A DNA stretch of 64,000 nucleotides from assembly GCA_003134375.1 (NCBI GenBank), contig PLAY01000065.1, positions 158 to 64,157 of the forward strand, read 5' to 3'. The translations under genes and the position numbers were made by a program. The notes under the pieces were generated by a model. It made no database searches and was not told where the DNA came from. It saw only the letters and a program-made list of their open reading frames with translations. How positions within the stretch are numbered: position 1 is the stretch's first letter; every line of letters starts with the position of its first letter. Of the stretch, positions 1 to 64,000 are shown piece after piece. The stretch is from Limisphaerales bacterium (GTDB lineage: Bacteria > Verrucomicrobiota > Verrucomicrobiia > Limisphaerales > UBA11358).

Positions 1-238
1 CAGAACCGGCCATGGCCTGATGCATGGTATCGGGGCAAAGGTCAACGCCACCAGGCCATTCAACGCAGCCGAAATCGGGATTGACGGTGACGGCGTTAAA
101 AATCCGCGGGTCGAGCAATTTCAGAAACACGCCGCCGCGCCGTTCGGGTTCAACGGGAAAAATCCCGCTCACGCCGTCGTTGAAGGTGACCTTCAACCGG
201 CAGTCCGGCAACGGTTCGGCGGAAACAATCCGATTCAT
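1..238 (-). CDS. DUF2442 family protein, partial (3' end lies beyond window start)
   Basis: Not in the ORF track because there is no stop in the window. Reverse-strand ATG at 238..236. My translation MNRIVSAEPLPDCRLKVTFNDGVSGIFPVEPERRGGVFLKLLDPRIFNAVTVNPDFGCVEWPGGVDLCPDTMHQ fits the DUF2442 pattern (V.F.DG ... WP.G.DL.PD). It lies about 10 nt downstream of its usual DUF4160 partner. Confidence 0.7.
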   Translation of the reverse strand, partial: MNRIVSAEPLPDCRLKVTFNDGVSGIFPVEPERRGGVFLKLLDPRIFNAVTVNPDFGCVEWPGGVDLCPDTMHQAMAGS

Positions 239-247
239 GTCTTTATT

Positions 248-508
248 CTACTCCAAAGGCGGGATTTTGGAAGGCTCTTGATTGCGGCTGGCCATGTCCC
301 ATGCCCGCCGCAGTTCCGTGCGATGCAACGCCGCCCATTCGAGCACCAGCGCCTGCGCGCGGCGGGTCATTTCGCCATCAATGACTTCAAGGGTGTTGAT
401 GTTCACCTTGATTTGCTCGCCTTGATAAACGGCATGAAAATGCGGCGGCGCATGGTCGCCATAAAACATGCGGATGATGATCCCGTAAAACCGGCTCAAT
501 TCAGGCAT
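248..508 (-). CDS. DUF4160 family protein
   Basis: 86-aa ORF. The N-terminus MPELSRFYGIIIRMFYGDHAPPHFHAVY carries the DUF4160 signature (FYGI.I.M...DH.PPHFH). Forms a two-gene cassette with the DUF2442 gene. Confidence 0.8.
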   Translation of the reverse strand: MPELSRFYGIIIRMFYGDHAPPHFHAVYQGEQIKVNINTLEVIDGEMTRRAQALVLEWAALHRTELRRAWDMASRNQEPSKIPPLE

Positions 509-622
509 GTCGGGAGATTATTTAATTTCAAATGGCAGGCAAGGTCTTTGCAAACGGCTGCCATCCGCCTGCGCCGCTCCGTCTTGACTTTTCGCATCCC
601 GCCTGCCATTGAAGGCTTCACC

Positions 623-1189
623 ATGAACCACAAGAAATCTTGCCTGCCAGGACTGCTGGCGTTACCAATACTGGCCATGCTGATGAATGCTCCCAACGTG
701 CCCGCCCAAGACAAACCGGCTGTTCCCGTACCCGACGCCGGCAAACCCCAGCCGGTTGCGACCAGCGAGAAATCCGCCCTTGGTTTCGCTGAACTGGCGG
801 ACAAGGCGCTGCTGGCCATGCAGCAACGCGCAGCAGAACTCAAGGCCACCGGCGTGGCCGTGGTCGCCTTCAGCGAAGGCGACAGTGTCAAATCCTGGTC
901 GTCGAAAATGGTGGTGGTGGGCAATCTGAAAACCGGCCCTTCCAAAAACGATCCCGCCGGAGCGAACCTGCTCGGCATTGCCTATGCCAAGGCCGCGGAA
1001 ATGGCGGACACGCTCAAAGCCAGCGGCAGCGCGGGCCGGCCGCCTTTGAAAGGCGAGTTCGGCTGGCAGGGCGGAGTGGTGGCCAAGGGACGAACTGGAA
1101 TTTTGATCGCGGCCTTCAGCGGCGGCCCTTCCGCGGACGACGTAAAAATTTCCCAGGCCGGCCTTGCGGTCCTGACCCAATCGTTGTAA
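623..1189 (+). CDS. secreted GlcG/HbpS-like (DUF336) protein
   Basis: ATG at 623 inside track ORF 20..1189. Signal peptide MNHKKSCLPGLLALPILAMLMNAPNVPAQ. The C-terminal ILIAAFSGGPSADDVKISQAGL resembles the GlcG/HbpS G.IGVSGG...D motif. The upstream part of the track ORF overlaps the DUF4160 gene and is not coding. Confidence 0.55.
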   Translation: MNHKKSCLPGLLALPILAMLMNAPNVPAQDKPAVPVPDAGKPQPVATSEKSALGFAELADKALLAMQQRAAELKATGVAVVAFSEGDSVKSWSSKMVVVGNLKTGPSKNDPAGANLLGIAYAKAAEMADTLKASGSAGRPPLKGEFGWQGGVVAKGRTGILIAAFSGGPSADDVKISQAGLAVLTQSL

Positions 1190-1200
1190 TCGCCCCGCGC

Positions 1201-1725
1201 ATGAAAATTTTCTCCGCCATCATCCTGCTGGCTTTGACGGGCACGGTGGCCATGGCCCAGATCAAGCTGGCCGACATCAAGGAAGACGCGTGGTATTCGA
1301 TCGTCGCCTGTCACAGCGGCAAGGCGCTGGAAATCCAGGGCGCCGGCAAGGACAACGGCTTGCAGCTTCAGCAGAATGAACCCACCGGGGCGGACAACCA
1401 GCTCTTTCAGTTCAAACAAATCCAGAGCGGTTATTTCCAGATCACCGTCAAACACAGCGGCAAAGTTTTGGAAGTGAGGGACGGTTCGATGAAAGACCAT
1501 GCCGTGGTCCAGCAAAACGAGGTCAATGGAAAGGATTATCAACTGTTCACCGTGGTGAAGGAAACCAGCGGGAATTATCGGATCATCGCCCGGCACAGTG
1601 GCTACGGTTTCGACGTGCTCGGGGGTGTTAATGCCTTGAGCAACAACGTGCCGGTCGTCGTCTATCCCGCCACCGGCGCCAGAAACCAAACCTTCAAGCT
1701 GGTGGCGGCAAAACCGGGCGCGTGA
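1201..1725 (+). CDS. secreted ricin-type beta-trefoil lectin domain protein
   Basis: Signal peptide MKIFSAIILLALTGTVAMAQ. Three pseudo-repeats each end in a QxW/F-like motif (NQLFQF, YQLFTV, NQTFKL), with SGKALE / SGKVLE / SGYGFD strands. Confidence 0.7.
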   Translation: MKIFSAIILLALTGTVAMAQIKLADIKEDAWYSIVACHSGKALEIQGAGKDNGLQLQQNEPTGADNQLFQFKQIQSGYFQITVKHSGKVLEVRDGSMKDHAVVQQNEVNGKDYQLFTVVKETSGNYRIIARHSGYGFDVLGGVNALSNNVPVVVYPATGARNQTFKLVAAKPGA

Positions 1726-1792
1726 ACCATCCGATTCCGACGCGACAAACACATTTTTCGCGGTTGTTTTCTTTCAACCTTGCATGCCTTCA

Positions 1793-1820
1793 ATTCGCGT
1801 AAATTCGTGAAATTCGTGTC
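1793..1820. repeat. solo arm of the CACGAAT/CACGGAT repeat family (inverted orientation)
   Basis: ATTCGCGTAAATTCGTGAAATTCGTGTC is the reverse complement of GACACGAAT-type units seen at 5811-5840. There is only one arm, so the call is weak. Confidence 0.3.
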
Positions 1821-1885
1821 AAAGTCTTTCCGCCTCCAAAATTGAATTGTCCCCTGCTCCATTTCGCGGCAAACTTCCTGTTCCT

Positions 1886-3253
1886 ATGCAGCAGGTAAAT
1901 CTTGGCATGATCGGCGGGGGCACCGTGGGCAGCGGCGTGTTTCACGCACTCCAGCTCAACGGCGGCCTCATGGCCTCGCGCATCGGCGTGAAAGTCGCCG
2001 TCCGCAAAGTCGCCGTAAAGGCGTTCAATGAACCGCGGCCGTATCAAATCCCGCGTTCGCTCATGACGCTGGACTGGCAAAGCGTCGTCAACGATCCGCA
2101 GGTGGACATTGTCACCGAACTGGTCGGCGGCACGGGCATCGCCCGGACGATGGTTCTCGCGGCGCTCAAGCTCGGCAAACCGGTCGTCACGGCCAACAAG
2201 GCCCTGCTGTCCGCGCACGGCGAGGAATTGTTTGCCGCGGCCAAGAAATACGGCACGAATCTTTATTACGAGGCGAGCGTTTGCGGTGGCATTCCCATCA
2301 TCAAATCGCTGCGCGAAGGCTTTGTCGGCAACCGCATCGAAGCGCTGTACGGCATCGTCAACGGCACCTGCAATTACATCCTCACGCGGATGAAGCTGGA
2401 AGGCGCGGACTTCGACGCCGTGCTCACCGACGCGCAGAAGCAGGGTTACGCGGAGACGCCGCCGGACCTGGACATTGACGGCCACGATGCTGCGCACAAG
2501 ATCGGCATTCTTGCCTCGCTGGCGCATGGCTTTTGGGTGAACCCGAAGAAAATCCATGTCGAAGGCATCCGCCATGTTTCCGCATTGGACATCAAATTTG
2601 CCGGCGAGCTGGGGTACACGATCAAGCTCCTTGGGATTATCAAACGAATTGACGATTTACGATTGACGATTGACGCGACCAAAAACAAACCGGCGCGTAA
2701 ATCGAATATCGTAAATCGTAAATGCAAAGTGCAGGTTTCGGTTTATCCGACGCTGGTGCCCAATGCGCATGTTCTCGCCAGTGTGAACCACGTCTTCAAC
2801 GCCGTGTTTGTGCGCGGCGACATCGTCGGCGACACGTTGTTTTATGGGCGTGGCGCGGGCAAGGACGCCACCGCCAGCGCGGTGCTCAGCGACCTGGCCG
2901 ACGCGGCGTTGGATTTGAAATCCGGATGCAAACAGCGCGTGCCGCCGTTTGTGCCGCACGAATGCGCCGGGGCGGTGATGCCGATCGAGGACGCCGTCTC
3001 GCAGTATTTTCTCCGGCTCAACGTCGTGGACCGTCCGGGCACGCTGGCGAAGATCGCCGCCATTTTCGGCGCGGCGAAGATCGGCATCTCGTCCGTCATC
3101 CAGCCGGAAGGCCATGAAGGCAAAAGTGTGCCGCTGATTTTCATGATGCATTACGCGACCAACGGCGCGGTCAACGGCGCATTGAAAAAAATCAGCCGCT
3201 TGCCGGTCATCAAAGGCAAACCGGTGATGATTCGCGTCGAGAATTTTGAATGA
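1886..3253 (+). CDS. hom: homoserine dehydrogenase
   Basis: Start moved to ATG 1886 (MQQVNLGMIGGGTVGSGV, a Rossmann motif). Conserved NKALL, YYEASVCGGIPII, NGTCNYILT, PTLVP..H.LASV...FNAV and a C-terminal ACT-like region. Carries a 23-codon repeat-derived insertion (see 2655-2723). Confidence 0.92.
   Translation: MQQVNLGMIGGGTVGSGVFHALQLNGGLMASRIGVKVAVRKVAVKAFNEPRPYQIPRSLMTLDWQSVVNDPQVDIVTELVGGTGIARTMVLAALKLGKPVVTANKALLSAHGEELFAAAKKYGTNLYYEASVCGGIPIIKSLREGFVGNRIEALYGIVNGTCNYILTRMKLEGADFDAVLTDAQKQGYAETPPDLDIDGHDAAHKIGILASLAHGFWVNPKKIHVEGIRHVSALDIKFAGELGYTIKLLGIIKRIDDLRLTIDATKNKPARKSNIVNRKCKVQVSVYPTLVPNAHVLASVNHVFNAVFVRGDIVGDTLFYGRGAGKDATASAVLSDLADAALDLKSGCKQRVPPFVPHECAGAVMPIEDAVSQYFLRLNVVDRPGTLAKIAAIFGAAKIGISSVIQPEGHEGKSVPLIFMMHYATNGAVNGALKKISRLPVIKGKPVMIRVENFE
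2655..2723. repeat. 69-bp imperfect hairpin repeat (ATTTACGAT / ATCGTAAAT family), in frame in hom
   Basis: Left arm ATTTACGATTGACGATTGACGCG, right arm CGCGTAAATCGAATATCGTAAATCGTAAAT. A sibling copy with the same ends lies at 10024-10097. Length is 69 bp, or 23 codons. Confidence 0.8.
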
Positions 3254-3305
3254 TGACAAATATCGGCGAATTGCCTTTTGAAGCAAATTCAGCCATCTTA
3301 AAGAC

Positions 3306-3491
3306 ATGAGCGACAAGCAACTTGCCTTGAAAACGATTGAGCGCCTGCCCGACGACGCGAGTTTGGATGCCATCGCGCAACGGTTGGAATTCGTCGCCGG
3401 AATTCGCAAGGGCCTGGATCAAATCAAAAAAGGCGAGACCGTGCCGCACGAAGAGGTCAAACGCCAACTGGCGACATGGCTTTCAAAATAA
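3306..3491 (+). CDS. type II antitoxin (ParD/addiction-module antidote-like, family unresolved)
   Basis: 61-aa ORF overlapping the downstream ParE-like toxin by 16 nt. Small helical acidic protein with an ERLPDDASLD motif. Confidence 0.65.
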   Translation: MSDKQLALKTIERLPDDASLDAIAQRLEFVAGIRKGLDQIKKGETVPHEEVKRQLATWLSK

Positions 3492-3790
3492 TCTGGTCGG
3501 AACAGGCGCGGGAGGATTTGCGGGAGATCGTTACTTTCATTGCTCTCGACAATCCGACTACGGCTGAGTCTTTTGGATATTTGCTGATGACGAAGGTGGA
3601 TGCGCTGGCGCAATTTCCACGATTGGGACGGGTTGTGCCGGAAGAAGATGATGAAGATATTCGAGAAATCATTTTTCGTTCATATCGGATTGTTTATCAG
3701 GTGATTGAGAAACAGCAGGTTGTGGCCATCGCGCGGATCTGGCACGGTGCGCGGGGCGAGCCTGAAATTCCTGAGCGGTTGAAATTTTAA
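3476..3790 (+). CDS. RelE/ParE family toxin
   Basis: 104 aa. IIWSEQAREDLREIVTFIALDNP...FPRLGRVVPE...IREIIFRSYRIVYQV......IARIWHGAR matches the ParE toxin pattern. Confidence 0.8.
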   Translation: MAFKIIWSEQAREDLREIVTFIALDNPTTAESFGYLLMTKVDALAQFPRLGRVVPEEDDEDIREIIFRSYRIVYQVIEKQQVVAIARIWHGARGEPEIPERLKF

Positions 3791-3792
3791 TC

Positions 3793-5007
3793 ATGTTGAT
3801 TGTTCAAAAATACGGCGGCACTTCGGTCGGCAACCCCGACCGCATCAAAAACGTCGCGGCGCGCGTGGCCAAATATCGCGCGCTGGGCGACCAGATCGTC
3901 GTCGTCGTGTCCGCGATGAGCGGTGTGACGGATAATTTGATCAAGCTGGCCAAGGAAATCATGCCGCTGCCCAGCGAGCGCGAGATGGATGTGCTGCTCG
4001 CGACCGGCGAGCAGCAGACCATCGCGCTCACGGCCATTGCGCTGCACGCGTTGAACGTGCCAGCGGTGTCGCTCACCGGTCCGCAGGCGGGCATCGTCAC
4101 CGACGTGGTTCACACCAAGGCCAAAATTCACAACATCACGCCGAAGAAAGTTCACGAGCTTTTGAAGCAGGGCAACGTCGTCATCGTCGCCGGTTTTCAG
4201 GGCGAGACGCCGGAAGGCCAGATCACGACGCTAGGCCGCGGCGGTTCGGATTTGACGGCCATTGCGCTTGCCGCCGCGCTCAAGGCCGACCTCTGCCAGA
4301 TTTACACGGACGTGGACGGCGTCTATACCGCCGACCCGCGCATCGTGCCAACCGCGAAGAAGCTCGAAGAGATTTCCTACGACGAAATGCTCGAACTGGC
4401 CAGCCTCGGCGCGAAGGTGATGCAGAGTCGCTCGGTTGAATTTGCCAAAAAATTCGGAGTGGTCTTTGAAGTCCGCTCCAGTCTCAATGAAAACCCCGGA
4501 ACCATTGTGAAAGAAGAAACTAAAAGCATGGAAGGCGTCGTTGTGCGCGGCGTCTCGCTCGACAAAAACCAGGCCAAAATCACGCTCGTCGGCGTGCCCG
4601 ACAAGCCCGGCGTGGCCGCGCGCATTTTCAAGGCGCTCGGCGACGCGACCGTGAACGTGGACATGATCGTGCAAAACATCAGCCACGGCACCGGCACGCC
4701 CCAGACGGACATTTCCTTCACGGCGGACAAGCCGGATTTGCTCAAGGCACAGAAGGTCATTGACGGCCTGAAAAGCGAACTCGGCCTGCGCGAAATGATC
4801 ACCGCTGAGAAAATCGGCAAGCTGTCCATCGTGGGCGTCGGCATGAAGAGCCACACGGGCGTGGCTGGAAAACTGTTTGATACGCTGGCCCGGGAAGGCG
4901 TGAATATTGACATGATTTCGACGAGCGAAATTAAAATTTCCGTCGTCATCGATCTGGCCAAGGGCGAAGCCGCGATGAAGGCCGTTCACGCGGCGTTCAT
5001 TGGCTGA
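3793..5007 (+). CDS. lysC: aspartate kinase
   Basis: MLIVQKYGGTSVG kinase N-terminus, GRGGSDLTA, IYTDVDGVYTADPR, and two C-terminal ACT repeats (KISLVG/LSIVGVGM). Confidence 0.95.
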   Translation: MLIVQKYGGTSVGNPDRIKNVAARVAKYRALGDQIVVVVSAMSGVTDNLIKLAKEIMPLPSEREMDVLLATGEQQTIALTAIALHALNVPAVSLTGPQAGIVTDVVHTKAKIHNITPKKVHELLKQGNVVIVAGFQGETPEGQITTLGRGGSDLTAIALAAALKADLCQIYTDVDGVYTADPRIVPTAKKLEEISYDEMLELASLGAKVMQSRSVEFAKKFGVVFEVRSSLNENPGTIVKEETKSMEGVVVRGVSLDKNQAKITLVGVPDKPGVAARIFKALGDATVNVDMIVQNISHGTGTPQTDISFTADKPDLLKAQKVIDGLKSELGLREMITAEKIGKLSIVGVGMKSHTGVAGKLFDTLAREGVNIDMISTSEIKISVVIDLAKGEAAMKAVHAAFIG

Positions 5008-5008
5008 A

Positions 5009-5647
5009 ATGAATCATTGTTCCTATTGTGGAAAGGAATATGCCGATGATGTCATTGTTTGTCCGGTTGACGGGCGGCCGGTCATAAACCAGGAGGAAAA
5101 ACAAGGAAAGTTCGCGGCCCAACCTAAAGCCACTAAAACAGCATTCAATGTCAAACTGGTTTCTCCCCTTTCGTCCGCCGGCAAATACCGGGTTTTTGTT
5201 GAACGGAGCGATCTGCTTTTCATTCAGGTTGAGGGCGGATCAAGATCCATTTTGGAAGCGGCGGCTCCTTTTATCGGCCCGGCTGGCAATATAATTCCAC
5301 TGACCCTGTGGCTGTTCGGCAAAAGAAAAACCAAAGCGAAACTCCAACGTCTTGAAACAGGCGACCCGGAGGAATTGCTTCGCGAAAGCGAAAATAATTT
5401 CAAGTTGAACCTGGCCGAAATTCGCGACGCCGCCATCGAAGCCCCGGCTTTTTTTCAGACCAGCGGAAAAGCCGGGCGGCTGAACTTTTCAGTGCGGCAT
5501 GGAGAGAAAATCAAGTGCGAGTTTGATAATGCCACAGAAATGAACAATGCGATTCGCTTGCTCGCCCCGCTGTTGTCTTCAACTTTGAAAGTGAACGTGG
5601 AATGGAACGGCGAAAAACAACGATTTGAAAGAAAGAAAACGATTTGA
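5009..5647 (+). CDS. hypothetical protein with N-terminal zinc ribbon
   Basis: The ATG at 5009 gives MNHCSYCGKEYADDVIVCPVDG (CxxC...CP). I do not recognise the remaining ~190 aa. The track start at 5000 is a TTG overlapping the lysC stop. Confidence 0.6.
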   Translation: MNHCSYCGKEYADDVIVCPVDGRPVINQEEKQGKFAAQPKATKTAFNVKLVSPLSSAGKYRVFVERSDLLFIQVEGGSRSILEAAAPFIGPAGNIIPLTLWLFGKRKTKAKLQRLETGDPEELLRESENNFKLNLAEIRDAAIEAPAFFQTSGKAGRLNFSVRHGEKIKCEFDNATEMNNAIRLLAPLLSSTLKVNVEWNGEKQRFERKKTI

Positions 5648-5675
5648 CCCGACGAATCCATACTGCTATCTTTAC

Positions 5676-5750
5676 AAGGTGAATCGCAATTTGAATCTGA
5701 ACCTGCTGCTAAACGTGCTGCGGTTGTGCCGCGCGGCGGTTGGGTTCTGA
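5676..5750 (+). promoter_or_regulatory. candidate Leu-rich leader peptide ORF for leuA attenuation
   Basis: AAGGTG (5676-5681), then TTG 5691 (or in-frame GTG 5679) and a stop at 5748-5750. The peptide is (MNRN)LNLNLLLNVLRLCRAAVGF with 6-7 Leu codons, including CTG CTG CTA at 5703-5711. It is followed by an antiterminator/terminator pair and lies upstream of leuA. Confidence 0.4.
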
Positions 5751-5770
5751 TTGCGTTCGAATAATTTGAG

Positions 5771-5803
5771 AACCCCACTGCCAGACGGCGGTGGGGTTTT
5801 TTG
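5771..5803 (+). terminator. rho-independent terminator
   Basis: AACCCCACTGCC (5771-5782), loop AGAC, GGCGGTGGGGTT (5787-5798). This is a 12-bp stem with one G-T pair, running into a six-T run (5797-5802). Confidence 0.8.
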
Positions 5804-5806
5804 CTT

Positions 5807-6034
5807 TTAACCACGAATGAACACGAATAGACACGAATGGCAAAAGCCGGAGCCGGCGGAGCGCGGCTGTGTCCCGCAAAGCGGGATCAGCCGCAGCGCG
5901 TCCACTTGCAGAGAAGTCTCACGCAAGTTCCAACGCTTCAACCGCAGCGTGGCTGCTGCGACTGGTGCTATGCACACCGTCGCGCTCCGGCGGCGCATTT
6001 TATCCGTGTCCATCCGTGTTTATCCGTGGTTTAA
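5807..6034. repeat. TTAA-ended inverted-repeat element (CCACGRAT family), copy E1
   Basis: Left arm TTAACCACGAATGAACACGAATAGACACGAATGG. Right arm TATCCGTGTCCATCCGTGTTTATCCGTGGTTTAA. The arms are reverse complements apart from A/G transitions. About 160 bp of GC-rich core. Lies between the terminator and the leuA start. Confidence 0.75.
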
Positions 6035-6054
6035 TTCCGTCAACACCTGAGTTT

Positions 6055-7710
6055 ATGCACAAACAACCGTCAAAAAAATACCGGCCGTTCCCGGCGCCCA
6101 GCCTGCCCGACCGGCAGTGGCCGAACCGCGTCCTTACCCACGCGCCCATCTGGTGCAGCGTGGACTTGCGCGATGGCAATCAGGCGCTCGCCGTGCCCAT
6201 GAACGTCGGCCAGAAGCTCGAATTGTTCCAGACGCTCGTGAAAATTGGCTTCAAGGAAATCGAAATCGGCTTTCCGGCCGCGTCGAACACGGAATTCGCA
6301 TTCAACCGCCGGCTCATCGAGGAAAATCGCGCGCCGGACGACGTGTGGCTCCAGGTGCTCGTGCAGGCGCGTGAAGAGTTGATCGAGCGCACGTTCGAAT
6401 CACTCGTCGGCGCGAAGAAGACCATCATCCACCTTTACAATTCCACTTCGCCCGCCCAGCGCCGCGTTGTGTTCGGGAAATCGAAGCAGGAAATCATCGA
6501 AGTCGCCGTGCAGGGCGCCAAGTGGGTCCGGGAGCGATTGCCCCGGCTCAAGGGCACGAAGGTCATGCTCCAATATTCCCCGGAGAGCTTCAGCTCCACC
6601 GAGGTCGAATTTGCCCGGGAAATTTCCGAGGCGGTCATGGCGGTCTGGCAGCCCACGCCGCAGCGAAAAATGATCCTGAACCTGCCCGACACCGTCGAGA
6701 TCGCCACCCCGAACGTCTATGCCGACCAGATTGAATGGATGTGCCGGAACCTCAAAAACCGCGAGTCGCTCATCATCAGCCTCCACGGGCACAACGACCG
6801 CAGCACGGGCGTGGCGGCGACGGAGCTGGGCCTGCTCGCCGGCGCGGACCGCGTCGAAGGCACGCTCTTCGGCAACGGCGAGCGCACCGGCAATCTCGAC
6901 ATCGTCACCGTGGCGCTGAACTTGTACATGCACGGCGTCCATCCCGGACTGGATTTCAGCGACCTGAATTCCATCATCGAGGTCTATGAACGGTGCACGG
7001 GCATGACGGTGCCGCCGCGCCATCCGTACGCGGGCGAACTCGTCTTCACCGCGTTCAGCGGGTCGCACCAGGACGCCATCCGCAAGGGATTGCACGAATG
7101 GAAAGAGGGCAAACGCGAACACTGGGACGTGCCGTATCTCACCATTGACCCGACGGACATCGGGCGCGAATACCGCGAGATCATTCGCGTCAACAGCCAG
7201 TCCGGCAAAGGTGGCGTGGCGTATTTGTTGGAGAGCCAGTTCGGCATCGAGTTGCCCAAGGACATGCAGCGCGAGTTCGGCCCGATTGCCAATGACGAGG
7301 TGGACAAGCTTGGACGCGAAGTCACCGCCGCCGAATTGAAGGCGATGTTCTGGCACGAATACATCGAACGCAACAAGCCATGGCAGCTCAAGCGTTTTGA
7401 AACCGAGAGCAAAAACGGCGTCGTCCGTTGCCGCGCAAAATTTTTGCGCGACGGCAAGCCGGTCGAACTTTCCGGCGAAGGCAACGGCCCGCTCGCCGCG
7501 CTCGTCCACGGTTTCAGCAAAATCGGTGTGTCGCGTTTTGAAATTGCCAATTACAGCGAGCATGCTTTGAGTTCCGGCGAAGAGGCCGTGGCGATTGCTT
7601 ACATTCAAATCAAGCACGCCGATGGCAAAACCCGCTGGGGCGCGGGCGTGGACACGAACATCGAGCTTGCCTCCGTGCGCGCCGTGTTGAGCGCACTGAA
7701 CCGGTCGTAA
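6055..7710 (+). CDS. leuA: 2-isopropylmalate synthase (long form)
   Basis: Start at ATG 6055 (MHKQPSKKYRPF). WCSVDLRDGNQAL, HGHNDRSTGVAATELGLLAGADRVEGTLFGNGERTGN, and a C-terminal LeuA dimerisation/regulatory domain. The track ORF start at 5869 runs through the repeat and is rejected. Confidence 0.93.
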   Translation: MHKQPSKKYRPFPAPSLPDRQWPNRVLTHAPIWCSVDLRDGNQALAVPMNVGQKLELFQTLVKIGFKEIEIGFPAASNTEFAFNRRLIEENRAPDDVWLQVLVQAREELIERTFESLVGAKKTIIHLYNSTSPAQRRVVFGKSKQEIIEVAVQGAKWVRERLPRLKGTKVMLQYSPESFSSTEVEFAREISEAVMAVWQPTPQRKMILNLPDTVEIATPNVYADQIEWMCRNLKNRESLIISLHGHNDRSTGVAATELGLLAGADRVEGTLFGNGERTGNLDIVTVALNLYMHGVHPGLDFSDLNSIIEVYERCTGMTVPPRHPYAGELVFTAFSGSHQDAIRKGLHEWKEGKREHWDVPYLTIDPTDIGREYREIIRVNSQSGKGGVAYLLESQFGIELPKDMQREFGPIANDEVDKLGREVTAAELKAMFWHEYIERNKPWQLKRFETESKNGVVRCRAKFLRDGKPVELSGEGNGPLAALVHGFSKIGVSRFEIANYSEHALSSGEEAVAIAYIQIKHADGKTRWGAGVDTNIELASVRAVLSALNRS

Positions 7711-7876
7711 TCAAATGACACGCCAAAGCATGGACACCAATCGTTTGGTGTTCATCCTTCCGGGTGTTCGGACAGGAAAGGAAACCGCCGGTAGGCGACA
7801 CCCGCCAGCGGCATTATGTTTGTAATCAAGCCATTTTCGGCTCGTCAAATAGTGACGAATGGTTTAGTTTCCAGAC

Positions 7877-8884
7877 TTGGCTATGAAATTACAGCGCATT
7901 TTTGTTTGCGGAGTCGCGGGCATCGTTCTTGCCGGCGGAAGACTTCTGGCAGCGGACGGCAACCCCACCAACGCGGCGGCGGCCACTGCGGCGGTTTATG
8001 TGCCGGACACCTCGCATCAAAACGACCCGTTGCCCGATGGCGTGCTGGCTTGGAACAGCCTGACGCAGGATGCCACGGTGGCGGCGGATGCCGGCAATGC
8101 CCATTTTGTTTTCAGCTTCACCAACATCGCAACGGTTCATGAAACCGCCTTGGTCACCAACGTCACGACCGTCACCAACATCACGGCGGTCACCAATTCG
8201 TTTTTTTTCTGGTTCAAAAAAATTTCCTCCGTCACCAACTTTTCCACGGCCACCAGCATCACGACGAACAACGTTACCAAGCCGGTTCCCGTGGCCTTTC
8301 TGGAGGTTCATCCCGGGTGTCAATGCACCACCACAGAGTTGCCGCCGTTGCCTTGGATCATTCCGGCCGGCACAAACGCGCAGTTTGGCGTCGCGGTCAA
8401 CCTGGCGGGAAGAACCGGAATGCAGGTCAAGACGGTCAATGTCAAGACCGACAAGGGTTTCAAACAACTCATCCTCAAAATCAACATTCTGCCGCCGGTG
8501 GTTCCAACCCAGTCCGATGCCGACCGCGCGCACGCCCTGGAAATGGCCAAAGCCGACCGGCAGACGGTTTTTCAAGGTGATTGCGCAACCTGCCACGTCA
8601 AACCCGGCACGGGCAAATACGGCAAGCCGCTTTCCGACGCCGTCTGTGCCATCTGTCACGAATCCAAAACGCGCGCCAGCATGGTGCCGGATTTGCACAA
8701 CATCAAAACCCCGACCAATGTGGATTTCTGGCAAACCTGGATTGCGCATGGCAAGGCCGGCTCCCTCATGCCCGCGTTTTCCACCGCCGATGGCGGTCCG
8801 CTCTCGGATATGCAAATCGCCTCCCTCGCCGGTTATCTGAACATGGCAATCCCATCGCAAACCGCGCCGCCGCCGGCCCAATGA
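7877..8884 (+). CDS. secreted DUF1573-like domain protein fused to a c-type cytochrome domain
   Basis: Signal peptide. FVFSFTN ... HPGCQCTT ... resembles the DUF1573 F.F.N...SCGCT core. The C-terminus has two CxxCH motifs (CATCH, CAICH) and SLMPAF. The DUF1573 core is interrupted by a ~60-aa VTN-rich segment. Confidence 0.6.
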   Translation: MAMKLQRIFVCGVAGIVLAGGRLLAADGNPTNAAAATAAVYVPDTSHQNDPLPDGVLAWNSLTQDATVAADAGNAHFVFSFTNIATVHETALVTNVTTVTNITAVTNSFFFWFKKISSVTNFSTATSITTNNVTKPVPVAFLEVHPGCQCTTTELPPLPWIIPAGTNAQFGVAVNLAGRTGMQVKTVNVKTDKGFKQLILKINILPPVVPTQSDADRAHALEMAKADRQTVFQGDCATCHVKPGTGKYGKPLSDAVCAICHESKTRASMVPDLHNIKTPTNVDFWQTWIAHGKAGSLMPAFSTADGGPLSDMQIASLAGYLNMAIPSQTAPPPAQ

Positions 8885-8914
8885 TGTCCGCTTGCGGAAT
8901 TTGATCCACGCGAT

Positions 8915-10012
8915 ATGCTGTCAACCATGACAGCATACATGCTTGACGCAAACATCCCGACCCGCATTGCGGAGCTGGGACAACGGGTTTTGAACGGCGG
9001 CCACATCACACGCGATGAGGCATTGTGGCTGTTTGACATCGAAAGAACGGGGGATATTTTCGATTTGCTGTCGTGGGCGAACCGCATCCGGGGAAAATTC
9101 AAGGGCAACAAAATCCACCTCTGCTCCATCGTCAACGCCAAGGCGGGCGCGTGCCCGGAAAATTGCAGTTTTTGCGCGCAATCGTCGCATTACCAGACCG
9201 GCTCGCCCAAATATGGCTTTGTGGATCCCGAACCCGTGGCCGAAGCCGCCGAGGAAGCGAACCGTAACAACGTGACGGCCGTCGGGATCGTCGCCGCTTG
9301 GAAAGGTCTCAATGAAGGCCCAATGCTCGATGAGGTTTGCGCCCGGGTGCGCGAGCTGAAAGCCGGCGGCAAGACCCGACCGGACGTTTCGCTCGGCATC
9401 ATCAAAAGCCGGCGCGTGGCCGACCGGCTCAAGGAAGCCGGCGTCGAGTGCTACGGCCACAACCTCGAAAGTTCGCGCCGCTTTTTTCCGCAGACCTGCA
9501 CCACGCACACCTACGACGAACGCCTGGAAACCATCAGCCATTTGAAAAAGGCCGGCATCAAGATTTGTTCCGGCGGCATCATCGGCATGGGCGAAACCCG
9601 CGAAGACCGCTGCGACCTCGCGTTTGAATTGAAAGCCATCGGCGCGAACGTCGTACCGGTAAACATCCTCAATCCGATTCCCGGCACACCATTTGAAAAA
9701 AACGATCCCCTGCCCGTCCTGGAAATCTTGAAAACCATTGCCTGCTTCCGTTTCATTTTGCCGCGGCAGGAAATCTTGATCGCCGGCGGACGCACGGTGA
9801 ACCTGCGCGACGCGCAGAGCATGGTTTTCATGGCCGGCGCGAGCGCGCTCATGGTCGGCAATTATCTCACCACGCTCAACCAACCCGTCGAGAAAGACCT
9901 GCAAATGCTCAAGGACCTCGGCCTCGACCCGAGCTGGGACAGCCATGGTTTCAGCGACCAGGAAGCGTGTGATTGCAGACAGGAGACCGAAGCGGCTTGT
10001 ACAATTTCTTGA
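8915..10012 (+). CDS. bioB: biotin synthase
   Basis: Radical-SAM motif GACPENCSFCAQS, plus CYGHNLESS, ICSGGIIGMGE and NPIPGTPFE. Confidence 0.93.
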   Translation: MLSTMTAYMLDANIPTRIAELGQRVLNGGHITRDEALWLFDIERTGDIFDLLSWANRIRGKFKGNKIHLCSIVNAKAGACPENCSFCAQSSHYQTGSPKYGFVDPEPVAEAAEEANRNNVTAVGIVAAWKGLNEGPMLDEVCARVRELKAGGKTRPDVSLGIIKSRRVADRLKEAGVECYGHNLESSRRFFPQTCTTHTYDERLETISHLKKAGIKICSGGIIGMGETREDRCDLAFELKAIGANVVPVNILNPIPGTPFEKNDPLPVLEILKTIACFRFILPRQEILIAGGRTVNLRDAQSMVFMAGASALMVGNYLTTLNQPVEKDLQMLKDLGLDPSWDSHGFSDQEACDCRQETEAACTIS

Positions 10013-10023
10013 TGGTCGGATGA

Positions 10024-10097
10024 ATTTACGATTTGCGATTTACGATTGACGCGATTTTGGTGTTTGACTCGTAATTCGTATATCGTAAATCGTAAAT
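10024..10097. repeat. 74-bp hairpin repeat (ATTTACGAT / ATCGTAAAT family), intergenic copy
   Basis: ATTTACGATTTGCGATTTACGATTGACGCG ... CGTAATTCGTATATCGTAAATCGTAAAT. Same termini as the in-frame hom copy. Confidence 0.8.
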
Positions 10098-10098
10098 T

Positions 10099-10902
10099 AT
10101 GGAAAGGCTCGGCAAAAATCACGGCGGCTATCACGGCGAGGCGATTGACATCCGCGCCGTCCTGCGCGACATCGAAACCGCCGCGCAACAACACGGCTGG
10201 GCATTCGAGCCGTTTGGGAAGCAGGGCGAATTCAACCTGCCCGCCCTCCATCGGCCCTCAACCCTCAACTCCTTGGCGCGGCGAAACGAAGTGGAGACGG
10301 CTCAACCCTCAACCAGGATTTACCTAAGCACCGGCATTCATGGCGACGAACCGGCCGGGCCGCTCGCTGCGTTGCGCCTGCTCCAGGAAAACCAATGGCC
10401 GGCGAACGCCGAACTGTGGTTTTGCCCGTGCCTGAATCCGATGGGTTTCGTTTTGAACCGGCGAGAGAACGACCAGGGCATTGACCTCAACCGGCAATAC
10501 CGGCACCTGGAGGCGGCGGAGACGCGCACACACATTGCCTGGCTGGAGCGCCAGCCGCAGTTCGACCTCTGCCTCTGCCTGCACGAAGACTGGGAATCGC
10601 ACGGCTTTTACATTTACGAATTGAATCCGGAAAAGCGGCCATCGCTGGCCGAAAACATGATTGCGCGCATCGCAGAAGTCTGCCCGATTGACCCATCTGA
10701 AATCATCGAGGACCGCCCGGCGCGGAACGGCATCATCCGTCCGAACCTCGACCCTGCCACGCGACCGCAATGGGCTGAGGCATTTTACCTGATCGTGAAC
10801 AAGACAAGATTGTCCTACACCCTCGAAGCGCCGTCGGATTTTCCGTTGACCACCCGCGTCAACGCACTCGTCGCCGGCGTGAACGCCGCGCTGGCAACGT
10901 AG
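10099..10902 (+). CDS. M14 / succinylglutamate desuccinylase-aspartoacylase-like zinc hydrolase
   Basis: LSTGIHGDEPAGP (HxxE zinc motif) and a downstream LCLHEDWES. About 267 aa. Contains the repeat-derived segment STLNSLARRNEVETAQPST. Confidence 0.6.
   Translation: MERLGKNHGGYHGEAIDIRAVLRDIETAAQQHGWAFEPFGKQGEFNLPALHRPSTLNSLARRNEVETAQPSTRIYLSTGIHGDEPAGPLAALRLLQENQWPANAELWFCPCLNPMGFVLNRRENDQGIDLNRQYRHLEAAETRTHIAWLERQPQFDLCLCLHEDWESHGFYIYELNPEKRPSLAENMIARIAEVCPIDPSEIIEDRPARNGIIRPNLDPATRPQWAEAFYLIVNKTRLSYTLEAPSDFPLTTRVNALVAGVNAALAT
10257..10314 (+). repeat. CTCAACyCTCAAC-flanked ~58-bp element, in frame in the M14-like gene
   Basis: CTCAACCCTCAACTCCTTGGCGCGGCGAAACGAAGTGGAGACGGCTCAACCCTCAACC. 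About 50/58 nt match the copy at 26978-27035 (reverse strand). Confidence 0.7.
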
Positions 10903-10923
10903 GACAGGCATCCTGCCTGTCTC
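10899..10923. terminator. GTAGGACAGGC-type hairpin unit between convergent genes (possible bidirectional terminator)
   Basis: GTAGGACAGGCATCCTGCCTGTCTC has the stem GACAGGC/GCCTGTC. The TAG stop of the M14-like gene (10900-10902) lies inside the unit. The same unit occurs twice in gcvP. There is no T-run, so terminator function is uncertain. Confidence 0.4.
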
Positions 10924-10938
10924 GCATCCGTTTCAAAC

Positions 10939-11376
10939 CTATTCCGCGTCCCTTTGTTTCATCCAAACCTTGCCGAGTTCGACGAGCGTTTCCTTTTTCA
11001 TCACTTTCTCGGCCAGCGGGAAAACAATCCGTTCCTCGCGGTCGAAGTGTTTGCGCGATGCGGTCACGGCCCGCAGCAGCAACTGTTGCGCTTCGGGCAG
11101 CCGCTTGGCGGTCTTCACCCGCAACAGGCTGTCGTCAATTTCCCGGTGTTCGTGTTCAAAACTGTCGCGCTGGCCAAGTTGTTCCAAATAATGATTCAGG
11201 GGAGCGAATACCAAATCTTCCTCAGCCTTGCCGTGGGCGAGCAACAGGTTTTCCATCAGTTCCGCCCAGCCCACCACCTCGGCCAGCGTTTTCAGTTTCG
11301 GCAGGACGTGTTCGATGTGGTCAAAAATGTTGTGGAACACGACGTGTTCCGCCAAAAGCGCTTCGGTGATCTTCAT
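10939..11376 (-). CDS. hemerythrin (HHE cation-binding) domain protein
   Basis: Start at MKITEALLAEHVVFHNIFDHIE (ATG 11376). His/Glu-rich helices (EHEHREID, LLAHGKAEED) are typical of hemerythrin-like proteins. Confidence 0.65.
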   Translation of the reverse strand: MKITEALLAEHVVFHNIFDHIEHVLPKLKTLAEVVGWAELMENLLLAHGKAEEDLVFAPLNHYLEQLGQRDSFEHEHREIDDSLLRVKTAKRLPEAQQLLLRAVTASRKHFDREERIVFPLAEKVMKKETLVELGKVWMKQRDAE

Positions 11377-11455
11377 GGTCAAAGTCCGTTTAACTTTATC
11401 CCATTTATCAATAGCGCGATACGGCAAATTCCGCCAGACGTTTCTTAGCTTTTTT

Positions 11456-11559
11456 CAACCACACATGAACACGGATGCGGTGGAGCGAATGTTTCTGTGT
11501 CGTGCATCGCATTCCGACTGCTCTCACTCCAATCCGTGTCTATCCGTGTCCATCCGTGG

Positions 11560-11563
<4 letters not shown>
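11456..11563. repeat. TTAA-ended inverted-repeat element (CCACGRAT family), short copy E2
   Basis: Left arm TCAACCACACATGAACACGGATG. Right arm AATCCGTGTCTATCCGTGTCCATCCGTGGTTAA. The terminal TTAA (11560-11563) contains the gcvP stop codon. Confidence 0.7.
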
Positions 11564-14667
<3,104 letters not shown>

Positions 14668-14916
14668 TCGGGGAAATTACGGTTCACATCCGAAAAAAGC
14701 GAGTTGGAATTCCTTGCGCATGCAGAAAATACAGTGACGCAATAAGTCCACCGATGATTGCCAAACTGCTAAAACAATTCCAGGGTAAAACGATGGCAAA
14801 ATCCAGCGCCATTTTCCCATAAAATCAGCAGTGGTCGCGGGTTGGTGACGCCCCAATATGCGGCATAAGGCGGTCGGCATAACCACAATTCATAGTGTTT
14901 TTGGGCGTTTTTTTGA

Positions 14917-17538
<2,622 letters not shown>

Positions 17539-17560
17539 TTTTCGTTCTACAGGAATTTTT

Positions 17561-20227
17561 ATGGCTGAATCCAAACCATCGAATGATTTGCCGGTAATTA
17601 ACACGCCGCTGTTCGCCTCCGGAGAAAAAATTGCCAAGGTCAACGTCGCCGAGGAAATCAAGAACTCGTTTCTGGATTACTCGATGTCCGTGATCATTTC
17701 CCGCGCGCTGCCCGATGTGCGCGACGGCCTCAAACCTTCGCAACGCCGCATTCTTTTCGCCATGAATGAACTCGGCGTCATGCCGAACCGCAAGCACATC
17801 AAGTGCGCCAAAATCGTCGGCGAAACGATGGGCAATTACCATCCGCACGGCGACCAGGCGATTTACCCGACGCTCGTCCACATGGCGCAGCCGTGGGCCA
17901 TGCGCGAACGGCTGGTGGACGGCCAGGGCAACTTCGGTTCCGTCGAAGGTGATCCGCCGGCGTCCATGCGGTACACCGAGGCGCGGCTGGCGCATCTCGG
18001 CGCGGTGCTGATGGAGGACATGGACCAGGACACGGTGGATTTCGTTCCCAACTACGACGAGACCCGCACCGAGCCGACCGTTTTCCCCGCCGCCTTTCCC
18101 AATTTGCTCGTCAACGGCGGCACGGGCATCGCCGTCGGCATGGCCACGAACATGGCGCCGCACAATCTGGGCGAAATCATTGACGGCGTCTGCGCGCAGA
18201 TTGACGACCCGAACATCACGGTCAAGGGTTTGATGAAATTCATCAAAGGCCCGGACTTCCCGACCGGCTGCATGGTGTGCGGGCTGGAAGTCATCAAGGA
18301 ATACTTCACGACGGGCCGCGGCAGCATCAAGGTCCGCGGCAAGGTCGGCGTCGAACAGCTCAAGGGCGGCAAGGAACAAATCGTCATCACGGAAATTCCT
18401 TACAACGTCAACCGCGCGGTGCTCGTCGAGCGCGTCGCCGAATTGGTGAACGAAAAAACGCCGGGCTTCACCGACATCACGGCCATTCGCGATGAATCGG
18501 ATGAAAACACCCGCGTGGTCGTCGAACTCAAGCGCGACGCCATCGCCAAGGTCGTCATCAACAATCTTTACAAGCAGACCGCGCTGGAATCGAGCTTTGC
18601 CGTCAACATGCTGGCCATTGACCATGGCCGGCCCAAGACGCTCGGACTGAAGGAACTCATCAATTGCTACATCGAGCACCGCCGCGAGGTCGTGTTGCGC
18701 CGCACACGGTTCCAATTGAAGAAGGCCGAGGAACGCGCGGAAATTCTTGAAGGTTATCTCATCGCGCTGGCCAACCTCGACGATTTCATCAAAATCATCC
18801 GCGGCAGCAAGACCCGCGAGGAAGCCCGGGTCAAGCTGCTCGCCTTTGAGTGGACGCAAAAGCAGGTCGAGCGCTGGAGCATTTTGATTCGCAACGAGTC
18901 ACGCCTGACCAAGGGCCGTTACGCGCTGACCGAACGGCAGGTGGACGCCATTCTGGAATTGCGCCTGTATCAATTGACCGGTCTGGAAATTGACAAGGTC
19001 GAAGGCGAATACAAGGAACTGCTCAAGCGCATCGAGGATTTGATGGACATTCTCGCGAAGGAAGCCCGCGTGTTCACCATCATCAAGGCCGAGTTGAAGA
19101 CGATCAAAGAGAAATACGCCACCCCGCGCCTGACCGACCTCAAGCCCGACGAAGGCGAGATCAACATCGAAGACCTCATCGCCAACGAAGGCGTCATCAT
19201 CACGCTCACGCACAACGGCCTCCTCAAGCGCACGAACGTCAGTTCCTATCGCGCCCAGCGCCGCGGCGGCAAAGGCGTCATCGGCATGACGACAAAAGAG
19301 GGCGTGACGGATGAGGACAATGATTTCATCGAGCATTTGTTCACGGCCAGCACGCACGATTACCTCATGTTCTTCACGAACACCGGCCGCGTTTATGTCG
19401 AGCGGGTGCATGAAATTCCCGACATGGGCCGCGCCGCCAAGGGCCGGAGCATCGCCAATTTGCTCGAATTGAAGGCGGGCGAGACCATCGCCGCGCTCAT
19501 CCGCGTTCTTTCCAGGACCAATGCGAACAAGGAGGACATCACGTGGGAACAGCCCGGCGAACTGTTCTTTGCCACGAAACAGGGCACGGTGAAGAAAACT
19601 TCGCTCAACGAATTCACCAACGTGCGCAAAGGCGGCATCATCGCCATCACCATCGAACCGGGCGACACGTTGATTGACGTAAAACTTACTCGCGGGAGCA
19701 TTATTGAAAAAGATGAGGTTAAAGATCCCGGTGACGGCGTCGTGCTGATTACCCGGGATGGCATGAGCATCCATTTTAACGAATCGGATGTTCGTTCCAT
19801 GGGCCGGTCAGCCGCCGGCGTGCGTGGCATCAATTTGTCGAAAGGCGACGAGGTGGTCGCGCTGGCCATTGTCGTGCCGGACGCCAAACTGCTGGTCGCC
19901 GGTGAAAACGGCATCGGCAAACGCACCGACTTCGAGGAATACCGGGCTCAATCGCGCGGCGGCAAGGGCATCATTACCATGAAGACCAACGAGAAAACCG
20001 GTGCGGTCGTCGGCGCGCTGACCGTGCGCGACGCGGATGAAATCATGCTCATCACCGTCAAAGGCCAGATGGTGCGCACCTGCGTGAAGGATATTCGTGA
20101 AGCCGGACGCAACACCCAGGGCGTCAAACTCATTGAGTTGGATTCCGGCGACAAACTTCAAGCCATCGCGTCCGTCATTGGTGAGGACAAGGAAGATTCC
20201 GCCGCCGGAGACGAGCCGGCGAAATAA
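17561..20227 (+). CDS. gyrA: DNA gyrase subunit A
   Basis: DGLKPSQRRILFAM, GNYHPHGDQAIY, the active-site region MRYTEARL, and C-terminal beta-pinwheel repeats. Confidence 0.97.
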   Translation: MAESKPSNDLPVINTPLFASGEKIAKVNVAEEIKNSFLDYSMSVIISRALPDVRDGLKPSQRRILFAMNELGVMPNRKHIKCAKIVGETMGNYHPHGDQAIYPTLVHMAQPWAMRERLVDGQGNFGSVEGDPPASMRYTEARLAHLGAVLMEDMDQDTVDFVPNYDETRTEPTVFPAAFPNLLVNGGTGIAVGMATNMAPHNLGEIIDGVCAQIDDPNITVKGLMKFIKGPDFPTGCMVCGLEVIKEYFTTGRGSIKVRGKVGVEQLKGGKEQIVITEIPYNVNRAVLVERVAELVNEKTPGFTDITAIRDESDENTRVVVELKRDAIAKVVINNLYKQTALESSFAVNMLAIDHGRPKTLGLKELINCYIEHRREVVLRRTRFQLKKAEERAEILEGYLIALANLDDFIKIIRGSKTREEARVKLLAFEWTQKQVERWSILIRNESRLTKGRYALTERQVDAILELRLYQLTGLEIDKVEGEYKELLKRIEDLMDILAKEARVFTIIKAELKTIKEKYATPRLTDLKPDEGEINIEDLIANEGVIITLTHNGLLKRTNVSSYRAQRRGGKGVIGMTTKEGVTDEDNDFIEHLFTASTHDYLMFFTNTGRVYVERVHEIPDMGRAAKGRSIANLLELKAGETIAALIRVLSRTNANKEDITWEQPGELFFATKQGTVKKTSLNEFTNVRKGGIIAITIEPGDTLIDVKLTRGSIIEKDEVKDPGDGVVLITRDGMSIHFNESDVRSMGRSAAGVRGINLSKGDEVVALAIVVPDAKLLVAGENGIGKRTDFEEYRAQSRGGKGIITMKTNEKTGAVVGALTVRDADEIMLITVKGQMVRTCVKDIREAGRNTQGVKLIELDSGDKLQAIASVIGEDKEDSAAGDEPAK

Positions 20228-20303
20228 TTTTCAAACGTCCCTCGCCAGTCGGGCTATCTGCTGTATCAGGTTCCCCAGACCCGATGGTGGACGTAAAAGA
20301 ATC

Positions 20304-21047
20304 ATGAAAAGACGCATCTTCGCCGTATTTGTTCTGGCAGTTTTGGCCGTGTCCGGTCACGCAGCGGACACCAATCAGACCGTCGCAATCTCAACCAACA
20401 AACCGGCTTGGGAAAGCAGTGTCTTGGCGGGTCTTTCGCTCACCAAGGGAAACAGCGACACGCTGTTGACCACCGCTGCTTTTAAAACCCGCATAAAAAC
20501 ACCGGTCAACGAGTTCATGTTTGGTGTGGATGGCTCGTATGGTGAAAATGATTCCGTTAAAAACAATGAAACGCTGCACGGAGTCAGCCAATACAATCAT
20601 CTGTTCGGCAAACGCTTTTATGGCTTCTTCAATTTGGAGGGGCTGCACGATGGCATCGCTGATCTGCAATATCGTTTCACGCTCAGTCCCGGCGCCGGTT
20701 ATTATTTTATCCAGGAAACCAATACAACGCTGGCCGGCGAAGCCGGGCCGGGCCTGATCTTCCAACGACTCGGCGGCGTGGACACCACTTACGCGTCACT
20801 GCGCCTGGCGGAACGGTTTGAACACAAGTTCCATGACAATGCGCGCGTCTGGCAAAAAGTGGAATTCCTCCCGCAGGTAAACAAACCTGACAACTTCCTG
20901 GTGAACGCCGAAATCGGGGCGGAAGCCGCGCTCACCAAAACCTTCAGCCTCCAGGCCGTTTTGCAGGACAACTTTGTCAATCAACCAGCGCCCGGACGCA
21001 AGGATAATGATGTGAAGCTCATCAGCAGTCTGGTTTACAAGTTCTAG
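20304..21047 (+). CDS. DUF481-like outer-membrane beta-barrel protein
   Basis: Start at ATG 20304 (MKRRIFAVFVLAVLAVSGHA signal peptide). GLSLTKGNSDT and alternating beta-strand pattern. Ends in aromatic YKF. Confidence 0.6.
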   Translation: MKRRIFAVFVLAVLAVSGHAADTNQTVAISTNKPAWESSVLAGLSLTKGNSDTLLTTAAFKTRIKTPVNEFMFGVDGSYGENDSVKNNETLHGVSQYNHLFGKRFYGFFNLEGLHDGIADLQYRFTLSPGAGYYFIQETNTTLAGEAGPGLIFQRLGGVDTTYASLRLAERFEHKFHDNARVWQKVEFLPQVNKPDNFLVNAEIGAEAALTKTFSLQAVLQDNFVNQPAPGRKDNDVKLISSLVYKF

Positions 21048-21173
21048 TGCCGGTTTCACAACGCCGGCGGATCCAGCATCAGGAATTGGTTTGACAAAGG
21101 ATTGGTTAAGACCAACTTTTTGTTTGACTGAAACTTTTTTTATAAAACCGCGTCCGGAAAATATTCATTTCTT

Positions 21174-22493
21174 ATGTCCAGGCTCGTTGCCATCAACCCC
21201 GGATTGACCGGATTGTCATATGAACTGGGAACGCGCTGGGTCACGATTGGGCGCAGCGACAAGAATGCGTTTCAAATCGTTGAACCATCGGTTTCCAGCC
21301 AGCATTGCGAAGTGTTGCTGCGCGGCAACGAACTCGTCGTTCGCGACCTGCGCTCAACCAATGGCACGTTCATCGAAGACAAGACCATCACCGAGGCTGT
21401 CCTACAGCCCGGGCAAACCTTGCGCCTGGGCGAGGTGGAATTGCGTCTCGAAATCACCGCGCCAGACCCCGACGCGCCGGCTCCCGCAACCGCGCCGGTC
21501 CCGGTAAAAAAGCCTGAAGCCGCCGGGGGCACCCAAAAACAATATCGCGTGCTTTTCGTGGATGACAGCATGGCCTTCCTCGAAATGATCACCGATTTGT
21601 TTGGTGCCCGGGAGAATATAACCTGGGAAATCCTTACGGCCACCTCCCCGGACAAAGCGCTGGCCATCCTGCAACAAAAGCTGATTGACCTGGTCGTGCT
21701 GGACATCGGCATGCCGCTGCTGGACGGCATCCAATTGCTTGGCCTCATCCACCAGCGATATCCCAACATCAAAAAAGTTGTTCTGACCGGGGAAAGCGAT
21801 GACCGCCACCGCGCCGCCTGCCTGGCCAACGGAGCGGAACTTTTCCTCTTAAAACCGGGCGACGATGACGGGTGGCGGCTCATTTTCAACCTGCTGACCA
21901 GCCTCCTGCGGTGGGAGGACAGCGATGATTTTGTCAGCACCCTGAGCGAAAATGGATTGTACAATGTCATCCAGCTGGAATGCGTGGGCGGCAACTCCTC
22001 GCTCCTGGAAGTCCGGAACCGGCAGACCGCCGGCGAGATTTACATTGAAGGTGGCGCCATTGTTCATGCCTCGGCTGGAAAGCTGGTCGGAGAAAAGGCC
22101 TTCCACCAATTGCTGTCTTTGACCGACGGTGAATTTCGCCTGGTGCCATTCCGGGCGCCCCCCGCACGCACCGTGCAACGCCAGTGGGAATTGCTGCTCG
22201 CAGCCACCCGCGCGCAGGATGAAGAAAATTATTCAGCCGACGATGACGGGACCATCCTGATCACAAAAAAAAGGCCGCCCGCTCAGCCGCCGCCGTCCGC
22301 CCCGCCCGTGCCCACACCCGAGGCAAAAGAACCGCCGACCAAACCAATCCCGGACGAACCGCTTAAACCCGAGGTTGCGCCTTCCACATCGGGCATGAAT
22401 ATTATCACGTTGGAAGAAATGGTGAAGGCGGATACCACCTTGATTTACAAGCCGGACAGTGAAGGGCATCCGCCTGCCGGTCCAAAGAAATGA
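21174..22493 (+). CDS. FHA + receiver + DUF4388 (PATAN-like) multidomain signalling protein with Pro-rich tail
   Basis: FHA: WVTIGRSDKNAFQI...SSQHCEV...LVVRDLRSTNGTFI. REC: YRVLFVDDS...DLVVLDIGMPLLDG...KVVLTG. DUF4388-like: LYNVIQLECVGGNSSLLEV....GEIYIEGGAIVHA.....GEKAFHQLL.L.DGEF. Confidence 0.7.
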   Translation: MSRLVAINPGLTGLSYELGTRWVTIGRSDKNAFQIVEPSVSSQHCEVLLRGNELVVRDLRSTNGTFIEDKTITEAVLQPGQTLRLGEVELRLEITAPDPDAPAPATAPVPVKKPEAAGGTQKQYRVLFVDDSMAFLEMITDLFGARENITWEILTATSPDKALAILQQKLIDLVVLDIGMPLLDGIQLLGLIHQRYPNIKKVVLTGESDDRHRAACLANGAELFLLKPGDDDGWRLIFNLLTSLLRWEDSDDFVSTLSENGLYNVIQLECVGGNSSLLEVRNRQTAGEIYIEGGAIVHASAGKLVGEKAFHQLLSLTDGEFRLVPFRAPPARTVQRQWELLLAATRAQDEENYSADDDGTILITKKRPPAQPPPSAPPVPTPEAKEPPTKPIPDEPLKPEVAPSTSGMNIITLEEMVKADTTLIYKPDSEGHPPAGPKK

Positions 22494-22513
22494 CCGGTCG
22501 CCCGCTTTCCGGT

Positions 22514-23209
22514 TCATGGCGCGAGCCGTTCCAGCTTCCATGAATTGTCCGGCTGCCGGGTGTAACAAAAACGGTCGTGCAGCCGGTTCAACCGGCCCTG
22601 CCAGAATTCGATCCGCTCCGGCTTCAGCACGTAGCCGCCCCAATACGGCGGCAGTGGCACGTCGCCGGGAAATTTCGCCGCCATTTCATTCCACCGCTTG
22701 TCCAGCGCCGCCCGGTCGGCAACCACGCTGCTTTGGTTCGACGCCCATACCGCGAGGCGACTGCCCTTGGGGCGGGACTTGTGATACGCCTCCGACTCCG
22801 CCTGCGGCAATTTGCCGACTGTACCCGCCACGCAGACCTGCCGTACCAGATCCGGCCAGAAAAACGTCAGCGCGGCGTTGGGATTTTCCGCCAGTTCATG
22901 GCCTTTGCGGCTGTCGTAATTCGTGAAAAAAATGAAGCCGCGCTCGTCCGCACCCTTGAGCAGCACCGCGCGCGCGGAAGGCCGGCCGGCCTTGTCCACT
23001 GTGGCGAGCACCATCGCGTTCACATCCACCGGCGTGTGACCGAGAACGGCAGGCCAGAGTTTGTAGAGCGCAATCCCGATTTTTCGCCAGCGACTGCCCG
23101 ATGCCGCCTGCGCAAACCATTGATTGAACTGTGCCAGCGGATTCGCGGCCAAGTCTGCCCGCCGCAGTTCCTCCTGCACATATTCCCGCCGGATGTCTGC
23201 CATCGCCAT
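22514..23209 (-). CDS. pdxH: pyridoxamine 5'-phosphate oxidase
   Basis: NAMVLATVDKAGRPSARAVLLKG.DERGFIFFTNY.SRKG, and C-terminal IEFWQGRLNRLHDRF. Confidence 0.9.
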   Translation of the reverse strand: MAMADIRREYVQEELRRADLAANPLAQFNQWFAQAASGSRWRKIGIALYKLWPAVLGHTPVDVNAMVLATVDKAGRPSARAVLLKGADERGFIFFTNYDSRKGHELAENPNAALTFFWPDLVRQVCVAGTVGKLPQAESEAYHKSRPKGSRLAVWASNQSSVVADRAALDKRWNEMAAKFPGDVPLPPYWGGYVLKPERIEFWQGRLNRLHDRFCYTRQPDNSWKLERLAP

Positions 23210-23312
23210 ATAGTGTAGAATTTACAACGCCGGCGGATTTTCAGCGAATCAATTTTGGCCGGATCCACCCGGAGGGCTGTCGGAGTTCAAGCTTCAGCCG
23301 CATTTATTCAAT

Positions 23313-23646
23313 TTAACCACGGATGGACACGGATAAACCCAACGCGGCCTTTGGCCGCAACCACAGATTTTGGACTGCGGCGGGAATCCCGCAGAGCGGG
23401 AGCCACGCCGCTTTTGGAAGCAACCGGTCGTACGGAAAGCGGTGTCGCCGCTGCGCTTCGCCTCGGCAAGCTGCCACCGCAGTCCAAATCTTTGTCATCC
23501 GTGCGCGAAGCTGCAGGATTGTATTACGGATTAAGACAAGGCAAAAGGTCCCTTTGGCGAACCCGGAAGGCCTTTCTTATTGGTGAATTCGTTTGCCTTG
23601 TCTTAATCCGTCCCGCATTGCGGGATCCGCGTCCATCCGTGGTTAA
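23313..23646. repeat. TTAA-ended inverted-repeat element (CCACGRAT family), composite copy E3 with nested 20-bp inverted repeat (IR)
   Basis: Ends TTAACCACGGATGGACACGGATAAAC / ATCCGCGTCCATCCGTGGTTAA. Nested perfect IR ACGGATTAAGACAAGGCAAA (23526-23545) / TTTGCCTTGTCTTAATCCGT (23592-23611). Confidence 0.75.
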
Positions 23647-23691
23647 AAAATTGATGGACTTTTCGCGCGTTTTCCCGACCCTGTTCCAACC

Positions 23692-24321
23692 ATGTTTTCA
23701 CTGCAATTGCTCTTCGGAAAGGCCGACCGGTTTTATCAACTGCTGGAAGATGCCGCCAGCGAAGCCCACGAAAGCGTCCGGCTGGTCATTGAAATGATCA
23801 AATCCCCCGCGCCCGCCAAAGGTCTGGACGATCTTACACTCGCGCGCCGCAAGGAGAAAAAGATCGCGGAGCAGATCACCGCGGAACTGGTGAAAACGTT
23901 TGTGACCGGTCTCGAACGCGAGGACATTGAGGCATTGTCGCTGGCGCTGCGCAAAATTCCCAAGACGGTCGAGAAACTGGCGGAGCGCATCAACCTCGGC
24001 CATCAGCACATTCAAGGCGTGGATTTCAACCGCCAGATTGAAATCATGGAACAGGCCACCGACGTGGTGCTGACCATGGTGAAACAACTTCGCGACATGA
24101 AACATCTGGAAAAAATTCATGAGTTGAACACCAAGCTTCAGTATCTCGAAAACGAGGCGGACCGGTTGATGGGGGATTTGCTGAAAGACCTTTACAGCGG
24201 GCGCTACGAGGCCACGAAAGCCATGGTCATCCGCGACCTTTTTGAATTGATGGAAAAGGTCATTGACCGCTGCCGCGACGCCGGCAACGTGGTCATGCAC
24301 ATCGTGCTCAAAAATTCCTGA
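23692..24321 (+). CDS. DUF47 (PhoU-like, YkaA/TIGR00153-type) phosphate-transport-associated protein
   Basis: ~209-aa helical protein immediately upstream of a PiT transporter, which is the usual pairing. Has an E.EAD.L...L motif. Confidence 0.75.
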   Translation: MFSLQLLFGKADRFYQLLEDAASEAHESVRLVIEMIKSPAPAKGLDDLTLARRKEKKIAEQITAELVKTFVTGLEREDIEALSLALRKIPKTVEKLAERINLGHQHIQGVDFNRQIEIMEQATDVVLTMVKQLRDMKHLEKIHELNTKLQYLENEADRLMGDLLKDLYSGRYEATKAMVIRDLFELMEKVIDRCRDAGNVVMHIVLKNS

Positions 24322-24330
24322 CCGCGCACG

Positions 24331-25425
24331 ATGACCCTCATCCTTCTCGTCATCCTGGCGGCGCTGGTGTTCACCTACATCAACGGCTTTCATGACACGG
24401 CCAATTCCATCGCCACCGTCGTCGCCACCAAGGTGTTGTCGCCGCGCCAGGCCGTCATGCTGGCGGCGGTCACCAATCTGGGTGGCGCCTTCATTGGCAG
24501 TGCCGTTGCCACCACGATTGCTTCCGGCCTCGTTGACCCAAAAGTTGCCACGTCCGAGGTCCTGATCTGTGCCCTGGTTGCCGCCATTCTCTGGAACCTG
24601 TTGACGTGGTGGTTTGGGATGCCGTCAAGTTCGTCGCACGCGCTCGTCGGCGGTTTGTGTGGGGCGTGTCTGGCCGCTGCCCACAACAATTGGAATGTCC
24701 TGGTCTGGTCCGTCCCCAGTCCAAAACATTGGTGGTTGGGCACAGGACTGATTTGGAAAGTTATTGTTCCGATGATTTTGTCTCCCGTTTTGGGTTTGGT
24801 CTTTGGCTTCCTGGTTATGGGAACGCTTTACTTCCTGTTGCGCAACTGGCGGCCAGCCAAGGTCAACAAAACCTTCGGCATCCTCCAGCTTGGCAGTTCG
24901 GGTTTTATGGGCATCAGCCACGGCATGAATGACGCGCAAAAAACCATGGGCATCATCGCGCTGGTATTGCTGACCGGCACGAGCAGCGGCGCATTTGACC
25001 AGCTTCCCGCCTGGCTGTCGTTTTTGCGCACCGCGCCGCCGGAAGCGAACCAGCCGCTGGCCATTGCCGCGTGGATCAAAGTGCTTTGCGCCCTGACCAT
25101 GTGCGCCGGCACCGCCTTGGGTGGCTGGCGAATCATCAAAACCATTGGACACAAAATGGTCCGTCTCCATCCCGTTCACGGTTTCGCCGCCGAAACCACC
25201 AGCGCCACGGTGCTGGTCACCGCCGCCTGTTTCGGAATGCCCGTGTCCACCACGCATGTCGTCACCACCTCCATCATGGGGGTCGGCTGCGCAAAAGGAT
25301 TTAATTACCTCAGACTCGACGTGGTCGAACGCATCCTCTGGGCGTGGATAATGACGATTCCGGCCAGCGGCGGCGTGGCTTACCTGCTGGTCAAGCTGGC
25401 GCAAGTCGCCGGTTGGATTCAGTAA
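24331..25425 (+). CDS. pit: inorganic phosphate transporter, PiT family
   Basis: NGFHDTANSIATVV, GMPSSSSHALVGG, GISHGMNDAQKTMGII and PVSTTHVVTTSIMGVG. Confidence 0.92.
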   Translation: MTLILLVILAALVFTYINGFHDTANSIATVVATKVLSPRQAVMLAAVTNLGGAFIGSAVATTIASGLVDPKVATSEVLICALVAAILWNLLTWWFGMPSSSSHALVGGLCGACLAAAHNNWNVLVWSVPSPKHWWLGTGLIWKVIVPMILSPVLGLVFGFLVMGTLYFLLRNWRPAKVNKTFGILQLGSSGFMGISHGMNDAQKTMGIIALVLLTGTSSGAFDQLPAWLSFLRTAPPEANQPLAIAAWIKVLCALTMCAGTALGGWRIIKTIGHKMVRLHPVHGFAAETTSATVLVTAACFGMPVSTTHVVTTSIMGVGCAKGFNYLRLDVVERILWAWIMTIPASGGVAYLLVKLAQVAGWIQ

Positions 25426-25446
25426 TCCCCCCCTTGAGAAATTGAA

Positions 25447-25656
25447 AGCCCGTCAGGGCTGGCATATTTGTAGTTTGGCAAATCCAATTAGACCAAGCTC
25501 CAGCGGAGCGGCATCTTCAGTGGAGAAAGAACAGAATATGTCGCTCCGACGGAGCTGGATCGTTTCAGGGGTTGTGAATCTATAGAGATGTCGCGCCCAC
25601 GGCACTTTGGAGTGCGGCGACATGGCACCGCTTTGAAAGCGCGGACATGTCCGCGC
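25447..25656. repeat. cluster of intergenic hairpin repeats
   Basis: Inverted pair GCTCCAGCGGAGCGGCAT (25497-25514) / ATGTCGCTCCGACGGAGC (25538-25555). Perfect 18-bp palindrome GCGCGGACATGTCCGCGC (25639-25656). AAGCCCGTCAGGGCT hairpin near 25447. Confidence 0.6.
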
Positions 25657-25680
25657 ATTCCAAATTTTATCTGTTCAACA

Positions 25681-26481
25681 TCACTTGCGGCCGTAACGCG
25701 GGTCGGGGATGCCGAGGTTTTTTTTGATCTTGAGCAGGTCCTTTAGTTGCGCGGGCGAAATGATGTTTGGCGTCCGGCTTAATTGCGAAGCGACGAGAAT
25801 GGTGCGGCAGTAGGATTCGAGAATTTCCATCTTGAAGTAGGCGTCCTCCACGTTGTTGTGGCTCCACGAAACGACGCCATGATTGGCCATGAGAATGACG
25901 TTGTGTTTGTCCACCAGGCCGGCGATCTGCCGGCCCAACTCCGGCGTGCCGGGCGTGCGATACGGCGCGATGGCGGCGGAAACGAACACTTCAAATTCCG
26001 GAATCAGGCACGTGGGCGGCACCATCCCCGCCACCGCAAAGCCCGTGGCATGCGGCGGATGGCAATGCACCACGGCCACCGCGCGCGGCTGGCGTTTCAT
26101 GATCTGTAGGTGCATGAGAATTTCGCTGGTGCGCCGTTTTGCGCCGAAAAGCTGGTTGCCCTTGAAATCCACCAGGCACAGGTCTTCGGGTTTCATGAAG
26201 CCCTTGCTCACGAGGGTGGGTGTGCAAAGCGCGATGTCCTTGCCGACGCGAATGGCGATGTTGCCGCCGTTGCCGTCCACATAGGTCCGCTGCCAGAGGC
26301 GGCGGCCGATGTCGCAGATTTGCAGCTTCAATCCGTGAATTTGCGGCGAGTTGAAAAAGGCCTCGATTTCCGGCTTTGAGCCTCTCGCCGGACCGGCACC
26401 GGTCGGCAAAGGCTTGTTTAACCGTTTATAAACGGTTTTCCGGACCATCTCGCGCCGCCGCGATGGATTGCTCGCATCCAT
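25681..26481 (-). CDS. class II aldolase/adducin family protein
   Basis: GNGGNIAIRVG, VVHCHPPHATGFA and MANHGVVSW motifs. Start taken at ATG 26481 (alternative 26448). Confidence 0.75.
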   Translation of the reverse strand: MDASNPSRRREMVRKTVYKRLNKPLPTGAGPARGSKPEIEAFFNSPQIHGLKLQICDIGRRLWQRTYVDGNGGNIAIRVGKDIALCTPTLVSKGFMKPEDLCLVDFKGNQLFGAKRRTSEILMHLQIMKRQPRAVAVVHCHPPHATGFAVAGMVPPTCLIPEFEVFVSAAIAPYRTPGTPELGRQIAGLVDKHNVILMANHGVVSWSHNNVEDAYFKMEILESYCRTILVASQLSRTPNIISPAQLKDLLKIKKNLGIPDPRYGRK

Positions 26482-26516
26482 ATTAGAGACATTTTGGGGA
26501 GGGGATTGAAGGAGAA

Positions 26517-27491
26517 TCAATGGAAATCGCGCAAATGTTTCCCGCTGCCACCCACCAGCCTGCACAATTCGTTCATGACTTTTTCCACGCTAATGGTCCG
26601 CACACCGGTGATTTCCTTCAAAACGACCAATGGTTCGCCTTGCGGCCGCCAGACCTCTTCCAGCGTATCCGCCCAAAGGACAACACACGGCAATCCCACC
26701 GCCGCCGCCAGGTGCGTGATGCCCGAATCGTGACCCACAAAAGCCGCGCAAGATTGGATTCGCTGCGCCAGTTCGACAAGTGGCAGGCCTTGGACGATGG
26801 CGCAGCGTGCCGGCGGCAGCAAAGCAGCCAATCGTCGTAAGCGTTCGCCCTCCGCCTCGCCGCCAACCAGCAGCAGACCCCAATTGGTCGTCGCCATGAC
26901 CTGTTGAATCAACCCGGCCCATTTGGCTTCCGGCCAGTTCTTCTTTTCACTGCCGCTGCCAGGATGAAGGGTAAGTTGGTTGAGAGTTGAGCCGTCTTTG
27001 CTTCGCTTCGCCGCGCCAAGAAGTTGAGAGTTGAGGAAAAGGCGCGGCACGGGGTCCGCGTCGAAGATGGCCAGTCGCTCCAGTGGTTTGAGATAAACTT
27101 TCGTGGCGTGAAGCCGCTCCGCTTCGTCCGGCCGGTGGGCGCCGACGATGAATTGTCCAACCAAGCAGCGGCAGATGTTGTTTTTGAAAATTTCGCCCGG
27201 GTCGTAGAGATACGAAATGACCAGGTCGAACTCGGAAAAGTAATCCACCAAATCCGGCTCAAGCGTGCCACCAAGGGCGAAAAAGCCCGCCAACCCGCGC
27301 GCTTCAATCGGTTGCACCCGGTCCGCCAAACCACCCGCCACCGCGAGTTGGGCGATGTGCGGATAACCGAGCACCTCCAGGTGCGCCTGGGGAAACTGGC
27401 GGCGCAAGGCGGCAATGGCCGGCAACGTGAGAATGAAATCGCCGATGGCCCCGCCGCGAATGACCAGAATCCTGGGTTTGATTGCGCTCAC
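26517..27491 (-). CDS. glycosyltransferase family 9 (heptosyltransferase-like)
   Basis: ILVIRGGAIGDFILTLPAIAALRRQFP, HPGSGSEKKNWP and FVGHDSGITHLAAAVG. I place the start at GTG 27491..27489, overlapping the upstream stop (ATGTGA). The longer track ORF overlaps the membrane gene. Confidence 0.75.
   Translation of the reverse strand: MSAIKPRILVIRGGAIGDFILTLPAIAALRRQFPQAHLEVLGYPHIAQLAVAGGLADRVQPIEARGLAGFFALGGTLEPDLVDYFSEFDLVISYLYDPGEIFKNNICRCLVGQFIVGAHRPDEAERLHATKVYLKPLERLAIFDADPVPRLFLNSQLLGAAKRSKDGSTLNQLTLHPGSGSEKKNWPEAKWAGLIQQVMATTNWGLLLVGGEAEGERLRRLAALLPPARCAIVQGLPLVELAQRIQSCAAFVGHDSGITHLAAAVGLPCVVLWADTLEEVWRPQGEPLVVLKEITGVRTISVEKVMNELCRLVGGSGKHLRDFH
26978..27035 (-). repeat. CTCAACyCTCAAC-flanked ~58-bp element, in frame in the GT9 gene
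   Basis: The reverse complement reads CTCAACTCTCAACTTCTTGGCGCGGCGAAGCGAAGCAAAGACGGCTCAACTCTCAACC. Encodes LNSQLLGAAKRSKDGSTLNQ, a different frame from the 10257 copy. Confidence 0.7.
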
Positions 27492-28042
27492 ATCGCGCGG
27501 AACGCCGTCAGGCCAAGAATCACCACGAATACCGCAAACGCCAGACGGATGGCGCTGCCGATGCGGATGCGATCTTCCGTCGCCGTCGCCCAATTCAAAA
27601 TGTCGCGCAATTTCCAGGGCGTTACCGTGAACCAGATGCCGGCGATAACGAGGACATAAGCCCAGACTTGAATCACCAAAACCCATGAACTTTGGCCCAG
27701 ATGCGGACGCCCGGTGTCCACCATCAATTTCGCCAGCAGCAACATCAGGACCGCCAGGCCGCGCACGGCCAGAAAGTCCTGCACAAAAATGCACGCCAAA
27801 ATTCCCACCGCCGTGAAACCGGCCATCATATACGGTTTAAAAGCCGAGAAATCCGCGATGGGTTCGATATTCACGTTCCATACAAACCACGCCGTGGCCA
27901 GTAGCATCAGCACAACGCCGGCGGGCAGGTTGCGCGGAAACTTGCGCGCGGCGGCGGCAAACTGCGCCGGTTTGGTGAGGCCGTAAATCTGCGGCACGCT
28001 CACGCCGACGCCGAGTAAAATTGAAAGCAACGACAGTTTCAT
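27488..28042 (-). CDS. hypothetical polytopic membrane protein
   Basis: 184 aa with about 5 hydrophobic helices. Translationally coupled to the GT9 gene. No family recognised. Confidence 0.6.
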   Translation of the reverse strand: MKLSLLSILLGVGVSVPQIYGLTKPAQFAAAARKFPRNLPAGVVLMLLATAWFVWNVNIEPIADFSAFKPYMMAGFTAVGILACIFVQDFLAVRGLAVLMLLLAKLMVDTGRPHLGQSSWVLVIQVWAYVLVIAGIWFTVTPWKLRDILNWATATEDRIRIGSAIRLAFAVFVVILGLTAFRAM

Positions 28043-28051
28043 GCTTGGAAA

Positions 28052-28084
28052 TTAAACCACGAATCCACCCGGATAGACACGAAG
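28052..28084. repeat. solo arm of the CCACGRAT family (E4)
   Basis: TTAAACCACGAATCCACCCGGATAGACACGAAG. I found no partner arm nearby. Confidence 0.45.
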
Positions 28085-28222
28085 AAAATCAATGTGTTCA
28101 TTCTCGACGCTGCTGGGTGGATGGGCGACGCGAAACGCGCTGGACAGCCAACCGTTCCATGGGCAAAGTCGAAAGTCATGAAATCAGATTGGCGGCAAAG
28201 GTTCCAGTTAAGTCACTGTTTG

Positions 28223-28810
28223 ATGAAAACGAAAAAATATCTGTCGGTGTTTGTTATGTTCATGTTCGTTGCGGGATGTTCAACTGATCCCACTTCTCGG
28301 ACGATAGCGCTCGGTGATGCCGCGACTGCTTCAGCTCTATTGGTAACGTTGCCTCTAATTCCTTTCGCTGACGCATATCACGCAATTTCTGGAGACATCA
28401 GAAAGGAAAAAGAGAAAGAGAGAATCATCCAAGAAAAACTTAATCCAATTTATCAAAAGAGAATTGAGATGGTTAAGGCCCGTTCGCCAAAGGCAGATGC
28501 AGATCAAACGTGGAAAGAAGGGGTGACAGCATTCTTGTCATCACTTGGACGGGATGGAGGATTATATCCAGGTTTAGAATCAACTGAATATAATTTGAAG
28601 GATCAGGAAGAAAATCAAAGGCGAATAGATGGTGGTAATTTTCTTACTTATCTTCAAACCCTCTTGAGCGACGACCCTCTTCAACAACAGGCTCGAAACT
28701 TTAGCGAAAAGCACAATGAGTTCATGAACGTTCGTTGGGAATACGAAGAATCTTTTAATCGGGAGATTTATCAGCAGATTCAAAACTCAAAGGCATCTAG
28801 CACCAAATAG
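28223..28810 (+). CDS. orphan lipoprotein in an AT-rich patch
   Basis: ATG 28223 gives MKTKKYLSVFVMFMFVAGCSTD (lipobox VAGC). The mature part is charged and helical (KEKEKERIIQEKL). Composition is visibly AT-richer than the flanks. Confidence 0.6.
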   Translation: MKTKKYLSVFVMFMFVAGCSTDPTSRTIALGDAATASALLVTLPLIPFADAYHAISGDIRKEKEKERIIQEKLNPIYQKRIEMVKARSPKADADQTWKEGVTAFLSSLGRDGGLYPGLESTEYNLKDQEENQRRIDGGNFLTYLQTLLSDDPLQQQARNFSEKHNEFMNVRWEYEESFNREIYQQIQNSKASSTK

Positions 28811-28842
28811 GTCGCCTCCGTCTCCATCCCTAATTTCCAAAC

Positions 28843-30261
28843 TCACTCCAAAATTGCCGGGTCGCCGTAGAGCGTGAAGGAACCGGCGCGGGTGATTTTC
28901 ACGTCCAGAAGCTGGCCGCGATGCTCCCGCCCTGCGGGATCAAACACCACTATCTTGTTGCAGCGCGTCCGGCCGGTCATCCGCGCCGGATTCTTCCGAC
29001 TCGGCCCTTCGACCAGAATCTGGGTCCGCCGCCCGACGAACGCATCGTATTTGCGCCTGCCGATTCCATTGACCGTTTCGAGCAGGCGATGGTTGCGCTG
29101 CTCGCGGATTTTTTGCGGCACCTGGCCGGGCATGTCCGCGGCGGGCGTGTCGCGGCGCTGCGAGTATTTGAAGATGTAAGCGTTGTCGAATTCCACTTCG
29201 CGCGCTAGCGAAAGGGTTTGCTCGAAGTCGTCCTCCGTCTCGCCGGGGAACCCGACGATGATGTCCGTTGTGATGCCGATGTCCGGTTTCGCGCGGCGCA
29301 ATTTTTTGATGAGGCCGAGGAAGCGTTCGCGCGTGTAGCCGCGGTGCATCAATTTCAAGACGCGGTCACTGCCGCTTTGGACGGGCAGGTGCGCGCTTTC
29401 GACCAGCTTGGGCAGCCGCGTGTAAGCCTCAATCAAATCGTCGCCGTAGCCTTTCGGATGCGGCGCAGCGAAACGGATGCGTTCCAGTCCTTCAATTTCG
29501 TGGACGGCATCGAGCAGTTGGACGAAGGGGGTTTTCGTGGTCGAGGGTCGAGCGTCGAGCGTCGAGGGCAGGAAGATTTCTGGCTCTCGACCCTCGACCT
29601 TCGTCTCTCGACTGCTTCCGCCCCGTTTGCCATAGCTCGTTACAATTTGCCCGAGCAAGGTGATTTCCTTCACACCCTGTGACACAAGCTGCCGGCATTC
29701 AGCCACGATGTCAGGAATGCCGCGGCTGCGTTCCTCGCCGCGCGTGTCAGGCACGATGCAAAACGTGCAACGCTGGTTGCAGCCCTGCATGATGCTAACA
29801 TACGCGGTGACGGATTTCTGAGCGTTTCCGTTGAGCAGATGCTCGCGAATGGTCGCTTCGCTGCCCTGCTCCACCGCCACATCCACGATTTTATCGCGGT
29901 GACCGGCCAGGATTTCGTCGAGGTAATCCGCCGCGTGATGAAATTTTTGCGTGCCCAGGACAAGGTCCACGTCCGGCAGACGGTCAATGAGTTCCTGCCC
30001 GCGGCTTTGCGCCATGCAACCCATGAAACCGAGCACAACGTCCGGACGGTTCTTGCGCGCATCCGCCGCGAGGTTTTGCATTTTGCCAATCGCCTTTTTC
30101 TCCGCGAAATCGCGCACGCTGCAGGTGTTCAGCAAAATCACGTCGGCAGCCGCCTCGGATGGCGCGAGCGTGTAACCCTTGGCGACGAGCTGGGCGGCGA
30201 CGGCCTCGCTGTCGCGCTCATTCATCTGGCAGCCATAGGTTTTGATGAAAACACTGGGCAT
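28843..30261 (-). CDS. miaB: tRNA-i6A37 methylthiotransferase
   Basis: KTYGCQMNERDSE, radical-SAM motif GCNQRCTFCIVP, and a C-terminal TRAM domain. Carries a ~25-aa repeat-derived insertion. Confidence 0.93.
   Translation of the reverse strand: MPSVFIKTYGCQMNERDSEAVAAQLVAKGYTLAPSEAAADVILLNTCSVRDFAEKKAIGKMQNLAADARKNRPDVVLGFMGCMAQSRGQELIDRLPDVDLVLGTQKFHHAADYLDEILAGHRDKIVDVAVEQGSEATIREHLLNGNAQKSVTAYVSIMQGCNQRCTFCIVPDTRGEERSRGIPDIVAECRQLVSQGVKEITLLGQIVTSYGKRGGSSRETKVEGREPEIFLPSTLDARPSTTKTPFVQLLDAVHEIEGLERIRFAAPHPKGYGDDLIEAYTRLPKLVESAHLPVQSGSDRVLKLMHRGYTRERFLGLIKKLRRAKPDIGITTDIIVGFPGETEDDFEQTLSLAREVEFDNAYIFKYSQRRDTPAADMPGQVPQKIREQRNHRLLETVNGIGRRKYDAFVGRRTQILVEGPSRKNPARMTGRTRCNKIVVFDPAGREHRGQLLDVKITRAGSFTLYGDPAILE
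29537..29612. repeat. ~76-bp palindromic repeat (TCGAGGGTCGAG family), in frame in miaB
   Basis: TCGAGGGTCGAG (29541-29552) is the perfect reverse complement of CTCGACCCTCGA (29586-29597), flanked by further CGTCGAG / CTCGAC units. Encodes SSRETKVEGREPEIFLPSTLDARPSTT. Confidence 0.7.
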
Positions 30262-30319
30262 GATGTTTCAGATAAGCAGGATACTTTGGGGCGATGGGCT
30301 TGGAAAGTGGAATCGGGGA

Positions 30320-30530
30320 GGGCGCATCTCAATTTTTGAGCACCTCTCATTAGCACCCGGCTTCAGCCGGGTGAAACCAGTTATCACGAGAATAGAACCC
30401 GTTTCAACGGGTTTTTCCGCACACCAAAGCCGTTAAAACGGCTTTCGGACGTTTTTCGACCATCGTCACCGGGCTGAAGCCCGGTGCTAATGAGAATTTT
30501 CCGACGCCGGTCAAAAGTTGAGTTGCGTCC
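30320..30530. mobile_element. composite MITE: outer GGCGCATCTCAATTTTTGA inverted repeat enclosing a CTCATTAGCACC-type element
   Basis: Outer arms GGGCGCATCTCAATTTTTGAGC (30320-30341) / GTCAAAAGTTGAGTTGCGTCC (30510-30530). Inner arms at 30346-30373 and 30467-30494. Internal hairpins AACCCGTTTCAACGGGTT and GCCGTTAAAACGGC. Confidence 0.8.
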
Positions 30531-30611
30531 GGCACTCCGCCGCAACCCACTTGCGGCGGCGAGCCAACCTTGTATCTTTCCCGGGAGGACAGGTGATTTG
30601 GTCCGCCCGGC

Positions 30612-32645
30612 GTGGAACTGAATCGCACTATGGAATTTGAACCACTAAAAGTTTTACTCGTTGGCAATGACAAGCGTTTTGCGCACGACGTCGCGGAAAT
30701 GTTGCGCGCGGGCGGCGGCGTGACCGAAGTCGCCACGGCGGCGACTTTGGAAGCCGGGCTGGCGGAATTGGCGGCCCATTCGTACCACGCCGTTTTGTTT
30801 GAACTCCCCTCCGAAAATGCCGCCGGTCTGTTCCAAGTCACGCAACTCACCATCAAAATCCGGCGTCTGCCGATTGTGGTGTTCGGACCGGGCAACGACG
30901 GGATATTTGGGACGGAAATCATCGGAGCGGGCGCGCAAGATTACCTGGCCAAAGATGAAATTGACCCGCGCACGTTGCAACACGCCCTGCGCTGCGCGAT
31001 TGAACGCCAGCAGGAATACAACGCGTTGATTGATGAAAAAGACAATTACTGCGGCATCTTCGACCACCTGATGGAGGGGGTTTTTCGCACGACGCCGGAC
31101 GGTCACTATTTGCTGGCGAACGTGGCCCTGGCCCGCATTTACGGTTACGACTCGCCGTTGGAGTTGATGGCGAGCATCAAGGACATTGCGCACCGGCTTT
31201 ATGTCGAACCGGGGCGGCGCGAGGAATTCGTCCAGTTGATGCAGGAGCACGACACGCTGAGCGGCTTCGAGTCCAAAATTTACCGCAAGGACGGGACCAT
31301 CATCTGGATTTCGGAAAATTGCCGGGCGGTGCGCGGAGAGCAGGGCCAGTTGCTTTACTACGAAGGCACGGTCGAGGACATCACGCAGCAGCGGCAAATG
31401 GAGCAGGAATTGCAGAATTCGGAGTCGCTTTACCATTCGCTGGTGGAGACGATGCCGCAAAACGTTTTTCGGAAAGACCCGCTGGGGCGGTTCACCTTTG
31501 CCAACCAGCAATACTGCAATCATTATCACTGCCGGCTGGAGGACATCCTCGGCAAAACGGATTTCGATTTCTTCCCGAAGGAGCTGGCGGAACAATATCA
31601 AAAAGACGACCAGCGGGTCATGCAAACCGGTCAGACCTACGAAATCACCGAGGAACATCACCCTTTGGGGCAGGACAAACGAATCACCCGGGTCGTCAAA
31701 ACCCCGCTTTACGGGGCGGACGGAAACATCATCGGATTGCAGGGCATTTTCTGGGACATCACCGAGCAACAACTCGCGGAGGAACGGATCCGCCAAGCCA
31801 ACATCGAATTGGCCCGCAGCCGCGAGGACCTGCGTGTCAAAAATTCAATCATGGAGGAAAACCTCCACATGGCCCGCGAAATCCAGCTCACGATGCTGCC
31901 GCAGCAATATCCGGTTTTTCCCCCCGGCACTCCACCCGAACAAAGCGCCTTTCAATTCGTCCATCGTTATCAAGCCGCCGAAACGGTGAGCGGCGATTTT
32001 TTCAGCGTCTATGCGCTTTCGGACACGGAAGCTGCCGTCTTCATTTGCGACGTGACCGGCCACGGGGTCCGCGCCGCGCTCGTCACCGCCATGATCCGCG
32101 CGCTGGCGGAGGAATTGAAGCCGCTGGCGCGCGAGCCCGGAAATTTTTTGCGCAAGCTCAATTCCGATTTGTGCAGCATCCTTAAAAGCACCGGTTCGCC
32201 AATGCTGACCACGGCCTTTTACCTGGTAGCTGACTGGCGGACCGGCAAAATGCGTTTTGCCAACGCCGGGCACCCCAAGCCACTGCTCCTCCACCGCCCC
32301 GCAGGCAAAATCGAGCCGCTCATCAACGCTTCCACCCGGAGCGAACCGGTGCTCGGATTGTTCGACAACCCGACGTATCAAACCAGTGAAGTCACCCTCG
32401 CCCCGGGTGATTTGGTGATGCTGTTCACCGATGGCCTTTACGAAGTACAGGGGCAGAATGAGGAATTGTATTCCCAGGAACGGCTGATGCTGGACGTGCA
32501 AAACCTGCTGCAAAAGCCCCCCGCGCAAATGTTCGACCAGTTGATCGAAGTCATCCGCACGTTTGCCGTCAGCGGGGAATTTGACGACGACGTCTGCCTC
32601 GTTGGCATGGAATACCCCGGCCAAACGCCGGAGAAAAAATCGTGA
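30612..32645 (+). CDS. pseudo-receiver + 2x PAS + PP2C (SpoIIE/RsbU-type) phosphatase
   Basis: N-terminal REC-like fold with LLVGND and AVLFELPS, so Glu sits where the phospho-Asp is expected. Two PAS modules. C-terminal SGDFF...DVTGHG...FTDGL...DD is a PP2C pattern. Confidence 0.8.
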   Translation: MELNRTMEFEPLKVLLVGNDKRFAHDVAEMLRAGGGVTEVATAATLEAGLAELAAHSYHAVLFELPSENAAGLFQVTQLTIKIRRLPIVVFGPGNDGIFGTEIIGAGAQDYLAKDEIDPRTLQHALRCAIERQQEYNALIDEKDNYCGIFDHLMEGVFRTTPDGHYLLANVALARIYGYDSPLELMASIKDIAHRLYVEPGRREEFVQLMQEHDTLSGFESKIYRKDGTIIWISENCRAVRGEQGQLLYYEGTVEDITQQRQMEQELQNSESLYHSLVETMPQNVFRKDPLGRFTFANQQYCNHYHCRLEDILGKTDFDFFPKELAEQYQKDDQRVMQTGQTYEITEEHHPLGQDKRITRVVKTPLYGADGNIIGLQGIFWDITEQQLAEERIRQANIELARSREDLRVKNSIMEENLHMAREIQLTMLPQQYPVFPPGTPPEQSAFQFVHRYQAAETVSGDFFSVYALSDTEAAVFICDVTGHGVRAALVTAMIRALAEELKPLAREPGNFLRKLNSDLCSILKSTGSPMLTTAFYLVADWRTGKMRFANAGHPKPLLLHRPAGKIEPLINASTRSEPVLGLFDNPTYQTSEVTLAPGDLVMLFTDGLYEVQGQNEELYSQERLMLDVQNLLQKPPAQMFDQLIEVIRTFAVSGEFDDDVCLVGMEYPGQTPEKKS

Positions 32646-32678
32646 TCCCCATTGCGTAATTTCAGGAATTCAAAACCG

Positions 32679-35600
32679 TCACTTTGCGTTCAAAGCCGAC
32701 CCAATCGCCGTCATGATCCCCCCGCCCCGAAGGCCTTGCGCGATGATTTTTCCGTCCGGGCCGATCAGGAAAATGGACGGGATGCCGCGGACGCTGTAAT
32801 CCTTCGTCACGTTGTCCTTGGACCAGTCGCCGAGGAATCCTTGCAGCCATTTGATGTCGTGATCCTGGGCGAATTTTTTTGGGAGGCCGGCCTTTTGGTC
32901 GAGGCTCAAGCTGATCATCACGAAACGCGAATCGCTGCCATAGGCGTCATAGGCGGCCTTCAGATGGGGCGTTTCGGCAACGCACGGTCCACACCACGTC
33001 GCCCAGAAATCCAGCAGCACATATTTGCCGCGAAAATCGGAAAGCTTCAGCGGCTGGTCGTCGAGCATCTTGACGCTGAAATCGGGGGCCGGGTCGCCCA
33101 GGTTCAAATGTTTCACCACCTTCACCACGATTTCGCCAAGGTCAAACGGCGCGTCGGGATCGTTCGTGGGGCTTTCCGGCACGACCACCTCCCGGCTGTC
33201 AACTTCCGCCACAGTAACGGAGCTGCCCCAGAAATTGCCGCTCAAGGTGTATTTTCCGGGCGCGACCGATTCGCCACGCAAGGTGCCGTCGGCCTTCATC
33301 TGCAGCTGGCCGCCTTTTCTTTGCGCCCCGGCAAATTTTTTCCCGGCGTCGGTTTTGATCCAGTCCTGATACCATTTTTGGATTTTGTCCGGCGTGTCCA
33401 ATCCTTCCGGAATCGGCGGCTGGGCCACATCGGGGCGGAGAAAAATGTTGCCCTGTTCCAGGTTTACATCAGCGGGCAAATCAGCGCTTCGCTTCCAGTG
33501 ACCAGTCACCTCGCGGCCGTTGAGGGCGACTTGAACAATGTTCGTTTCTCCGGGTTTGACCTTGAGGGATTGCAATTCCAAATAGGACCAGGAACGTTCC
33601 GTCATCGGCTGTTTCAATTCGATGCGAATCGGCCCTGGCGGAACATGCGGAAATGTGAAATGTCCCTGCGCATCCACCATCACCGGGTTTTTGTCCCACA
33701 AGTTGCGCTGCTCCGAACCGTCGCCGGCAAAGAAATACAATTCCCGCCCCGGCAACGGTCGTCCATGGTTCAGCAAAGTGCCGTCAACCCGGCCCCACGG
33801 CTGCAACGTCAGCGTGAGGCTGTTGGTGAAATCGGACTGTGAAACCAGGGCAAAACCGGCGGGCGAAGCCGCAACCAGGCTGAAATTGCCGGTTTGCGGC
33901 GGCAGTTCAAAATGGCCGTCGGCATCCGTCTCGTAATTCTCGCTGTCCTGGTTTTGATTGCTCAATTCCGTTCCGTCCAGTTGCAGATAATCCCGTGTCG
34001 CAGCCAGAAACACTTTCACGCCAGCGGCCGGTTTGCCATCCGCGGTTTTGACCTGGGCGATGGTGGCCGGAGTTTTTTTCAATTTCACGTCCCACGTCAC
34101 CACGCCTTCGTTTGGTTTGATGGCGCGCGACTGCTCCGGGGCGTAACCGGGCGCCGAAATTTGAAAGACGAAATCATACGGCGTCGGGCCGATAATGATG
34201 GGGGTGTCGAAATGAACTTCGTAACGGCCCGCCCCGCCCTCGCTGGCCCGCCGCTTTTCAAACCGCGCCCCGCCGGCGCCTTCCGGCCAGCCCGGGGTGA
34301 CTTTGAATTTGGCGACCGGCTCGCCGGTGTCCGTGTCGGTCACGGAACCTTTGACGGTGAGCGGGCTGGCAAGAGTAAAGGTCGTGATGTTGGTGGTGCC
34401 GGTCTGGATGGGAGTCCACTCCAAGACCATGTAACCGCCCTTGACGATGGTCAGCAAAATGGGATGTCCGGGCGCGGAATCCCATGTGAATTCGCCGTCG
34501 GGATTGCTCTTTGTCTTCCATTCAATCGTCCGGCCGCTGAAGATTCCATGCCGGTCGGCCAGGCCGTCATACGAAATCTCCGCGCCTTCCACCGGCTTGC
34601 CAGCGGTGTCCACCACGCGCCCGTAAATGACCTTGCCGGGTTTCAAAATCACATCCTGCGGCGCGTTGCTCGCGGTGACGGTGACGGTGCGGAATTCCGG
34701 CGCAAAGCCGGGCGCGCTGATGGTCAGATAATTTTCGCCAAGACCAAGGTTCTTCAAATTAAAATTTCCGTCGCCATCTGCATTCGTCTTGATTGCGCCG
34801 CTCATGTAGCGGTCGAAACCGACAAACACCGTCGTGTTCGCCAACGGACGACCCGCTTCATCGCGAACCGTGCCGGACAATTTGCAACCGCTGCTTAATT
34901 TCAACACCGCCTTGCCGCTGAAGAAATCCGCCGTGCTGACGTGGTTGCCCTGAAAGCCGCGCTGGCCCGGCCCGTCTGCGAAAAATTGCGCCTGCGGAAA
35001 ATCGGGATGCGTGACGGTCACGCCGAAATCCTGATAGTTCTCCGGCAGACCTTGAATGCTCCAATGGCCGGCGGCATCGGTCTTGCCGGATTCAGTGGGT
35101 AGGGACACCCGGTCTCCCGACGCGTTGTCAGTGCCGTAATTGATGAAACGCACTTCCGCCCCGGCCACCGGCTGACCCGCTTGATCCAGCACCACGCCTT
35201 GAATCGTCGCCCGGCCGACGGTGAGACGATATGTGATTTCACCCGGGATATTGCCGCTCTGCCAAATTCCTGTCCGGCCCACATAGCCTGTCTTGCTCAA
35301 CTCAAGCCCCACATAACTCGTCCGGCCAACCGGATATTTCACCAGCGCCACGCCATTGGTTGAAGTCAAAATCGCGTCGGCCACCACGCCTTCATCGTCC
35401 ACGCTCATGTAGGGATAAACTTCCGCGCCGATAATGGGCGCGCCGGTTTCCTTGTCCACGACGCGCACCTTCAAAGCCCCGTCAAAATTGCCGCTCGGCT
35501 CCAACGGCATCGCTGCCGTGACTTCCCGATGCGGATCGCTCCCGGCCACCGTGGCCGCGACCAGCGCATAGGAAGCGCGGGTGCGGGTGGAAATGGCGTC

Positions 35601-36332
35601 CAAGCTGTCCACAGTCTTGTCCGGAAACGGATTATGCAGCACACTCTTGAACAGGCGTCCGGTGCCTTTGTAAACGCCCGGGCCGCGCCAGATGATTTTC
35701 GTGTCCGGATCGGCGACGATTTCCTGCTCCTCCGACAACAACCGGGCCCAGTCGCTGACCTGGAAGTTGTAGCGGATGGTAAAGTCGTAACGGGTGCCGT
35801 CCGCGTAATGCAGGCGGAGAATGGCGACCGGACAGCCATAATACTCCCGCCATTGCACGGCGTGAATCAGGTGCAGCTCGTCAAATTTCCGGCCGATTTT
35901 GATTCCCGAAACTTCGTCCCGGCGGACATCATTGCGGTCGGCAGAACTTTTGCCATAAAGGTATATCTCACCGTCCACATCAAACGGCAGGCCGTCCACG
36001 ATTTTGTGTCCGAAATAGCCTTGGTAACTGCTGTTGGTGTCTTTTGGCCCCACGAACAGCTTGCTGTAAAACGGCTTTAAATCGAGAACGTATGGCAGCG
36101 GATTGCCGGAGGCGGCGGCGTTTGAAGCAGTTGGCTTTTCATCTTTCTTCGCGTCCGTCAGGCAGCCGGCGGTGATGACCGCCACCGGGAGCCACAGCGC
36201 CCATCGCCACCGCGGCGTGAGCCGCCGGCGAAAGAACCACTGCGCCAGCCGCCCCACCAGAACCAGCGCGCCGGCCGGCATCGAAGTGCGGCCAGACGCG
36301 GACAGAAATTGAGCCGCATTTATTATTTTCAT
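32679..36332 (-). CDS. giant lipoprotein: CarboxypepD_reg-like Ig repeats + C-terminal TlpA-like thioredoxin domain
   Basis: Start taken at ATG 36332. Lipobox LPVAVITAGC. Repeated G.V.D..G.P..GA.V modules. The C-terminus has LLDFWATWCGPCVAETPHL (a CxxC thioredoxin fold). Confidence 0.7.
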   Translation of the reverse strand: MKIINAAQFLSASGRTSMPAGALVLVGRLAQWFFRRRLTPRWRWALWLPVAVITAGCLTDAKKDEKPTASNAAASGNPLPYVLDLKPFYSKLFVGPKDTNSSYQGYFGHKIVDGLPFDVDGEIYLYGKSSADRNDVRRDEVSGIKIGRKFDELHLIHAVQWREYYGCPVAILRLHYADGTRYDFTIRYNFQVSDWARLLSEEQEIVADPDTKIIWRGPGVYKGTGRLFKSVLHNPFPDKTVDSLDAISTRTRASYALVAATVAGSDPHREVTAAMPLEPSGNFDGALKVRVVDKETGAPIIGAEVYPYMSVDDEGVVADAILTSTNGVALVKYPVGRTSYVGLELSKTGYVGRTGIWQSGNIPGEITYRLTVGRATIQGVVLDQAGQPVAGAEVRFINYGTDNASGDRVSLPTESGKTDAAGHWSIQGLPENYQDFGVTVTHPDFPQAQFFADGPGQRGFQGNHVSTADFFSGKAVLKLSSGCKLSGTVRDEAGRPLANTTVFVGFDRYMSGAIKTNADGDGNFNLKNLGLGENYLTISAPGFAPEFRTVTVTASNAPQDVILKPGKVIYGRVVDTAGKPVEGAEISYDGLADRHGIFSGRTIEWKTKSNPDGEFTWDSAPGHPILLTIVKGGYMVLEWTPIQTGTTNITTFTLASPLTVKGSVTDTDTGEPVAKFKVTPGWPEGAGGARFEKRRASEGGAGRYEVHFDTPIIIGPTPYDFVFQISAPGYAPEQSRAIKPNEGVVTWDVKLKKTPATIAQVKTADGKPAAGVKVFLAATRDYLQLDGTELSNQNQDSENYETDADGHFELPPQTGNFSLVAASPAGFALVSQSDFTNSLTLTLQPWGRVDGTLLNHGRPLPGRELYFFAGDGSEQRNLWDKNPVMVDAQGHFTFPHVPPGPIRIELKQPMTERSWSYLELQSLKVKPGETNIVQVALNGREVTGHWKRSADLPADVNLEQGNIFLRPDVAQPPIPEGLDTPDKIQKWYQDWIKTDAGKKFAGAQRKGGQLQMKADGTLRGESVAPGKYTLSGNFWGSSVTVAEVDSREVVVPESPTNDPDAPFDLGEIVVKVVKHLNLGDPAPDFSVKMLDDQPLKLSDFRGKYVLLDFWATWCGPCVAETPHLKAAYDAYGSDSRFVMISLSLDQKAGLPKKFAQDHDIKWLQGFLGDWSKDNVTKDYSVRGIPSIFLIGPDGKIIAQGLRGGGIMTAIGSALNAK

Positions 36333-36529
36333 GATTTTCTCCCGGGTTTGCTCACAATTGTAATCCGCCCAAAGACGCCACGCGTAGTCGAAATAGTCAA
36401 GCGCCCTTTTTGAAGGGTTAAAATCAGCCAGGTCACGTCTGGACGAGCGCAAACCGCCAATGAACCGCGGCAAGTCTCTGCGGGGCAACGAGCAGTTGCT
36501 TCACCTTGACTCGTGGAATTCGTGTCTGG

Positions 36530-38365
36530 CTATTCGGACAGGATTTTAATGGAACGGCTTTTCTCGGAACGTTTTCTGGCCGTTTCATTCAGAATCTTCT
36601 TTCGCAACCGCAGATTTTTCGGCGTCGCTTCCACGTACTCGTCCACGTCAATGTATTCCAGCGCGCGTTCGAGGCTCAACTTCAACGGCGCGGTGAGCTG
36701 GATGCCCTTGCCATCGCCCACCGACCGCATATTGGTCAGCCTTTTCGCCTTGCAGGGGTTCACCGGGATGTCGTTTTCGCGCGCATTTTCGCCCACAATC
36801 ATGCCGGCGTAAACGGCGTCGCCCGGTTCCACCATCAGGCGGCCGCGTTCCTGAATCATGTTCAGGGCATAGGCCATCGCCTGGCCGTTTTCCATGCTGA
36901 CGAGCGAACCGTTCTTGCGCGCGGCGATTTCCCCGCGGTCGGGGCCGTATTCGTGAAAGAGATGGCTCATCACGCCAAGACCGCGCGTCTGGTTCACCAG
37001 GTCGGTCTCAAACCCAATCAGGCCGCGCATGGGAACCAGCGCTTCGATGGTCACCTGGTCGCCATGATGATTCATGCTGGTGATTTCGGCCTTGCGGCCG
37101 GAAAGGTTTTCCATGATGGCGCCCATGAATTCCTGCGGAATCTCGAGGAATAATTTTTCAATCGGCTCCAGCATGTTGCCGTTGGCGTCCTTTTTGTAGA
37201 GCACTTCGGGGCGCGAAACCAAAACCTCGTAGCCTTCGCGCCGCATTTGCTCGACGAGGATGGCGATTTGCATTTCACCGCGGCCCTCGACTTCAAAGAT
37301 TTTCGGATCGGCGGTCTGCCGGATGCGCAATGCGACGTTGGTGCGGATTTCCTTTTGCAGCCGCTCCCAAATGTGGCGCGCGGTGACCAGCTTGCCGTCC
37401 TGACCGGCGAGCGGGCTGTCGTTCACGGCAAATTCCATCTGGATCGTCGGCGGATCAATCGGGATGTAAGGCAGCGCGCCGCGTTCCGGTTTGTCCGCGA
37501 TGGTCTCGCCGATGAACACGTCCTCAAAACCGGTGATGCCGACGATGTCGCCCGCGTGCGCCTCCTGCACTTCGATGCGTTTCAAACCTTCAAACTGGTA
37601 AATCATCGTGATTTTGCCCTGGGTGATCTTGCCGTGGCCGTGCAGGCAGCAGGCCGTCTCACCCACTTTCACCTTGCCCGCCATGATTTTACCGAAGGCG
37701 ATGCGCCCGAGGTAATCACTGTAATCGAGGTTGGCAACGAGCACCTGGAAACCTTCGCCCGCCTTGGCGTGTGGCGGGGGGATGTGCTTGATGATGGCGT
37801 CGAAGAGCGGTTCCATCGTGCCGGCAACGTGTTCCAGTTCCACCTTGGCATAACCATCCTTGGCCGAGCAATAGATGAACGGAAAATCGAGCTGCTCGTC
37901 CGTGGCGTTGAGCGAAATGAACAGCTCGAACACCTGGTCGAGCACTTTTTTGGGATTGGCATTCTCGCGGTCAATCTTGTTGATGACCACAATCGGCTTG
38001 GCGCCGGCTTCGAGCGCCTTGCGCAGCACGAAACGGGTTTGCGCCTGCGGGCCATCGGCGGCGTCCACCACCAGCAGCACGCCGTCAATCATGTTCATGA
38101 TGCGCTCGACCTCGCCCCCGAAATCAGCGTGACCGGGGGTGTCCACGATGTTGACGTGGTAAATCTTGTATTTGAACGCGGCATTCTTGGCGCGGATGGT
38201 GATGCCCTTTTCCTTTTCCAAATCCATGGAATCCATCAGGCGTTCGTCGGTGGATTCATGCTGGTTGGCGCGGAAGGTGCCCGACTGTTTGAGCAGGCAA
38301 TCCACGAGCGTTGTCTTGCCGTGGTCCACGTGCGCGATGATGGCGATATTCCTGATGTGCTGCAT
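36530..38365 (-). CDS. typA: translational GTPase TypA/BipA
   Basis: [38 protein letters not shown]. 611 aa. Confidence 0.96.
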
Positions 38366-38456
38366 AATTTTTCAAACCGAATCGAATAGAATGCCTTTTT
38401 GGGGGAAAAGGTCAAGAAATGTCTGCCTTGAAAATTAGTCCCGCGTCGGATATGGT

Positions 38457-38672
38457 ATGGACATGACGGCAACGACGGTTATCGAAGAAATCAAACACCT
38501 GCCTCGCACGGAGCAATCTCGCGTGCTCCAATTTGCCTTTGAACTCGCGCGTGAGCGCCAACTCTCCGGAGAAGAATTAGCCATTCTCGCGCAGCGCATG
38601 GTTGAATCCGCAGACCCCGCCGAAGTCAAAAAATTGCGGGATGAAATCCATCGCGGCTTTTACGGCGAATAG
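38457..38672 (+). CDS. small antitoxin-like protein (DUF2281-like N-terminal motif)
   Basis: 71 aa. The motif VIEEIKHLPRTEQSRVLQFAFEL resembles the LP..EQ..V..F leader of DUF2281/addiction-module antidotes. There is a 2-nt gap to the next ORF. Confidence 0.5.
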   Translation: MDMTATTVIEEIKHLPRTEQSRVLQFAFELARERQLSGEELAILAQRMVESADPAEVKKLRDEIHRGFYGE

Positions 38673-38674
38673 CC

Positions 38675-38920
38675 ATGCCGCGAATTCGCCGTCACAATCT
38701 TCCGCCGCGCCTGCTCGATCATTTGCTCGACCGCGTCAGCAGTCGAAATATTTCCTCAGCGCAGCTTGGACTTTTGGCGGACTGGCTCCGCGCCGAACCC
38801 GAAGTGCCGACGGGCAAGTGGTTCAAGAAATTTCCCGGCATGACCGTTTGCGGCGAAGGCGAACTCATCAAAACCTTCTTACAGCTCGGCCAGACCGCCA
38901 CGGGCGAAGAATTAAATTAG
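38675..38920 (+). CDS. hypothetical 81-aa protein, partner of the antitoxin-like gene
   Basis: MPRIRRHNLPPRLLDHLL...KWFKKFPGMTVCGEGELIKTFL. Protein-like composition and tight coupling to the upstream ORF. Family not recognised. Confidence 0.5.
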   Translation: MPRIRRHNLPPRLLDHLLDRVSSRNISSAQLGLLADWLRAEPEVPTGKWFKKFPGMTVCGEGELIKTFLQLGQTATGEELN

Positions 38921-39070
38921 GCTGGACAGCACGGTTTTTGAAAAGAAAGGGTCAAGCCGCGCGTGGGGAAATTTTGATTGTCATCTGTCCGTAACACAAT
39001 TGCCGCCTTTCAAACCGTCCCTGCCAGTTAAAATAACGCTTTTTGTGTTTTACGCCCGCCCTCACCTGTA

Positions 39071-39090
39071 TCCTCTCCCCGGGGAGAGGA
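39071..39090. repeat. perfect 20-bp palindrome TCCTCTCCCCGGGGAGAGGA in a non-coding repeat-rich spacer
   Basis: Read directly from the sequence. The surrounding 38921-39371 has no convincing ORF. Confidence 0.6.
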
Positions 39091-39371
39091 TTTTAGCAAT
39101 CACGGTCTCGGTGATTTGATTGACTGTCCGGCAAATCCAGTCGCGCGAATTTTCAAGGGGACGGCGAACGATTCTCCTTGTCCATATCAAGGTGTGAAGG
39201 TGACGAGGTATTGTGTGGCCTGCAAGTGATGCTGTTGAAGCCAGTCGTAAAAGTAGCCAGTATTCTTCTCCTTTGCCGTTTCGAGGTGGCGCAGTGCCCC
39301 TCTCAAAAGCAAACGGTGTGGGAGGAACTTCCGTTTAACTTTGACATGGACACGGGACGTGGCATGGTGGG

Positions 39372-40502
39372 TTAAACCAGCTTTTTCAACTTCGCGTCCT
39401 CGGCCAGTTTTTTGACCAGTTCCTTGACCTTTTGCGCTTGGCTCTTGTGCGCCAGCAACACCGCGTCGTCGGTCTGCACCAGGATGGAATCGCGCAGGCC
39501 GACCACGGCAATGAGCGTGCGATTTTTTATGCGCGCATCAAAAATGATGTTCCGCGCCGCGTCCACGTGGATGAAATCCGCCACGGCGCAGTTCCCTTCC
39601 GGGTCGGCCTTGAGATGCCGCGCCAGCGCCGTCCAGGAACCGAGATCGTCCCACTCAAACGCGCCGTCGGCCACGATGACGTTCTGCGCATGCTCCATCA
39701 GCGCGTAATCAATCGAGATTTTTTTGATGCCGGGATATTCCTTCGCCAGCACCTTGGCGAGCTTTGCCGGCTGGTTTGCCACTTTGAACCAGCGCTGGCA
39801 GGCCGCATACATTGCCGGCTGATGTTTCTGCAAACCTTCCGTGATGGTCACAAACGACCAGACGAACATGCCGGCGTTCCAGCGATATTGGCCGCTGTTG
39901 ACGTATTCCAGCGCACGATCAAAATGCGGCTTCTCGACAAACTGTTCCGCCCGGAAAAATGTGGTTTTGTATTTCTTTGCGCCCGACGGCGGCGGCAACG
40001 CCTCGCCGACGTGGATGTAGCCGTAACCCGTCGCCGGCTCGGTCGGCTTGATGCCGATGGTCACAATCGCCTGACCGCGACTGGCGAGGTCGAAGGAGTC
40101 ATTCAAAACCTGCTGGAATTTTTTCTCGTCGGGAATGACGTGGTCGGCGGGCAAAACCGCCATGACGCCGGTCGTCGAACGCGCGCCCACCAGCGCCGCG
40201 CCGAGCGTAACAGCGGCGCAAGTGTCGCGGCCCACTGGCTCGGCAATCAGATTTTGTTTGGGGATTTTCGGAAGCTGTTTGCGGACCTCCGGCAATTGCA
40301 CCTCGTTGGTGATGACGAAAATGTTTTTGGCCGGCACCAGCGGCAGCACGCGGTCAACGGCCTGCTGGAGGAACGATCGTTTGCCGAGCAGCGGGAGCAG
40401 TTGCTTGGGCATTTTCTCGCGGCTCACCGGCCAGAACCGCTCGCCGCGCCCGCCCGCCATGATGATGACGAAGCGGTTTTTACTGTCCATTGATGCTTTC
40501 AT
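39372..40502 (-). CDS. manC: mannose-1-phosphate guanylyltransferase
   Basis: IIMAGGRGERFWPVSR nucleotidyl-transferase motif. 376 aa, with no C-terminal PMI/cupin domain. Confidence 0.8.
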   Translation of the reverse strand: MKASMDSKNRFVIIMAGGRGERFWPVSREKMPKQLLPLLGKRSFLQQAVDRVLPLVPAKNIFVITNEVQLPEVRKQLPKIPKQNLIAEPVGRDTCAAVTLGAALVGARSTTGVMAVLPADHVIPDEKKFQQVLNDSFDLASRGQAIVTIGIKPTEPATGYGYIHVGEALPPPSGAKKYKTTFFRAEQFVEKPHFDRALEYVNSGQYRWNAGMFVWSFVTITEGLQKHQPAMYAACQRWFKVANQPAKLAKVLAKEYPGIKKISIDYALMEHAQNVIVADGAFEWDDLGSWTALARHLKADPEGNCAVADFIHVDAARNIIFDARIKNRTLIAVVGLRDSILVQTDDAVLLAHKSQAQKVKELVKKLAEDAKLKKLV

Positions 40503-40710
40503 GGTTTCTGCCGATGATTAAGCGCGAAAAGCACCGGGAATTTCAATGCTAAACCGCGCTCATCCCGCCATCCCGATCAAGGCCAACCGCCCGGAAAGCC
40601 TCAGCCGCCGGAACCCTGTGGTTGGGCGTGGAAAAGGCGCTTTGTCGCTGACGGGTGGTGGCAATTGAACCGTTCTGGTTTGGGCTGAAGGTCCATCAAT
40701 TGCCCGCCAT

Positions 40711-40751
40711 AAAAAAGGTTCGACACGGGATGGCCTCCACATGGCGAACCT
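40711..40751 (-). terminator. possible intrinsic terminator downstream of gene A1
   Basis: The reverse strand reads AGGTTCG..(22-nt loop)..CGAACCT followed by TTTTTT. The large loop makes the call weak. Confidence 0.35.
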
Positions 40752-40784
40752 GATTTTCTAAATTTTGACGGCAACTAAATCAAC

Positions 40785-41591
40785 TTAATCAGTGCCGCTG
40801 TCCTTTCCACTCCCGCTCAAGCTGCCGGTGGTAATGATCCCGTCAATGTAGTAAAGGCCATTCGTTTGAGGATTGTTTTCACCGGAAACGTTCTTAATGC
40901 TAAACGAATACTTGTCGCCTTTGGAGCTGCTTGAAAAGCTCTGATTCATGGTTCCAAAGCCATAAATATTAAAAGCATAATTGAAATTTACGTTGTCATC
41001 GTATCCGTAGTCAAATTCCAAGTAAGCGTTACCAGTCATCGAACCCGAACCGCTGCTGCTCCCCGACTGGCCACTAAGCGGCCCATTGTCAACCTCGATG
41101 GAGAAACTCGCGTATGCATTAGATTGCCCTGCTGGGAGAAACGCATCCGCCGTGAGGGTGTCTAAAACAACCGTTTTGTTTGCTCCAAACACTTGAACCA
41201 CTTGGATCGGCCAATAGTCATTTTCAAAGTCGTAATTAGGATTATTTTGATAATCATTATAAAAATTGGTGGAATTCAGATAAATTTGCACCAGGTAATT
41301 GGTTTTACCCACTGTGGCGAAATAGTTTGTATTATTGTAAAAAGCCTGACCCAACAACCTCAACAAACCTTTATTGTCCAGTTTTGCCGTTTTGGTCTTG
41401 GCGATGTTGTTTGTGCCCTTGCTGGTGACACTGGCGTAATTGGTGGCTTGTTTCACCACCGTCATCGAAATATTCAACGATTGAACATCATTGAACTGAA
41501 ACGGCAACCTGCTTATTTGGGCCTGCATTTTGCCAACGCCAAACACCATCAACCCGAGTGCTGCCATAGCGCATAATTTGAATGTTTTCAT
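40785..41591 (-). CDS. secreted N/Y/S/G-rich protein, unknown family (module gene A1)
   Basis: Signal peptide MKTFKLCAMAALGLMVFGVGKMQAQ. AT-rich coding sequence. GS-rich acidic C-terminus SLSGSGKDSGTD. Distant collinear similarity to 42824..43510. Confidence 0.7.
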   Translation of the reverse strand: MKTFKLCAMAALGLMVFGVGKMQAQISRLPFQFNDVQSLNISMTVVKQATNYASVTSKGTNNIAKTKTAKLDNKGLLRLLGQAFYNNTNYFATVGKTNYLVQIYLNSTNFYNDYQNNPNYDFENDYWPIQVVQVFGANKTVVLDTLTADAFLPAGQSNAYASFSIEVDNGPLSGQSGSSSGSGSMTGNAYLEFDYGYDDNVNFNYAFNIYGFGTMNQSFSSSSKGDKYSFSIKNVSGENNPQTNGLYYIDGIITTGSLSGSGKDSGTD

Positions 41592-41656
41592 TGTAGTGCT
41601 CCAATTATTTGCCTGGTTGTTAATTTAATGTCTTGCTTATTTCTTCAATTATCCAA

Positions 41657-41685
41657 ACTTTAAATTTTACTAAATTACATGTCAA
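41657..41685 (-). promoter_or_regulatory. sigma70-like promoter for A1
   Basis: Reverse strand TTGACA (41685-41680), a 17-nt spacer, then TAAAGT (41662-41657). About 65 nt upstream of the ATG, with a GGAG Shine-Dalgarno motif before the start. Confidence 0.4.
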
Positions 41686-41712
41686 CAACGATTTTGCCCG
41701 CACTTTTCATAA

Positions 41713-41957
41713 AGGGCGCATCTTAGTTTTTGAGCGGGGTGTCGCGCCATTGAAAGCCCCTGTGTTTACAGCCCTTTCATTAACACCCGGCTTTAGCTGG
41801 GTGTTTGCCGGTGTCGCGGGTCGGAACCGCTTGAGCGGTTTATCGGCACACGGGAAACCGCTCAAGCGGTTGGCGGGCCTTCCCTTCGCTGAACACCCCG
41901 GTAAAGCAGGGTGTTAATAAGATGCGGTTTCCAAGTGCATAAAAACTGAGATGCGCC
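41713..41957. mobile_element. composite MITE (same architecture as 30320-30530), diverged copy
   Basis: Outer arms GGGCGCATCTTAGTTTTTGAGC (41713-41734) / GCATAAAAACTGAGATGCGCC (41937-41957). Inner arms TTCATTAACACCCGGCTTTAGCTGGGTG (41776-41803) / CACCCCGGTAAAGCAGGGTGTTAATAAG (41894-41921). Internal hairpin AACCGCTTGAGCGGTT. Confidence 0.75.
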
Positions 41958-42024
41958 TTTTTTAAAACCCAATCCAAGCTTGGCGTTGCGGTCTTGGATT
42001 TTTTGTTTATGCTGGGGAACACTT

Positions 42025-42534
42025 ATGAGACCGAAATTCATTTTTGCGCTGTTGCTGCTGGCGTTGCTGGTATTGGGTGCGGCTTTCCTTTTCAAACAAC
42101 ATTGGGAAAACGCCGCCCCGCCTCCTTCGGTCAATGAATCTGTGACTTCGGCTCCAGTGGTGAGTGCCGCCCCGCCATCCGCACCCGCCCCCGTTCCCGC
42201 CGCGCCAGTCTCCACCAATGTTCTGACACCCGAACAACGTCAAACCGCCATTGACGCCGAAACCGACCGCCTTCAGCAATGGTCCATGAATGACGATCCG
42301 GCATCGCTCTCAAATATCCTGGCCGACCTGACTAATCCTGAAAAAGAAATCCGGGACGCAGCCATCGAGGCCGCCAAGCAGTTCGGCAGCACCAACGCCA
42401 TCCCCACCTTGAAAGCCGTGGCCGCGAACACGACTGATACCGAGGAACAGATCGCCCTGCTCGAAGCCGCCAATTTTCTTTCGCTGCCCCCGGTTGACTT
42501 CAGCCAGCCGACCTCACCCAAAACCCGGCAGTAA
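42025..42534 (+). CDS. membrane-anchored Pro/Ala-rich + HEAT-like repeat protein (module gene B1)
   Basis: ATG 42025 gives MRPKFIFALLLLALLVLGAAFLF (a TM anchor), then a PA-rich spacer, then EKEIRDAAIEAAKQFGSTNAIPTLK (HEAT/PBS-lyase-like). The C-terminal ~95 aa are about 80 percent identical to B2. Confidence 0.7.
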   Translation: MRPKFIFALLLLALLVLGAAFLFKQHWENAAPPPSVNESVTSAPVVSAAPPSAPAPVPAAPVSTNVLTPEQRQTAIDAETDRLQQWSMNDDPASLSNILADLTNPEKEIRDAAIEAAKQFGSTNAIPTLKAVAANTTDTEEQIALLEAANFLSLPPVDFSQPTSPKTRQ

Positions 42535-42543
42535 ATTCGGGCC

Positions 42544-42620
42544 TCAGCGCAGCAAACCAAGGAAGCGCGCCAAAACAGGCTTCAAAAAGGCACCCACGCG
42601 TTTCACCGGTTCCGGCGCCC
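42544..42620 (-). pseudogene. remnant of a trpA 3' end
   Basis: The reverse strand encodes APEPVKRVGAFLKPVLA...*, compared with intact TrpA QSPELVKRVGAFVKSLVSAVKDL*. The 25-nt core CCCACGCGTTTCACCGGTTCCGGCG (42593-42617) differs at 1 nt from 44271-44295. It occupies the same position relative to the B-gene stop. Confidence 0.6.
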
Positions 42621-42712
42621 CGGCCGGCACCCAAGTTGAGACGAAATCTTCGTTCCCGAGGCCGTGTCGGGACGGACTCAACCGCAACCGCCGGGAACAT
42701 GATAATTCCTTG

Positions 42713-42740
42713 TTGACAAAACCGGCCATCATTATAAAAT
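42713..42740 (+). promoter_or_regulatory. sigma70-like promoter for A2-B2
   Basis: TTGACA (42713-42718), a 16-nt spacer, then TAAAAT (42735-42740). About 80 nt upstream of the A2 ATG. Confidence 0.45.
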
Positions 42741-42823
42741 ACTTTTCAAGCTCAGCTTATTTTAAGCTGAAGAGGAAAAGTCGGTGGACGTTAAAAATTA
42801 ACTAAACAACGAAAATAAACAAT

Positions 42824-43510
42824 ATGAAATTAACCAAAATACTGATGTGCGCATTGGCCGTGGGAGCGATGGTTTTCGCTACCGACCAAGCTCAGGCAAA
42901 ATCAACCCTGGTCATTGATGGCTCCCTTTATGTTCCGATAAATCTCAAGGGGACTTTCACTTATGTCAATAGTAAGGACAAGATAGCAACAAAAACCGTC
43001 ACTACCAAACAGATCATAAGTCAGTTGGATTACGCCAAAGGCACCATGCTGGCCATTGGCCCCGGAACCGGTACTAACAATTTCTATGGTTACACTAACA
43101 ATGTCGATGTTTACGCCATCAATAATGGCGTAGTAGTATATGACCTTTCTGCGGGTGGTTATTTTCATGTCAACATGTCCGATACTCTTGACACGTCAAC
43201 AGGCGATTTTCCCATGACAAAAAGGACATATTCCGAGGTTGGCGTAGTCACTATTGATTTTGCCAGCAGTCATAACCTCGTAACTCTAACAGCCAATAAC
43301 TTCGCGTTTAACCTCACCGGCACTTATACCTATAATGAAAGTGATTCGGCGGTGGTCGGCGGCTTCTACAAACAGTCTTCAAAATTCAGTTCTAAAAACC
43401 TTGGCGGCCTCTCTTACGTCGATGAAGTGGACGGAATCATTGTGAACGAAACCATGCCCGTTAGCGGCAGTGCTTCCGGCAGCGCTTCCGGCAGCGGAGT
43501 GGAAGATTAA
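42824..43510 (+). CDS. secreted N/T/S/G-rich protein, unknown family (module gene A2)
   Basis: Signal peptide MKLTKILMCALAVGAMVFATDQAQA. AT-rich coding sequence. C-terminus SGSASGSASGSGVED. Shares the motifs NNFAFN and G.SYVD..GII with A1. Confidence 0.7.
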   Translation: MKLTKILMCALAVGAMVFATDQAQAKSTLVIDGSLYVPINLKGTFTYVNSKDKIATKTVTTKQIISQLDYAKGTMLAIGPGTGTNNFYGYTNNVDVYAINNGVVVYDLSAGGYFHVNMSDTLDTSTGDFPMTKRTYSEVGVVTIDFASSHNLVTLTANNFAFNLTGTYTYNESDSAVVGGFYKQSSKFSSKNLGGLSYVDEVDGIIVNETMPVSGSASGSASGSGVED

Positions 43511-43599
43511 TCACAGTTTTGGCAGCATTCAGACCGGTCCAAAATGGCTTGAGGCTGTTTTGGATCGGTTTTTTGCTTGGTTAAATGATTCGAGAAAAT

Positions 43600-44196
43600 A
43601 TGAGGCTTAAAATCGTCAGCTTGATCCTGCTGGCCGGCTTGGCTGGCGTAACTGGTATTCTTTTGATAAAACATCAGGGGGCACCTCCTCCGGCGGCGGC
43701 TCCAATCGCCATTATTGAAACCAAACCCGCCGCACCCCAAACTGCTCCCCCCATCACGAATGTCCCGCCACCCGCAACGGCGCCCGTCGCCGCTGCGCCG
43801 GTTGCCACCAACGCCCTGACGCCCGAACAGCGCCAGGCGGCCATTGACGCCGAGACCGACCGCCTCCAGCAATGGTCCATGAACGACGATCCGGCCTCCC
43901 TGTCCAGCATCCTGGCCGACCTGACCAACTCCGAAAAAGAGGTTCGGAAAGCCGCCATTGAAGCTGCCGAACAGTTCGGCAGCACCAATGCAATCCCTGT
44001 TTTGAAAAACCTGGCGGCCAACGATGAAGACCCCGAAGAAAAAGCCGCCCTGCTTGAAGCCGCCAATTTTCTTTCGCTGCCCAGCATCTTCGATGTCGGC
44101 CAGCCAGCCACTCCAGCCGAAAGGGAGGCCCACAGGCAGGCTCAAATGCAAAAGCATTCACAAAACCAAAATTCACCAGTTGCGCCCAATAATTGA
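43600..44196 (+). CDS. membrane-anchored Pro/Ala-rich + HEAT-like repeat protein (module gene B2)
   Basis: MRLKIVSLILLAGLAGVTGILLI anchor (alternative ATG at 43585), PA-rich spacer, and a conserved LTPEQRQAAIDAETDRLQQWSMNDDPASLS...FGSTNAIPVLK block. Paralog of B1. Confidence 0.7.
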   Translation: MRLKIVSLILLAGLAGVTGILLIKHQGAPPPAAAPIAIIETKPAAPQTAPPITNVPPPATAPVAAAPVATNALTPEQRQAAIDAETDRLQQWSMNDDPASLSSILADLTNSEKEVRKAAIEAAEQFGSTNAIPVLKNLAANDEDPEEKAALLEAANFLSLPSIFDVGQPATPAEREAHRQAQMQKHSQNQNSPVAPNN

Positions 44197-44218
44197 AGCA
44201 CGGAATCCCGTTTTTGAT

Positions 44219-45019
44219 TCACAAATCCTTCACTGCCGACACCAGCGACTTCACAAACGCGCCCACGCGTTTCACCAGTTCCGGCGATTGGCCGTGTTTG
44301 GCAATCTGATTCACCACCGCGCTGCCCACCACCACGGCGTCCGCATTTTGCGCCACCAGCCCGGCTTGTTCCGGATTTGAGATGCCGAAGCCCACGGCCA
44401 CCGGCAACCGCGTGTGCGCGCGGATTTTGCCGACCTGCTGCGCCAGGTTCGCCGCGACCCGCGCCTGCATGCCCGTCACCCCTTCCCGCGAGATGTAATA
44501 AATGAACCCGGCGCCGCGTTTCACGATAAATTCAATCCGGTCTTCCGGCGTCGTCGGCGCGACGAGATAAATGTGGCACAAACCGGCCCGGCGCATCAGC
44601 GATTCGTAATTATCCGATTCCTCCGGCGGCAAATCCAGCACCAGCATGCCGTCCACGCCCGCCTTCGCCGCAGTTTTGATGAATCGCTCCAGGCCGACGC
44701 GATGGATGAGGTTGAAATAAATGTAGAGAACGATCGGGATTTGCGAATCGCGCCGGATCGCCGCCACGGTCTTTAAAACCCTCGGCGGCGTGGCACCGGA
44801 TTCCAAGCCGCGCTGCGCGGCAAGCTGGTTCACCAAGCCGTCGGCGAGCGGATCGCTGAATGGCACGCCCAGTTCCAGCACGTCCACGCCCGCCTGGTCA
44901 AAGGCGAGCGCGAGCCGGCGCGTGGCCTTCAAATCCGGATCGCCCGCGCCGATGTAGACGATGAAACCCTTTTTGCCCTCGCGCTTCAGGCGCACAAAAC
45001 GTTCCACGATGCGGTTCAT
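44219..45019 (-). CDS. trpA: tryptophan synthase alpha chain
   Basis: LELGVPFSDPLADG, YISREGVTG and GFGIS motifs. 266 aa. Confidence 0.93.
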   Translation of the reverse strand: MNRIVERFVRLKREGKKGFIVYIGAGDPDLKATRRLALAFDQAGVDVLELGVPFSDPLADGLVNQLAAQRGLESGATPPRVLKTVAAIRRDSQIPIVLYIYFNLIHRVGLERFIKTAAKAGVDGMLVLDLPPEESDNYESLMRRAGLCHIYLVAPTTPEDRIEFIVKRGAGFIYYISREGVTGMQARVAANLAQQVGKIRAHTRLPVAVGFGISNPEQAGLVAQNADAVVVGSAVVNQIAKHGQSPELVKRVGAFVKSLVSAVKDL

Positions 45020-45189
45020 TCATTTAAGTGTCAGGGTTTAAGTTTCAAGTTTCAAGTTTGGAAAACGTTGTGGCCGCGTGCCGTAGCCGCGCTTGTGAAA
45101 GCGCGGTCGGGGTGAAAGATCCGCGTTTTGACAAACGCGGCTAAGCGAGCTGCATTGACCGCGCGGCGATTTTTTAGCATTATTGCGGC

Positions 45190-46269
45190 ATGGCCAGCAC
45201 CTTCGGGCAACTGTTCCGCATTACGACGTGGGGGGAATCCCACGGCGGCGGCGTGGGTGTGGTCGTGGACGGCTGCCCGCCGCGCCTCCGGCTCACCGAG
45301 GCGGACATTCAGCCCGATTTGGACCGGCGCCGGCCCGGACAATCCAAAATTGTTTCGCCGCGCCGGGAATCCGACACGGTGCAAATTCTTTCCGGCACGT
45401 TTGGGGGCAGAACGCTCGGCACACCGATTTGTCTGTGGGTCAAAAACGAGGACGCCCGACCCGAAGCCTACGCGGAAATGAAGACGAAATTCCGCCCGTC
45501 GCACGCGGATTTCACCTACTTTGCCAAATACGGCGTCCGCAACTGGCAGGGCGGCGGCCGCGCCAGCGCGCGCGAAACGGTTGGCCGCGTCGCCGCCGGC
45601 GCCATTGCGAAGAAAATTTTACGCGAAAGTCACGGCGTCGAGGTCCTGGCCTGCGTCAAGCAGGTTCAGCGCCTCATCGCGCGCGTGAATCCGGACCGGG
45701 TGAAGCTCAAAGACATTGAATCGAACATTGTCCGTTGTCCCGACCAGGCGGCGGCGGAAAAAATGATCCGGCTCATCGAAAAAATGCGGCGCACGGGCGA
45801 CACCGTCGGCGGCATCGTTGAAGGCATTGCGCGCGGCGTTCCCGCCGGCTGGGGCGAACCGGTGTTCGACAAACTCGAAGCGGATCTGGCAAAAGCGATG
45901 TTGAGTCTGCCCGCGTCGAAGGCATTTGAAATCGGGTCCGGCTTCAGTGGCATCACGCTCACCGGACGCGAGCACAACGATCCGTTCCGCGCGAAACAGG
46001 GACAGGTTTTTACGACGACGAATTTTTCCGGTGGAATTCAGGGCGGCATATCCAACGGGCAGACGATTTTCTTTCGCGTCGCGTTCAAACCCGTGGCCAC
46101 CGTCATGCACGAGCAGGACACGGTGGACGTGCAATTTCACAACACGACGCTCAAGGGCCGCGGCCGCCATGACCCGTGCGTGTTGCCGCGCGCGGTGCCG
46201 ATGGTGGAAGCGATGACCGCATTGGTGCTGGTGGATCACGCGTTCCGGCACAAGGCACAATGTGGTTGA
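45190..46269 (+). CDS. aroC: chorismate synthase
   Basis: [37 protein letters not shown] and GRHDPCV. Confidence 0.95.
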
Positions 46270-46335
46270 CCCCGAAGGCGTTCGGAGTTGATTTTTACCA
46301 GGGCAGAAGCGATTTTATTCAACCAAGCGAAGAAT

Positions 46336-47733
46336 ATGGCAGAGAAAAGCATCAACGAAGTTTCGCGCGAGGCACGCCTGTTGTTCACCAAGGCCAACGA
46401 AGCCGCGCAACGGGAAAATGTGGATTACGCCATCACGCTGTTCAACCAGGTGCTGGAAAAGGAGCCGGGGTTTTTTGAATGCCGCAAGGCGCTGCGCGCG
46501 GCGCAGTTCCAAAAATGCGGCGGTCGCGGCGGATTCTTCAAAAAAATGTGGAGTGGCGCCGGCTCCTCGCCCCAGGTCGCCAAGGCCAAAATGGCATTGA
46601 ACAAGAATCCCGCCGAGGCCATGGCCATCGCGGAGCAGATTTTGAACGGCGACCCGAACAGCTCCGCCGCGCACCGAATCATCGTGGAAGCGGCAAATGC
46701 ATTGGAGCTGCCGCAAACCGCCGTGATGTCGCTGGACGCCCTGGTGAAGAATTCGCCCAAGGACAAAAATCTGGCGATTGAATTTGCCCATGCGGTGGGC
46801 ACGACCGGTGGCGACACCGGCCCGGCGGAAAGGATTCTCGCCGAACTTTTGCGCAATTCGCCCAACGACGGCGAGTTGAACCAGGCTCTCAAGGATTTGT
46901 CCGCCCGCAAGACACTGGACCAGGGCGGCTACAATGCGCTCGAAGGCGGCCAGGGTTCCTATCGCGACATTTTGAAGGACAAGCAACAAGCCACCTCGCT
47001 GGAGCAGGAAAAGCGCGTCGTGAAGAGCGAAGACGTGACCGAACGGCTGATCGGTGAAGACGAAGCGCGGCTGAAGACCGAACCAAACAATCTCAAGGTG
47101 GTGCGCCGGCTCGCAGAACTTTACACGCAGAAAAAACAGTTCGAACGCGCGCTGGAGCTGTATGAGCGTATTAAAAATTCCGAAATGGGCAACGACCCGT
47201 CGCTGGAGCGCGCGATTGCTGACACCATCGTCCGCCGGTTCGATGCCCAGTTGGAGCAACTCGATCCCGCCGCGCCGGATTACATCGAACAGTCAGCGAA
47301 GCTCCAGGCGGAGAAGTTGAATTTTCAGGTCACCGAATGCCAGAAGCGCGTGGAAAAATACCCGACGGATCTGGCGATCCGGTTTGAGATGGGGCAGTTT
47401 TATTTTCAAACGGGCAAAATCACCGAGGCGATTCAGGAATTTCAAAAAGCAAAGAACAATCCGCACAAGGGGCTCGCCGCGATGAATTACCTCGCCCAGT
47501 GCTACGCGAAAAAGAAAATGTTCGACATGGCCGCGCGCATGCTTCAAAGCGCCATCAAGGAAAAGCCTGTTTTTGACGAAGAGAAAAAGGACCTCGTTTA
47601 CAATCTCGGCTGTGTGCTCGAAAGCATGGGCAAAAAAGAGGAAGCCATCGAGCAATTCAAGCTCATCTACGAAATAGACATCGGCTACAAGGACGTCGCT
47701 AAAAAAGTGGACGACTTCTATGCCGGGCAGTAA
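46336..47733 (+). CDS. tetratricopeptide (TPR) repeat protein
   Basis: Start at ATG 46336 (MAEKSINE). Repeated A..Y/F..A...P helix pairs throughout. No catalytic motif. Confidence 0.65.
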   Translation: MAEKSINEVSREARLLFTKANEAAQRENVDYAITLFNQVLEKEPGFFECRKALRAAQFQKCGGRGGFFKKMWSGAGSSPQVAKAKMALNKNPAEAMAIAEQILNGDPNSSAAHRIIVEAANALELPQTAVMSLDALVKNSPKDKNLAIEFAHAVGTTGGDTGPAERILAELLRNSPNDGELNQALKDLSARKTLDQGGYNALEGGQGSYRDILKDKQQATSLEQEKRVVKSEDVTERLIGEDEARLKTEPNNLKVVRRLAELYTQKKQFERALELYERIKNSEMGNDPSLERAIADTIVRRFDAQLEQLDPAAPDYIEQSAKLQAEKLNFQVTECQKRVEKYPTDLAIRFEMGQFYFQTGKITEAIQEFQKAKNNPHKGLAAMNYLAQCYAKKKMFDMAARMLQSAIKEKPVFDEEKKDLVYNLGCVLESMGKKEEAIEQFKLIYEIDIGYKDVAKKVDDFYAGQ

Positions 47734-47751
47734 GGGATTTTCCCCGACGCA

Positions 47752-48177
47752 CTAAAGGCGTTTTTCGTCCGCGTCAATATAGTCCACGAAGGTTTTGATG
47801 TCGTCACGGTGGACGATGCCGGACTGTTCCTTGCGCAGCTTGAGCCGCGCCACGGCTTCCGCGTTGTCAGGCTGGGGGCGGCTGAAGATGTCCCGGGCAT
47901 GCGCGGCCTTTTCCGCCGGGGATTTTTTAACGTTGTGCCGCACCCAGTCGCACACCTCGCCATCGGTGACGGATTTTTTCACCACCTCGATCATCTGTTC
48001 GTGCGTGACGCCGGCGTATTTGAGCCACATGCCGTCAAAGCCTTTGCCCAGATTCTCCTGATAATCGGCGTGCAGTTTGCCAGCGAGGTGCAGGCGGATT
48101 TTGTCAATGTAACGCGGCAGGTAACTCCAGCCGTCCATCGTTTCGCGCGGGCTGCGTGGGTAAATGATGCTGCTCAT
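47752..48177 (-). CDS. DUF5069-like protein
   Basis: MSSIIYPRSPRETMDGWSYLPRYIDKIR resembles the DUF5069 N-terminus as I remember it. Start at ATG 48177. Confidence 0.5.
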   Translation of the reverse strand: MSSIIYPRSPRETMDGWSYLPRYIDKIRLHLAGKLHADYQENLGKGFDGMWLKYAGVTHEQMIEVVKKSVTDGEVCDWVRHNVKKSPAEKAAHARDIFSRPQPDNAEAVARLKLRKEQSGIVHRDDIKTFVDYIDADEKRL

Positions 48178-48269
48178 GGTGGAAAAATGAAATGGTTTGG
48201 CACGCATCGCAATTCAAAAATTGAAACATTTTAATTTGAAAATTCCGCCCGCCAGCCCATTTTCAAGTC

Positions 48270-49739
48270 ATGCAAAAGTTTGATTACGACGTGGTCGTTC
48301 TCGGCGGCGGCAGCGCCGGTTACGCAGCAGCGCGGACAGCCACGGGTGCCGGTTTGAAAACGGCCGTCATTGAGGGCGGGGAAGAAGTAGGCGGGTTGTG
48401 CATCCTGCGCGGGTGCATGCCCACGAAGGCGCTGCTTTACGCCGCCGAAGTCCTGCATCTGGCCAGCCATGTGCAGCCTTGGGGCCTGTGGACCGCAAAC
48501 GTTGGCTTTGACTTCAAGAAAGTCGTGGCGCGCAAAAATGCGCTCATCAGGGATTTTGCGGATTATCGCCGGCAGCAACTCGCCGGTGGCAAATTCAAAT
48601 TCATCCGGGCCAACGCCCGGTTTGTGGATTCGCACATGGTTGAACTGAAACCCACTGGCGTTAGGGCCGACCGGCCGGTCGGCCACGACGCGCGGCAGCG
48701 TATCCCGGCCAAAATTTCCGCCGCGCATTTCATCATCGCCAGCGGTTCCGCCGTTGCCCCGCCACCGCTGCCCCAACTCCATGAGGTTGGCGGCCTCACC
48801 AGCGACGATGCGCTGGCGCTCAAGCGGCTGCCGAAGTCGCTCATCGTGCTTGGCGGCGGGGCGATTGCGTGCGAGTTTGCGCAATTTTTCGCGCGGTTCG
48901 GCGTCAAGGTCACGCTCATCCAGCGCAGCGGGCACATTCTGCGCGAGTTTGACACGGATGCCGGAATTGAAATGGAAAAGGTATTCCGGCGCGAAGGCAT
49001 TCAGGTCTTCACCGGCACGAGGCTGGTTGAAGCCCGGCGCAAAGGGAAATTGAAAATGGTTTCCTTTGAGCATGACAACCAAACCGTTTCCGCTGACGCT
49101 GAGGAAATCCTGTTTGCGCTGGGCCGCGTGCCCAACACGGCAGCGCTCGGCCTCGCCAAAGCCGGTGTCACCACCGACCGTGGACGCATTGAATCCAACG
49201 ACTTCCTGCAGACGAGCACACCGCACATTTACGCGGCCGGCGACTGCACCGGGCCGCACGAAATCGTCCACCTGGCCGTTCAGCAGGGGGAAATTGCGGC
49301 ATATAACATTGCCCATGCCAACGCGCCGCAGCGGATGGATTATCGGCTGCTCATTGCGGTCGTGTTCACCGAACCTCAGGTGGCGTTTGTCGGCCTGACC
49401 GAAAAGGAAGCGAAGACACGCGGCATTTCATACCGGGCGGCAAGTTATCCGTTCAATGCCCACGGCAAATCGCTCATCATGGAAGCCAAGGACGGTTTCG
49501 TGAAACTGCTGGCGGAGCCGAAGTCCGGTGAAATCCTTGGCGGTGCGTGCGTTGGTCCCATGGGCGGCGAACTCATTCACGAAATCGTTGCGGTGATGGC
49601 CAAACGCATGACGGTTCACGAACTGGCCGTGATGCCACATTACCATCCGACCCTCGCAGAAATCTGGACCTATCCGGCGGAAGAACTGGCGGCGCAAATT
49701 TCTGACGTGCCAGCCACATGGCGCGGCGCGCCAGAATGA
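48270..49739 (+). CDS. class I pyridine nucleotide-disulfide oxidoreductase (dihydrolipoyl dehydrogenase / mercuric reductase-like)
   Basis: DVVVLGGGSAGYAAA (FAD), redox disulfide GGLCILRGCMPTK, LIVLGGGAIACEFA (NAD(P)), AAGDC, and the C-terminal dimerisation HYHPTLAE. Confidence 0.85.
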   Translation: MQKFDYDVVVLGGGSAGYAAARTATGAGLKTAVIEGGEEVGGLCILRGCMPTKALLYAAEVLHLASHVQPWGLWTANVGFDFKKVVARKNALIRDFADYRRQQLAGGKFKFIRANARFVDSHMVELKPTGVRADRPVGHDARQRIPAKISAAHFIIASGSAVAPPPLPQLHEVGGLTSDDALALKRLPKSLIVLGGGAIACEFAQFFARFGVKVTLIQRSGHILREFDTDAGIEMEKVFRREGIQVFTGTRLVEARRKGKLKMVSFEHDNQTVSADAEEILFALGRVPNTAALGLAKAGVTTDRGRIESNDFLQTSTPHIYAAGDCTGPHEIVHLAVQQGEIAAYNIAHANAPQRMDYRLLIAVVFTEPQVAFVGLTEKEAKTRGISYRAASYPFNAHGKSLIMEAKDGFVKLLAEPKSGEILGGACVGPMGGELIHEIVAVMAKRMTVHELAVMPHYHPTLAEIWTYPAEELAAQISDVPATWRGAPE

Positions 49740-49880
49740 GTTGTGAAACATTCTTAATTACCTGCAAGTTGATTGCCCAGCCGGAACCGGCGCCGATTTG
49801 AGTTTTCGGCGGCGAAACCGACCGCCCATTTTCCGCCCTGGCAGCCGCTGCCACGCCGTGCTCGGTGGATGATGAGGGGT

Positions 49881-51890
49881 TCAGGTTCCCACTGGCTGCG
49901 TCATCCGGGCGCGCATCATCTCGGTGTCACCATTAAGCCGAAGCCGGTCTTTGGGAACGCCATCCAGGGTATCCCGAATCAGTCGAGCCACCTGGTTCGG
50001 TTGATAGGGTTTCGCCAGAAAGATGTTGTTGCCTTGAGTGAAATCTTTTCCCGTCAGCGCGGAACTATAACCGCTGGCGTAGATCACTTTGAGTTCGGGC
50101 TTTCGCCTTTTCAATTCCACAGCCAGGTCAGTGCCCGTCATGCCGCCAGGCATGATCATGTCGGTCAGGAGCAAATCAACCTGGCCGTTGCACTCGTCCC
50201 AAACCCGCAAAGCCTCGACCCCCGAGGAAGCGATCAAAACACGGTATTGATATTGCTGGAGAATCTCCCGCACCAGTTCCAACAGTCCAATCTCATCCTC
50301 GACGAGCAGAATGCTTTCTTTGCCTCCCCGGACGTTTTCGGATTTAATGGACGGATCGGCGGGTGCATCGCCAGCTTTACCAGCCATCGGAAGAAACACT
50401 TTGAAAGTGGTGCCGACGCCCACTTCGCTTTGGACTTCGATCCAGCCATGATGTTGTTTGACCACGCCATAAACGGTGGCCAGTCCCAGCCCCGTTCCCT
50501 TGCCGACTTCCTTGGTCGTGAAAAATGGCTCAAAAATCCGCTGCAACACCTTGGGTTCCATGCCGCAACCGGTATCCATCACGGTCAGGCAGACGAACCA
50601 ACCTACGCGGGCTTCGGGATGCTGTTTCAGATAGGCGGCGTCAATTTCAGCGGCGGAAGTCGTGATGATAAATTTGCCGCCCTTGGGCATGGCGTCACGC
50701 GAATTAACCGCCAGATTCATCACAATCTGCTCGACCATCCCGGCATCCGCCTGAATGCACGGCAGTTCCGCCTGACAGTGGATTTCCAACGAGATATCCT
50801 CGCCGATCAGCCGCGGAAGCATGCTTCTCAAATTTTGCAGCACCGCATTCAAATCAAGAATCTTCGATCGGAAAATCTGTTTGCGGCTGAACGTGAGCAA
50901 TTGGCGGATGAAACTGGCCGCGCGCTCCGCCGCCGCGGAAATCTGCTTCAGCGATCGGGTCGCGTCAGTGCCGGACGGAACCGCGTTAAGCAACAGCCCC
51001 GCGTGTCCCTGGATGACGGTCAGAATATTGTTGATGTCATGCGCCACGCCGGCAGCCAGCTGGCCCACTGACTCCATTTTCTGTGATTGCCGCAGTTGCG
51101 CTTCCAACATCAGTCGCTCGGTAATGTCTTCAACCGTGATGACCATCCCGTCAATCTTGCCCGTGGCATCAAAAAATGGCGTGGCATTGGTGGAGAGCAG
51201 CGTCCGGCGGTTGTCGGAACGATCAATGGCGTGATGAACATCCTGTACCGGCTGGCCGGATTCAAGGACCTTTTTCAACGGCTGGGTCTGTCCTGGAAGA
51301 GGATGTCCTTCCGGATCCGTCATCCGCCACTCCAGGACACTGCAAGCGCCACGGGCAATGGCGTCCTTGGCCAGGCCAAGGACTTCCTCCGCCCGATGAT
51401 TGGCAAAGGTGATTTTCCCGGCTTGATTAGCGACGACGATGCCGACCGGACTGGTTTCCATGATACGGCTGATGAGATCCCGGTCATGGCGGAGGTTTTC
51501 CTCGGCGCGCTTGCCTTTGATGGCATAACGGATGGCGCGGTCAAGAATGTCGGCGTTAAGCTGGCCTTTGACGAGATAATCGGCGGCCCCGGCTTTCATG
51601 GCCTCCATGTCAATCTCATGGTCCCCCTGGCCGGTCAACAAGATCATGGGCGCCCGGGCATTGAACTGTTGTGATTCGCACAACAATTCCAGTCCGGTCC
51701 GTTCGCCGAGGCGAAAGTCCAGCAGATAGATGTCGTGCTCGCAGCGCCGGATGGCGTCCAGCGCCGCTGGGAAATTGTTGACCCAGTCGAGATGATAACG
51801 GCCCGCGATTCGTAAAATCAGATCACGCGTGATGATATAATCATCCTCATCATCATCCACCAACAGGACTTTGACCGGGGCATCGGACAT
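49881..51890 (-). CDS. hybrid histidine kinase (REC-PAS-HisKA-HATPase-REC)
   Basis: N-terminal VLLVDDDEDD...YLLDFRLG, H-box AAGVAHDINNILTVI, G-boxes DTGCGM/GTGLGL, and a C-terminal REC (LLVEDE...LLLTDMIMPG). Confidence 0.88.
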   Translation of the reverse strand: MSDAPVKVLLVDDDEDDYIITRDLILRIAGRYHLDWVNNFPAALDAIRRCEHDIYLLDFRLGERTGLELLCESQQFNARAPMILLTGQGDHEIDMEAMKAGAADYLVKGQLNADILDRAIRYAIKGKRAEENLRHDRDLISRIMETSPVGIVVANQAGKITFANHRAEEVLGLAKDAIARGACSVLEWRMTDPEGHPLPGQTQPLKKVLESGQPVQDVHHAIDRSDNRRTLLSTNATPFFDATGKIDGMVITVEDITERLMLEAQLRQSQKMESVGQLAAGVAHDINNILTVIQGHAGLLLNAVPSGTDATRSLKQISAAAERAASFIRQLLTFSRKQIFRSKILDLNAVLQNLRSMLPRLIGEDISLEIHCQAELPCIQADAGMVEQIVMNLAVNSRDAMPKGGKFIITTSAAEIDAAYLKQHPEARVGWFVCLTVMDTGCGMEPKVLQRIFEPFFTTKEVGKGTGLGLATVYGVVKQHHGWIEVQSEVGVGTTFKVFLPMAGKAGDAPADPSIKSENVRGGKESILLVEDEIGLLELVREILQQYQYRVLIASSGVEALRVWDECNGQVDLLLTDMIMPGGMTGTDLAVELKRRKPELKVIYASGYSSALTGKDFTQGNNIFLAKPYQPNQVARLIRDTLDGVPKDRLRLNGDTEMMRARMTQPVGT

Positions 51891-51897
51891 AAAGCGT

Positions 51898-52353
51898 TCA
51901 ACTCTCGCCCGGTGGAAGTTCGACCACTTCGAACCAATATCGGCCGAGGACCTTGATCAATTCCACCAGCGACTTGAACGTCACTGGTTTGGTCACGTAG
52001 GAATTCACGCCCAAATCGTAGGTGCGCAAAATGTCTTCCTCCGCCTTGGAGGTGGTAAGGACGACGATGGGAATCCGGCGCAGTTCCGGATCCGCCTTGA
52101 TTTCCTTGAGCGCTTCGCGCCCGTCTTTGCGCGGCATGTTCAGATCCAGCAAAATCAGCCCGGGCAATGGCGCATCCTTCTGATCGGTGTAACGGCCTTG
52201 ACGGCGCAAATATTCCATCAATTCTTCGCCGTCTTCCACGCAATGGAGCACGTTGACCAAACGGTTCTCCACAAATGCGTCTTGGGTCAGTTTACGGTCG
52301 TCCGGATCATCGTCCGCCAGCAGAATTGTAATCATTTTTCCTTCGATTTTCAT
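51898..52353 (-). CDS. single-domain response regulator (Rcp1/CheY-like)
   Basis: ILLADDDPDD...LILLDLNMPRKDG...VVLTTS...SYVTKP. Its ATG overlaps the stop of the upstream kinase (ATGA). Confidence 0.88.
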   Translation of the reverse strand: MKIEGKMITILLADDDPDDRKLTQDAFVENRLVNVLHCVEDGEELMEYLRRQGRYTDQKDAPLPGLILLDLNMPRKDGREALKEIKADPELRRIPIVVLTTSKAEEDILRTYDLGVNSYVTKPVTFKSLVELIKVLGRYWFEVVELPPGES

Positions 52354-54857
52354 GGTTGGTTTTTCCTATCTATGGTGGTTTCCTTGTTATCGTCCTGCGC
52401 TTTTTTGGGGTGAGCCACCGGAATCGTCAAGATAAAAGTGGAGCCTTGCCCTGGTTTGCTTTTGGCGGTGATGTCGCCGCCGTGATATAATGCAATTTTG
52501 CGAACAATGGCCAACCCCATGCCGGTGCCTTCGTATTCATTGCGAGTGTGCAACCGCTGGAAGACATTGAATATTCGATCCAGATATTTTTCGTCAAAGC
52601 CTATGCAATTGTCACTGACCGTCAACCGGCAAAGTTTCTTCGCGGGCGTGAGGGAATCGGGGATGATCTGCGCTTCGACTTTCACCACCGGCGGCTCTTC
52701 CGGGCGGCGGAATTTAAGCGCGTTGCCAATCAGGTTTTGCAACAACTGGCGCATTTGCAGCGACTCCGCGTCAATGACCGGTAGCGCTCCCAGTTCGACG
52801 CGCCCTTTGACCAGTTCGATCCGTCCCTCCAAATCTTCCAGCACTCCGCTGGCCACTTCCGCCAGATTGACCGACGTGAAAGGCTGGGCCTTGGTCGTAA
52901 CCCGCGAAAAAGTCAACAGATCGTTGATCAGAATCTGCATCCGCGCGGCCGCTTTCTGCATCCGATCCAGATAATCAAGCGCTTCCGGCCCCAAGGCTTC
53001 ACTGTTCTTTTCCCTGAGCCGTTCGCCGAAAACCACGATTTTTCGCAAGGGTTCCTGCAAGTCGTGCGAAGCCACATAGGCAAAATCCTGCAGCTCACGA
53101 TTGCTGCGCTCCAGTTGCACGGTGAACTGGCGCAACTTTTCCTCGCTGCTGCGCAGATCGTCTTCCGCCTGCTTGCGTTCCGTGATGTCCCGGCCGATAC
53201 CCACCAGCCCGACAATCTTTCCGCCTTGATCGCGCAGCGGCAGCTTGCTGGTCAACAGCCAGTGTTTCTCGCCCTTGTCGTTCAAGACATACTCTTCCCG
53301 GTTGATGACCGGTTCGCCCTGAATCACCTTTTGGTCGGCGGCCCAGAATTTTTCGGCGAGTTCCTGTGGGAATAGATCGAAATCCGTTTTGCCGATGGCC
53401 TCGGCTTCGCTGTCGCAATGGAGATTTTTCAGGTCCGCCGGATTAGCCAGGATTTTCCGGCCGGCGGCGTCCTTGGCATAGATGCAATCCGGCAGGTTGT
53501 CAATCAGCGTCCGCAGGAGGGAGCGTTCCCGGGCCAGCGCCTCTTCCGCCACCTTGTCCTTGGTGATGTCCCGGCCGATGCCCACCAAACCGATGATTTT
53601 CCCGTTCTGATCGCGCAGCGGCAGCTTGCTGGTCATCAGCCAGTGTTTGCGGCTCTGTTCGTCGAATAAAAACTCCTCCCGGTTGAGCACCGGCTGGCCT
53701 TTCAGCACCAATTGGTCATCCGCCCAGAATTTTTCGGCAATGTCCGGCGGAAAGAGATCAAAATCGCTCTTGCCGATGGCCTCGGACTCGAACTTGCAGC
53801 GGAGATTTTTCAGGTCGGCGGGGTTGGCCATCGTCTTTCGACCGGCGGTGTCCTTGGCGTAGATGCAATCCGGCAGGTTGTCAATGAGTGTCCGCAACAG
53901 CAGGCGTTCCCGTGCCAGTGACTCTTCGGCCTGCTTGCGCTCGGTGATATCGAACTGGATTCCCTGGGTGCCAATAATCTTTCCATCCGAATCAAGCATT
54001 GGCAATTTTACAACGTGCAGGAACTGCTTCGTACCATCGGCTTTCACATACTCTTCATCCATCTCAATGGGCTTGCCGGTTTGCATGATTCGTTCATGAT
54101 GTTCCACGCCGACGGCGGCATACGTGTTTGCCGGCCCGGTTGCGCCCGGTTTCGCCGCTTCGATGGCGGCGACTTCCAGGGGTGTTTTGCCCAAAAACTC
54201 CTCCGCCTTCATGCCTTTGATCCGGCAGAACTCGGAATTGACCAGAACAAAGCGGCCTTCCCGGTCTTTGCGAAAAATTCCCATGGGCAGTTGCTCCAGC
54301 AGCGAGTGACTAAGCGCCTGCGATTCCCGCAATGCCTCCACCGTTTGTTTCATTTCCGTAATGTCCCGGTTGATGCCCATCAAACCCACGACTGTTCCTT
54401 GCTTGTCCCGCAGCGGGACCTTGGTGGTTTGCACCCAGCGCTTCTCGCTGGTGCCCGGAATCATCACGGTTTCCTCCCGGTTCAGCGGCTGGCCTGATTT
54501 CATCAGCGCCTGTTCGTCCTCATAATACTGGTTGGCCGCTTCCGCCGGGAAAATATCGCGGTCGCTTTTGCCCATCACCTCGTCCGGACGGGTTGCGCCC
54601 AGTGTCCGCACGTGCGCCAGATTGCTGATCAAAAACCGGCTCTGCCGGTCTTTGACGAAAATGTTATCGGGCAGGCCGTCAATGAGCGTCCGCAGCAAAT
54701 CCCGCTCTTGCACCAATTTTGCGTTTTCCCGCGCCAGTTGCGCGTTGAGTCCCGTGCCTCTTGAACTTTCCAAGCTGCCCGTCGAATGCCCGTTCTTTGA
54801 CGAAGGGGCAACTTCGTTTGACGGCAATTTAGCTTGATGATTGCTTGTTGTATTCAT
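52350..54857 (-). CDS. multi-PAS sensor histidine kinase
   Basis: Four PAS modules, H-box FAYVASHDLQEPLRKI, and HATPase (GIGFDEKY...GTGMGLAIV). The first gene of a three-gene two-component operon. Confidence 0.88.
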   Translation of the reverse strand: MNTTSNHQAKLPSNEVAPSSKNGHSTGSLESSRGTGLNAQLARENAKLVQERDLLRTLIDGLPDNIFVKDRQSRFLISNLAHVRTLGATRPDEVMGKSDRDIFPAEAANQYYEDEQALMKSGQPLNREETVMIPGTSEKRWVQTTKVPLRDKQGTVVGLMGINRDITEMKQTVEALRESQALSHSLLEQLPMGIFRKDREGRFVLVNSEFCRIKGMKAEEFLGKTPLEVAAIEAAKPGATGPANTYAAVGVEHHERIMQTGKPIEMDEEYVKADGTKQFLHVVKLPMLDSDGKIIGTQGIQFDITERKQAEESLARERLLLRTLIDNLPDCIYAKDTAGRKTMANPADLKNLRCKFESEAIGKSDFDLFPPDIAEKFWADDQLVLKGQPVLNREEFLFDEQSRKHWLMTSKLPLRDQNGKIIGLVGIGRDITKDKVAEEALARERSLLRTLIDNLPDCIYAKDAAGRKILANPADLKNLHCDSEAEAIGKTDFDLFPQELAEKFWAADQKVIQGEPVINREEYVLNDKGEKHWLLTSKLPLRDQGGKIVGLVGIGRDITERKQAEDDLRSSEEKLRQFTVQLERSNRELQDFAYVASHDLQEPLRKIVVFGERLREKNSEALGPEALDYLDRMQKAAARMQILINDLLTFSRVTTKAQPFTSVNLAEVASGVLEDLEGRIELVKGRVELGALPVIDAESLQMRQLLQNLIGNALKFRRPEEPPVVKVEAQIIPDSLTPAKKLCRLTVSDNCIGFDEKYLDRIFNVFQRLHTRNEYEGTGMGLAIVRKIALYHGGDITAKSKPGQGSTFILTIPVAHPKKAQDDNKETTIDRKNQP
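53184..53945 (-). repeat. tandem 381-bp intragenic duplication (two PAS modules)
   Basis: Units start GATGTCCCGGCCGATACCCACC (53184) and GATGTCCCGGCCGATGCCCACC (53565). Peptides RERLLLRTLIDNLPDCIYAKD... and RERSLLRTLIDNLPDCIYAKD... are near-identical. Confidence 0.8.
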
Positions 54858-55012
54858 GGGTTAAATCTTAGCCCGATGAAAAGCAGTTTAAGTGCCTTTA
54901 AGTGCAATTGTCCTCCCATAACGCTTGTTATTAGTTTTATTGCTATCCAATCCACAAGTCTTAATCATTTGTCCCCAAACAGGACAATGCGAGAAAGGAA
55001 ATGATACATTTC

Positions 55013-55108
55013 CCAGGCGGCGGGGGAGACTTAATTGGGGCGACGACGCATTGTCATCCAACCCTCGCAAAAATTTGGACGTATCCAGTGGAGAAACTGA
55101 CCGCGTAG
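55013..55108 (+). pseudogene. remnant of the C-terminus of a pyridine nucleotide-disulfide oxidoreductase paralog
   Basis: Encodes PGGGGDLIGATTHCHPTLAKIWTYPVEKLTA*. Compare GPMGGELIHEI...HYHPTLAEIWTYPAEELAAQ in the gene at 48270..49739. About 44/57 nt match over the last 19 codons, and there is no upstream body. Confidence 0.55.
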
Positions 55109-55110
55109 AT

Positions 55111-55422
55111 TTAGCCGAGCTTTTTGAAGATTTCCTCCGGCGTGAAACTGTGAAGTTTCACAATTTTGTGCCGCGATTTGTGGCCGCGCACCAATTCGAC
55201 AAGCCCACGTGCGCAGTCAAGCTTTTCAGCCAGTAATTTAATTAACGCTTCATTCGCTGCGGCATCCACCGGCGGCGCAGTGACTTTGATTCGCAGTTCA
55301 TCCCCAAGCGGTTCGCCAATTTCATTGATCGAGGCGCGCGGCTGCAATTTTACCGACAGCAAGGTTCCATCCGGTTGCGCGCGAAGAAAACTGTGAAGCG
55401 GCCGGCGGTCGTCACCAGTCAT
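55111..55422 (-). CDS. DUF167 (YggU/UPF0235) family protein
   Basis: Start at ATG 55422. LSVKLQPRASINEI......LRIKVTAPPVDAAANEALIKLLAEKL...V.LVRGHKSR.K. Confidence 0.8.
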   Translation of the reverse strand: MTGDDRRPLHSFLRAQPDGTLLSVKLQPRASINEIGEPLGDELRIKVTAPPVDAAANEALIKLLAEKLDCARGLVELVRGHKSRHKIVKLHSFTPEEIFKKLG

Positions 55423-55454
55423 ATTTTTGTTTGCCTTCAAGACGGGCTGGAACC

Positions 55455-56951
55455 TCACGGATAAACCAATTGATAGCTGACGAAGGCCACCTTCCGGCTG
55501 TCCGGCGACCACGACGGGACGTTAATCGTGCCCTGCCCGCCAAACAATTTTGTGAGCACCTGAATTTTTTTGTCCGGGAGCGACATGAGCCGGATCATCA
55601 CATCTTTATTTGCCGGATGACCCTTCACGTCCTTTGCGTAGGAAAGGAAAACCATCCACCGTCCGTTTGGCGACGGGTGCGCGAACCAGTTGCAGTAGTC
55701 ATCGGATGTGATTTGTTCCTGCTCCGAGCCGTCCAGCTTCATCCGCCAGATCTGCATCCGGCCGGTCCGGTCGGAATTGAAATAAATATATTCTCCTTCC
55801 GGCGAATAATCGGGGCCGTCGTGCGAACCGGGTGCGGTGGTCAGGCGGGTTTCTTCGCCGCCGGCAACGGGCATCGTATAAATGTCAAACTGACCGTTTC
55901 GCTCCGCGCAATACGCGAGCGTTTTGCCGTCGGGCGACCAACCGTGCCAATACGACGGCGCCGGCGGCGTTACCAGCCGGGGTGTGCCGCCGGAAACCGG
56001 CAAAATGTAAATGCGCGACTTGCCGTCCTTGGTTTGATCGCTGATGGCCAGTTGTGTTCCATCGGGCGAAAGGCCGTGGTCGTTGTTGCAATGAATCTGG
56101 CCGCCGGTGTCGAGGAGTTCCGGGGTGCCGCCGGTCACTGGCAACTTGTAAATCCGTCCATTGCCGTTAAAGAGGAAAAATTTCCCGTCACGCGACCAGT
56201 TCGGCGCCTCAAAATGAACGCGCGCGCGATAAACCACGCTCCGGTCGCTGGATGCGACGGCAACGGTTTCAAGCGTGCTTTCGAGGACTGGCTGGGCATT
56301 GGCAGGTGTGGAAACCGGCGTAAGTTCGACGTTTGAGAAAACCGCCTTCTCCATGGCCTTGTTGTCGTGCGCGCAAACACCGAGGCCGACATAAAATTCC
56401 CCCTTGAACGGAATCCGCAGATAACCACCGGCGGGTTTCAGATCTTCACCCGCGGCCGCAAGCCACATTGAAATGTAATCGCCGCGTTTTTCGATTCGCA
56501 TCCGCACGGGGGTGGAAATGTTCGATTGAATTTCATGCGTCGTGCCGGCCGGCGTGTCGCGGTATTGAAGCGCCGTCAGGCCGCTGCCATGAAAGGCGAC
56601 ATCCGCGTAAACCGAGCCCGGTTCGAGCGATTGGCGGACGAGCAGGCAAGCCTTGCGATGCGGATTGCCGCCGGTGCCGATGAATTTAACGTCCGCCGTC
56701 AGCATGAAATCACCCGACATCTGCTTCCAGACAAAATGAAAGGCGTCGTTGGTGAACCACATGTTTTCGCCGCCGCCAGCGATGAGATACTCGCCCTTGG
56801 CGGGATCAAAATTCACCGTTCCGGCCTTGGCAACATTGCCGATGTCGCTTTGGTGCGAAAAAATTCCAAGTTCGGTTGAAGCGGCAGATGCTAGTTTTGC
56901 GCTCATAAATAAAACGACGATGGCAAGAAAGTGCCGGGAATTGGGTGTCAT
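55455..56951 (-). CDS. secreted protein: concanavalin-like/DUF1349-like N-domain + TolB-type (PD40) beta-propeller
   Basis: Signal peptide [23 protein letters not shown]. Repeated SPDG/SPEG/SPNG blades ([46 protein letters not shown]). Confidence 0.65.
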
Positions 56952-57014
56952 GCGGCTATTAAAACACACGGCGCAAAAACAAAAAAGTCTTTTTGCGCTT
57001 TCGGGCGCTGCAAA

Positions 57015-59550
<2,536 letters not shown>

Positions 59551-59588
59551 TCAGGAATCTTCCGAAGCGGGAACGTCACGGTCAATCT

Positions 59589-60095
59589 TCAAACATTTGC
59601 CCCCAGTTGCAGCCGGGGATCTGATTCCAGGATGCTTTTGAGATTCGCCCAGTTTGCCTCGTTCATGTCATTGAACGCATTCAGATAAATCGCCACGGCT
59701 TCGGGCGGATATTTCGCGAGCAGCGTTTCAATCGCGGGCTTCAATTTTGCGTCGTCCATGCTCTCCGGCAAATTTTCAACCACGCCCTCCTCGTTTTTAA
59801 TCCCCAGCGCGTTCAAAAAATCCACGAGCATGGCCTTGTGCTTTTTCAGCAACCAGGTGCGAATCAAGCCGCCCGCGACCAAATCCAGCGCGGGCCTGGC
59901 CAGGGTGGCGATCATGGCCGCGTGCCGCTGGGTTTTGGGCTGGCGCTCAAGGAAAACCGGGCGTAAGTGCCGCGCTTGGGCAACGGCGTTGAGCGTGGCG
60001 CGGTAAACCGGTTTGTCCGATTCGAGGGTGAACGTGATGATTTCGCCGGCCAGGTTCGGCGACATGAAGCCAAAAAGTTCGTGGGAAGTGAGCAT
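59589..60095 (-). CDS. hypothetical protein
   Basis: 168-aa soluble helical ORF with normal composition. No family recognised. Confidence 0.5.
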   Translation of the reverse strand: MLTSHELFGFMSPNLAGEIITFTLESDKPVYRATLNAVAQARHLRPVFLERQPKTQRHAAMIATLARPALDLVAGGLIRTWLLKKHKAMLVDFLNALGIKNEEGVVENLPESMDDAKLKPAIETLLAKYPPEAVAIYLNAFNDMNEANWANLKSILESDPRLQLGANV

Positions 60096-60137
60096 GAAAA
60101 TCAGAAGTTGGGAGTTGGGGGATAAAAGTTGTGGAAT

Positions 60138-60959
60138 TTAATCAATGGTTATGACGGTGATTTTACTTTTTTTTGCCAGTTGCCCGCAAGCCTCCTGTTC
60201 CAGCAATAAAGTTTTTCCAGCTTCCAGTACCAGCACGGAAATTCCGGCGTGGGCACAGGTTTCCAGTGTCTGCAAGCCGACGCAAGGAATGTCGAACCGC
60301 ATGTCATGATTGACCTTTGCCACTTTGACCGCCACTGCACCGCCGTCCTTGCCGGCGAGTTCCCCGCCGCGCGCAAGACATTTGTCCGTGCCTTCAAACC
60401 CTTCGACCGCAAGCACCGCGCCTTTTTTTACGACAACGGTTTGCCCGATCTCCAAACGGGAAACCTCCCGGGCAATGCGAAAACCAAATTCCACGTCCGC
60501 GCGTTTTTCATCCGACAATTCCGGGCCGAGATGAAAACCGGCTTGCGGCATGAGCGATTTCAGCCACGGCGTCGCCTCAATCAATTCAACGCCGTCTTTT
60601 TTCAATTCATCCGCAATCGCGCCGAAAATCGTGTGGGCGTTTTTCTCCTTCAGCCGGAACAACAGCGACATCGCGCGCAAATCGGGTCGCAAATCATAAA
60701 GATTTTTCGGCGCGATCTGGCCGACCATGACACATCGCTTCACCCCGCGGTCGACAAACGCGGAAATCATTTTTGAAAGCTGGCCGACTTTGAGCCAGAC
60801 GATTTCATCCACCAGTCCGGCCAGCGCGGGATCGGTTTCATTTTCAAACGCAACAGCGATGAGCCGTTTGACTCCGGCGGCGCGCGCCTGCCGGGCAAAT
60901 TCCAGCGGCAAGAAGCGGTTGCCGGCAATGAGGCCGAGAGATGCGGGCGCGGTATTCAT
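60138..60959 (-). CDS. lpxI: UDP-2,3-diacylglucosamine pyrophosphatase LpxI (DUF1009)
   Basis: LGLIAGNRFLPLEFAR, VMVGQI, GQTVVVKKGAVLAVEGFEGTDKCLARG, and KPxQDxRFD-like KVNHDMRFDIP. Confidence 0.8.
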   Translation of the reverse strand: MNTAPASLGLIAGNRFLPLEFARQARAAGVKRLIAVAFENETDPALAGLVDEIVWLKVGQLSKMISAFVDRGVKRCVMVGQIAPKNLYDLRPDLRAMSLLFRLKEKNAHTIFGAIADELKKDGVELIEATPWLKSLMPQAGFHLGPELSDEKRADVEFGFRIAREVSRLEIGQTVVVKKGAVLAVEGFEGTDKCLARGGELAGKDGGAVAVKVAKVNHDMRFDIPCVGLQTLETCAHAGISVLVLEAGKTLLLEQEACGQLAKKSKITVITID

Positions 60960-61168
60960 CCGTGATTCCGGGCTTAGGATAACGAAGCGACAAAAAGAAG
61001 CCAGCCTGCGATTTAGATACGCAAAAGTTTCTGTCCTGCTTTGGAACAGGATGTCTCATTCAATAAAAAACTTGAAATGCATGATGAAATCGGGCTGGCG
61101 CAGCGCCGGCAAAATTGAGTTTTTTCACGTCTAAAAATCTGGCGCGCAAGGTGCTATGCATAATAGCG

Positions 61169-61489
61169 ATGTCATCCTTGGAAAATATCTACAAAAAAAT
61201 GGCAGAGGCGGCGGCTGGCGCGGATGCCCTGCACGAAACCACCCAGAATTCGACACAGTACGTCTCTCCCGCGGTCGCGCACGAACTAAACAATATCATT
61301 GCAATTATTCGAGGCTACGCCGACCGTTTGCTGTTCAAGCACGGTGAAAATCCCGCGCTCGAACCGCACCTCAAGCTCATCTCCGAAGCGGCCAAACGTG
61401 CGGCAATCATCGTTCACGATGCCCTGCCGCCAAATTCAAGCCCGGCCGTCCGGCAAAATCCGCCGTCGTCGCAACAGCCCACCTCGTAA
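61169..61489 (+). CDS. small stand-alone HisKA (DHp)-like protein without ATPase domain
   Basis: H-box-like VAHELNNIIAIIRGYADRL with a second helix ISEAAKRAAIIVHDAL. The ORF ends after a Pro/Ser tail. The start is uncertain (ATG 61169 or 61199; the track TTG at 61115 is unlikely). Confidence 0.5.
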   Translation: MSSLENIYKKMAEAAAGADALHETTQNSTQYVSPAVAHELNNIIAIIRGYADRLLFKHGENPALEPHLKLISEAAKRAAIIVHDALPPNSSPAVRQNPPSSQQPTS

Positions 61490-61592
61490 CCGCGGCTTCT
61501 TCCTGACCTGAAATATCGCGATTCGTTTTGACGCTTTGCGTTCCATCGCGTAGCGTTTTGTTTCTATTTTCAACTGACTATTTGGGTTTACT

Positions 61593-64000
61593 GTGAATTT
61601 TTTGAAATGGATTTTCGGGTCGAAGAATGATCGCGAAGTGAAAAAACTTTGGCCGCTCGTTCATCGCATCAACGAGGCCGAGGCCGGACTTCAAAAGCTT
61701 TCTGACGACGAGTTGCGCCAGAAAACCGCCGATTGGAAGGCGCGACTCTCGCAAATTCAGGACAAAACGGAGTTGGCCAAGGCGCTCAATGAGATCCTGC
61801 CCGAAGCGTTCGCTGTCGTCAAAAACGCCTGCCGCCGTCTCACCGAACGCAAGACGGAAATCATCGTGCGCGAGCATCCATTGCTCTGGGAGATGATTCC
61901 GTTCGATGTGCAGCTCATCGGCGGCTACGCCCTGCACAGCGGGCGCATCGCCGAAATGGCCACCGGCGAAGGCAAAACGCTCGTCGCCACCCTGCCCATT
62001 TATCTCAACGCGCTCACCGGGCGCGGCGTCCATCTCGTGACGGTCAACGATTACCTCGCCGCGCGCGACTCCGAGTGGATGGGTGCGATTTACAAATTTC
62101 TTGGCCTGACCGTCGGCTGCATTTTGCACGACCAGCCGCCACGCGTCCGTCGCGAGCAGTACAATTGTGACATCACCTACGGCACGAACGCCGAGTTCGG
62201 TTTTGATTATCTCCGCGACAACGGCATGGCGGCGCGCAAAGAAGAACAGGTCCAGCGCGGCCATTACTTCGCCATCGTGGACGAGGTGGACTCCATCCTG
62301 ATTGATGAAGCCCGCACACCGCTCATCATCAGCGGCCCGTCCGTTCATACTTACGACGAGCAATACGCCCAGTGGAAGCCGCTGGTCGAATCGCTCGTCC
62401 GGGCACAGGAACGTTTGTGCGCCCGGTTTTTGTCCGAAGCCGAGGCGCTGATTAAAAAGCTGAATCCGACCGATGGTTCAAACCCTCAAAATCCCGAAGC
62501 CCTCGAACATGAAATCGGTCTGCTCTTGTTCCGCGTCAAAACCGGCCAGCCCAAATCCGAAGGCCTGATGAAACTTCTGGAAGACCCGGAAAACCTCAAG
62601 TTGATGAACCGGGCCGAACTGGATTTGCACAAGGACCAAAAGAAAGTTGACCTGTACCGGGAGAAGGAGGAATTGCTTTTTGCCATTGATGAGAAAGGTT
62701 TCGAGGCTGATTTGACCGAAAAAGGCCGCAATTTTGTCAGCCCGAAAGACCCGGAGGCTTTTGTGCTGCCCGAACTCACAACGGCGCTGCATGAAATTGA
62801 CACCGGGCCGGAACCCGACGCGCGCAAGCGCATGGAAGCGAAGACGAAGGTCCAGCAGGATTTCGAGACCAAGGCGCAAAAGATTCACGCCATCTCGCAA
62901 TTGCTCAAGGCTTACAGCCTTTACCAGCTCGACGTGGAATATGTCATTCAGGAGAACAAGGTCATCATCGTTGACCAGCATACCGGCCGTCTCATGCCCG
63001 GTCGCCGCTGGAGCGACGGCTTGCACCAGGCCGTCGAAGCCAAGGAAGGCGTCGAGATCGAGCACGAAACGCAGACGCTCGCCACAATCACGATTCAAAA
63101 TTATTTCCGTCTCTACAAAAAGCTGGCCGGCATGACCGGCACGGCGGAAACGGAGGCGTCCGAATTTTTCGACATTTACAAACTCGGCGTTCTTGTCATC
63201 CCGACGAACGAACCCTGCATCCGCAAAGACGCCAACGATGCGGTCTATAAAACCAGGCGCGAAAAATTCAACACCGTCCTCAATGAGATCAAGCAGACCC
63301 ACGCCCAAGGCCGGCCCATCCTCGTCGGCACGGTTTCCGTTGAAGTCAGCGAGCAGCTTTCACGCATGCTCAAGCGCGAAGGCATCATTCATTCCGTTCT
63401 CAACGCGAAATATCACCAGCAGGAGGCCGAAATCATCACGCGCGCCGGCCAGCGTGGCGCGGTGACCATTGCCACCAACATGGCCGGTCGTGGCACGGAC
63501 ATCAAACTCGGCCCCGGCGTCGCCGAACTCGGCGGCCTGCACGTGCTGGCCACCGAACGCCACGAAGCGCGCCGCATTGACCGCCAGTTGCGCGGACGCT
63601 GCGCGCGCCAGGGCGACCCCGGTTCATCGCACTTTTTCATCTCGCTCGAAGACGATTTGATGCGGCTGTTCGGCTCCGATCGCATTGTAAAAATGATGGA
63701 GCGCATGGGCTTGGAAGAGGGCCAGGAATTGACCCACCCGTGGCTGAACCGTTCCATTCAGCAGGCGCAAAAGCGCGTCGAGCAGCACAATTTCCAAATC
63801 CGCAAACGTACGCTCGAATTCGACGACGTGATGAACAAACAGCGCGAGGTCATTTACGGCTTCCGCAACGAAATCATCCATGGTGAGGATGTGCGCGACC
63901 GGCTCATGGACATCATGGAGGAGGTCGTCGTGGACAAGGTCGCGCAATTCACGAACGCCGAATCCGAGTTCAGCGAATGGAAAACGCGGCCATTGGCCGA
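61593..64000 (+). CDS. secA: preprotein translocase ATPase SecA, partial (3' end beyond window)
   Basis: Not in the ORF track because there is no stop in the window. GTG 61593 gives [63 protein letters not shown] and [13 protein letters not shown] are all in frame. Confidence 0.95.

Follow-up and report, generated by a model that had tools for sequence, protein, structure and literature searches.

In-frame short repeat elements of several families and their turnover at fixed sites in conserved enzyme genes of a Limisphaerales bacterium and its relatives

Results

Occurrence and organisation of the repeats

The window analysed in the present study is a 64,000-nt stretch of DNA from an uncultured peat-soil Limisphaerales bacterium (Verrucomicrobiota), with genic DNA amounting to ~90% in one 23-kb part of it. 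Five of its genes carry short repeats in frame and were identified with Pfam as hom (Homoserine_dh), gcvP (GDC-P), miaB (UPF0004/Radical_SAM/TRAM), an AstE_AspA/M14-like gene and a GT9 glycosyltransferase gene (Glyco_transf_9). An earlier sequence-only reading of the window had claimed six such inserts; all six are real, at the coordinates given there, and each lies within an uninterrupted open reading frame, while a seventh, the REP doublet at 12193-12244 in gcvP, had been overlooked. The repeats are as follows, z referring to the fold.

2648..2723, plus strand: family A hairpin in hom (gene 1886-3253, plus strand), predicted to encode about IDDLRLTIDATKNKPARKSNIVNRK; z = -6.5
5806..6032, unstranded: family F composite, intergenic, with inverted tandem-decamer ends CACGAATGAA / ATCCGTGTCC around other small palindromes
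10023..10098, unstranded: family A hairpin, intergenic, just upstream of the AstE/M14-like gene; z = -5.4
10255..10314, plus strand: family E in the AstE/M14-like gene (10099-10902, plus strand), predicted to encode PSTLNSLARRNEVETAQPST; z = +1.7
11454-11562, 23312-23645 and 28052-28083: further copies of family F
12193..12244, minus strand: family C2 doublet at gcvP site 3, 17 residues predicted to be encoded; z = -6.0
13092..13240, minus strand: family B MITE of ~150 bp in the gcvP inter-domain linker (site 2); z = -10.2
13453..13530, minus strand: family C REP doublet (REPIN-like) at gcvP site 1, GTAGGACGGGCTTCCAGCCTGTCTC ... GAGACAGGCGCGACGCCTGTCCTAC, 25 residues predicted to be encoded; z = -5.7
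26978..27035, minus strand: family E copy in the GT9 glycosyltransferase gene (called gene 26517-27491, minus strand), LNSQLLGAAKRSKDGSTLNQ
29537..29612, minus strand: family D hairpin with tandem GGTCGAG heptamer arms in miaB (28843-30261, minus strand); z = -3.8
30345..30495, unstranded: family B copy, intergenic, in the divergent region upstream of miaB, with stops in all six frames; z = -10.2
41774..41922, unstranded: family B copy, intergenic and more diverged, with stops in all six frames; z = -8.9

These are real dispersed repeats, well outside what chance would give, and form a heterogeneous set of a MITE, GTAG-headed REP doublets, heptamer-arm hairpins and one non-palindromic, heptamer-flanked element. 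Folding as single-stranded DNA gave z values of -3.8 to -10.2 for all families except E, none of 200 shuffles being as good. Further copies in the window had been claimed for four families; second copies were found for three (A, B and E), families C and D being single. Insert lengths of 69, 147 and 78 bp, reported earlier as multiples of three, depend on where the ends are placed, the arm-to-arm lengths being 76 (A), 149 (B), 78 (C), 52 (C2), 76 (D) and 58 nt (E); the net gains over the empty alleles must nevertheless be multiples of three, because the reading frame is kept.

Heptamer families and REP doublets

Each arm of family A consists of four tandem ATTKACG heptamers (period 7, 4.0 copies per arm), the two arms being inverted, and the intergenic copy is kept at the orthologous position in L012, L079, L014 and L011. 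In hom, the element adds 21 aa over the empty allele P0174, and the alignment with PDB 3MTJ places 25 query residues opposite 2. The heptamer pattern of family D has six matches against 0.45 expected from shuffles, and miaB has 30 residues opposite 6 of PDB 7MJV; some ten other insert types occupy this miaB site in relatives.

Family E is built of (CTCAACC)2, a core of ~30 nt and again (CTCAACC)2. It was considered as a palindrome and rejected as such (z = +1.7 and +1.9), its core lying between direct heptamers. The two copies (10257-10314 and 26978-27035) share 88% identity over 58 nt (E = 3e-12) and are read from the same element strand in different reading frames. What relatives have at the AstE/M14 site is a pure (TCAACTC)x4 array, this array together with the core or with a larger version of it, a lone core-like sequence, or a short GC-rich loop. 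Only heptamer families are stop-free, D in six of six frames and E in three of three on one strand, because of their base composition.

Families C and C2 represent one class, defined by a GTAGG head and a GC-rich hairpin; in C2, two such hairpins are inverted with zero spacer. No transposase link was found for families A, C, C2, D and E.

Family B and the associated Y1 transposase

The terminal inverted repeats of family B are 30 nt long and 100% complementary, and each holds a hairpin, CACCGGGC-TTCA-GCCCGGTG. Besides the gcvP copy, in which one of six frames is open, the window has two more copies, both intergenic and open in none of six. A metagenome scan recovered at least 81 paired elements at no fewer than 78 distinct sites among the matches listed. 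In this sample of 78 sites, again among the matches listed, the element lies in a long open frame at 13 of the 70 decidable sites, a copy being called genic when a stop-free frame crosses it and continues for 40 codons or more in either direction, a rule under which DNA of 57% G+C may give spurious frames; a Pfam match was obtained for four of the 13 hosts.

All 13 genic copies are entered in the frame LISTGLQPG or SLAPGFSPV and left in the frame TGLKPGANE, the remaining frames of the terminal repeats containing TAG, TGA or TAA. Among the matches listed, 28 of the 65 non-genic copies have no open frame at all, and an end-to-end length of 1 modulo 3 occurs in none of 13 genic copies versus 15 of 57 non-genic ones. 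Genic copies of B have thus passed a frame and stop filter. The sequence-only reading had offered two options, elements selected to be stop-free in several frames or insertions tolerated only at surface loops and linkers; the former does not hold for B, whose copies in the window have one open frame or none. Since genic B occurs only in the stop-free terminal frames and many non-genic copies are stopped everywhere, survival in genes is better read as selection at a few tolerant loops combined with the frame and stop filter.

No target-site duplication is visible at the B copies, and the sequence around them shows no target consensus apart from CC/GG, by which the terminal repeats are weakly extended. 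No transposase genes were found within the 64-kb window. In four related contigs, B terminal repeats bracket a gene of 150 aa that matches PF01797 (Y1_Tnp, E = 3e-24), scores 62 bits against the NCBIfam model transpos_IS200 (cut-off 55) and 24-27 bits against that of the REP-associated tyrosine transposase (cut-off 80). Partial copies of this element occur on two more contigs, and a nuoI-like orthologue adjoins it in four of the six. A Y1 transposase is associated with family B, the link resting on related metagenome contigs and not on this genome.

Insertion and turnover at fixed sites

The segments are true insertions. They are absent from solved homologues and from orthologues of Cyanobacteria, Acidobacteria, Planctomycetes, Opitutae and Chthoniobacterales; homologous residues at these positions in distant phyla, which the sequence-only reading had named as refuting its view, were thus not found. 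Sites 1, 2 and 3 of gcvP measure 39, 75 and 39 aa in the window, compared with 18-19 aa (site 1) and ~22-28 aa (sites 2 and 3) in five other lineages, and at site 1 both PDB 4LGL and 6I33 show a clean 20-residue gap opposite family C. As close relatives also display presence, absence and replacement at the insert sites, the interpretation as insertions stands. The exact gcvP protein, inserts included, is recorded in 78 assembly-collection blocks and the exact miaB protein in 100, from several JGI and ENA samples, which argues against an assembly artefact.

For each of gcvP, hom and miaB, ~120 close relatives were compared, and at least ten different inserts, or no insert, were found at each site; the sites are evidently reused among relatives. 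In 116 full-length gcvP relatives (76-100% identity), 11, 10 and 12 insert types, the empty state counted, occur at sites 1-3, and 58 different combinations across the three sites were counted. By Fitch parsimony, an NJ tree required 34, 44 and 52 changes at these sites against homoplasy-free minima of 10, 9 and 11; instead of repeated insertion, this excess could for the most part reflect homologous recombination among lineages or poor resolution of the tree. The turnover pattern in hom and miaB is similar. At the DNA level, L005 has nothing at gcvP site 1, L007 a single REP and L006 a doublet unlike that of the window; one relative, P0097, has an entire RHH domain there. Site 3 is 39 aa long in the window, against 25 aa in relatives with the empty state; in the same loop, heterocystous cyanobacteria have unrelated, in-frame heptamer hairpins of their own. 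Empty alleles occur in relatives that are 88-91% identical. Filled alleles mostly replace ancestral loop residues, a replacement that a single clean insertion would not predict. The inserts are probably translated and would lie at the protein surface; two AlphaFold models, both poor, have mean pLDDT values of 53 and 41.

Discussion

Comparison with known repeat systems

The analogy with the Rickettsia palindromic elements (RPE), drawn in the sequence-only reading, holds in kind, both being short dispersed repeats in frame within conserved genes. According to the accounts of Ogata et al. (2000) given in PMC3733652 and PMC3184786, RPE are short, palindromic and dispersed, lie between genes and in frame in probably functional genes, comprise several coexisting families and add a few tens of residues; the hosts in these accounts are obligate intracellular alphaproteobacteria, whereas the present one is a free-living peat or soil verrucomicrobium. 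No sequence relationship to the window families is expected. The window differs from RPE in having one Y1-tied family, several heptamer-built families and one non-palindromic family, and in codon-level sites that hold many alternative elements among close relatives.

The earlier statement that no equivalent description was known has to be withdrawn. Intragenic GTAG/CGTC REPs were described in several species, most numerously in Opitutus terrae, itself a verrucomicrobium (Di Nocera, De Gregorio and Rocco 2013; PMC3733652), and a 2011 review dealt with repeat elements fused in frame to protein genes (PMC3184786). The Opitutus terrae REPs are GTAG-headed stem-loops, often dimers with spacers of 1-2 bp, lying in known genes, with 20-30 aa encoded per insert and two hits in some ORFs; C and C2 fit this description. 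For Xanthomonas recB, different REPs were reported to occupy roughly the same position (PMC3733652). Opitutus terrae belongs to the class Opitutae as against Limisphaerales, its REP sequences differ, and PMC3733652 contains no heptamer-arm hairpins, in-frame 150-bp element with terminal inverted repeats or population-scale turnover in hom, gcvP and miaB. The findings extend a phenomenon known from Rickettsia and another verrucomicrobium; what looks novel is that several families turn over at hotspots fixed at the level of codons and that hairpins with heptamer arms occur in coding DNA.

Family B resembles the REPIN-RAYT and 'TIRYT' systems (Bertels and Rainey 2011, PMC3116915; Di Nocera 2013) in its inverted hairpin termini, its many non-autonomous copies, the bracketing of a small Y1 transposase gene and the conserved chromosomal position of that gene beside nuoI in four contigs, as expected of a vertically inherited single-copy gene. 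It differs in that the linked transposase is IS200-like and falls far under the REP-associated cut-off, and in that the head of the terminus is TTAG rather than GTAG. REPINs are extragenic by definition, whereas the present copies would be translated parts of enzymes.

Tandem heptamers (STRR) of cyanobacteria, with small dispersed repeats inserted in them, were reportedly described by Mazel in 1990 and Elhai in 2008. The heptamers of cyanobacteria such as Nostoc resemble those of the window in their tandem arrays of ~four units, in inverted arms that form hairpins and in embedded cores such as that of E; the phylum and the unit sequences differ. In Nostoc and Xanthomonas, G-rich heptamers of such arrays are under-represented within coding sequence (PMC4692102). 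Inverted repeats with both arms translated are also found in the mitochondrial protein-coding genes of Nematomorpha (PMC6649704), there in animal mitochondria, as much longer perfect repeats and with no known link to a transposase family.

Origin and persistence of the inserts

It is quite probable, in our judgement, that the reused hypervariable sites result from the joint action of short non-autonomous repeats of several families, filtering for frame and stops, and a small number of tolerant loops. The host genome holds several such families. At least one of them, B, would be the miniature form of an element with the same hairpin-bearing terminal repeats that carries the gene of the IS200-like Y1 (HUH) tyrosine transposase; presumably the B copies move as single-stranded DNA, mobilised in trans and leaving no target-site duplication. 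C and C2 are REP doublets with a GTAG head, of the REPIN type, and A, D and E consist of tandem heptamers, whose length may also shift by slippage and into which other elements can insert. Copies would land everywhere and most genic landings would be lost, those persisting being the ones that preserve the reading frame in net length, contain no stop codon in the frame used and sit in a loop or linker tolerant of 10-55 extra residues. As few sites are loops or linkers of this kind, identical positions would be used repeatedly, and within the clade each would have become a hypervariable cassette with differing families or nothing.

The hotspots may owe something to targeting too, hairpins or heptamer arrays already in a gene attracting insertions so that a colonised site keeps swapping elements, an idea that we regard as tenable but doubtful. 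Nested arrangements appear to be common: in two genes, a CTCAACC array surrounds the E core, which holds an extra insert in L012, and L014 has the bare array; P0011 has a hairpin-like peptide within the CACGCAT array at gcvP site 2; family F ends surround other palindromes; and the C2 allele at gcvP site 3 retains the 'NFK' start of the heptamer allele NFKSQISNLKSHS. Moreover, REPs are documented IS insertion targets (PMC3184786) and Y1 transposases recognise hairpins on single-stranded DNA. However, B copies lack a target consensus apart from the weak extension noted above, and the unrelated cyanobacterial repeats at the same gcvP loop indicate that tolerance alone suffices. Somewhat less likely still is that the heptamer inserts, namely A, D, E and arrays of the CACGCAT type, were not transposed and were formed and remodelled in place by replication slippage, by hairpin-templated repair and by point mutation with subsequent homogenisation. 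Slippage would fit gcvP site 2, where (CACGCAT)x2 in L006 and (CACGCAT)x5 in L007 differ by three units, a frame-preserving 21 nt, as well as the single base separating the D unit CTCGACC from the E unit CTCAACC and the arms of typically ~four units, comparable with Xanthomonas and Nostoc heptamer arrays (PMC4692102). Yet the same arm sequences occur at unrelated loci, such as A in hom and at an intergenic site, peptide motifs recur across gcvP, hom and miaB of relatives, and slippage cannot make the near-identical 58-nt units of E, with their 30-nt core, in two unrelated genes.

In preferring insertion followed by filtering, we regard two other explanations as far less credible. That the segments are ancestral variable loops or assembly artefacts is the least probable of all: gcvP site 3 and the linker (site 2) are indeed length-variable in other phyla, but the segments belong to dispersed families with intergenic members, and the outgroups and structures that lack them, the empty alleles in close relatives and the recurrence of the exact proteins all speak against it. 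In yeast mitochondria, palindromic 'byp' inserts are skipped. The inserts of the window form strong hairpins like those bypassed elements, and ribosomal bypassing or mRNA removal could in principle leave them untranslated, which we hold to be very improbable. Skipped sequence would escape constraint on frame, stops and length, whereas all genic copies in the three genes with ~120 relatives each are in frame and stop-free, and genic B is restricted to open terminal frames and avoids one length class modulo 3, the non-genic copies often being fully stopped.

Host genes and the repeat elements of the window

The contig is of metagenomic origin; the exact glycine cleavage P-protein (gcvP) sequence it encodes occurs in JGI sample 3300014491 and in several ENA/JGI assemblies (78 blocks in the index), and its nearest named relatives are metagenome-assembled genomes labelled Limisphaerales, Verrucomicrobiia or Verrucomicrobiota, two of them 'SPRUCE' peatland genomes. 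The G+C content of the window is 51-59%, mainly ~57%. Pfam agrees with the sequence-only reading on the identity of all five genes that host in-frame repeats.

Host genes (position, strand, Pfam assignment)
1886-3253, +, homoserine dehydrogenase (hom)
10099-10902, +, AstE/AspA/M14-like hydrolase
11560-14667, -, glycine cleavage P-protein (gcvP)
26517-27491 (called gene), -, GT9 glycosyltransferase
28843-30261, -, MiaB

All the repeat segments named by that reading are present, each within an unbroken reading frame. The six in-frame inserts it counted are real, but the total is seven, a GTAGG-headed GC hairpin doublet at 12193-12244 in gcvP having been overlooked. Family A is found in hom, families B, C and C2 in gcvP, family D in miaB and family E in the M14-like hydrolase and the GT9 transferase. 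Family F adds four intergenic copies, which brings the window to 14 elements, seven genic and seven intergenic; genes cover ~90% of one 23-kb stretch, so that element density is ~9 times higher in intergenic DNA, yet half of the copies are coding.

Intergenic elements of the window
10023-10098, second copy of family A
30345-30495, further copy of family B
41774-41922, further copy of family B
5806-6032, family F, inverted tandem-decamer ends around other small palindromes
11454-11562, family F, same organisation
23312-23645, family F, same organisation
28052-28083, family F, same organisation

The similarity among these repeats is more than chance similarity. The heptamer pattern of family D occurs 6 times against 0.45 expected, the two copies of family E share 88% identity across 58 nt (E = 3e-12), and the 30-nt ends of the gcvP copy of family B are 100% complementary. 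When folding was computed for single-stranded DNA, z values of -3.8 to -10.2 were obtained for families A, B, C, C2 and D, with none of 200 shuffles as good, and family E forms no hairpin (z = +1.7 and +1.9). Rfam and tRNA scans of the window gave zero matches, which places the repeats outside the described RNA families, and no transposase gene is present among the genes called across the window. Divisibility by three, earlier taken as a property of the elements, does not hold: the arm-to-arm lengths are 52, 58, 76, 76, 78 and 149 nt, and copies of family B, which span 115-185 nt, represent all three residue classes.

Comparison of the host proteins with orthologues

At gcvP site 1 (13453-13530, family C), alignment with the P-proteins of Synechocystis (4LGL) and human (6I33) leaves a clean gap of 20 residues, and site 2 (13092-13240, family B) is located between two aligned halves. 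In hom, 25 residues stand opposite 2 in 3MTJ and in miaB, 30 residues opposite 6 in 7MJV. The window gcvP has 39, 75 and 39 residues at sites 1, 2 and 3 (site 3, 12193-12244, family C2), whereas in its GTDB orthologues from Cyanobacteria, Vicinamibacteria, Planctomycetes, Opitutae and Chthoniobacterales the corresponding numbers are 18-19 at site 1 and ~22-28 at sites 2 and 3. The presence of homologous residues in distant phyla, proposed earlier as the observation that would speak against insertion, is thus not borne out at the gcvP sites in these five lineages, and the segments are insertions. For the GT9 and M14-like proteins, the PDB alignments begin past the insert or leave it uncovered, so that the insert is unplaced.

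AlphaFold2 models built from shallow alignments of close relatives have a mean pLDDT of 53 for hom and 41 for gcvP, too poor for judging surface exposure; in the gcvP model, the site 1 insert (residues 383-404) drops under 50 within a confident stretch (blocks of 73-82). The constraints on frame and stop codons suggest that the inserts are translated.

Family B and an associated transposase

The terminus of family B was scanned against metagenome contigs, which yielded at least 120 loci and, among the metagenome loci listed, at least 81 paired elements at no fewer than 78 distinct sites. Each end contains the hairpin CACCGGGC-TTCA-GCCCGGTG, the interior is variable sequence with small hairpins, and none of 81 flank pairs shows a target-site duplication. 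With sub-terminal hairpins, a non-coding interior and no target-site duplication, family B has the characters of a miniature inverted-repeat element (MITE) derived from IS200/IS605. In four of these metagenome loci (L numbers, used below also for loci of relatives), inverted B termini ~600 nt apart enclose a 150-aa gene that matches Pfam Y1_Tnp (E = 3e-24).

Complete elements (terminal repeat, Y1_Tnp gene, inverted terminal repeat)
L132:961-1568
L145:5298-5906
L150:412-1031
L186:99-779

Since the same inverted termini enclose the Y1 gene in these four loci, family B is a miniature non-autonomous derivative of a Y1 transposase element flanked by terminal inverted repeats, the arrangement named TIRYT by Di Nocera et al. 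(PMC3733652), and its copies would move in trans on single-stranded DNA. Partial copies of the Y1 element occur in L118 and L130. Four of the six copies (L145, L132, L130 and L150) have as their neighbour a nuoI-like orthologue (84-100% identity across 87 aa), which may point to a fixed, vertically inherited position. The association of repeats with a flanked Y1 (HUH) transposase gene that characterises REPIN-RAYT systems is seen for family B alone, on related contigs. Membership of the transposase in the RAYT clade was considered and rejected: the NCBIfam model REP_Tyr_transpos gives 23.8 and 27.5 bits, well under its cut-off of 80, whereas transpos_IS200 scores better (62 and 54 bits, cut-off 55). 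When the peptide encoded by family B was searched against protein representatives clustered at 50% identity, the matches were limited to 9 short proteins, such representatives masking the insert-bearing members of their clusters.

GTAG repeats and the heptamer and decamer families

Families C and C2 conform to the definition of GTAG-tagged REPs, being GC-rich stem-loops with stems of 6-9 bp, GTAG at one end and an organisation as inverted dimers.

Units of the GTAG repeats
Family C, first unit: GTAGG + ACGGGCT/AGCCTGT
Family C, second unit: GTAGG + ACAGGCG/CGCCTGT
Family C2, first unit: GTAGG + GACGCCGC/GCGGCGTC
Family C2, second unit: GTAGG + GTCGTCGC/GCGACGAC, spacer absent

A single GTAGG unit stands at the family C site (gcvP site 1) in locus L007. 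Each of the two families has one copy in the 64-kb window and a few more sites in 721 kb of related metagenome DNA, and a scan for the pattern GTAGG-N17-CC gave matches at chance level.

In families A and D each hairpin arm consists of tandem heptamers (period 7, 3.9-4.3 copies by TRF); other arrays include (TCAACTC)x4 in L014, (CACGCAT)x2 to x5 and further metagenome loci. These head-to-tail 7-nt units, few in number and dispersed, correspond to tandem heptamer (STRR-like) arrays. Family E comprises a ~30-nt core flanked by direct CTCAACC heptamers, and its site in the M14-like gene shows five states in relatives: a bare (TCAACTC)x4 array, array and core, array and enlarged core, a core-like sequence alone, and a short GC-rich loop. 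These states indicate that heptamer arrays alter by slippage and take in other sequences. As to family F, the copy at 11454-11562 borders the gcvP stop codon and the one at 5806-6032 is 91% identical to a copy in the orthologous place in L006.

Turnover at fixed sites

The closest 120 relatives in the database (76-100% identical) were aligned for each of hom, gcvP and miaB. Among 116 full-length gcvP sequences, sites 1, 2 and 3 exhibit 11, 10 and 12 distinguishable states, empty included, which combine in 58 different ways. On a neighbour-joining tree of the rest of the protein, parsimony requires 34, 44 and 52 changes at the three sites against minima of 10, 9 and 11; behind this excess lies either a recurrent gain, loss and exchange of inserts or recombination among the lineages, and it may be partly due to the latter. 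In hom there is one variable site, with an empty allele (LLGIIKKIGGGCRVQV) and ~ten insert types, and in miaB one site with ~ten types, at which none of the closest 120 relatives is empty. The peptide motifs KSEIRNPKSEI, HASRITHHASR, SPVTRHPSP, VEGRGSRVEG, G..NLKVELQ and GAQGTARPT are common to different genes; the insert families are therefore dispersed.

Four relatives were compared at the DNA level. At gcvP site 1, L005 is empty, L007 has one REP unit (GQAGSPSY), the window a REP doublet and L006 an unrelated doublet; at site 2, L006 and L007 carry (CACGCAT)x2 and (CACGCAT)x5, and the window and L005 the 150-bp B element; L005 and L007 have no insert at site 3. The filled gcvP alleles mostly substitute for residues of the ancestral loop rather than merely interrupting it, a sign that each site has undergone several events in succession. 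A gcvP match of 3.7 kb in L025, considered as a large insertion, proved to be an intact gene of the usual kind with a second copy of part of its 3' end (13605-13721, residues 993-1031, 77% identical) downstream.

Stop-free elements or tolerated sites

The sequence-only reading had offered two explanations for the in-frame copies: elements selected to be stop-free, or insertion tolerated only at certain places. Family D is stop-free in all six frames and family E in the three frames of a single strand, and one E copy is read in a different frame from the other; base composition accounts for the stop-free state of the heptamer families. Family B is not stop-free, with one of six frames open in the gcvP copy and none in the two intergenic copies. 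In the metagenome sample of at least 78 sites, 13 of the 70 decidable B sites lie within long open frames, a call based on open frames in fairly G+C-rich DNA. All 13 genic copies exit in the frame TGLKPGANE and enter in LISTGLQPG or SLAPGFSPV, the only frames of the B terminus without TAG, TGA or TAA. An end-to-end length leaving a remainder of 1 on division by three is found in none of the 13, against 15 of 57 non-genic copies, and every frame is closed in 28 of 65 non-genic copies. This pattern of frame and length is the signature of a filter acting after insertion. Among the B hosts, Pfam recognises gcvP, a GH63-like hydrolase, a polyketide/fatty-acid synthase and a DUF3999 protein. The GH63-like glycoside hydrolase (~1018 aa, L139:545-3598) and its orthologue in L180 carry an in-frame B element and a C-type REP doublet (GQASSLSGQERNSESAGNGKHERQAGSLSH).

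The idea of tolerated sites fares better. Nostoc-type cyanobacteria have their own in-frame heptamer hairpins at gcvP site 3 (L031, L033, L034, L039, L045 and L056); in Chlorogloeopsis (L031) the hairpin is (GGGACTG)x4, a spacer and (CCCAATC..)x4, encoding GDWGLGTRKEEVPNPQSLIPS. At site 1, a relative's protein (P0097) has an in-frame insert of 63 aa that matches RHH_1 (ribbon-helix-helix, CopG family; 24.7 bits, cut-off 20.5), and so represents either a complete small domain within the P-protein or a chimera of the assembly. The cyanobacterial hairpins and this insert indicate that sites are reused mainly because they are tolerant. Targeting of existing repeats may be a secondary contributor, element-in-element nesting being frequent. 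An extended form of this idea, which we put forward as speculative and rather improbable, is that an essential-enzyme loop, once colonised, becomes a self-perpetuating cassette locus, in which hairpin repeats and heptamer arrays would serve as landing pads for elements on which Y1 transposases or kindred machinery for single-stranded DNA act and so place dozens of alternative peptide cassettes at fixed hom, gcvP and miaB codons; the heptamer-arm hairpins would then form a distinct, undescribed class of mobile element sharing its architecture with cyanobacterial heptamer repeats.

Relation to described systems

Rickettsia palindromic elements (RPEs) are palindromic repeats found in frame within conserved genes as well as between genes, and families A and B conform to this type; family E, with folding z of +1.7 and +1.9, lacks the palindrome. 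The likeness is one of analogy, membership of an RPE sequence family not being expected in a verrucomicrobial host. The comparison with Rickettsia drawn earlier is apt, but other precedents exist, and an equivalent description, not known to the earlier reading, is among them. The catalogue of GTAG and CGTC REPs by Di Nocera, De Gregorio and Rocco (2013) describes intragenic copies in several species, most numerous for GTAG REPs in the verrucomicrobium Opitutus terrae; the inserts encode 20-30 residues, some genes are hit twice, dimer spacers are 1-2 bp, and in Xanthomonas recB different REPs lie at roughly one place (PMC3733652). Fusions that join repeat elements to protein genes in frame have been reviewed (PMC3184786), and the heptamer arrays of Xanthomonas and Nostoc prefer four units and are reportedly under-represented in coding regions (PMC4692102). 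In the literature searched, nothing relevant on site reuse by RPEs came to light, nor did we find a description of in-frame copies of several unrelated families, heptamer-arm hairpins and an IS200-derived MITE among them, within the same genes, of more than 10 alternative cassettes turning over at fixed codons among close relatives, or of convergent use of one P-protein loop by two phyla.

In effect, the inserts are a saturation experiment performed by nature, which maps where essential enzymes can accommodate 10-55 additional residues: three loops of the glycine cleavage P-protein, one of homoserine dehydrogenase and one of MiaB each take more than 10 unrelated peptides, and one P-protein loop is also taken by unrelated cyanobacterial repeats. 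REPIN-type and IS200-derived miniature elements, usually regarded as extragenic, persist here in coding DNA, and the filter they have passed is visible. The cassettes also distinguish strains sharply in a lineage that is abundant in peat and soil, and they account for many of the odd stretches of low complexity and of the spurious small ORFs that annotations of Verrucomicrobiota contain.

Other features of the window and its relatives

A DUF1573-like gene (7877-8884) has ~50 extra V-T-N-rich residues relative to three relatives, at 8135-8284, with a 9/18-nt tandem periodicity; a hairpin element was considered there and rejected (folding z = -1.1). The genes gyrB and gyrA are adjacent in the window (~17538-17561), and a PIN/PhdYeFM toxin-antitoxin pair lies between them in L005 (3925-4635) and L006 (2657-3435). 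A ParE-like toxin gene is situated beside the aspartate kinase gene of the window. A multi-PAS sensor gene contains an internal 381-nt tandem duplication (53154-53834; 76-78% identity), and two direct repeats of 300 nt (42171-42470 and 43764-44063; 77% identity) lie 1.6 kb apart; both look like ordinary domain or gene duplications.

Follow-up and report, generated by a model that had tools for sequence, protein, structure and literature searches.

The window, that is, the whole stretch of 64,000 nucleotides analysed here, comes from the 4.16-Mb draft genome of a Limisphaerales bacterium (201 contigs, 93% complete). Near its beginning lies hom, a homoserine dehydrogenase gene that holds a hairpin of tandem 7-nt units in frame:

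1886..3253, + strand: hom (homoserine dehydrogenase); frame open from 1847, likely start at ATG 1886 (MQQVNLG...)
2648..2675, + strand: left arm of the hom element, ATTGACG ATTTACG ATTGACG ATTGACG, read I-D-D-L-R-L-T-I-D; TRF period 7, 4.0 copies
2676..2695, + strand: centre (loop) of the hom hairpin, 20 nt, CGACCAAAAACAAACCGGCG
2696..2723, + strand: right arm of the hom element, CGTAAAT CGAATAT CGTAAAT CGTAAAT, read R-K-S-N-I-V-N-R-K; TRF

The hom product matches the Pfam families NAD_binding_3, Homoserine_dh and ACT as well as PDB 3mtj (E 3e-98, HMMER). It is the only Hom match in the source genome, and MQQVNLG is also the N-terminus of homologues at 84-97% identity. The host is a soil Verrucomicrobium, and the names given to close homologues of Hom also point to Verrucomicrobiota. 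A ParE-type toxin gene and an aspartate kinase gene lie downstream of hom. The alignment to 3mtj breaks exactly at the insert (query 269/295, chain 262/265), which is the sole gap in the alignments of Hom to solved Hom structures. In an AlphaFold2 model built with 52 close homologues, residues 142-341 of the catalytic domain have a pLDDT below 50, so use of the model was confined to its secondary structure: strands E257-267 and E295-305 bracket the insert. It is reasonable to place the insert, at the single gap and between two strands of this low-confidence model, in the turn, possibly a surface one, of a Hom beta-hairpin, which is where a preliminary description of the locus had put it.

By TRF arm boundaries, (ATTGACG)x4.0 at 2648-2675 and (CGTAAAT)x4.0 at 2696-2723, the hom element measures 76 bp (2648-2723). 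The repeat first reported, of 69 bp at 2655-2723, was real, and one more heptamer has to be added on its left. The in-frame peptide of the element, LRLTIDATKNKPARKSNIVNRKC, lies within a 468-aa ORF (1847-3253), and the variant second unit of the right arm, CGAATAT, removes a would-be in-frame TAA. A sibling element is found further on in the window:

8915..10012, + strand: bioB (biotin synthase), upstream neighbour of the sibling; Pfam Radical_SAM and BATS
10024..10097, + strand: intergenic sibling hairpin, between bioB and an AstE/AspA-like gene
10099..10902, + strand: AstE/AspA-like (M14-type) gene, downstream neighbour of the sibling; Pfam

The sibling arms are (ATTTACG)x4.0 at 10024-10051 and (TCGTAAA)x4.1 at 10069-10097, and both elements are hairpins with arms (ATTTACG)4/(CGTAAAT)4. 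With up to 2 mismatches, the 16-mer ATCGTAAATCGTAAAT has 8 matches in the window, all of them within the two elements, compared to 0.02 in shuffles. The two copies, found where they had been announced (2655-2723 and 10024-10097), are thus similar far above chance, and the intergenic one is a true sibling of the one in hom. The claim that both form long imperfect hairpins also held: the hom hairpin folds at -32.9 kcal/mol (z -5.7) and the intergenic one at -29.6 kcal/mol (z -3.7), and in neither case did any of 200 shuffles fold as well. A search of Rfam gave no match at E up to 1 in positions 1-12000 of the window.

To see the turn in relatives, 86 hom alleles were read from metagenome and assembly contigs; the metagenome contigs were chosen in part by a peptide inside the insert, which enriches for type A in the list below. 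Different heptamers occupy the same spot:

Type A (this window): left arm ATTGACG/ATTTACG, right arm CGTAAAT
Type B: left arm (ATTGCCG)4, right arm (CCGAAAT)4
Hybrid alleles: left arm ATTGCCG, right arm CGTAAAT
Type C: left arm (GTCGAGG)4, right arm none or (GAACTCC)4
Other alleles: left arm (GCGGAAA)4, right arm none

Further units, GCGCAAA, CCCAAAG, AAGCAGA and CCGGCCT, are found in the hom turn of more distant members of the order. The same insert as here is present in Hom of G017 (94% protein identity). In G001 and G022, which come next on the Hom tree and are the nearest outgroups, the turn is short and empty (30 nt). In the 28 empty alleles, the stretch from KLLG to VQVSVYP is 30 nt long and reads K-K-I/L-x-G-G-C-R; close relatives without the element have a turn of 3-4 residues there, not the same 23 residues. 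Relative to these alleles, the net addition in the window is 63 nt, so that the 23 codons initially claimed are indeed in frame but amount to 21 added codons. Filled stretches measure 48, 57, 63, 66, 69, 72, 81, 84, 87, 90, 93 or 96 nt, which makes 12 non-empty length classes, and all 86 alleles are a multiple of three. Exact 21-nt differences were seen in four independent allele pairs (93/72, 90/69, 87/66 and 84/63). Three units, or seven residues, make 21 nt, the sole change in unit number that preserves the frame. The hom gene of G011 is out of frame by one extra base in the centre, compared to in-frame type-B alleles, and is either an error or a pseudogene. A phase-variation switch by heptamer slippage was considered for hom and rejected, as the G011 shift is a single base and 86 other alleles are in frame.

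On the Hom tree, loop states are scattered almost as if at random, with 21 changes against 23.9 for shuffled labels, and forcing the empty alleles into one clade was rejected (p-AU 8e-50). Loop length is common to 0.78 of the allele pairs below ~3% divergence; at larger distances the figure is 0.25, as expected by chance. In close pairs whose loops differ, the differences are mosaic, some of them clustered right beside the loop (13/60 nt between L169 and L223). In the flanking windows, alleles of different classes are as far apart as alleles of one class, the one exception being the 60 nt upstream, where the ratio is 1.11. As far as allele sequences can tell, this suggests that several old loop alleles have been exchanged within the genus by homologous recombination. 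Because of the near-random placement and the mosaicism, independent insertions are not countable from the Hom tree, and a count of independent gains on it was rejected as invalid.

The heptamers of the hom element are not peculiar to this locus. The source genome holds ~52 clusters of ATTTACG arrays, ~25 of which are full hairpins of 60-100 bp with terminal inverted arms of 28-30 nt, and the proposal that the hom copy belongs to a dispersed hairpin repeat family holds. The ATTTACG dimer is present in 57 of 61 genomes of the genus (reversed-pattern controls gave 0 or 1 per genome), and (ATTTACG)3 occurs in several other phyla too. ATTGCCG and CCGAAAT arrays are likewise dispersed across the genomes that carry them. 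Period 7 is the commonest among TRF arrays of the source genome, with 633 arrays; period 9 has 453 and period 12 has 358. If only exact arrays of at least 3 units are counted, there are 88 with period 7, as compared to 12 with period 6 and 3 with period 8, and shuffled sequence contains none. The period-7 arrays fall into 199 unit families, and 76 adjacent array pairs are inverted complements.

Of the arrays, 29% lie in a frame that stays open for 80 codons or more in each direction; the figure for random positions is 57%. Inside such long-open ORFs we found 21 paired-array hairpins in the source genome, one of them in a MiaB-like gene of the window:

28843-30261, - strand: MiaB-like gene around the hairpin below, 472-aa ORF; UPF0004, Radical_SAM, TRAM
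29539..29612, - strand: second in-frame heptamer hairpin of the window, (GGTCGAG)4.3/(CTCGACC)3.9; TRF

The idea that the family has a built-in open frame was rejected, since on average ~1.7 of the 6 frames of a copy are open, an unremarkable figure.

One relative of the hom element bears a gene. This element, on contig C53, is 460 bp long and consists of 38-nt arms at 87% complementarity around a 124-aa ORF of the family PF05635 (23S_rRNA_IVP, a four-helix-bundle protein). It is wedged between a cdsA-like and a dxr-like gene, in sense orientation. The hom arms match those of this cassette at 27/30 bases on the left and 28/30 on the right, the odd second unit included, but no ORF is present in the hom copy. 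The six PF05635 genes of the source genome all lie between inverted heptamer arrays, each with a different unit, and these units rank 1, 2, 3, 13, 35 and 47 in abundance among the 199 families. In other genera of the order, 16 of 30 PF05635 loci have period-7 arrays on both sides, all 16 inverted, while none of 56 control windows shifted by 900 nt was so flanked. An arrangement of this kind is on record for the 23S rRNA intervening sequence (IVS) of Coxiella, where a stem of 28 bp, containing tandem heptamers whose copy number varies, holds an S23p ORF (PMC4990558).

How such arrays came to lie in hom is bounded by the comparison of filled and empty alleles. About 9 nt of native sequence is replaced, rather than a simple insertion having been made, and no target-site duplication was found between filled and empty forms at the hom site or at the bioB intergenic site. 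The first unit of filled alleles (ATTGACG/ATTGGCG) resembles the native ATTGGCG of empty ones, and part of the hom left arm could be home-grown. More generally, the native words ATTGGCG, GTCGAGG and GGAAAGC may leave room for microhomology-guided or partly home-grown origins. Taken to its full extent, this would mean that arrays were never mobile: a native 7-nt word was amplified in place by slipped-strand replication, template switching supplied the inverted arm, and the turn is no more than a place that tolerates expansions. Single copies of ATTGGCG, GTCGAGG (L228) and CTGGAAAGCGG in empty alleles do face (ATTGNCG)4, (GTCGAGG)4 and (GCGGAAA)4 in filled ones, about half of the period-7 arrays of the source genome belong to small or singleton unit families, and heptamer slippage has already been proposed in print (Mrazek 2007, as reported in PMC4679880). 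We nevertheless hold this origin to be unlikely, because the hom right arm, odd second unit included, is matched at 28/30 bases by copies on contigs C170 and C124 as well as by the C53 cassette, because sub-families have centres and outer flanks in common, and because one 7-nt duplication shifts the frame, so that growth in place in hom would need three units together.

Substitution rates were taken from 28 orthologous type-A hom alleles. In the rest of hom, pi at codon positions 1, 2 and 3 is 0.134, 0.083 and 0.388. Given this purifying selection on the rest of the gene, and an insert that is open and in frame, the insert is most likely translated and would add a loop of 21 residues to the enzyme; the strict conservation of frame likewise speaks for read-through of the hom copy. 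The 20-nt centre of the hairpin has a pi of 0.384, against 0.388 at third positions of the gene, and the two diverge together from bin to bin (centre/third position 0.10/0.11, 0.22/0.25, 0.40/0.36, 0.42/0.44 and 0.45/0.51). Since it tracks third-position divergence, we conclude that the centre is neutral and has long been inherited with hom. The peptide of the hom insert is without protein-level selection. That its 21 extra residues form a new regulatory or interaction surface of Hom is accordingly a highly improbable explanation, even if the insert persisted over synonymous divergence up to ~0.5: the peptide centre is free to change, with a pi of 0.42 at first and 0.26 at second codon positions, the arms lack codon periodicity, and among near-identical Hom proteins one finds a mixture of empty alleles and alleles with unrelated peptides (VEGRGSRVEG, ADCRLPIAD...). 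We infer that the insert is a tolerated passenger and not an adaptation.

The arms behave otherwise. Their pi is 0.115 and 0.154, so that they evolve ~3x slower than synonymous sites, and their conservation is phased by the heptamer: the junction core CGAT has a pi of ~0.05, and mid-unit positions reach 0.26-0.41. Such slow change is unexpected for a purely dead passenger. No compensatory changes were found in the arms, where the paired fraction of cells is 86.0%, compared to 86.2% in shuffles; the covariation score for the hairpin is below that of shuffles, with fewer double changes. Selection for pairing of the hairpin was rejected on this ground. Heptamer-phased conservation that comes without covariation indicates that what is constrained is the nucleotide sequence of the arms rather than the peptide, and there is no demonstrable constraint on pairing.

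The intergenic sibling shows a similar conservation. Its right arm stops 1 nt short of the ATG of the AstE/AspA-like gene at 10099, and an orthologous sibling is present at the same site in five genomes (G022, G067, G049, G047 and G089), always 1-4 nt from the ATG. The left arm hardly differs among six genomes, although identity in the surrounding region is only 75-80%. In G016 and G056, bioB and the AstE-like gene are adjacent without the element, and G087 has a different heptamer hairpin, CGCAAAG/CTTTGCG, at this spot. Genome-wide, a long ORF starts within 12 nt of the end of 25/100 arrays in the CGTAAAT sense, against 8/100 in the opposite sense and 14% of random positions. A terminator role of the intergenic copy was rejected, as no terminator-like site was found there. 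Within the AstE/AspA-like gene itself, TRF detects CCCTCAA heptamers at ~10255-10316, a region that matches many places in relatives.

The slow, heptamer-phased change of the arms, the stability of the sibling left arm and the excess of arrays abutting start codons might all be read as marks of a nucleic-acid signal that is useful to the host, the arms being kept in hom DNA or mRNA for the benefit of the cell, for instance because RNase III cuts there, because translation pauses there or because a heptamer reader such as the PF05635 pentamer binds the array. We find this quite unlikely: besides the lack of compensatory changes, presence and absence are freely polymorphic among close relatives, and many unrelated heptamer units behave alike, which is inexplicable by a single sequence-specific reader.

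We favour another interpretation, which we regard as probable: the hom insert would be a gene-less, IVS-like copy of a hairpin element, a translated passenger that the enzyme tolerates. The short hairpins would relate to the C53 cassette roughly as ORF-less to ORF-bearing intervening sequences. One copy has lodged in the turn of the Hom beta-hairpin, where it is kept open and in frame and changes length in three-unit (21-nt) steps. It coexists in the genus with empty alleles and with alleles of other heptamers, and homologous recombination would shuffle the loop alleles among lineages. Its arms may be held near the family consensus by a process acting on nucleotides, either gene conversion with the other ~50 arrays as donors or a protein that the element family encodes and that binds them. 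No transposase and no movement of the hom element were seen.

Several known systems resemble this one in part. Rickettsia palindromic elements (RPE; Ogata et al. 2000/2002) are, as summarised in PMC10969869, palindromic repeats in frame within housekeeping genes, and translated. The likeness lies in a dispersed palindromic family with in-frame, presumably translated copies in unrelated housekeeping genes whose protein stays intact; the hom copy is of a dispersed family, in frame and stop-free in an intact conserved gene. However, RPE are ~150 bp long, encode a conserved peptide and have arms that are not tandem short repeats, whereas the hom family has arms of 4 x 7 nt, a free centre and a gene-bearing form, and belongs to another phylum. 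Compared in this way, by the description of RPE, the hom element is an analogue and not a member, set apart by its unconstrained peptide.

The S23p IVS of Coxiella burnetii and Leptospira (PMC4990558) come closer, with a long inverted-repeat stem, tandem heptamers of variable copy number and a PF05635/S23p gene in the loop, found here in the C53 cassette with the arms of hom. Both also have a patchy distribution and re-use their insertion spots, and no mobility enzyme is known for either. The full form of the family, on C53, has the long stem enclosing a PF05635 gene that characterises an IVS. In contrast, the hom copy lacks an ORF, and its position in a protein-coding gene means that it would have to be read through rather than excised; the copies studied are in hom, in the gap between bioB and the AstE-like gene and in that between cdsA and dxr, not in helix 25 or 45 of 23S rRNA.

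Cyanobacterial STRR heptanucleotide repeats were reportedly described by Mazel in 1990. An excess of heptamers is known (PMC4679880), and other bacterial heptanucleotide repeats are on record (Mrazek 2007 and the TAACTGA repeats, both by way of PMC4679880; PMC4692102). Like these, the present arrays are tandem 7-nt units, dispersed, with several unit families per genome (633 arrays in 199 families) and a period-7 excess, often just upstream of start codons. STRR and heptanucleotide repeats were described mainly as intergenic direct arrays; inverted hairpin pairing, in-frame copies inside enzymes and the PF05635 link go beyond those descriptions.

With MITEs and REP/RAYT (REPIN) elements, the hairpins have in common that they are small non-coding inverted-repeat elements in many copies (PMC3184786, PMC3733652), and REPs inside genes are already on record (PMC3733652). 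Elements of 60-100 bp with arms of 28-30 nt agree with MITEs in size (50-500 bp) and in having terminal inverted repeats. Unlike MITEs, the hom family shows no target duplication and no transposase-bearing parent: no transposase-encoding element with the same ends was found, the sole gene-bearing relative, C53, encoding a PF05635 protein. A REP/RAYT link was rejected. Among eight Y1_Tnp matches in the source genome, the two small RAYT-like genes (C25:3623 and C50:1327) are flanked by unrelated GC-rich palindromes and not by heptamers.

In the literature searched, we found no description of heptamer-armed hairpins translated inside Verrucomicrobia enzymes, nor of a link of heptamer hairpins to PF05635 beyond Coxiella. 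What is new here is the population-level rate analysis and the direct arm match of the presumably translated copy to a gene-bearing cassette. A core biosynthetic enzyme would thus be able to carry, for a long time, translated repeat DNA whose peptide is invisible to selection, and one protein turn appears as a shared landing or holding site for many 7-base arrays across the genus. A neutral centre with heptamer-phased arms and no covariation provides a quantitative handle on what maintains such elements. The PF05635 cassette ties in-gene hairpins that are probably translated to the long-unexplained intervening sequences of 23S rRNA, and points to a testable pairing of protein and repeat.

Such a pairing can be put in the form of a model, which we consider rather doubtful at this stage. 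Each heptamer family would have its own PF05635 (Avd-like, pentameric) protein, made from the loop of a master copy, which would read ~4-5 arm heptamers and promote copying or gene conversion of arms elsewhere. If true, it would explain why consensus-like arms stand beside drifting centres, why each of the three most abundant unit families has a gene-bearing copy, why one protein turn is re-used by different families and why 23S rRNA intervening sequences exist, and it would amount to a new kind of bacterial mobile element that has no transposase. As to annotation, inserts such as the one in hom are not to be taken for assembly errors, pseudogenes or new domains.

The ATTTACG unit recurs across phyla, since exact (ATTTACG)3 was found in genomes of Bacteroidota, Chloroflexota, Acidobacteriota, Armatimonadota, Desulfobacterota, Cyanobacteria and other Verrucomicrobiota (loci L031-L110). 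In the genome containing the window (G000), some ATTTACG hairpins are enclosed in a larger palindrome (contigs C42:9899-10104, C64:22083-22164 and C64:61376-61443), whose outer arms read AGCAGCCGACGTGAGGCTC / GAGCCTCCTCACGTCGGCTGCT; the repeats are thus modular. One pair of ATTTACG/CGTAAAT arms carries a gene:

C53:3749-4208 (locus L313:250-709), gene for a four-helix-bundle protein of the 23S rRNA intervening-sequence family (PF05635), within 38-nt arms

This cassette lies between a cdsA-like and a dxr-like gene, and one of its arms shares its last bases with the dxr ATG. Genome-wide in G000, the outer end of CGTAAAT-sense arrays was found at most 12 nt from the start of a long ORF in 25 of 100 cases, compared to 8 of 100 for opposite-sense arrays and 14% for random positions. 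The published TAACTGA repeats similarly sit upstream of start codons.

Downstream of bioB, the gap in G087, a different species of the genus, contains a heptamer hairpin (L262, contig C45), CGCAAAG/CTTTGCG, unrelated to the ATTTACG hairpin occupying the same intergenic spot in G000. The hom gene of the relative G011 (L029, C4:1001076-1002477, in a 9-contig assembly) is frameshifted by one additional base at the centre of its type-B insert, an allele with (ATTGCCG)4 / (CCGAAAT)4 arms, which measures 91 nt versus 90 nt in the in-frame alleles. Either the assembly is wrong at this base or the gene is a pseudogene.

G000 also contains two small genes of the Y1_Tnp family (RAYT/IS200-like):

C25:3623-3967, small Y1_Tnp gene
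C50:1327-1671, small Y1_Tnp gene

Both are bordered by GC-rich REP-like palindromes bearing no relation to the heptamer families.

Besides that of hom, the window holds a second in-frame heptamer hairpin:

28843-30261, minus strand, MiaB-like gene
29539-29612, (GGTCGAG)4.3/(CTCGACC)3.9 hairpin, within its Radical_SAM domain

Elsewhere in the window, TRF reported a tandem duplication of 381 bp (53182-53931; 2.0 copies, 78% matches, score 954). Next to hom are found:

3476-3790, ParE-family toxin gene, between hom and aspartate kinase (Pfam E 1.6e-21)
3793-5007, aspartate kinase gene

The antitoxin could be encoded in the 220-nt gap ahead of the toxin gene (3254-3475).

Follow-up and report, generated by a model that had tools for sequence, protein, structure and literature searches.

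Leader-peptide attenuation is best known from Proteobacteria. In the window analysed in this study, which is the whole 64,000-nucleotide stretch of DNA, a short leucine-rich open reading frame (ORF) and a hairpin with a T-run lie upstream of leuA, and the locus raises the question of whether the two form a leucine-sensing switch or have another origin. Classical attenuation had been proposed in a first-pass annotation. Since the mini-ORF and its competing hairpins recur before leuA throughout one order of Verrucomicrobiota, a textbook leucine-sensing switch is very probable. We estimate the probability at about 0.87 that the element is a ribosome-mediated leader-peptide transcription attenuator, which would make leuA expression dependent on charged tRNA-Leu. 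The classical reading was supported by the ORF, its leucine enrichment, the helices, the linkage to leuA and a sister element with a valine run before ilvB.

The leader ORF extends from 5679 to 5750 on the plus strand, comprises 23 codons plus a stop codon and reads VNRNLNLNLLLNVLRLCRAAVGF. It has GTG at 5679, TTG at 5691 and TGA at 5748-5750. Six or seven Leu codons with a consecutive trio had been reported; we counted seven, which span 5691-5726 on the plus strand (TTG 5691, CTG 5697, CTG-CTG-CTA 5703-5711, CTG 5718 and TTG 5724) and are the putative regulatory codons. The ORF is followed by an intrinsic terminator, AACCCCACTGCC / GGCGGTGGGGTT plus T6, with a 15-bp GC-rich stem between 5768-5782 and 5787-5801. 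Folding confirmed that this is a strong terminator, as had been described, and the T6 ends at 5802. The segment GGCGGTTGGGTT (5735-5746) was identical to the terminator 3' arm GGCGGTGGGGTT at 11 of 12 positions, as had also been noted. The ORF, the Leu codons, the terminator and the antiterminator segment were thus all found where the annotation had placed them. The regulated gene would be leuA, encoding a 2-isopropylmalate synthase of 551 aa (6055-7710, plus strand; Pfam HMGL-like, IPMS_D2 and LeuA_dimer).

The leuA loci of 40 relatives were fetched. With nhmmer, 29 of 30 loci proved to carry a homologous leader 5' of leuA, and in most of these leaders the peptide could be recognised. A covariance model, R1, was built from the alignment of these 29 leaders (A1). 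R1 matched 132 of the 151 sampled genomes of the order and 97 of its 107 genera, and the public labels of the genomes carrying the motif were mostly Limisphaerales, Verrucomicrobia subdivision 3 or Pedosphaera. A comparison of the leuA upstream regions of related genomes had been suggested as a check, and it showed that both the Leu mini-ORF and the alternative helices are kept. One hundred leaders were then aligned to R1 (alignment A3). A LeuA-type gene came directly next on the same strand in 98 of them; in the two exceptions, one gene would lie off the contig end and the other leader was a weak second match from the first alignment, A2. The downstream genes were of two LeuA types, one sharing 75-90% and the other 26-28% identity with the LeuA of the window, and therefore the element tracks leuA function and not one gene lineage. 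One genome (G142; loci L201 and L202) carried two strong leaders of 85 and 82 bits, one before each LeuA type, so both paralogues appear to be under the same kind of control there.

We examined the RNA structures that the leader can form. Region 1, the 5' arm of the 1:2 hairpin, lies at 5681-5709 on the plus strand and holds the first Leu-codon cluster, as given by the minimum free energy (MFE) fold, the RNAalifold consensus and the pair counts. Region 2, the 3' arm of this hairpin, lies at 5731-5758, includes the stop codon and has the 5735-5746 segment as its core. Region 3 is the terminator 5' arm GAGAACCCCACTGCC (5768-5782), and region 4 comprises the terminator 3' arm GGCGGTGGGG and the T-run at 5797-5802 (5787-5802 in all); regions 2 to 4 are also on the plus strand. 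The MFE fold of the 163 nt from 5648 to 5810 consisted of the long 1:2 hairpin and the terminator, at -61.9 kcal/mol. Its z-score against dinucleotide shuffles was -4.9, and no shuffle was equally stable. The RNAalifold consensus of the 29 leaders was exactly the same pair of structures.

Compensatory changes accompany the conservation of all three pairings, 1:2, 2:3 and 3:4. In A3, which was fitted to the 1:2 plus 3:4 structure, 94.4% of the cells of this fold were paired and 20 of its 25 pairs showed compensatory changes, against 39-58% paired in controls in which the partners were slid by 1-3 columns. The terminator helix was paired in 98.5% of cells over the 100 leaders, with compensatory changes in 7 of 11 pairs, and the 1:2 helices were 85-97% paired, with such changes in 13 of 14 pairs. 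The 2:3 helix was not used in fitting the alignment. The first-pass annotation had stated that 5735-5746 can pair with the terminator 5' arm as an antiterminator, and the relatives bear this out by pairing and covariation. In the window, the partner of 5735-5746 is 5771-5782; for the helix scored in the alignment, 5735-5746 with 5772-5782, 88.4% of cells were paired over the 100 leaders and 6 of 11 pairs were compensatory, compared with 24-62% paired in slid controls. One of these pairs depends on the register, as the C-run has three or four bases. Doubly changed cells in the 2:3 helix numbered 30, against 16.4 ± 2.8 in shuffles, and the 2:3 duplex had a mean energy of -17.2 kcal/mol, against -10.6 kcal/mol with region 2 shuffled (100 leaders). 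This test is not fully independent, because regions 2 and 4 are necessarily alike and the helix was taken from the window.

In the window itself, the energies were -27.0 kcal/mol for 1:2, -20.8 kcal/mol for 2:3 (fold of 5731-5782) and -23.0 kcal/mol for 3:4. Equilibrium folding preferred the terminator over the antiterminator, even when region 1 was deleted. For antitermination to occur, the choice must therefore be a kinetic one, in which 2:3 pairs before region 4 has been transcribed.

We also examined the sequences upstream of the leader ORF. A promoter scan of the window gave TTGACC-17-TATCTT, with a -35-like hexamer TTGACC at 5644-5649, which overlaps the TGA (5645-5647) of the upstream gene, and a -10-like hexamer TATCTT at 5667-5672, which ends 6 nt ahead of the GTG start; both are on the plus strand. 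A strict TAnnnT -10 box was present in 55 of 100 relatives, as compared with 3-8 in control windows, and it ended 6-7 nt ahead of the start codon in 40 of those 55 leaders. A TTGACA-like hexamer (at least 4/6) was found 17 nt 5' of the -10 box in 39 of the 55. Alignment of the 60 nt upstream on the start codon revealed an A-rich block (-45 to -41), a -35 box resembling TTGAC (-36 to -31) and a TAnnnT -10 box from -13/-12 to -7. From these positions we infer that transcription starts at about 5679, which would leave no room for a Shine-Dalgarno sequence.

The start codon had been given as either the TTG at 5691 or the GTG at 5679. Our results favour GTG: the start column of the 100 aligned leaders contained 78 GTG, 22 ATG and nothing else. 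The alternative, a TTG 5691 start with AAGGTG as its Shine-Dalgarno sequence, was rejected, since neither this sequence nor its spacing is conserved and GTG/ATG at 5679 is invariant; TTG 5691 is a conserved internal Leu codon of the leader ORF. The Shine-Dalgarno-like AAGGTG itself, which had been placed at 5676, lacked conservation in relatives and overlaps the start codon, and it probably sits at or before the 5' end of the transcript. Because the -10 box lies 6-7 nt before the start codon and a conserved Shine-Dalgarno sequence is missing, the leader mRNA is probably leaderless, where a GUG start on a leaderless mRNA is an assumption for this phylum. The fixed promoter-to-start spacing gives an initial view of how promoters are used in Verrucomicrobiota, and possibly of leaderless translation there.

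The proposed mechanism is as follows. The promoter belonging to the element (TTGACC 5644, TATCTT 5667) would start transcription at GTG 5679 or immediately beside it, and a ribosome would translate the 23-codon leader ORF. When Leu-tRNA is plentiful, the ribosome would reach the TGA at 5748 and cover region 2 (5731-5758), so that regions 3 and 4 could form the terminator (5768-5801 plus the U-run) and transcription would stop before leuA. If no ribosome is loaded, regions 1 and 2 would pair and the terminator would form too. When Leu-tRNA is scarce, the ribosome would stall within region 1, at the Leu codons of 5691-5726. This would leave region 2 free, and the core of region 2 (5735-5746) would pair with region 3 as the latter emerges. 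With 2:3 paired, no terminator would form and RNA polymerase would continue into leuA. Ribosome stalling, the kinetic competition between hairpins and the response to leucine are inferred parts of this scheme.

What the switch would sense is indicated by a sister element. The second-best R1 match in the window genome was on the minus strand of another contig (C18:21445-21588, 36.7 bits, E = 2e-4). This element (locus L032/L264) encodes a Val-run leader, MLKNFSQAVKLAVVVVVSDAVGAC, followed by a hairpin and a terminator, upstream of the acetolactate synthase gene ilvB, and its promoter reads TTGACC-N16-TAAATT. A Val-run mini-ORF preceded ilvB in 29 of 30 related loci, with the window genome's own locus counted. 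The ilvB and leuA leaders thus have a common architecture, in which the run changes from Leu to Val with the pathway. No other single result argues as strongly as this switch that it is the codons that are sensed. Since R1, built from leuA leaders alone, scored the ilvB leader at 36.7 bits, the two leaders may be diverged copies of one ancestor. In a genome-wide scan for leader peptides (His, Trp, Phe, Thr and others), 16 candidates passed the filters and only the ilvB leader was convincing; this crude scan is insensitive, because its filters missed the leuA leader, for which the longest-ORF rule took the TTG start.

The Leu-to-Val switch also bears on a second explanation, in which the leader ORF is translated and regulatory and acts in a non-classical way, through Rho or another factor, leuA translation, mRNA stability or a signal other than Leu-tRNA. 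There is a precedent in Streptomyces coelicolor, where mutational data reviewed in PMC1262725 were at odds with classical attenuation for the attenuator-like leaders before ilvB and leuA, and this calls for some caution with the classical reading. The greater stability of the terminator over the antiterminator at equilibrium would also be in keeping with such a mode of action. However, all four classical regions are present in the element, the U-run terminator is conserved (98.5% paired), the 2:3 alternative covaries and the codon identity follows the pathway from Leu to Val. We therefore regard a non-classical mechanism as improbable, and prefer classical attenuation.

A further explanation is a structured RNA switch responding to a protein, a tRNA or a metabolite, in which the open frame would be incidental. 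In its favour, the structure is both strong and conserved. In addition, the Leu codons lie inside helices, so that part of the conservation could be structural, and coding and structure are inseparable by sequence conservation alone. The reading frame was examined in A3. A homologous ORF was present in 100/100 leaders, with lengths from 17 to 25 codons. Despite this range, the interval separating the start and stop columns, taken without calling ORFs, was a multiple of 3 in 97 of 100 leaders, whereas the lengths of the neighbouring spacer from stop codon to terminator arm fell 30/30/40 modulo 3 and had no periodicity. The stop codons (TGA 56, TAG 30 and TAA 14) shared one aligned position, and the start column held only GTG and ATG, as described above. 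Leu made up 29.7% of the leader peptides (n = 100), as compared with 8.8% for four genes of the window and roughly 6% for the remaining two frames of the leaders. A run of at least three Leu occurred in 86 of 100 peptides, and the Leu residues formed two clusters, LNLxLLL and ALLL.

These results suggest that the leader ORF behaves like a translated frame, and the comparative signature is strong. The 23-codon ORF deserves to be called as a gene. Searches of Rfam also told against the RNA switch. In a cmscan of 5400-6300 with E up to 10, no Rfam family matched at its gathering score and no T-box or riboswitch family was among the matches. The sole fitting match was Leu_leader (RF00512), which at 20.8 bits and E = 0.12 was below its gathering score of 50. 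Two MIR1437 matches were set aside, as they reflect the long hairpin of an inserted repeat downstream of the terminator. An RNA switch with an incidental frame is thus very unlikely, and somewhat more so than a non-classical mechanism.

The choice of Leu codons in the leaders was also recorded. In the 100 leaders, CTG made up 63% of Leu codons, CTT 18%, TTG 10% and CTC only 2.5%, unlike the four window genes, in which CTC was the top Leu codon (39%). This bias could be due to structure, as CUG would pair with CAG/CGG in the 1:2 stem, or to the sensing of one tRNA-Leu isoacceptor.

The C-terminal AAVGF of the leader peptide is highly conserved, which raises the idea that the 23-residue peptide is itself functional in trans and that its place before leuA is secondary. 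Leader peptides that act in trans have been described elsewhere, such as peTrpL of Sinorhizobium (PMC7298713). However, the rest of the peptide is free to vary except for the Leu runs, and the conservation of AAVGF is explained by RNA constraints, because the region-2 strand encodes it and pairs with both region 1 and region 3. A trans-acting peptide would also add to attenuation and not exclude it. As a replacement for the attenuator, we consider it a remote prospect.

The flanks of the element were then examined. Of the 38 loci whose upstream flank reached 1 kb or more, only the window's own contained the hypothetical gene at 5009-5647, which was absent from the 37 others. lysC lay upstream in 5 of the 38, and the nearest upstream open frame was in one orientation in 20 loci and in the other in 18. 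The earlier caveat that the hairpin merely terminates this gene, with the Leu-rich ORF arising by chance, has a negligible likelihood despite its place about 120 nt past the gene's stop codon on the same strand, since it is contradicted by the unconserved upstream gene (with upstream frames split almost evenly by strand) and by the linkage of an element with its own promoter-like site to leuA, including the second LeuA type.

A second caveat had concerned a 228-bp repeat between the terminator and leuA. The repeat is present, but it is a lineage-specific TTAA insertion that leaves the attenuator intact. By comparison with close relatives and by folding, it is a TTAA-bounded inverted-repeat element outside the attenuator at 5807-6034, a 224-bp insert with TTAA ends at 5807-5810 and 6031-6034, just after the attenuator T-run. 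Close relatives read GGGTTTTTTGTTTTAAC after the terminator (TTTTAAC), and in most of them the leuA ATG follows about 42 nt later. The inserted repeat folds as a hairpin of -120 kcal/mol, and a crude scan found no sigma-70-like promoter within it. This hairpin element may alter leuA expression. About 20 partial matches to its arms were seen elsewhere in the genome. Of some 58 related loci that share the window's LeuA type, about 20 had 70-220 extra bases at the same spot, which looks like an insertion hot spot.

We compared the element with known systems. The enterobacterial leu attenuator (leuL-leuABCD) resembles it in having a leader ORF with a Leu run, 1:2, 2:3 and 3:4 hairpins, an intrinsic terminator before leuA and the same logic. 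The enterobacterial leu leader carries four consecutive rare CUA codons, whereas the Verrucomicrobiota leaders use two Leu clusters, mostly of CUG and CUU. The Verrucomicrobiota element also has GUG/AUG about 6-7 nt past the -10 box without a conserved Shine-Dalgarno sequence, and it controls leuA and not a demonstrated leuABCD operon. It functions like the family Leu_leader (RF00512) but is not a member and has no detectable homology to it. The E. coli trp attenuator (trpL) shares the four-region geometry, with regulatory codons in region 1 and the stop codon next to region 2. In trp, too, the terminator is favoured at equilibrium and antitermination is kinetic, so the two systems are alike in having a terminator more stable than the antiterminator and a kinetic choice between them. 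They differ in amino acid and sequence, and also in the 1:2 hairpin, which in the verrucomicrobial leader is far longer and more stable (-27 kcal/mol).

Outside Proteobacteria, leader peptides have been predicted before ilvB and leuA in Actinobacteria (PMC1262725), and a short ORF, the ilvB-II uORF, precedes ilvB in Corynebacterium (PMC10272879). These leaders are similar in being short ORFs with runs of Leu or Ile/Val/Leu before leuA or ilvB, some with terminators. The actinobacterial LEU element of leuA was described as a pseudoknot between the Leu codons and the Shine-Dalgarno box of leuA, with no obvious terminator (PMC1262725), whereas the Verrucomicrobiota element has a canonical U-run terminator and an antiterminator. 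In Staphylococcus aureus, the ilv-leu genes are reported to have a leucine-rich attenuator peptide that acts together with CodY (PMC5794164). It is a similar non-proteobacterial case of a Leu-rich leader peptide on branched-chain genes, with a different phylum and sequence.

A search of the full-text literature found no leader-peptide attenuation described for Verrucomicrobia, with the 2010 survey of Lopatovskaya et al. (cited in PMC4833913) falling outside this search. The leuA leader is without a covering Rfam family, and we found no leucine-sensing switch of this type published for the phylum. Our analysis places leader-peptide attenuation, strongly conserved, in the PVC group, and it gives leuA, and by extension ilvB, a well-supported cis-regulatory annotation in a large, mostly uncultured soil and freshwater order.

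The distribution beyond the order was also examined. With strict filters, R1 had zero matches among 150 genomes from elsewhere in the phylum. When the second LeuA type was inspected in other orders of the same class (loci L308-L322), its upstream regions showed unrelated-looking Leu-rich mini-ORFs, often with a terminator, such as MKILDLLLALEALLLGGRPGSGS, MVNFPAILSEKALLLLSNVMAGC and MTLLLNLLALRLLALPLRDQKG. No Leu-rich mini-ORF was seen upstream of the window's LeuA type in small-genome families of other orders. Because Leu-rich mini-ORFs with terminators occur there, the absence of R1 matches beyond the order points to sequence divergence and not to a lack of the mechanism, and Leu leaders may be widespread in Verrucomicrobiia past the reach of R1. 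A broader proposal would combine leaderless leaders starting at GUG/AUG, in which ribosome loading at the 5' end provides the coupling, with one ancestral element behind the leuA and ilvB leaders and with diverged forms in the other orders of Verrucomicrobiia; we lean only slightly towards it.

Several public records of metagenome-assembled genomes (MAGs) with unrelated labels contained near-identical copies of the leader, and these labels look wrong, or the contigs look mis-binned. The leuA leader can serve as a taxonomic marker, and R1 can be used for annotating leaders in MAGs. Nine MAG loci labelled Bifidobacteriaceae, Candidatus Acidoferrum, Sulfopaludibacter, Acidiferrales, Pseudomonadales or Akkermansia had full leuA leaders that scored 76-144 bits with the Limisphaerales model.

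Two further observations were made in the window genome. A third, weak R1 match (C141:495-622, E = 0.12) was discarded, since it is a plain terminator downstream of an ORF and lacks a Leu frame. At 3306-3790, between the genes for homoserine dehydrogenase and aspartate kinase, two overlapping ORFs of 61 aa and 104 aa form a small antitoxin/toxin-like pair.

Follow-up and report, generated by a model that had tools for sequence, protein, structure and literature searches.

A lineage-specific array of a two-gene unit pairing an exported, variable protein with a membrane-anchored HEAT-like protein in uncultured soil Verrucomicrobiota

Organization of the locus

The window analyzed here, a 64,000-nucleotide stretch of contig PLAY01000065.1, comes from a lineage of uncultured soil and peat Verrucomicrobiota (Limisphaerales) that carries arrays of a two-gene unit, A+B, at one fixed chromosomal site. 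All four open reading frames proposed in a preliminary description of this DNA (A1, B1, A2 and B2) were recovered where it had placed them, and they lie among the following features:

40690..40784, minus strand: terminator-like hairpin with U-run, 3' of A1 (-35.2 kcal/mol, z = -4.1 vs shuffles)
40785-41591, minus strand: A1, confirmed ORF of 268 aa, N/Y/S/T/G-rich, predicted Sec-exported (signal peptide)
41685-41657, minus strand: A1 promoter, TTGACA-17-TAAAGT
41713..41957, no strand assigned: palindromic, MITE-like repeat separating the A1 promoter from the B1 stub (self inverted match 41779-41918)
41958..42024, plus strand: stub of an A-to-B spacer with a decayed terminator hairpin (stem 41971-42000, then a T-run)
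42025-42534, plus strand: B1, 169 aa, with TM anchor, Pro/Ala spacer and HEAT-like domain
42544..42620, minus strand: remnant of a trpA 3' end, after B1
42713-42740, plus strand: A2 promoter, TTGACA-16-TAAAAT, followed by an 83-nt AT-rich leader
42824-43510, plus strand: A2, 228 aa, all-beta, predicted Sec-exported (signal peptide), founder of the best-sampled A family
43531..43577, plus strand: intrinsic terminator/attenuator hairpin (19-bp stem) with T-run between A2 and B2 (-32.7 kcal/mol, z = -4.0)
43600-44196, plus strand: B2, 198 aa, with TM anchor (~residues 5-24), ~55-aa Pro/Ala spacer, HEAT_2 domain and Q/N-rich tail

Within each unit, a near-consensus sigma-70 promoter and a long AT-rich leader precede A, which is followed by a strong intrinsic-terminator hairpin, ~25-35 nt, and then B; in the canonical promoter-A-terminator-B unit all of these lie on the same strand. 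Among non-redundant B genes from genomes of the same genus, 25 of 33 have a co-directional A-type gene 63-210 nt to their 5' side, so that the A-B adjacency, previously taken as the mark of a functional unit, is indeed conserved among relatives, and A adjoins B even where B identity is only ~33 % (L044, L048). Arrays such as A-B-A-A-B-A-B are located between manC and trpA; these two genes also flank the array A-B-x-A-A-B-A-B of one Limisphaerales MAG, while that of G018 reads A-A-A-B. B is found in 33 of 100 genomes of the genus and in none of 300 sampled elsewhere in the phylum; the A+B arrays are lineage-specific. Genes for secretion or assembly machinery were not found near the locus.

The promoters proposed ahead of both A genes (TTGACA-16/17-TAAAAT/TAAAGT) are confirmed, and at 11 of 26 related loci a -35 box that matches TTGACA perfectly, with a spacer of 16 nt, is located 80-97 nt 5' of the A start codon, as compared with 2.5 % of random windows. 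Every one of the 20 A-to-B spacers that were folded (19 from relatives and the window's own) forms a strong hairpin followed by a T-run; these hairpins have 12-19 bp and -26 to -36 kcal/mol, and their sequences vary among the A/B types. The A coding DNA is AT-richer than its flanks, with a GC content of 0.44 for A1 and 0.46 for A2 against 0.58-0.62. This difference, correctly noted at the outset, is not solely an effect of amino acid composition, as GC3 is 0.51-0.54 in the A genes (0.54 in A1) and 0.75-0.78 in the flanks, with B genes at 0.62-0.65.

The A1/B1 arrangement and traces of recombination

The divergent A1/B1 "pair" is secondary, a product of rearrangement, as indicated by the terminator stub before B1, the trpA remnant after it, and the fact that the closest relatives of A1 (58-62 % identity) are solitary, without any B. 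Positions 41958-42344 match the segment of G052 that spans terminator and B (L023 3195-3582) at 87 % identity, with homology ending at 41958, and the hairpin of the stub is now weak (-13.5 kcal/mol vs -26.6 in G052). The stub at 41958-42024 is thus the relic of an A gene lost from upstream of B1. Diverged copies (~70-86 % identity) of the MITE-like element next to it are present on contigs C8, C2, C50, C183, C18 and C82.

On the other side of B1, the minus-strand ORF of the trpA remnant ends ...PEPVKRVGAFLKPVL, and TrpA itself ends ...PELVKRVGAFVKSLV; at the nucleotide level, 42580-42617 is 89.5 % identical to 44249-44286. The remnant is the trace of a segmental duplication or recombination. 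The stretch 42580-42879 shares 81 % identity with a G052 sequence comprising the upstream region and signal peptide of another A type, a sign of cassette-like flanks. What had been described as a duplicated module, occurring once divergently and once co-directionally, thus stands in part: A2/B2 has the canonical layout, while segmental duplication is apparent only for the B genes with the trpA 3' fragment, and A1 and A2 are ancient paralogues rather than recent copies.

The A superfamily

Pairwise, A1 and A2 are only weakly similar (BLASTP E 0.025), and in a search of 35,842 genome ORFs with the A2-family HMM, A1 ranks fourth, at E 0.37. Aligned as families by hhalign, however, they match with 95.8 % probability and E 7.3e-9 over 203 columns, and because this profile-level match is significant, the short collinear motifs previously seen in A1 and A2 are homologous and not due to chance. 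A1 is accordingly a divergent member of the A superfamily and a remote homologue of A2. Common to all A types are an N-terminal motif, K-x-K-h-T-x-K-D-h-L-N-x-L ... P-x-G-a-x-L, and a C-terminal TG...SGKG motif; the mature protein is an all-beta protein of 200-270 aa. It is also Cys-free, as was claimed for A proteins in general, although each signal peptide does carry one Cys, C7 in A1 and C9 in A2, the latter being nearly invariant across the A2 family.

Relatives of A1 amount to only six clusters among 5.8 billion proteins. At 50 % identity the A2 family forms 121 clusters, drawn from 1.8 billion proteins, with intact ORFs; all 39 A2 relatives are annotated "hypothetical", and the related sequences derive from environmental metagenomes at JGI, ENA and NCBI. 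Neither A1 nor A2 has a match in Pfam, NCBIfam, PADLOC or PHROGs, and the absence of significant PADLOC or PHROGs matches sets aside known anti-phage defense and phage families as identities for them. While the AF2 model of A1 is poor (pLDDT 34), that of A2 is confident (pLDDT 83.7, pTM 0.78), and this prediction, together with the intact ORFs in 121 clusters, argues that A is a real folded protein. Foldseek returns no fold match to the A2 model in PDB or BFVD (TM <= 0.27). Both the empty family searches and this confident yet unmatched model bear out the initial impression that A falls outside the described families.

Foldseek's best matches, though weak, are to OmpW, OpcA, OmpA, OprF, NspA and Pla, with probabilities up to 0.92, and phage-encoded outer-membrane barrels are also among them; OmpW comes first, at E 3.4e-3 and TM 0.27/0.33, and none reaches E <= 1e-3. 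What A2 has in common with OmpW, OpcA, OmpA and OprF is a long antiparallel beta meander. One might then read A as a small beta-barrel integral to the outer membrane, resembling a porin or adhesin and therefore variable in its loops, and B as a TonB/TolA-like inner-membrane tether across the periplasm. Some family members do have Y or F at the C-terminus, and the placement of the A domain N-terminal to passenger-like Big_5 and Ice_binding domains in certain relatives resembles inverse autotransporters. We nevertheless consider such a barrel very improbable: TM-scores stay at or below 0.27, and A matches no OMP Pfam family. As read from the sequence, moreover, neither face of the last three long A2 strands is lipid-compatible, both being too polar for a bilayer; the 213-226 strand has a G/A face and an all-Ser face, and elsewhere K183/K187/K191 oppose Y/Q/S/F/S/N. 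Nor is the C-terminal aromatic beta-signal conserved, since A2 ends in VED, D, E or P is the last residue in many relatives, and C-termini across the A2 family vary (VED, VIY, VVD, VAE, VVP and others). A closed OmpA/OmpW-like barrel in particular was rejected for want of both a Foldseek hit at E <= 1e-3 and an OMP Pfam match.

A-domain proteins also occur without B, from which it follows that B depends on A and not vice versa. In some relatives the A domain forms the N-terminal module of secreted Ice_binding/Big_5 proteins: it is fused to Ice_binding (PF11999) in P0082 and in an ORF of the same genome on contig C24, the latter additionally carrying two Big_5 domains. These fusions, the T-x-T and T-x-N rich strands in the sequence (TFTYV, TKTVTT, TGTYTYN) and the environmental origin of the A2-related sequences are what one would cite for A as a soluble exported module that binds ice, glycans or mineral surfaces, with B keeping a fraction of it at the membrane and the variability reflecting ligand diversity, not an arms race. 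We regard this as unlikely. Unlike the secreted DUF3494/Ice_binding-like proteins with which they share a module, A1 and A2 contain nothing beyond the A domain and show no Ice_binding match, PF11999 being present only as a C-terminal fusion partner elsewhere; a domain fusion transfers no function of the fused domain, the data point to no ligand, and the strict terminator-B design would be left unexplained.

The B proteins

B had at first not been placed in any family. With the Pfam gathering score of 27.7 bits as the membership threshold, B2 does fall into one, as it scores 32.8 bits (E 8.5e-8) against HEAT_2 (PF13646), although HEAT_2 is a generic repeat that carries no functional assignment; B1, at 24.5 bits, falls just under the cut-off. 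Most of the at least 272 relatives of B2 have a precomputed PF13646 hit, and the start at 43600 is supported by homologues beginning MRPK... For B, PADLOC and PHROGs give only a weak, generic HEAT-ARM match (1.4e-4 to 1.7e-3). B1 and B2 are 59 % identical overall (E 5e-55), and the similarity of their helical blocks, put at about 80 percent beforehand, is real: ~84 % over ~88 aa, counted on the pairwise alignment.

The A types that partner B1 and B2 are, by comparison, less than 25 % identical, and B1-type genes pair with either A' or A3-type genes (G052, G017, G014, G028, G087). With HEAT blocks at ~84 % against A types below 25 %, and one B type serving two A types, B does not track the variability of A. 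This bears directly on the idea of an antagonism module, in which the secreted A would act as a toxin, bacteriocin-like or beta-pore-forming, and B as a membrane-anchored immunity protein protecting the producer. The pattern is admittedly that of polymorphic toxins: a small, secreted, beta-rich and fast-evolving protein, a membrane-anchored partner encoded 3' of it, tandem divergent copies and low GC3. The long beta-hairpins and S/T-rich strands of A recall aerolysin/ETX-type toxins, and Dln1 and a lamprey aerolysin-like protein are among the weak Foldseek matches. Immunity proteins normally co-vary with their toxin, however, whereas here HEAT blocks some 80 % identical accompany A types of <25 % identity, and a single B is common to several A genes. 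The aerolysin-like chains match with a Foldseek probability of only ~0.1, and A has no toxin match in Pfam or PADLOC. On balance a toxin-immunity pair seems decidedly unlikely, and membership of A in the aerolysin/ETX-MTX2 toxins specifically was rejected (no Pfam match, TM 0.13-0.14).

Evolutionary rates

Rates were compared between G000 and G052, G087 and G099. For A2, dN/dS is 0.70, 0.88 and 1.05, respectively, as opposed to 0.24-0.32 for B2 and, in the flanking genes, 0.07-0.10 for manC and 0.16-0.20 for trpA; dS is comparable among A, B and the housekeeping neighbors. The A protein thus changes ~3-fold faster than B and 4-10-fold faster than its neighbors, and in sliding windows dN/dS of A2 exceeds 1 over aa 95-190.

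A gene-wide dN/dS near 1 could alternatively signify relaxed constraint. Taken to its conclusion, the A genes would be decaying or functionless lineage-specific ORFs and their adjacency to B inherited synteny only, a reading with which their low GC3, the visible loss of the A gene from one unit in the window and the B pseudogenes of G013 and G022 would agree. We give it very little credence, in view of the intact ORFs in 121 clusters at 50 % identity, the confident, compact structure predicted for A2, the retention of signal peptide, N- and C-terminal motifs, promoter and terminator among very divergent A types, and the persistence of A next to B at ~33 % B identity in L044 and L048.

Comparison with known systems and proposed roles

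B resembles TonB and TolA in having a short N-terminus, a single TM helix, a ~55-aa extended Pro/Ala-rich spacer and a small C-terminal globular domain, a layout suited to reaching toward an envelope partner. It differs from them in that its C-terminal domain is HEAT_2 instead of TonB_C or TolA_C, and in that its gene sits downstream of that of a secreted protein. There is no TonB_C (PF03544) match at E <= 1 in Pfam or NCBIfam, and no ExbBD-like or TolQR genes are adjacent, either in the window or in a 16-kb related locus. PF13646, for its part, is mostly found in cytoplasmic proteins, whereas B is membrane-anchored; no model in Pfam, NCBIfam, PADLOC or PHROGs describes a membrane-anchored, Pro-spacer, two-repeat HEAT form coupled to a secreted partner.

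Appendage operons, such as those of the type IV pilin pilA with its allele-linked accessory gene or of fimA/papA, combine a major subunit, an attenuator and an accessory gene: a strong promoter drives a hypervariable exported major protein, and an intrinsic terminator separates it from a conserved accessory gene expressed at a lower level, sometimes with tandem divergent paralogues. A+B has the same succession of promoter, hypervariable exported protein, terminator and conserved downstream gene, and likewise divergent paralogues in tandem. Unlike pilins, A has no class III pilin signal; chaperone, usher, ATPase and sortase genes were not found nearby, in the window or the related locus; and the fold of A is unmatched in PDB and BFVD. 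Polymerization is purely hypothetical.

The reading we prefer, with a probability of roughly 40 %, is that A is a protein of the envelope or surface, abundant and diversifying, and B a low-level, periplasm-spanning adaptor, both functions being putative. A role at the envelope, as first suggested, is made plausible by the fact that A has a signal peptide and B a TM anchor with a Pro-rich spacer. A would be produced in large amounts and exported, to serve at the envelope or surface of the cell in a structural or binding capacity, and its diversification may be driven by selection from, for example, phages, grazers or competitors. The hairpin would pass only a fraction of transcripts, keeping B at a low level. 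B would reside in the inner membrane, its TonB-like Pro/Ala spacer holding the HEAT domain out into the periplasm, a topology suggested by the positive-inside rule, which gives a weak signal here (MRPK precedes the helix and K/H/R follow it). There B may recognize a feature common to all A types, the best candidate being the conserved C-terminal (V/I)(T/S)G...SGKG/GSGSG beta-hairpin, and would in that case hold A back, chaperone it or pass it on for assembly. Recombination between a conserved 5' segment (promoter, leader and signal peptide) and a likewise conserved 3' segment (terminator and B) would bring in new A types.

The A1/B1 arrangement in the window departs from the canonical design and to that extent counts against this adaptor model, as does the absence of nearby machinery that would take A to a surface. 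As an alternative to read-through of the hairpin, B is possibly transcribed from a promoter of its own.

Genes and signals at the locus

All four open reading frames of the preliminary description are present at the positions it reported, flanked by bipA, manC (-), trpA (-) and aroC (+). A1 and A2 are the Sec-signal secreted proteins, while B1 and B2 each combine a transmembrane anchor, a Pro/Ala spacer and a HEAT-like domain. Both of the near-consensus promoters described for the A genes are likewise found.

Features of the A/B locus in the window
40785-41591, minus strand: A1, open reading frame of 268 aa
41685, minus strand: near-consensus A1 promoter, TTGACA-17-TAAAGT
41713-41957, between the A1 promoter and the B1 stub: palindromic MITE-like element, self inverted match 41779-41918
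42025-42534, plus strand: B1, open reading frame of 169 aa
42544-42620, minus strand, directly after B1: trpA 3'-end remnant, mirroring the end of the intact trpA after B2
42713, plus strand: near-consensus A2 promoter, TTGACA-16-TAAAAT
42824-43510, plus strand: A2, open reading frame of 228 aa
43531-43577, between A2 and B2: terminator hairpin of 19 bp followed by a T-run, -32.7 kcal/mol, z = -4.0
43600-44196, plus strand: B2, open reading frame of 198 aa

Downstream of A1, folding reveals a terminator-like hairpin of its own (-35.2 kcal/mol, z = -4.1), and an Rfam search of 40300-44400 returns no credible RNA family. The A genes are AT-rich, as had been reported, with a GC content of 0.44-0.46 vs 0.58-0.62 in the flanks. 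Third codon positions show the bias most strongly, with a GC3 of 0.51-0.54 for A, 0.62-0.65 for B and 0.75-0.78 for the flanks, so that it cannot be put down to amino-acid composition alone. The claim that the A proteins lack cysteine holds for their mature parts, but each has one Cys inside the signal peptide. This residue, at position 7-9 (e.g. window 42824-42898), is near-invariant across the A2 family and also present in A1; it lies too near the N-terminus for a lipobox.

The A superfamily and its predicted fold

A fits no family or fold of Pfam-A, NCBIfam, PADLOC, PHROGs, PDB or BFVD. A1 and A2 are without a match in the four family libraries (Pfam, NCBIfam, PADLOC and PHROGs), and none of seven other A types from relatives reaches a Pfam cut-off, their sole match being to M2AP_beta_dom at 20.6 bits, below the cut-off of 27. 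A sequence-profile search of the PDB gives nothing below E 1.8. In a collection of 5.8 billion proteins, A2 has 39 relatives, all "hypothetical" and all from Verrucomicrobiota or Limisphaerales MAGs or metagenomes, and A1 has only six; an A2 profile search of 1.8 billion representatives finds 121 clusters at 50 % identity.

Compared pairwise, A1 and A2 look unrelated (E 0.025); their family profiles can be aligned over the full length (hhalign 95.8 %, E 7.3e-9, 203 columns). All A types have in common an N-terminal motif, K-x-K-h-T-x-K-D-h-L-N-x-L ... P-x-G-a-x-L, and a C-terminal motif, (V/I)(T/S)G...SG(K)G. Profile alignment and motifs together place the A genes in a single superfamily whose branches are very divergent.

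The AF2 model of A2, from a 29-sequence alignment, is compact, all-beta and confident (pLDDT 83.7, pTM 0.78), with five long C-terminal strands of 13-23 residues each, the last of which is the Gly/Ser tail; the A1 model, from a 6-sequence alignment, has a pLDDT of 34. For A2 the fold comparison covers PDB and BFVD, and in these Foldseek finds no PDB match at E <= 1e-3 and nothing meaningful in BFVD (TM <= 0.26 throughout), where the one match under 1e-3 (E 4.7e-4) has a TM of only 0.20. The best PDB matches are OmpW, OpcA and OmpA-type barrels, at TM <= 0.27. That A is an outer-membrane barrel and B its tether is nonetheless very unlikely, given these low TM-scores and the polar or small-residue faces of the long strands as read from sequence (K183/K187/K191 on one; all-Ser opposite Gly/Ala in 213-226), which argue against an integral membrane barrel.

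Protein B

The preliminary description could place neither A nor B in a family. This stands for A but not for B, as B2 is a HEAT_2 protein (32.8 bits vs a cut-off of 27.7). B1 scores 24.5 bits, under the same cut-off, and the family libraries give generic HEAT matches only. In both proteins a hydrophobic anchor of 19-20 residues leads through the Pro/Ala spacer into the HEAT domain. Their pairwise alignment shows 59 % identity (E 5e-55) overall and, by our count, ~84 % in the helical block, in agreement with the ~80 % estimated earlier. As a stalked anchor B may be likened to TonB/TolA; however, it has neither a TonB_C domain nor ExbBD neighbours and does not qualify as a TonB.

A conserved promoter-A-terminator-B unit

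B is restricted to one lineage: 33 of 100 further genomes from the same GTDB genus/family carry it, and none of 300 sampled elsewhere in the phylum does. A2 itself can be recognised in 12 of 100 same-genus genomes, and the A2-family profile has one weak match among 300 genomes from the rest of the phylum. Adjacency of A and B is conserved in related genomes, with 25 of 33 non-redundant B genes preceded, 63-210 nt upstream (mostly 74-96 nt), by a co-directional A-type gene, that is, one combining a signal peptide, 200-270 aa, 38-45 % N+Y+S+T+G and the superfamily motifs. Upstream of the others are uncertain secreted proteins (3/33), another B in B-B tandems (2/33), unrelated neighbours (2/33, one of these two B genes being broken) or a contig edge (1/33). 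At two loci (L033, G048:C96; L034, G084:C47) a pair of B genes stands in direct tandem behind a single A-type gene, so B is also able to duplicate alone.

Longer arrays also occur, such as A-A-A-B in one same-genus genome (G018), A-B-A'-B beside manC in another (G052), where A' is a different A type, and A-B-x-A-A-B-A-B between bipA-manC and trpA-aroC in a Limisphaerales MAG. This manC/trpA site of A/B units recurs across many genomes. Every A-to-B spacer folded (20/20, comprising 19 from relatives and the window's own) contains a hairpin of 12-19 bp (-26 to -36 kcal/mol) and, after it, a T-run; since the stem sequences vary between types, it is the structure that is the conserved feature. At 11 of 26 loci the A start codon is preceded, at a distance of 80-97 nt, by a perfect TTGACA with a 16-nt spacer; among random 250-nt windows taken from this genome, 2.5 % have such a site. 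The real design of the unit is thus promoter-A-terminator-B. That the genes are merely decaying ORFs is scarcely credible, since decay fits neither the confident fold nor the conserved signals. In its operon logic the unit resembles pilus units (major subunit, attenuator, accessory gene), but it contains none of their defining genes or motifs.

The family signal peptide together with the N-terminal domain is found in only four ORFs of this genome, namely A1, A2 and two on other contigs:

C201:34227-34895 (L054), plus strand: stand-alone 218-aa ORF whose signal peptide and N-terminal half are of the A family (E 2.9e-7 against the A2 profile)
C24:1324-3396 (L055), plus strand: 691-aa secreted ORF with the A-family signal peptide and an A-like N-terminus, followed by a pair of Big_5 domains and, at the C-terminus, an Ice_binding domain (PF11999)

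The C201 ORF has a different, Pro-rich C-terminal half, and neither ORF has a B gene nearby. A metagenomic relative, P0082, also joins an A domain to Ice_binding. As B nearly always has A upstream and A can occur without B, B looks like an accessory partner. A special common signal peptide marking a large regulon is ruled out by the confinement of this peptide to these four ORFs.

Evolutionary rates and a proposed role of the unit

Rates were compared between this genome and three of the same genus, G052, G087 and G099. Against these, in that order, dN/dS is 0.70, 0.88 and 1.05 for A2 and 0.24, 0.27 and 0.32 for B2, with 0.07-0.10 for manC and 0.16-0.20 for trpA; A2 amino-acid identity is 71, 51 and 44 %. 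As dS is alike across all four genes (0.2-0.5), A is orthologous at the locus, with its protein changing far faster. Forty-codon windows of A2, although noisy, put dN/dS above 1 over roughly aa 95-190 and its minimum at the signal peptide. With a dN/dS of ~1 vs ~0.1 for housekeeping genes, A has among the clearest diversifying-evolution signatures of its neighbourhood.

B does not follow this variability. The partner A types of B1 and B2 are < 25 % identical, while the B HEAT blocks are ~84 % identical, and B1-type genes are partners of two different A types. A toxin with its immunity protein is therefore a quite unlikely description of the pair, in that B fails to co-vary with A. The upstream and signal-peptide DNA of A2 (42580-42879) is 81 % identical to that of another A type in G052, which points to cassette-like exchange of A types between conserved flanks.

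The reading we favour, with a probability of roughly 0.4, is that A is an abundant exported protein under diversifying selection at the envelope or surface and B a low-level inner-membrane adaptor. The strong promoter and dedicated terminator would make A abundant, and the Sec signal peptide would direct its export. B, presumably produced at a low level through terminator read-through, would be anchored in the inner membrane, extend its Pro/Ala stalk into the periplasm and bind a feature common to all A types. That A is instead a soluble binding module seems unlikely.

The adaptor reading could be carried further, quite tentatively, to a surface-coat or fibre system not described before, which only this one Limisphaerales lineage has shown so far. 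The new-fold A proteins would be its abundant outermost subunits, perhaps joined via the small-residue Gly/Ser C-terminal strand, with the Ice_binding/Big_5-extended variants as tips or adhesins. A cassettes would be swapped between promoter-signal-peptide and terminator-B flanks, escaping phages or grazers, and the conserved, TonB-like HEAT protein B would span the periplasm as the factor dedicated to assembly or anchoring.

As far as these libraries reach, the A/B unit, known from sequence, lies outside known kinds of system; it joins a confident predicted fold unmatched in PDB/BFVD to a diversifying signature and a strictly conserved promoter-A-terminator-B design. Verrucomicrobiota of the Limisphaerales/Pedosphaerales type have few cultured representatives, and to our knowledge their cell envelopes are essentially unstudied. 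A literature search on their expression or metaproteomes found nothing relevant, and no paper on the A/B unit. If A is an exposed major envelope protein, it would probably be the phage and grazer interface of the lineage and a ready strain-level diversity marker in metagenomes, and B would show a HEAT domain in a new capacity, that of an adaptor in the periplasm carried on a TonB-like stalk. Should A turn out to be a toxin or a binding protein, it would remain a new protein family whose partner is defined. In both cases the locus is a concrete, testable starting point for work on this uncultured group's surface biology.

History of the locus in the window

The pairing of A with B had been taken to occur twice. 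A2-B2 is indeed the canonical unit, but the divergent A1/B1 "pair" is secondary, as the following traces indicate. Homology to the terminator-plus-B1-type segment of two same-genus genomes, G052 and G017, starts abruptly at 41958 (87 % over 41958-42344), and therefore B1 retains a stub of an A-to-B spacer, its hairpin decayed to -13.5 kcal/mol. The A gene that once preceded B1 would then be gone: tblastn with six A'/A3 proteins (other A types) finds no coding remnant upstream of B1, the terminator stub alone surviving. Its place is now taken by the MITE-like palindromic repeat, of which diverged copies (~70-86 % identity) lie on at least six other contigs of the same genome (C8, C2, C50, C183, C18 and C82), and by the oppositely oriented A1. 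The closest A1 relatives beyond near-identical strains (58-62 % identity) are stand-alone, one neighbouring an ECF-type sigma gene and one an IS3-family transposase and RHS genes.

A candidate alternative is that A1 is the original partner of B1, inverted in place. In G038, another same-genus genome, a B1-type gene is preceded by an A gene that a jackhmmer search with A1 does match (E 3.7e-12), but pairwise it has only a 33-aa patch in common with A1 (E 1e-4).

The trpA remnant after B1 reads PEPVKRVGAFLKPVL on the minus strand of 42544-42620, vs PELVKRVGAFVKSLV in TrpA, and includes a 38-nt stretch of 89.5 % identity to trpA. It is the trace of a segmental duplication or recombination, in which the B-trpA junction was duplicated as A2-B2 came between B1 and trpA. 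Elsewhere in the window, two short reading frames (71 and 81 aa), 2 nt apart, occupy 38457-38920 (+). In a related Limisphaerales MAG, a 240-aa PEP-CTERM protein is encoded between trpA and aroC (L017 14654-15376), where the gap in the window is only 170 nt.
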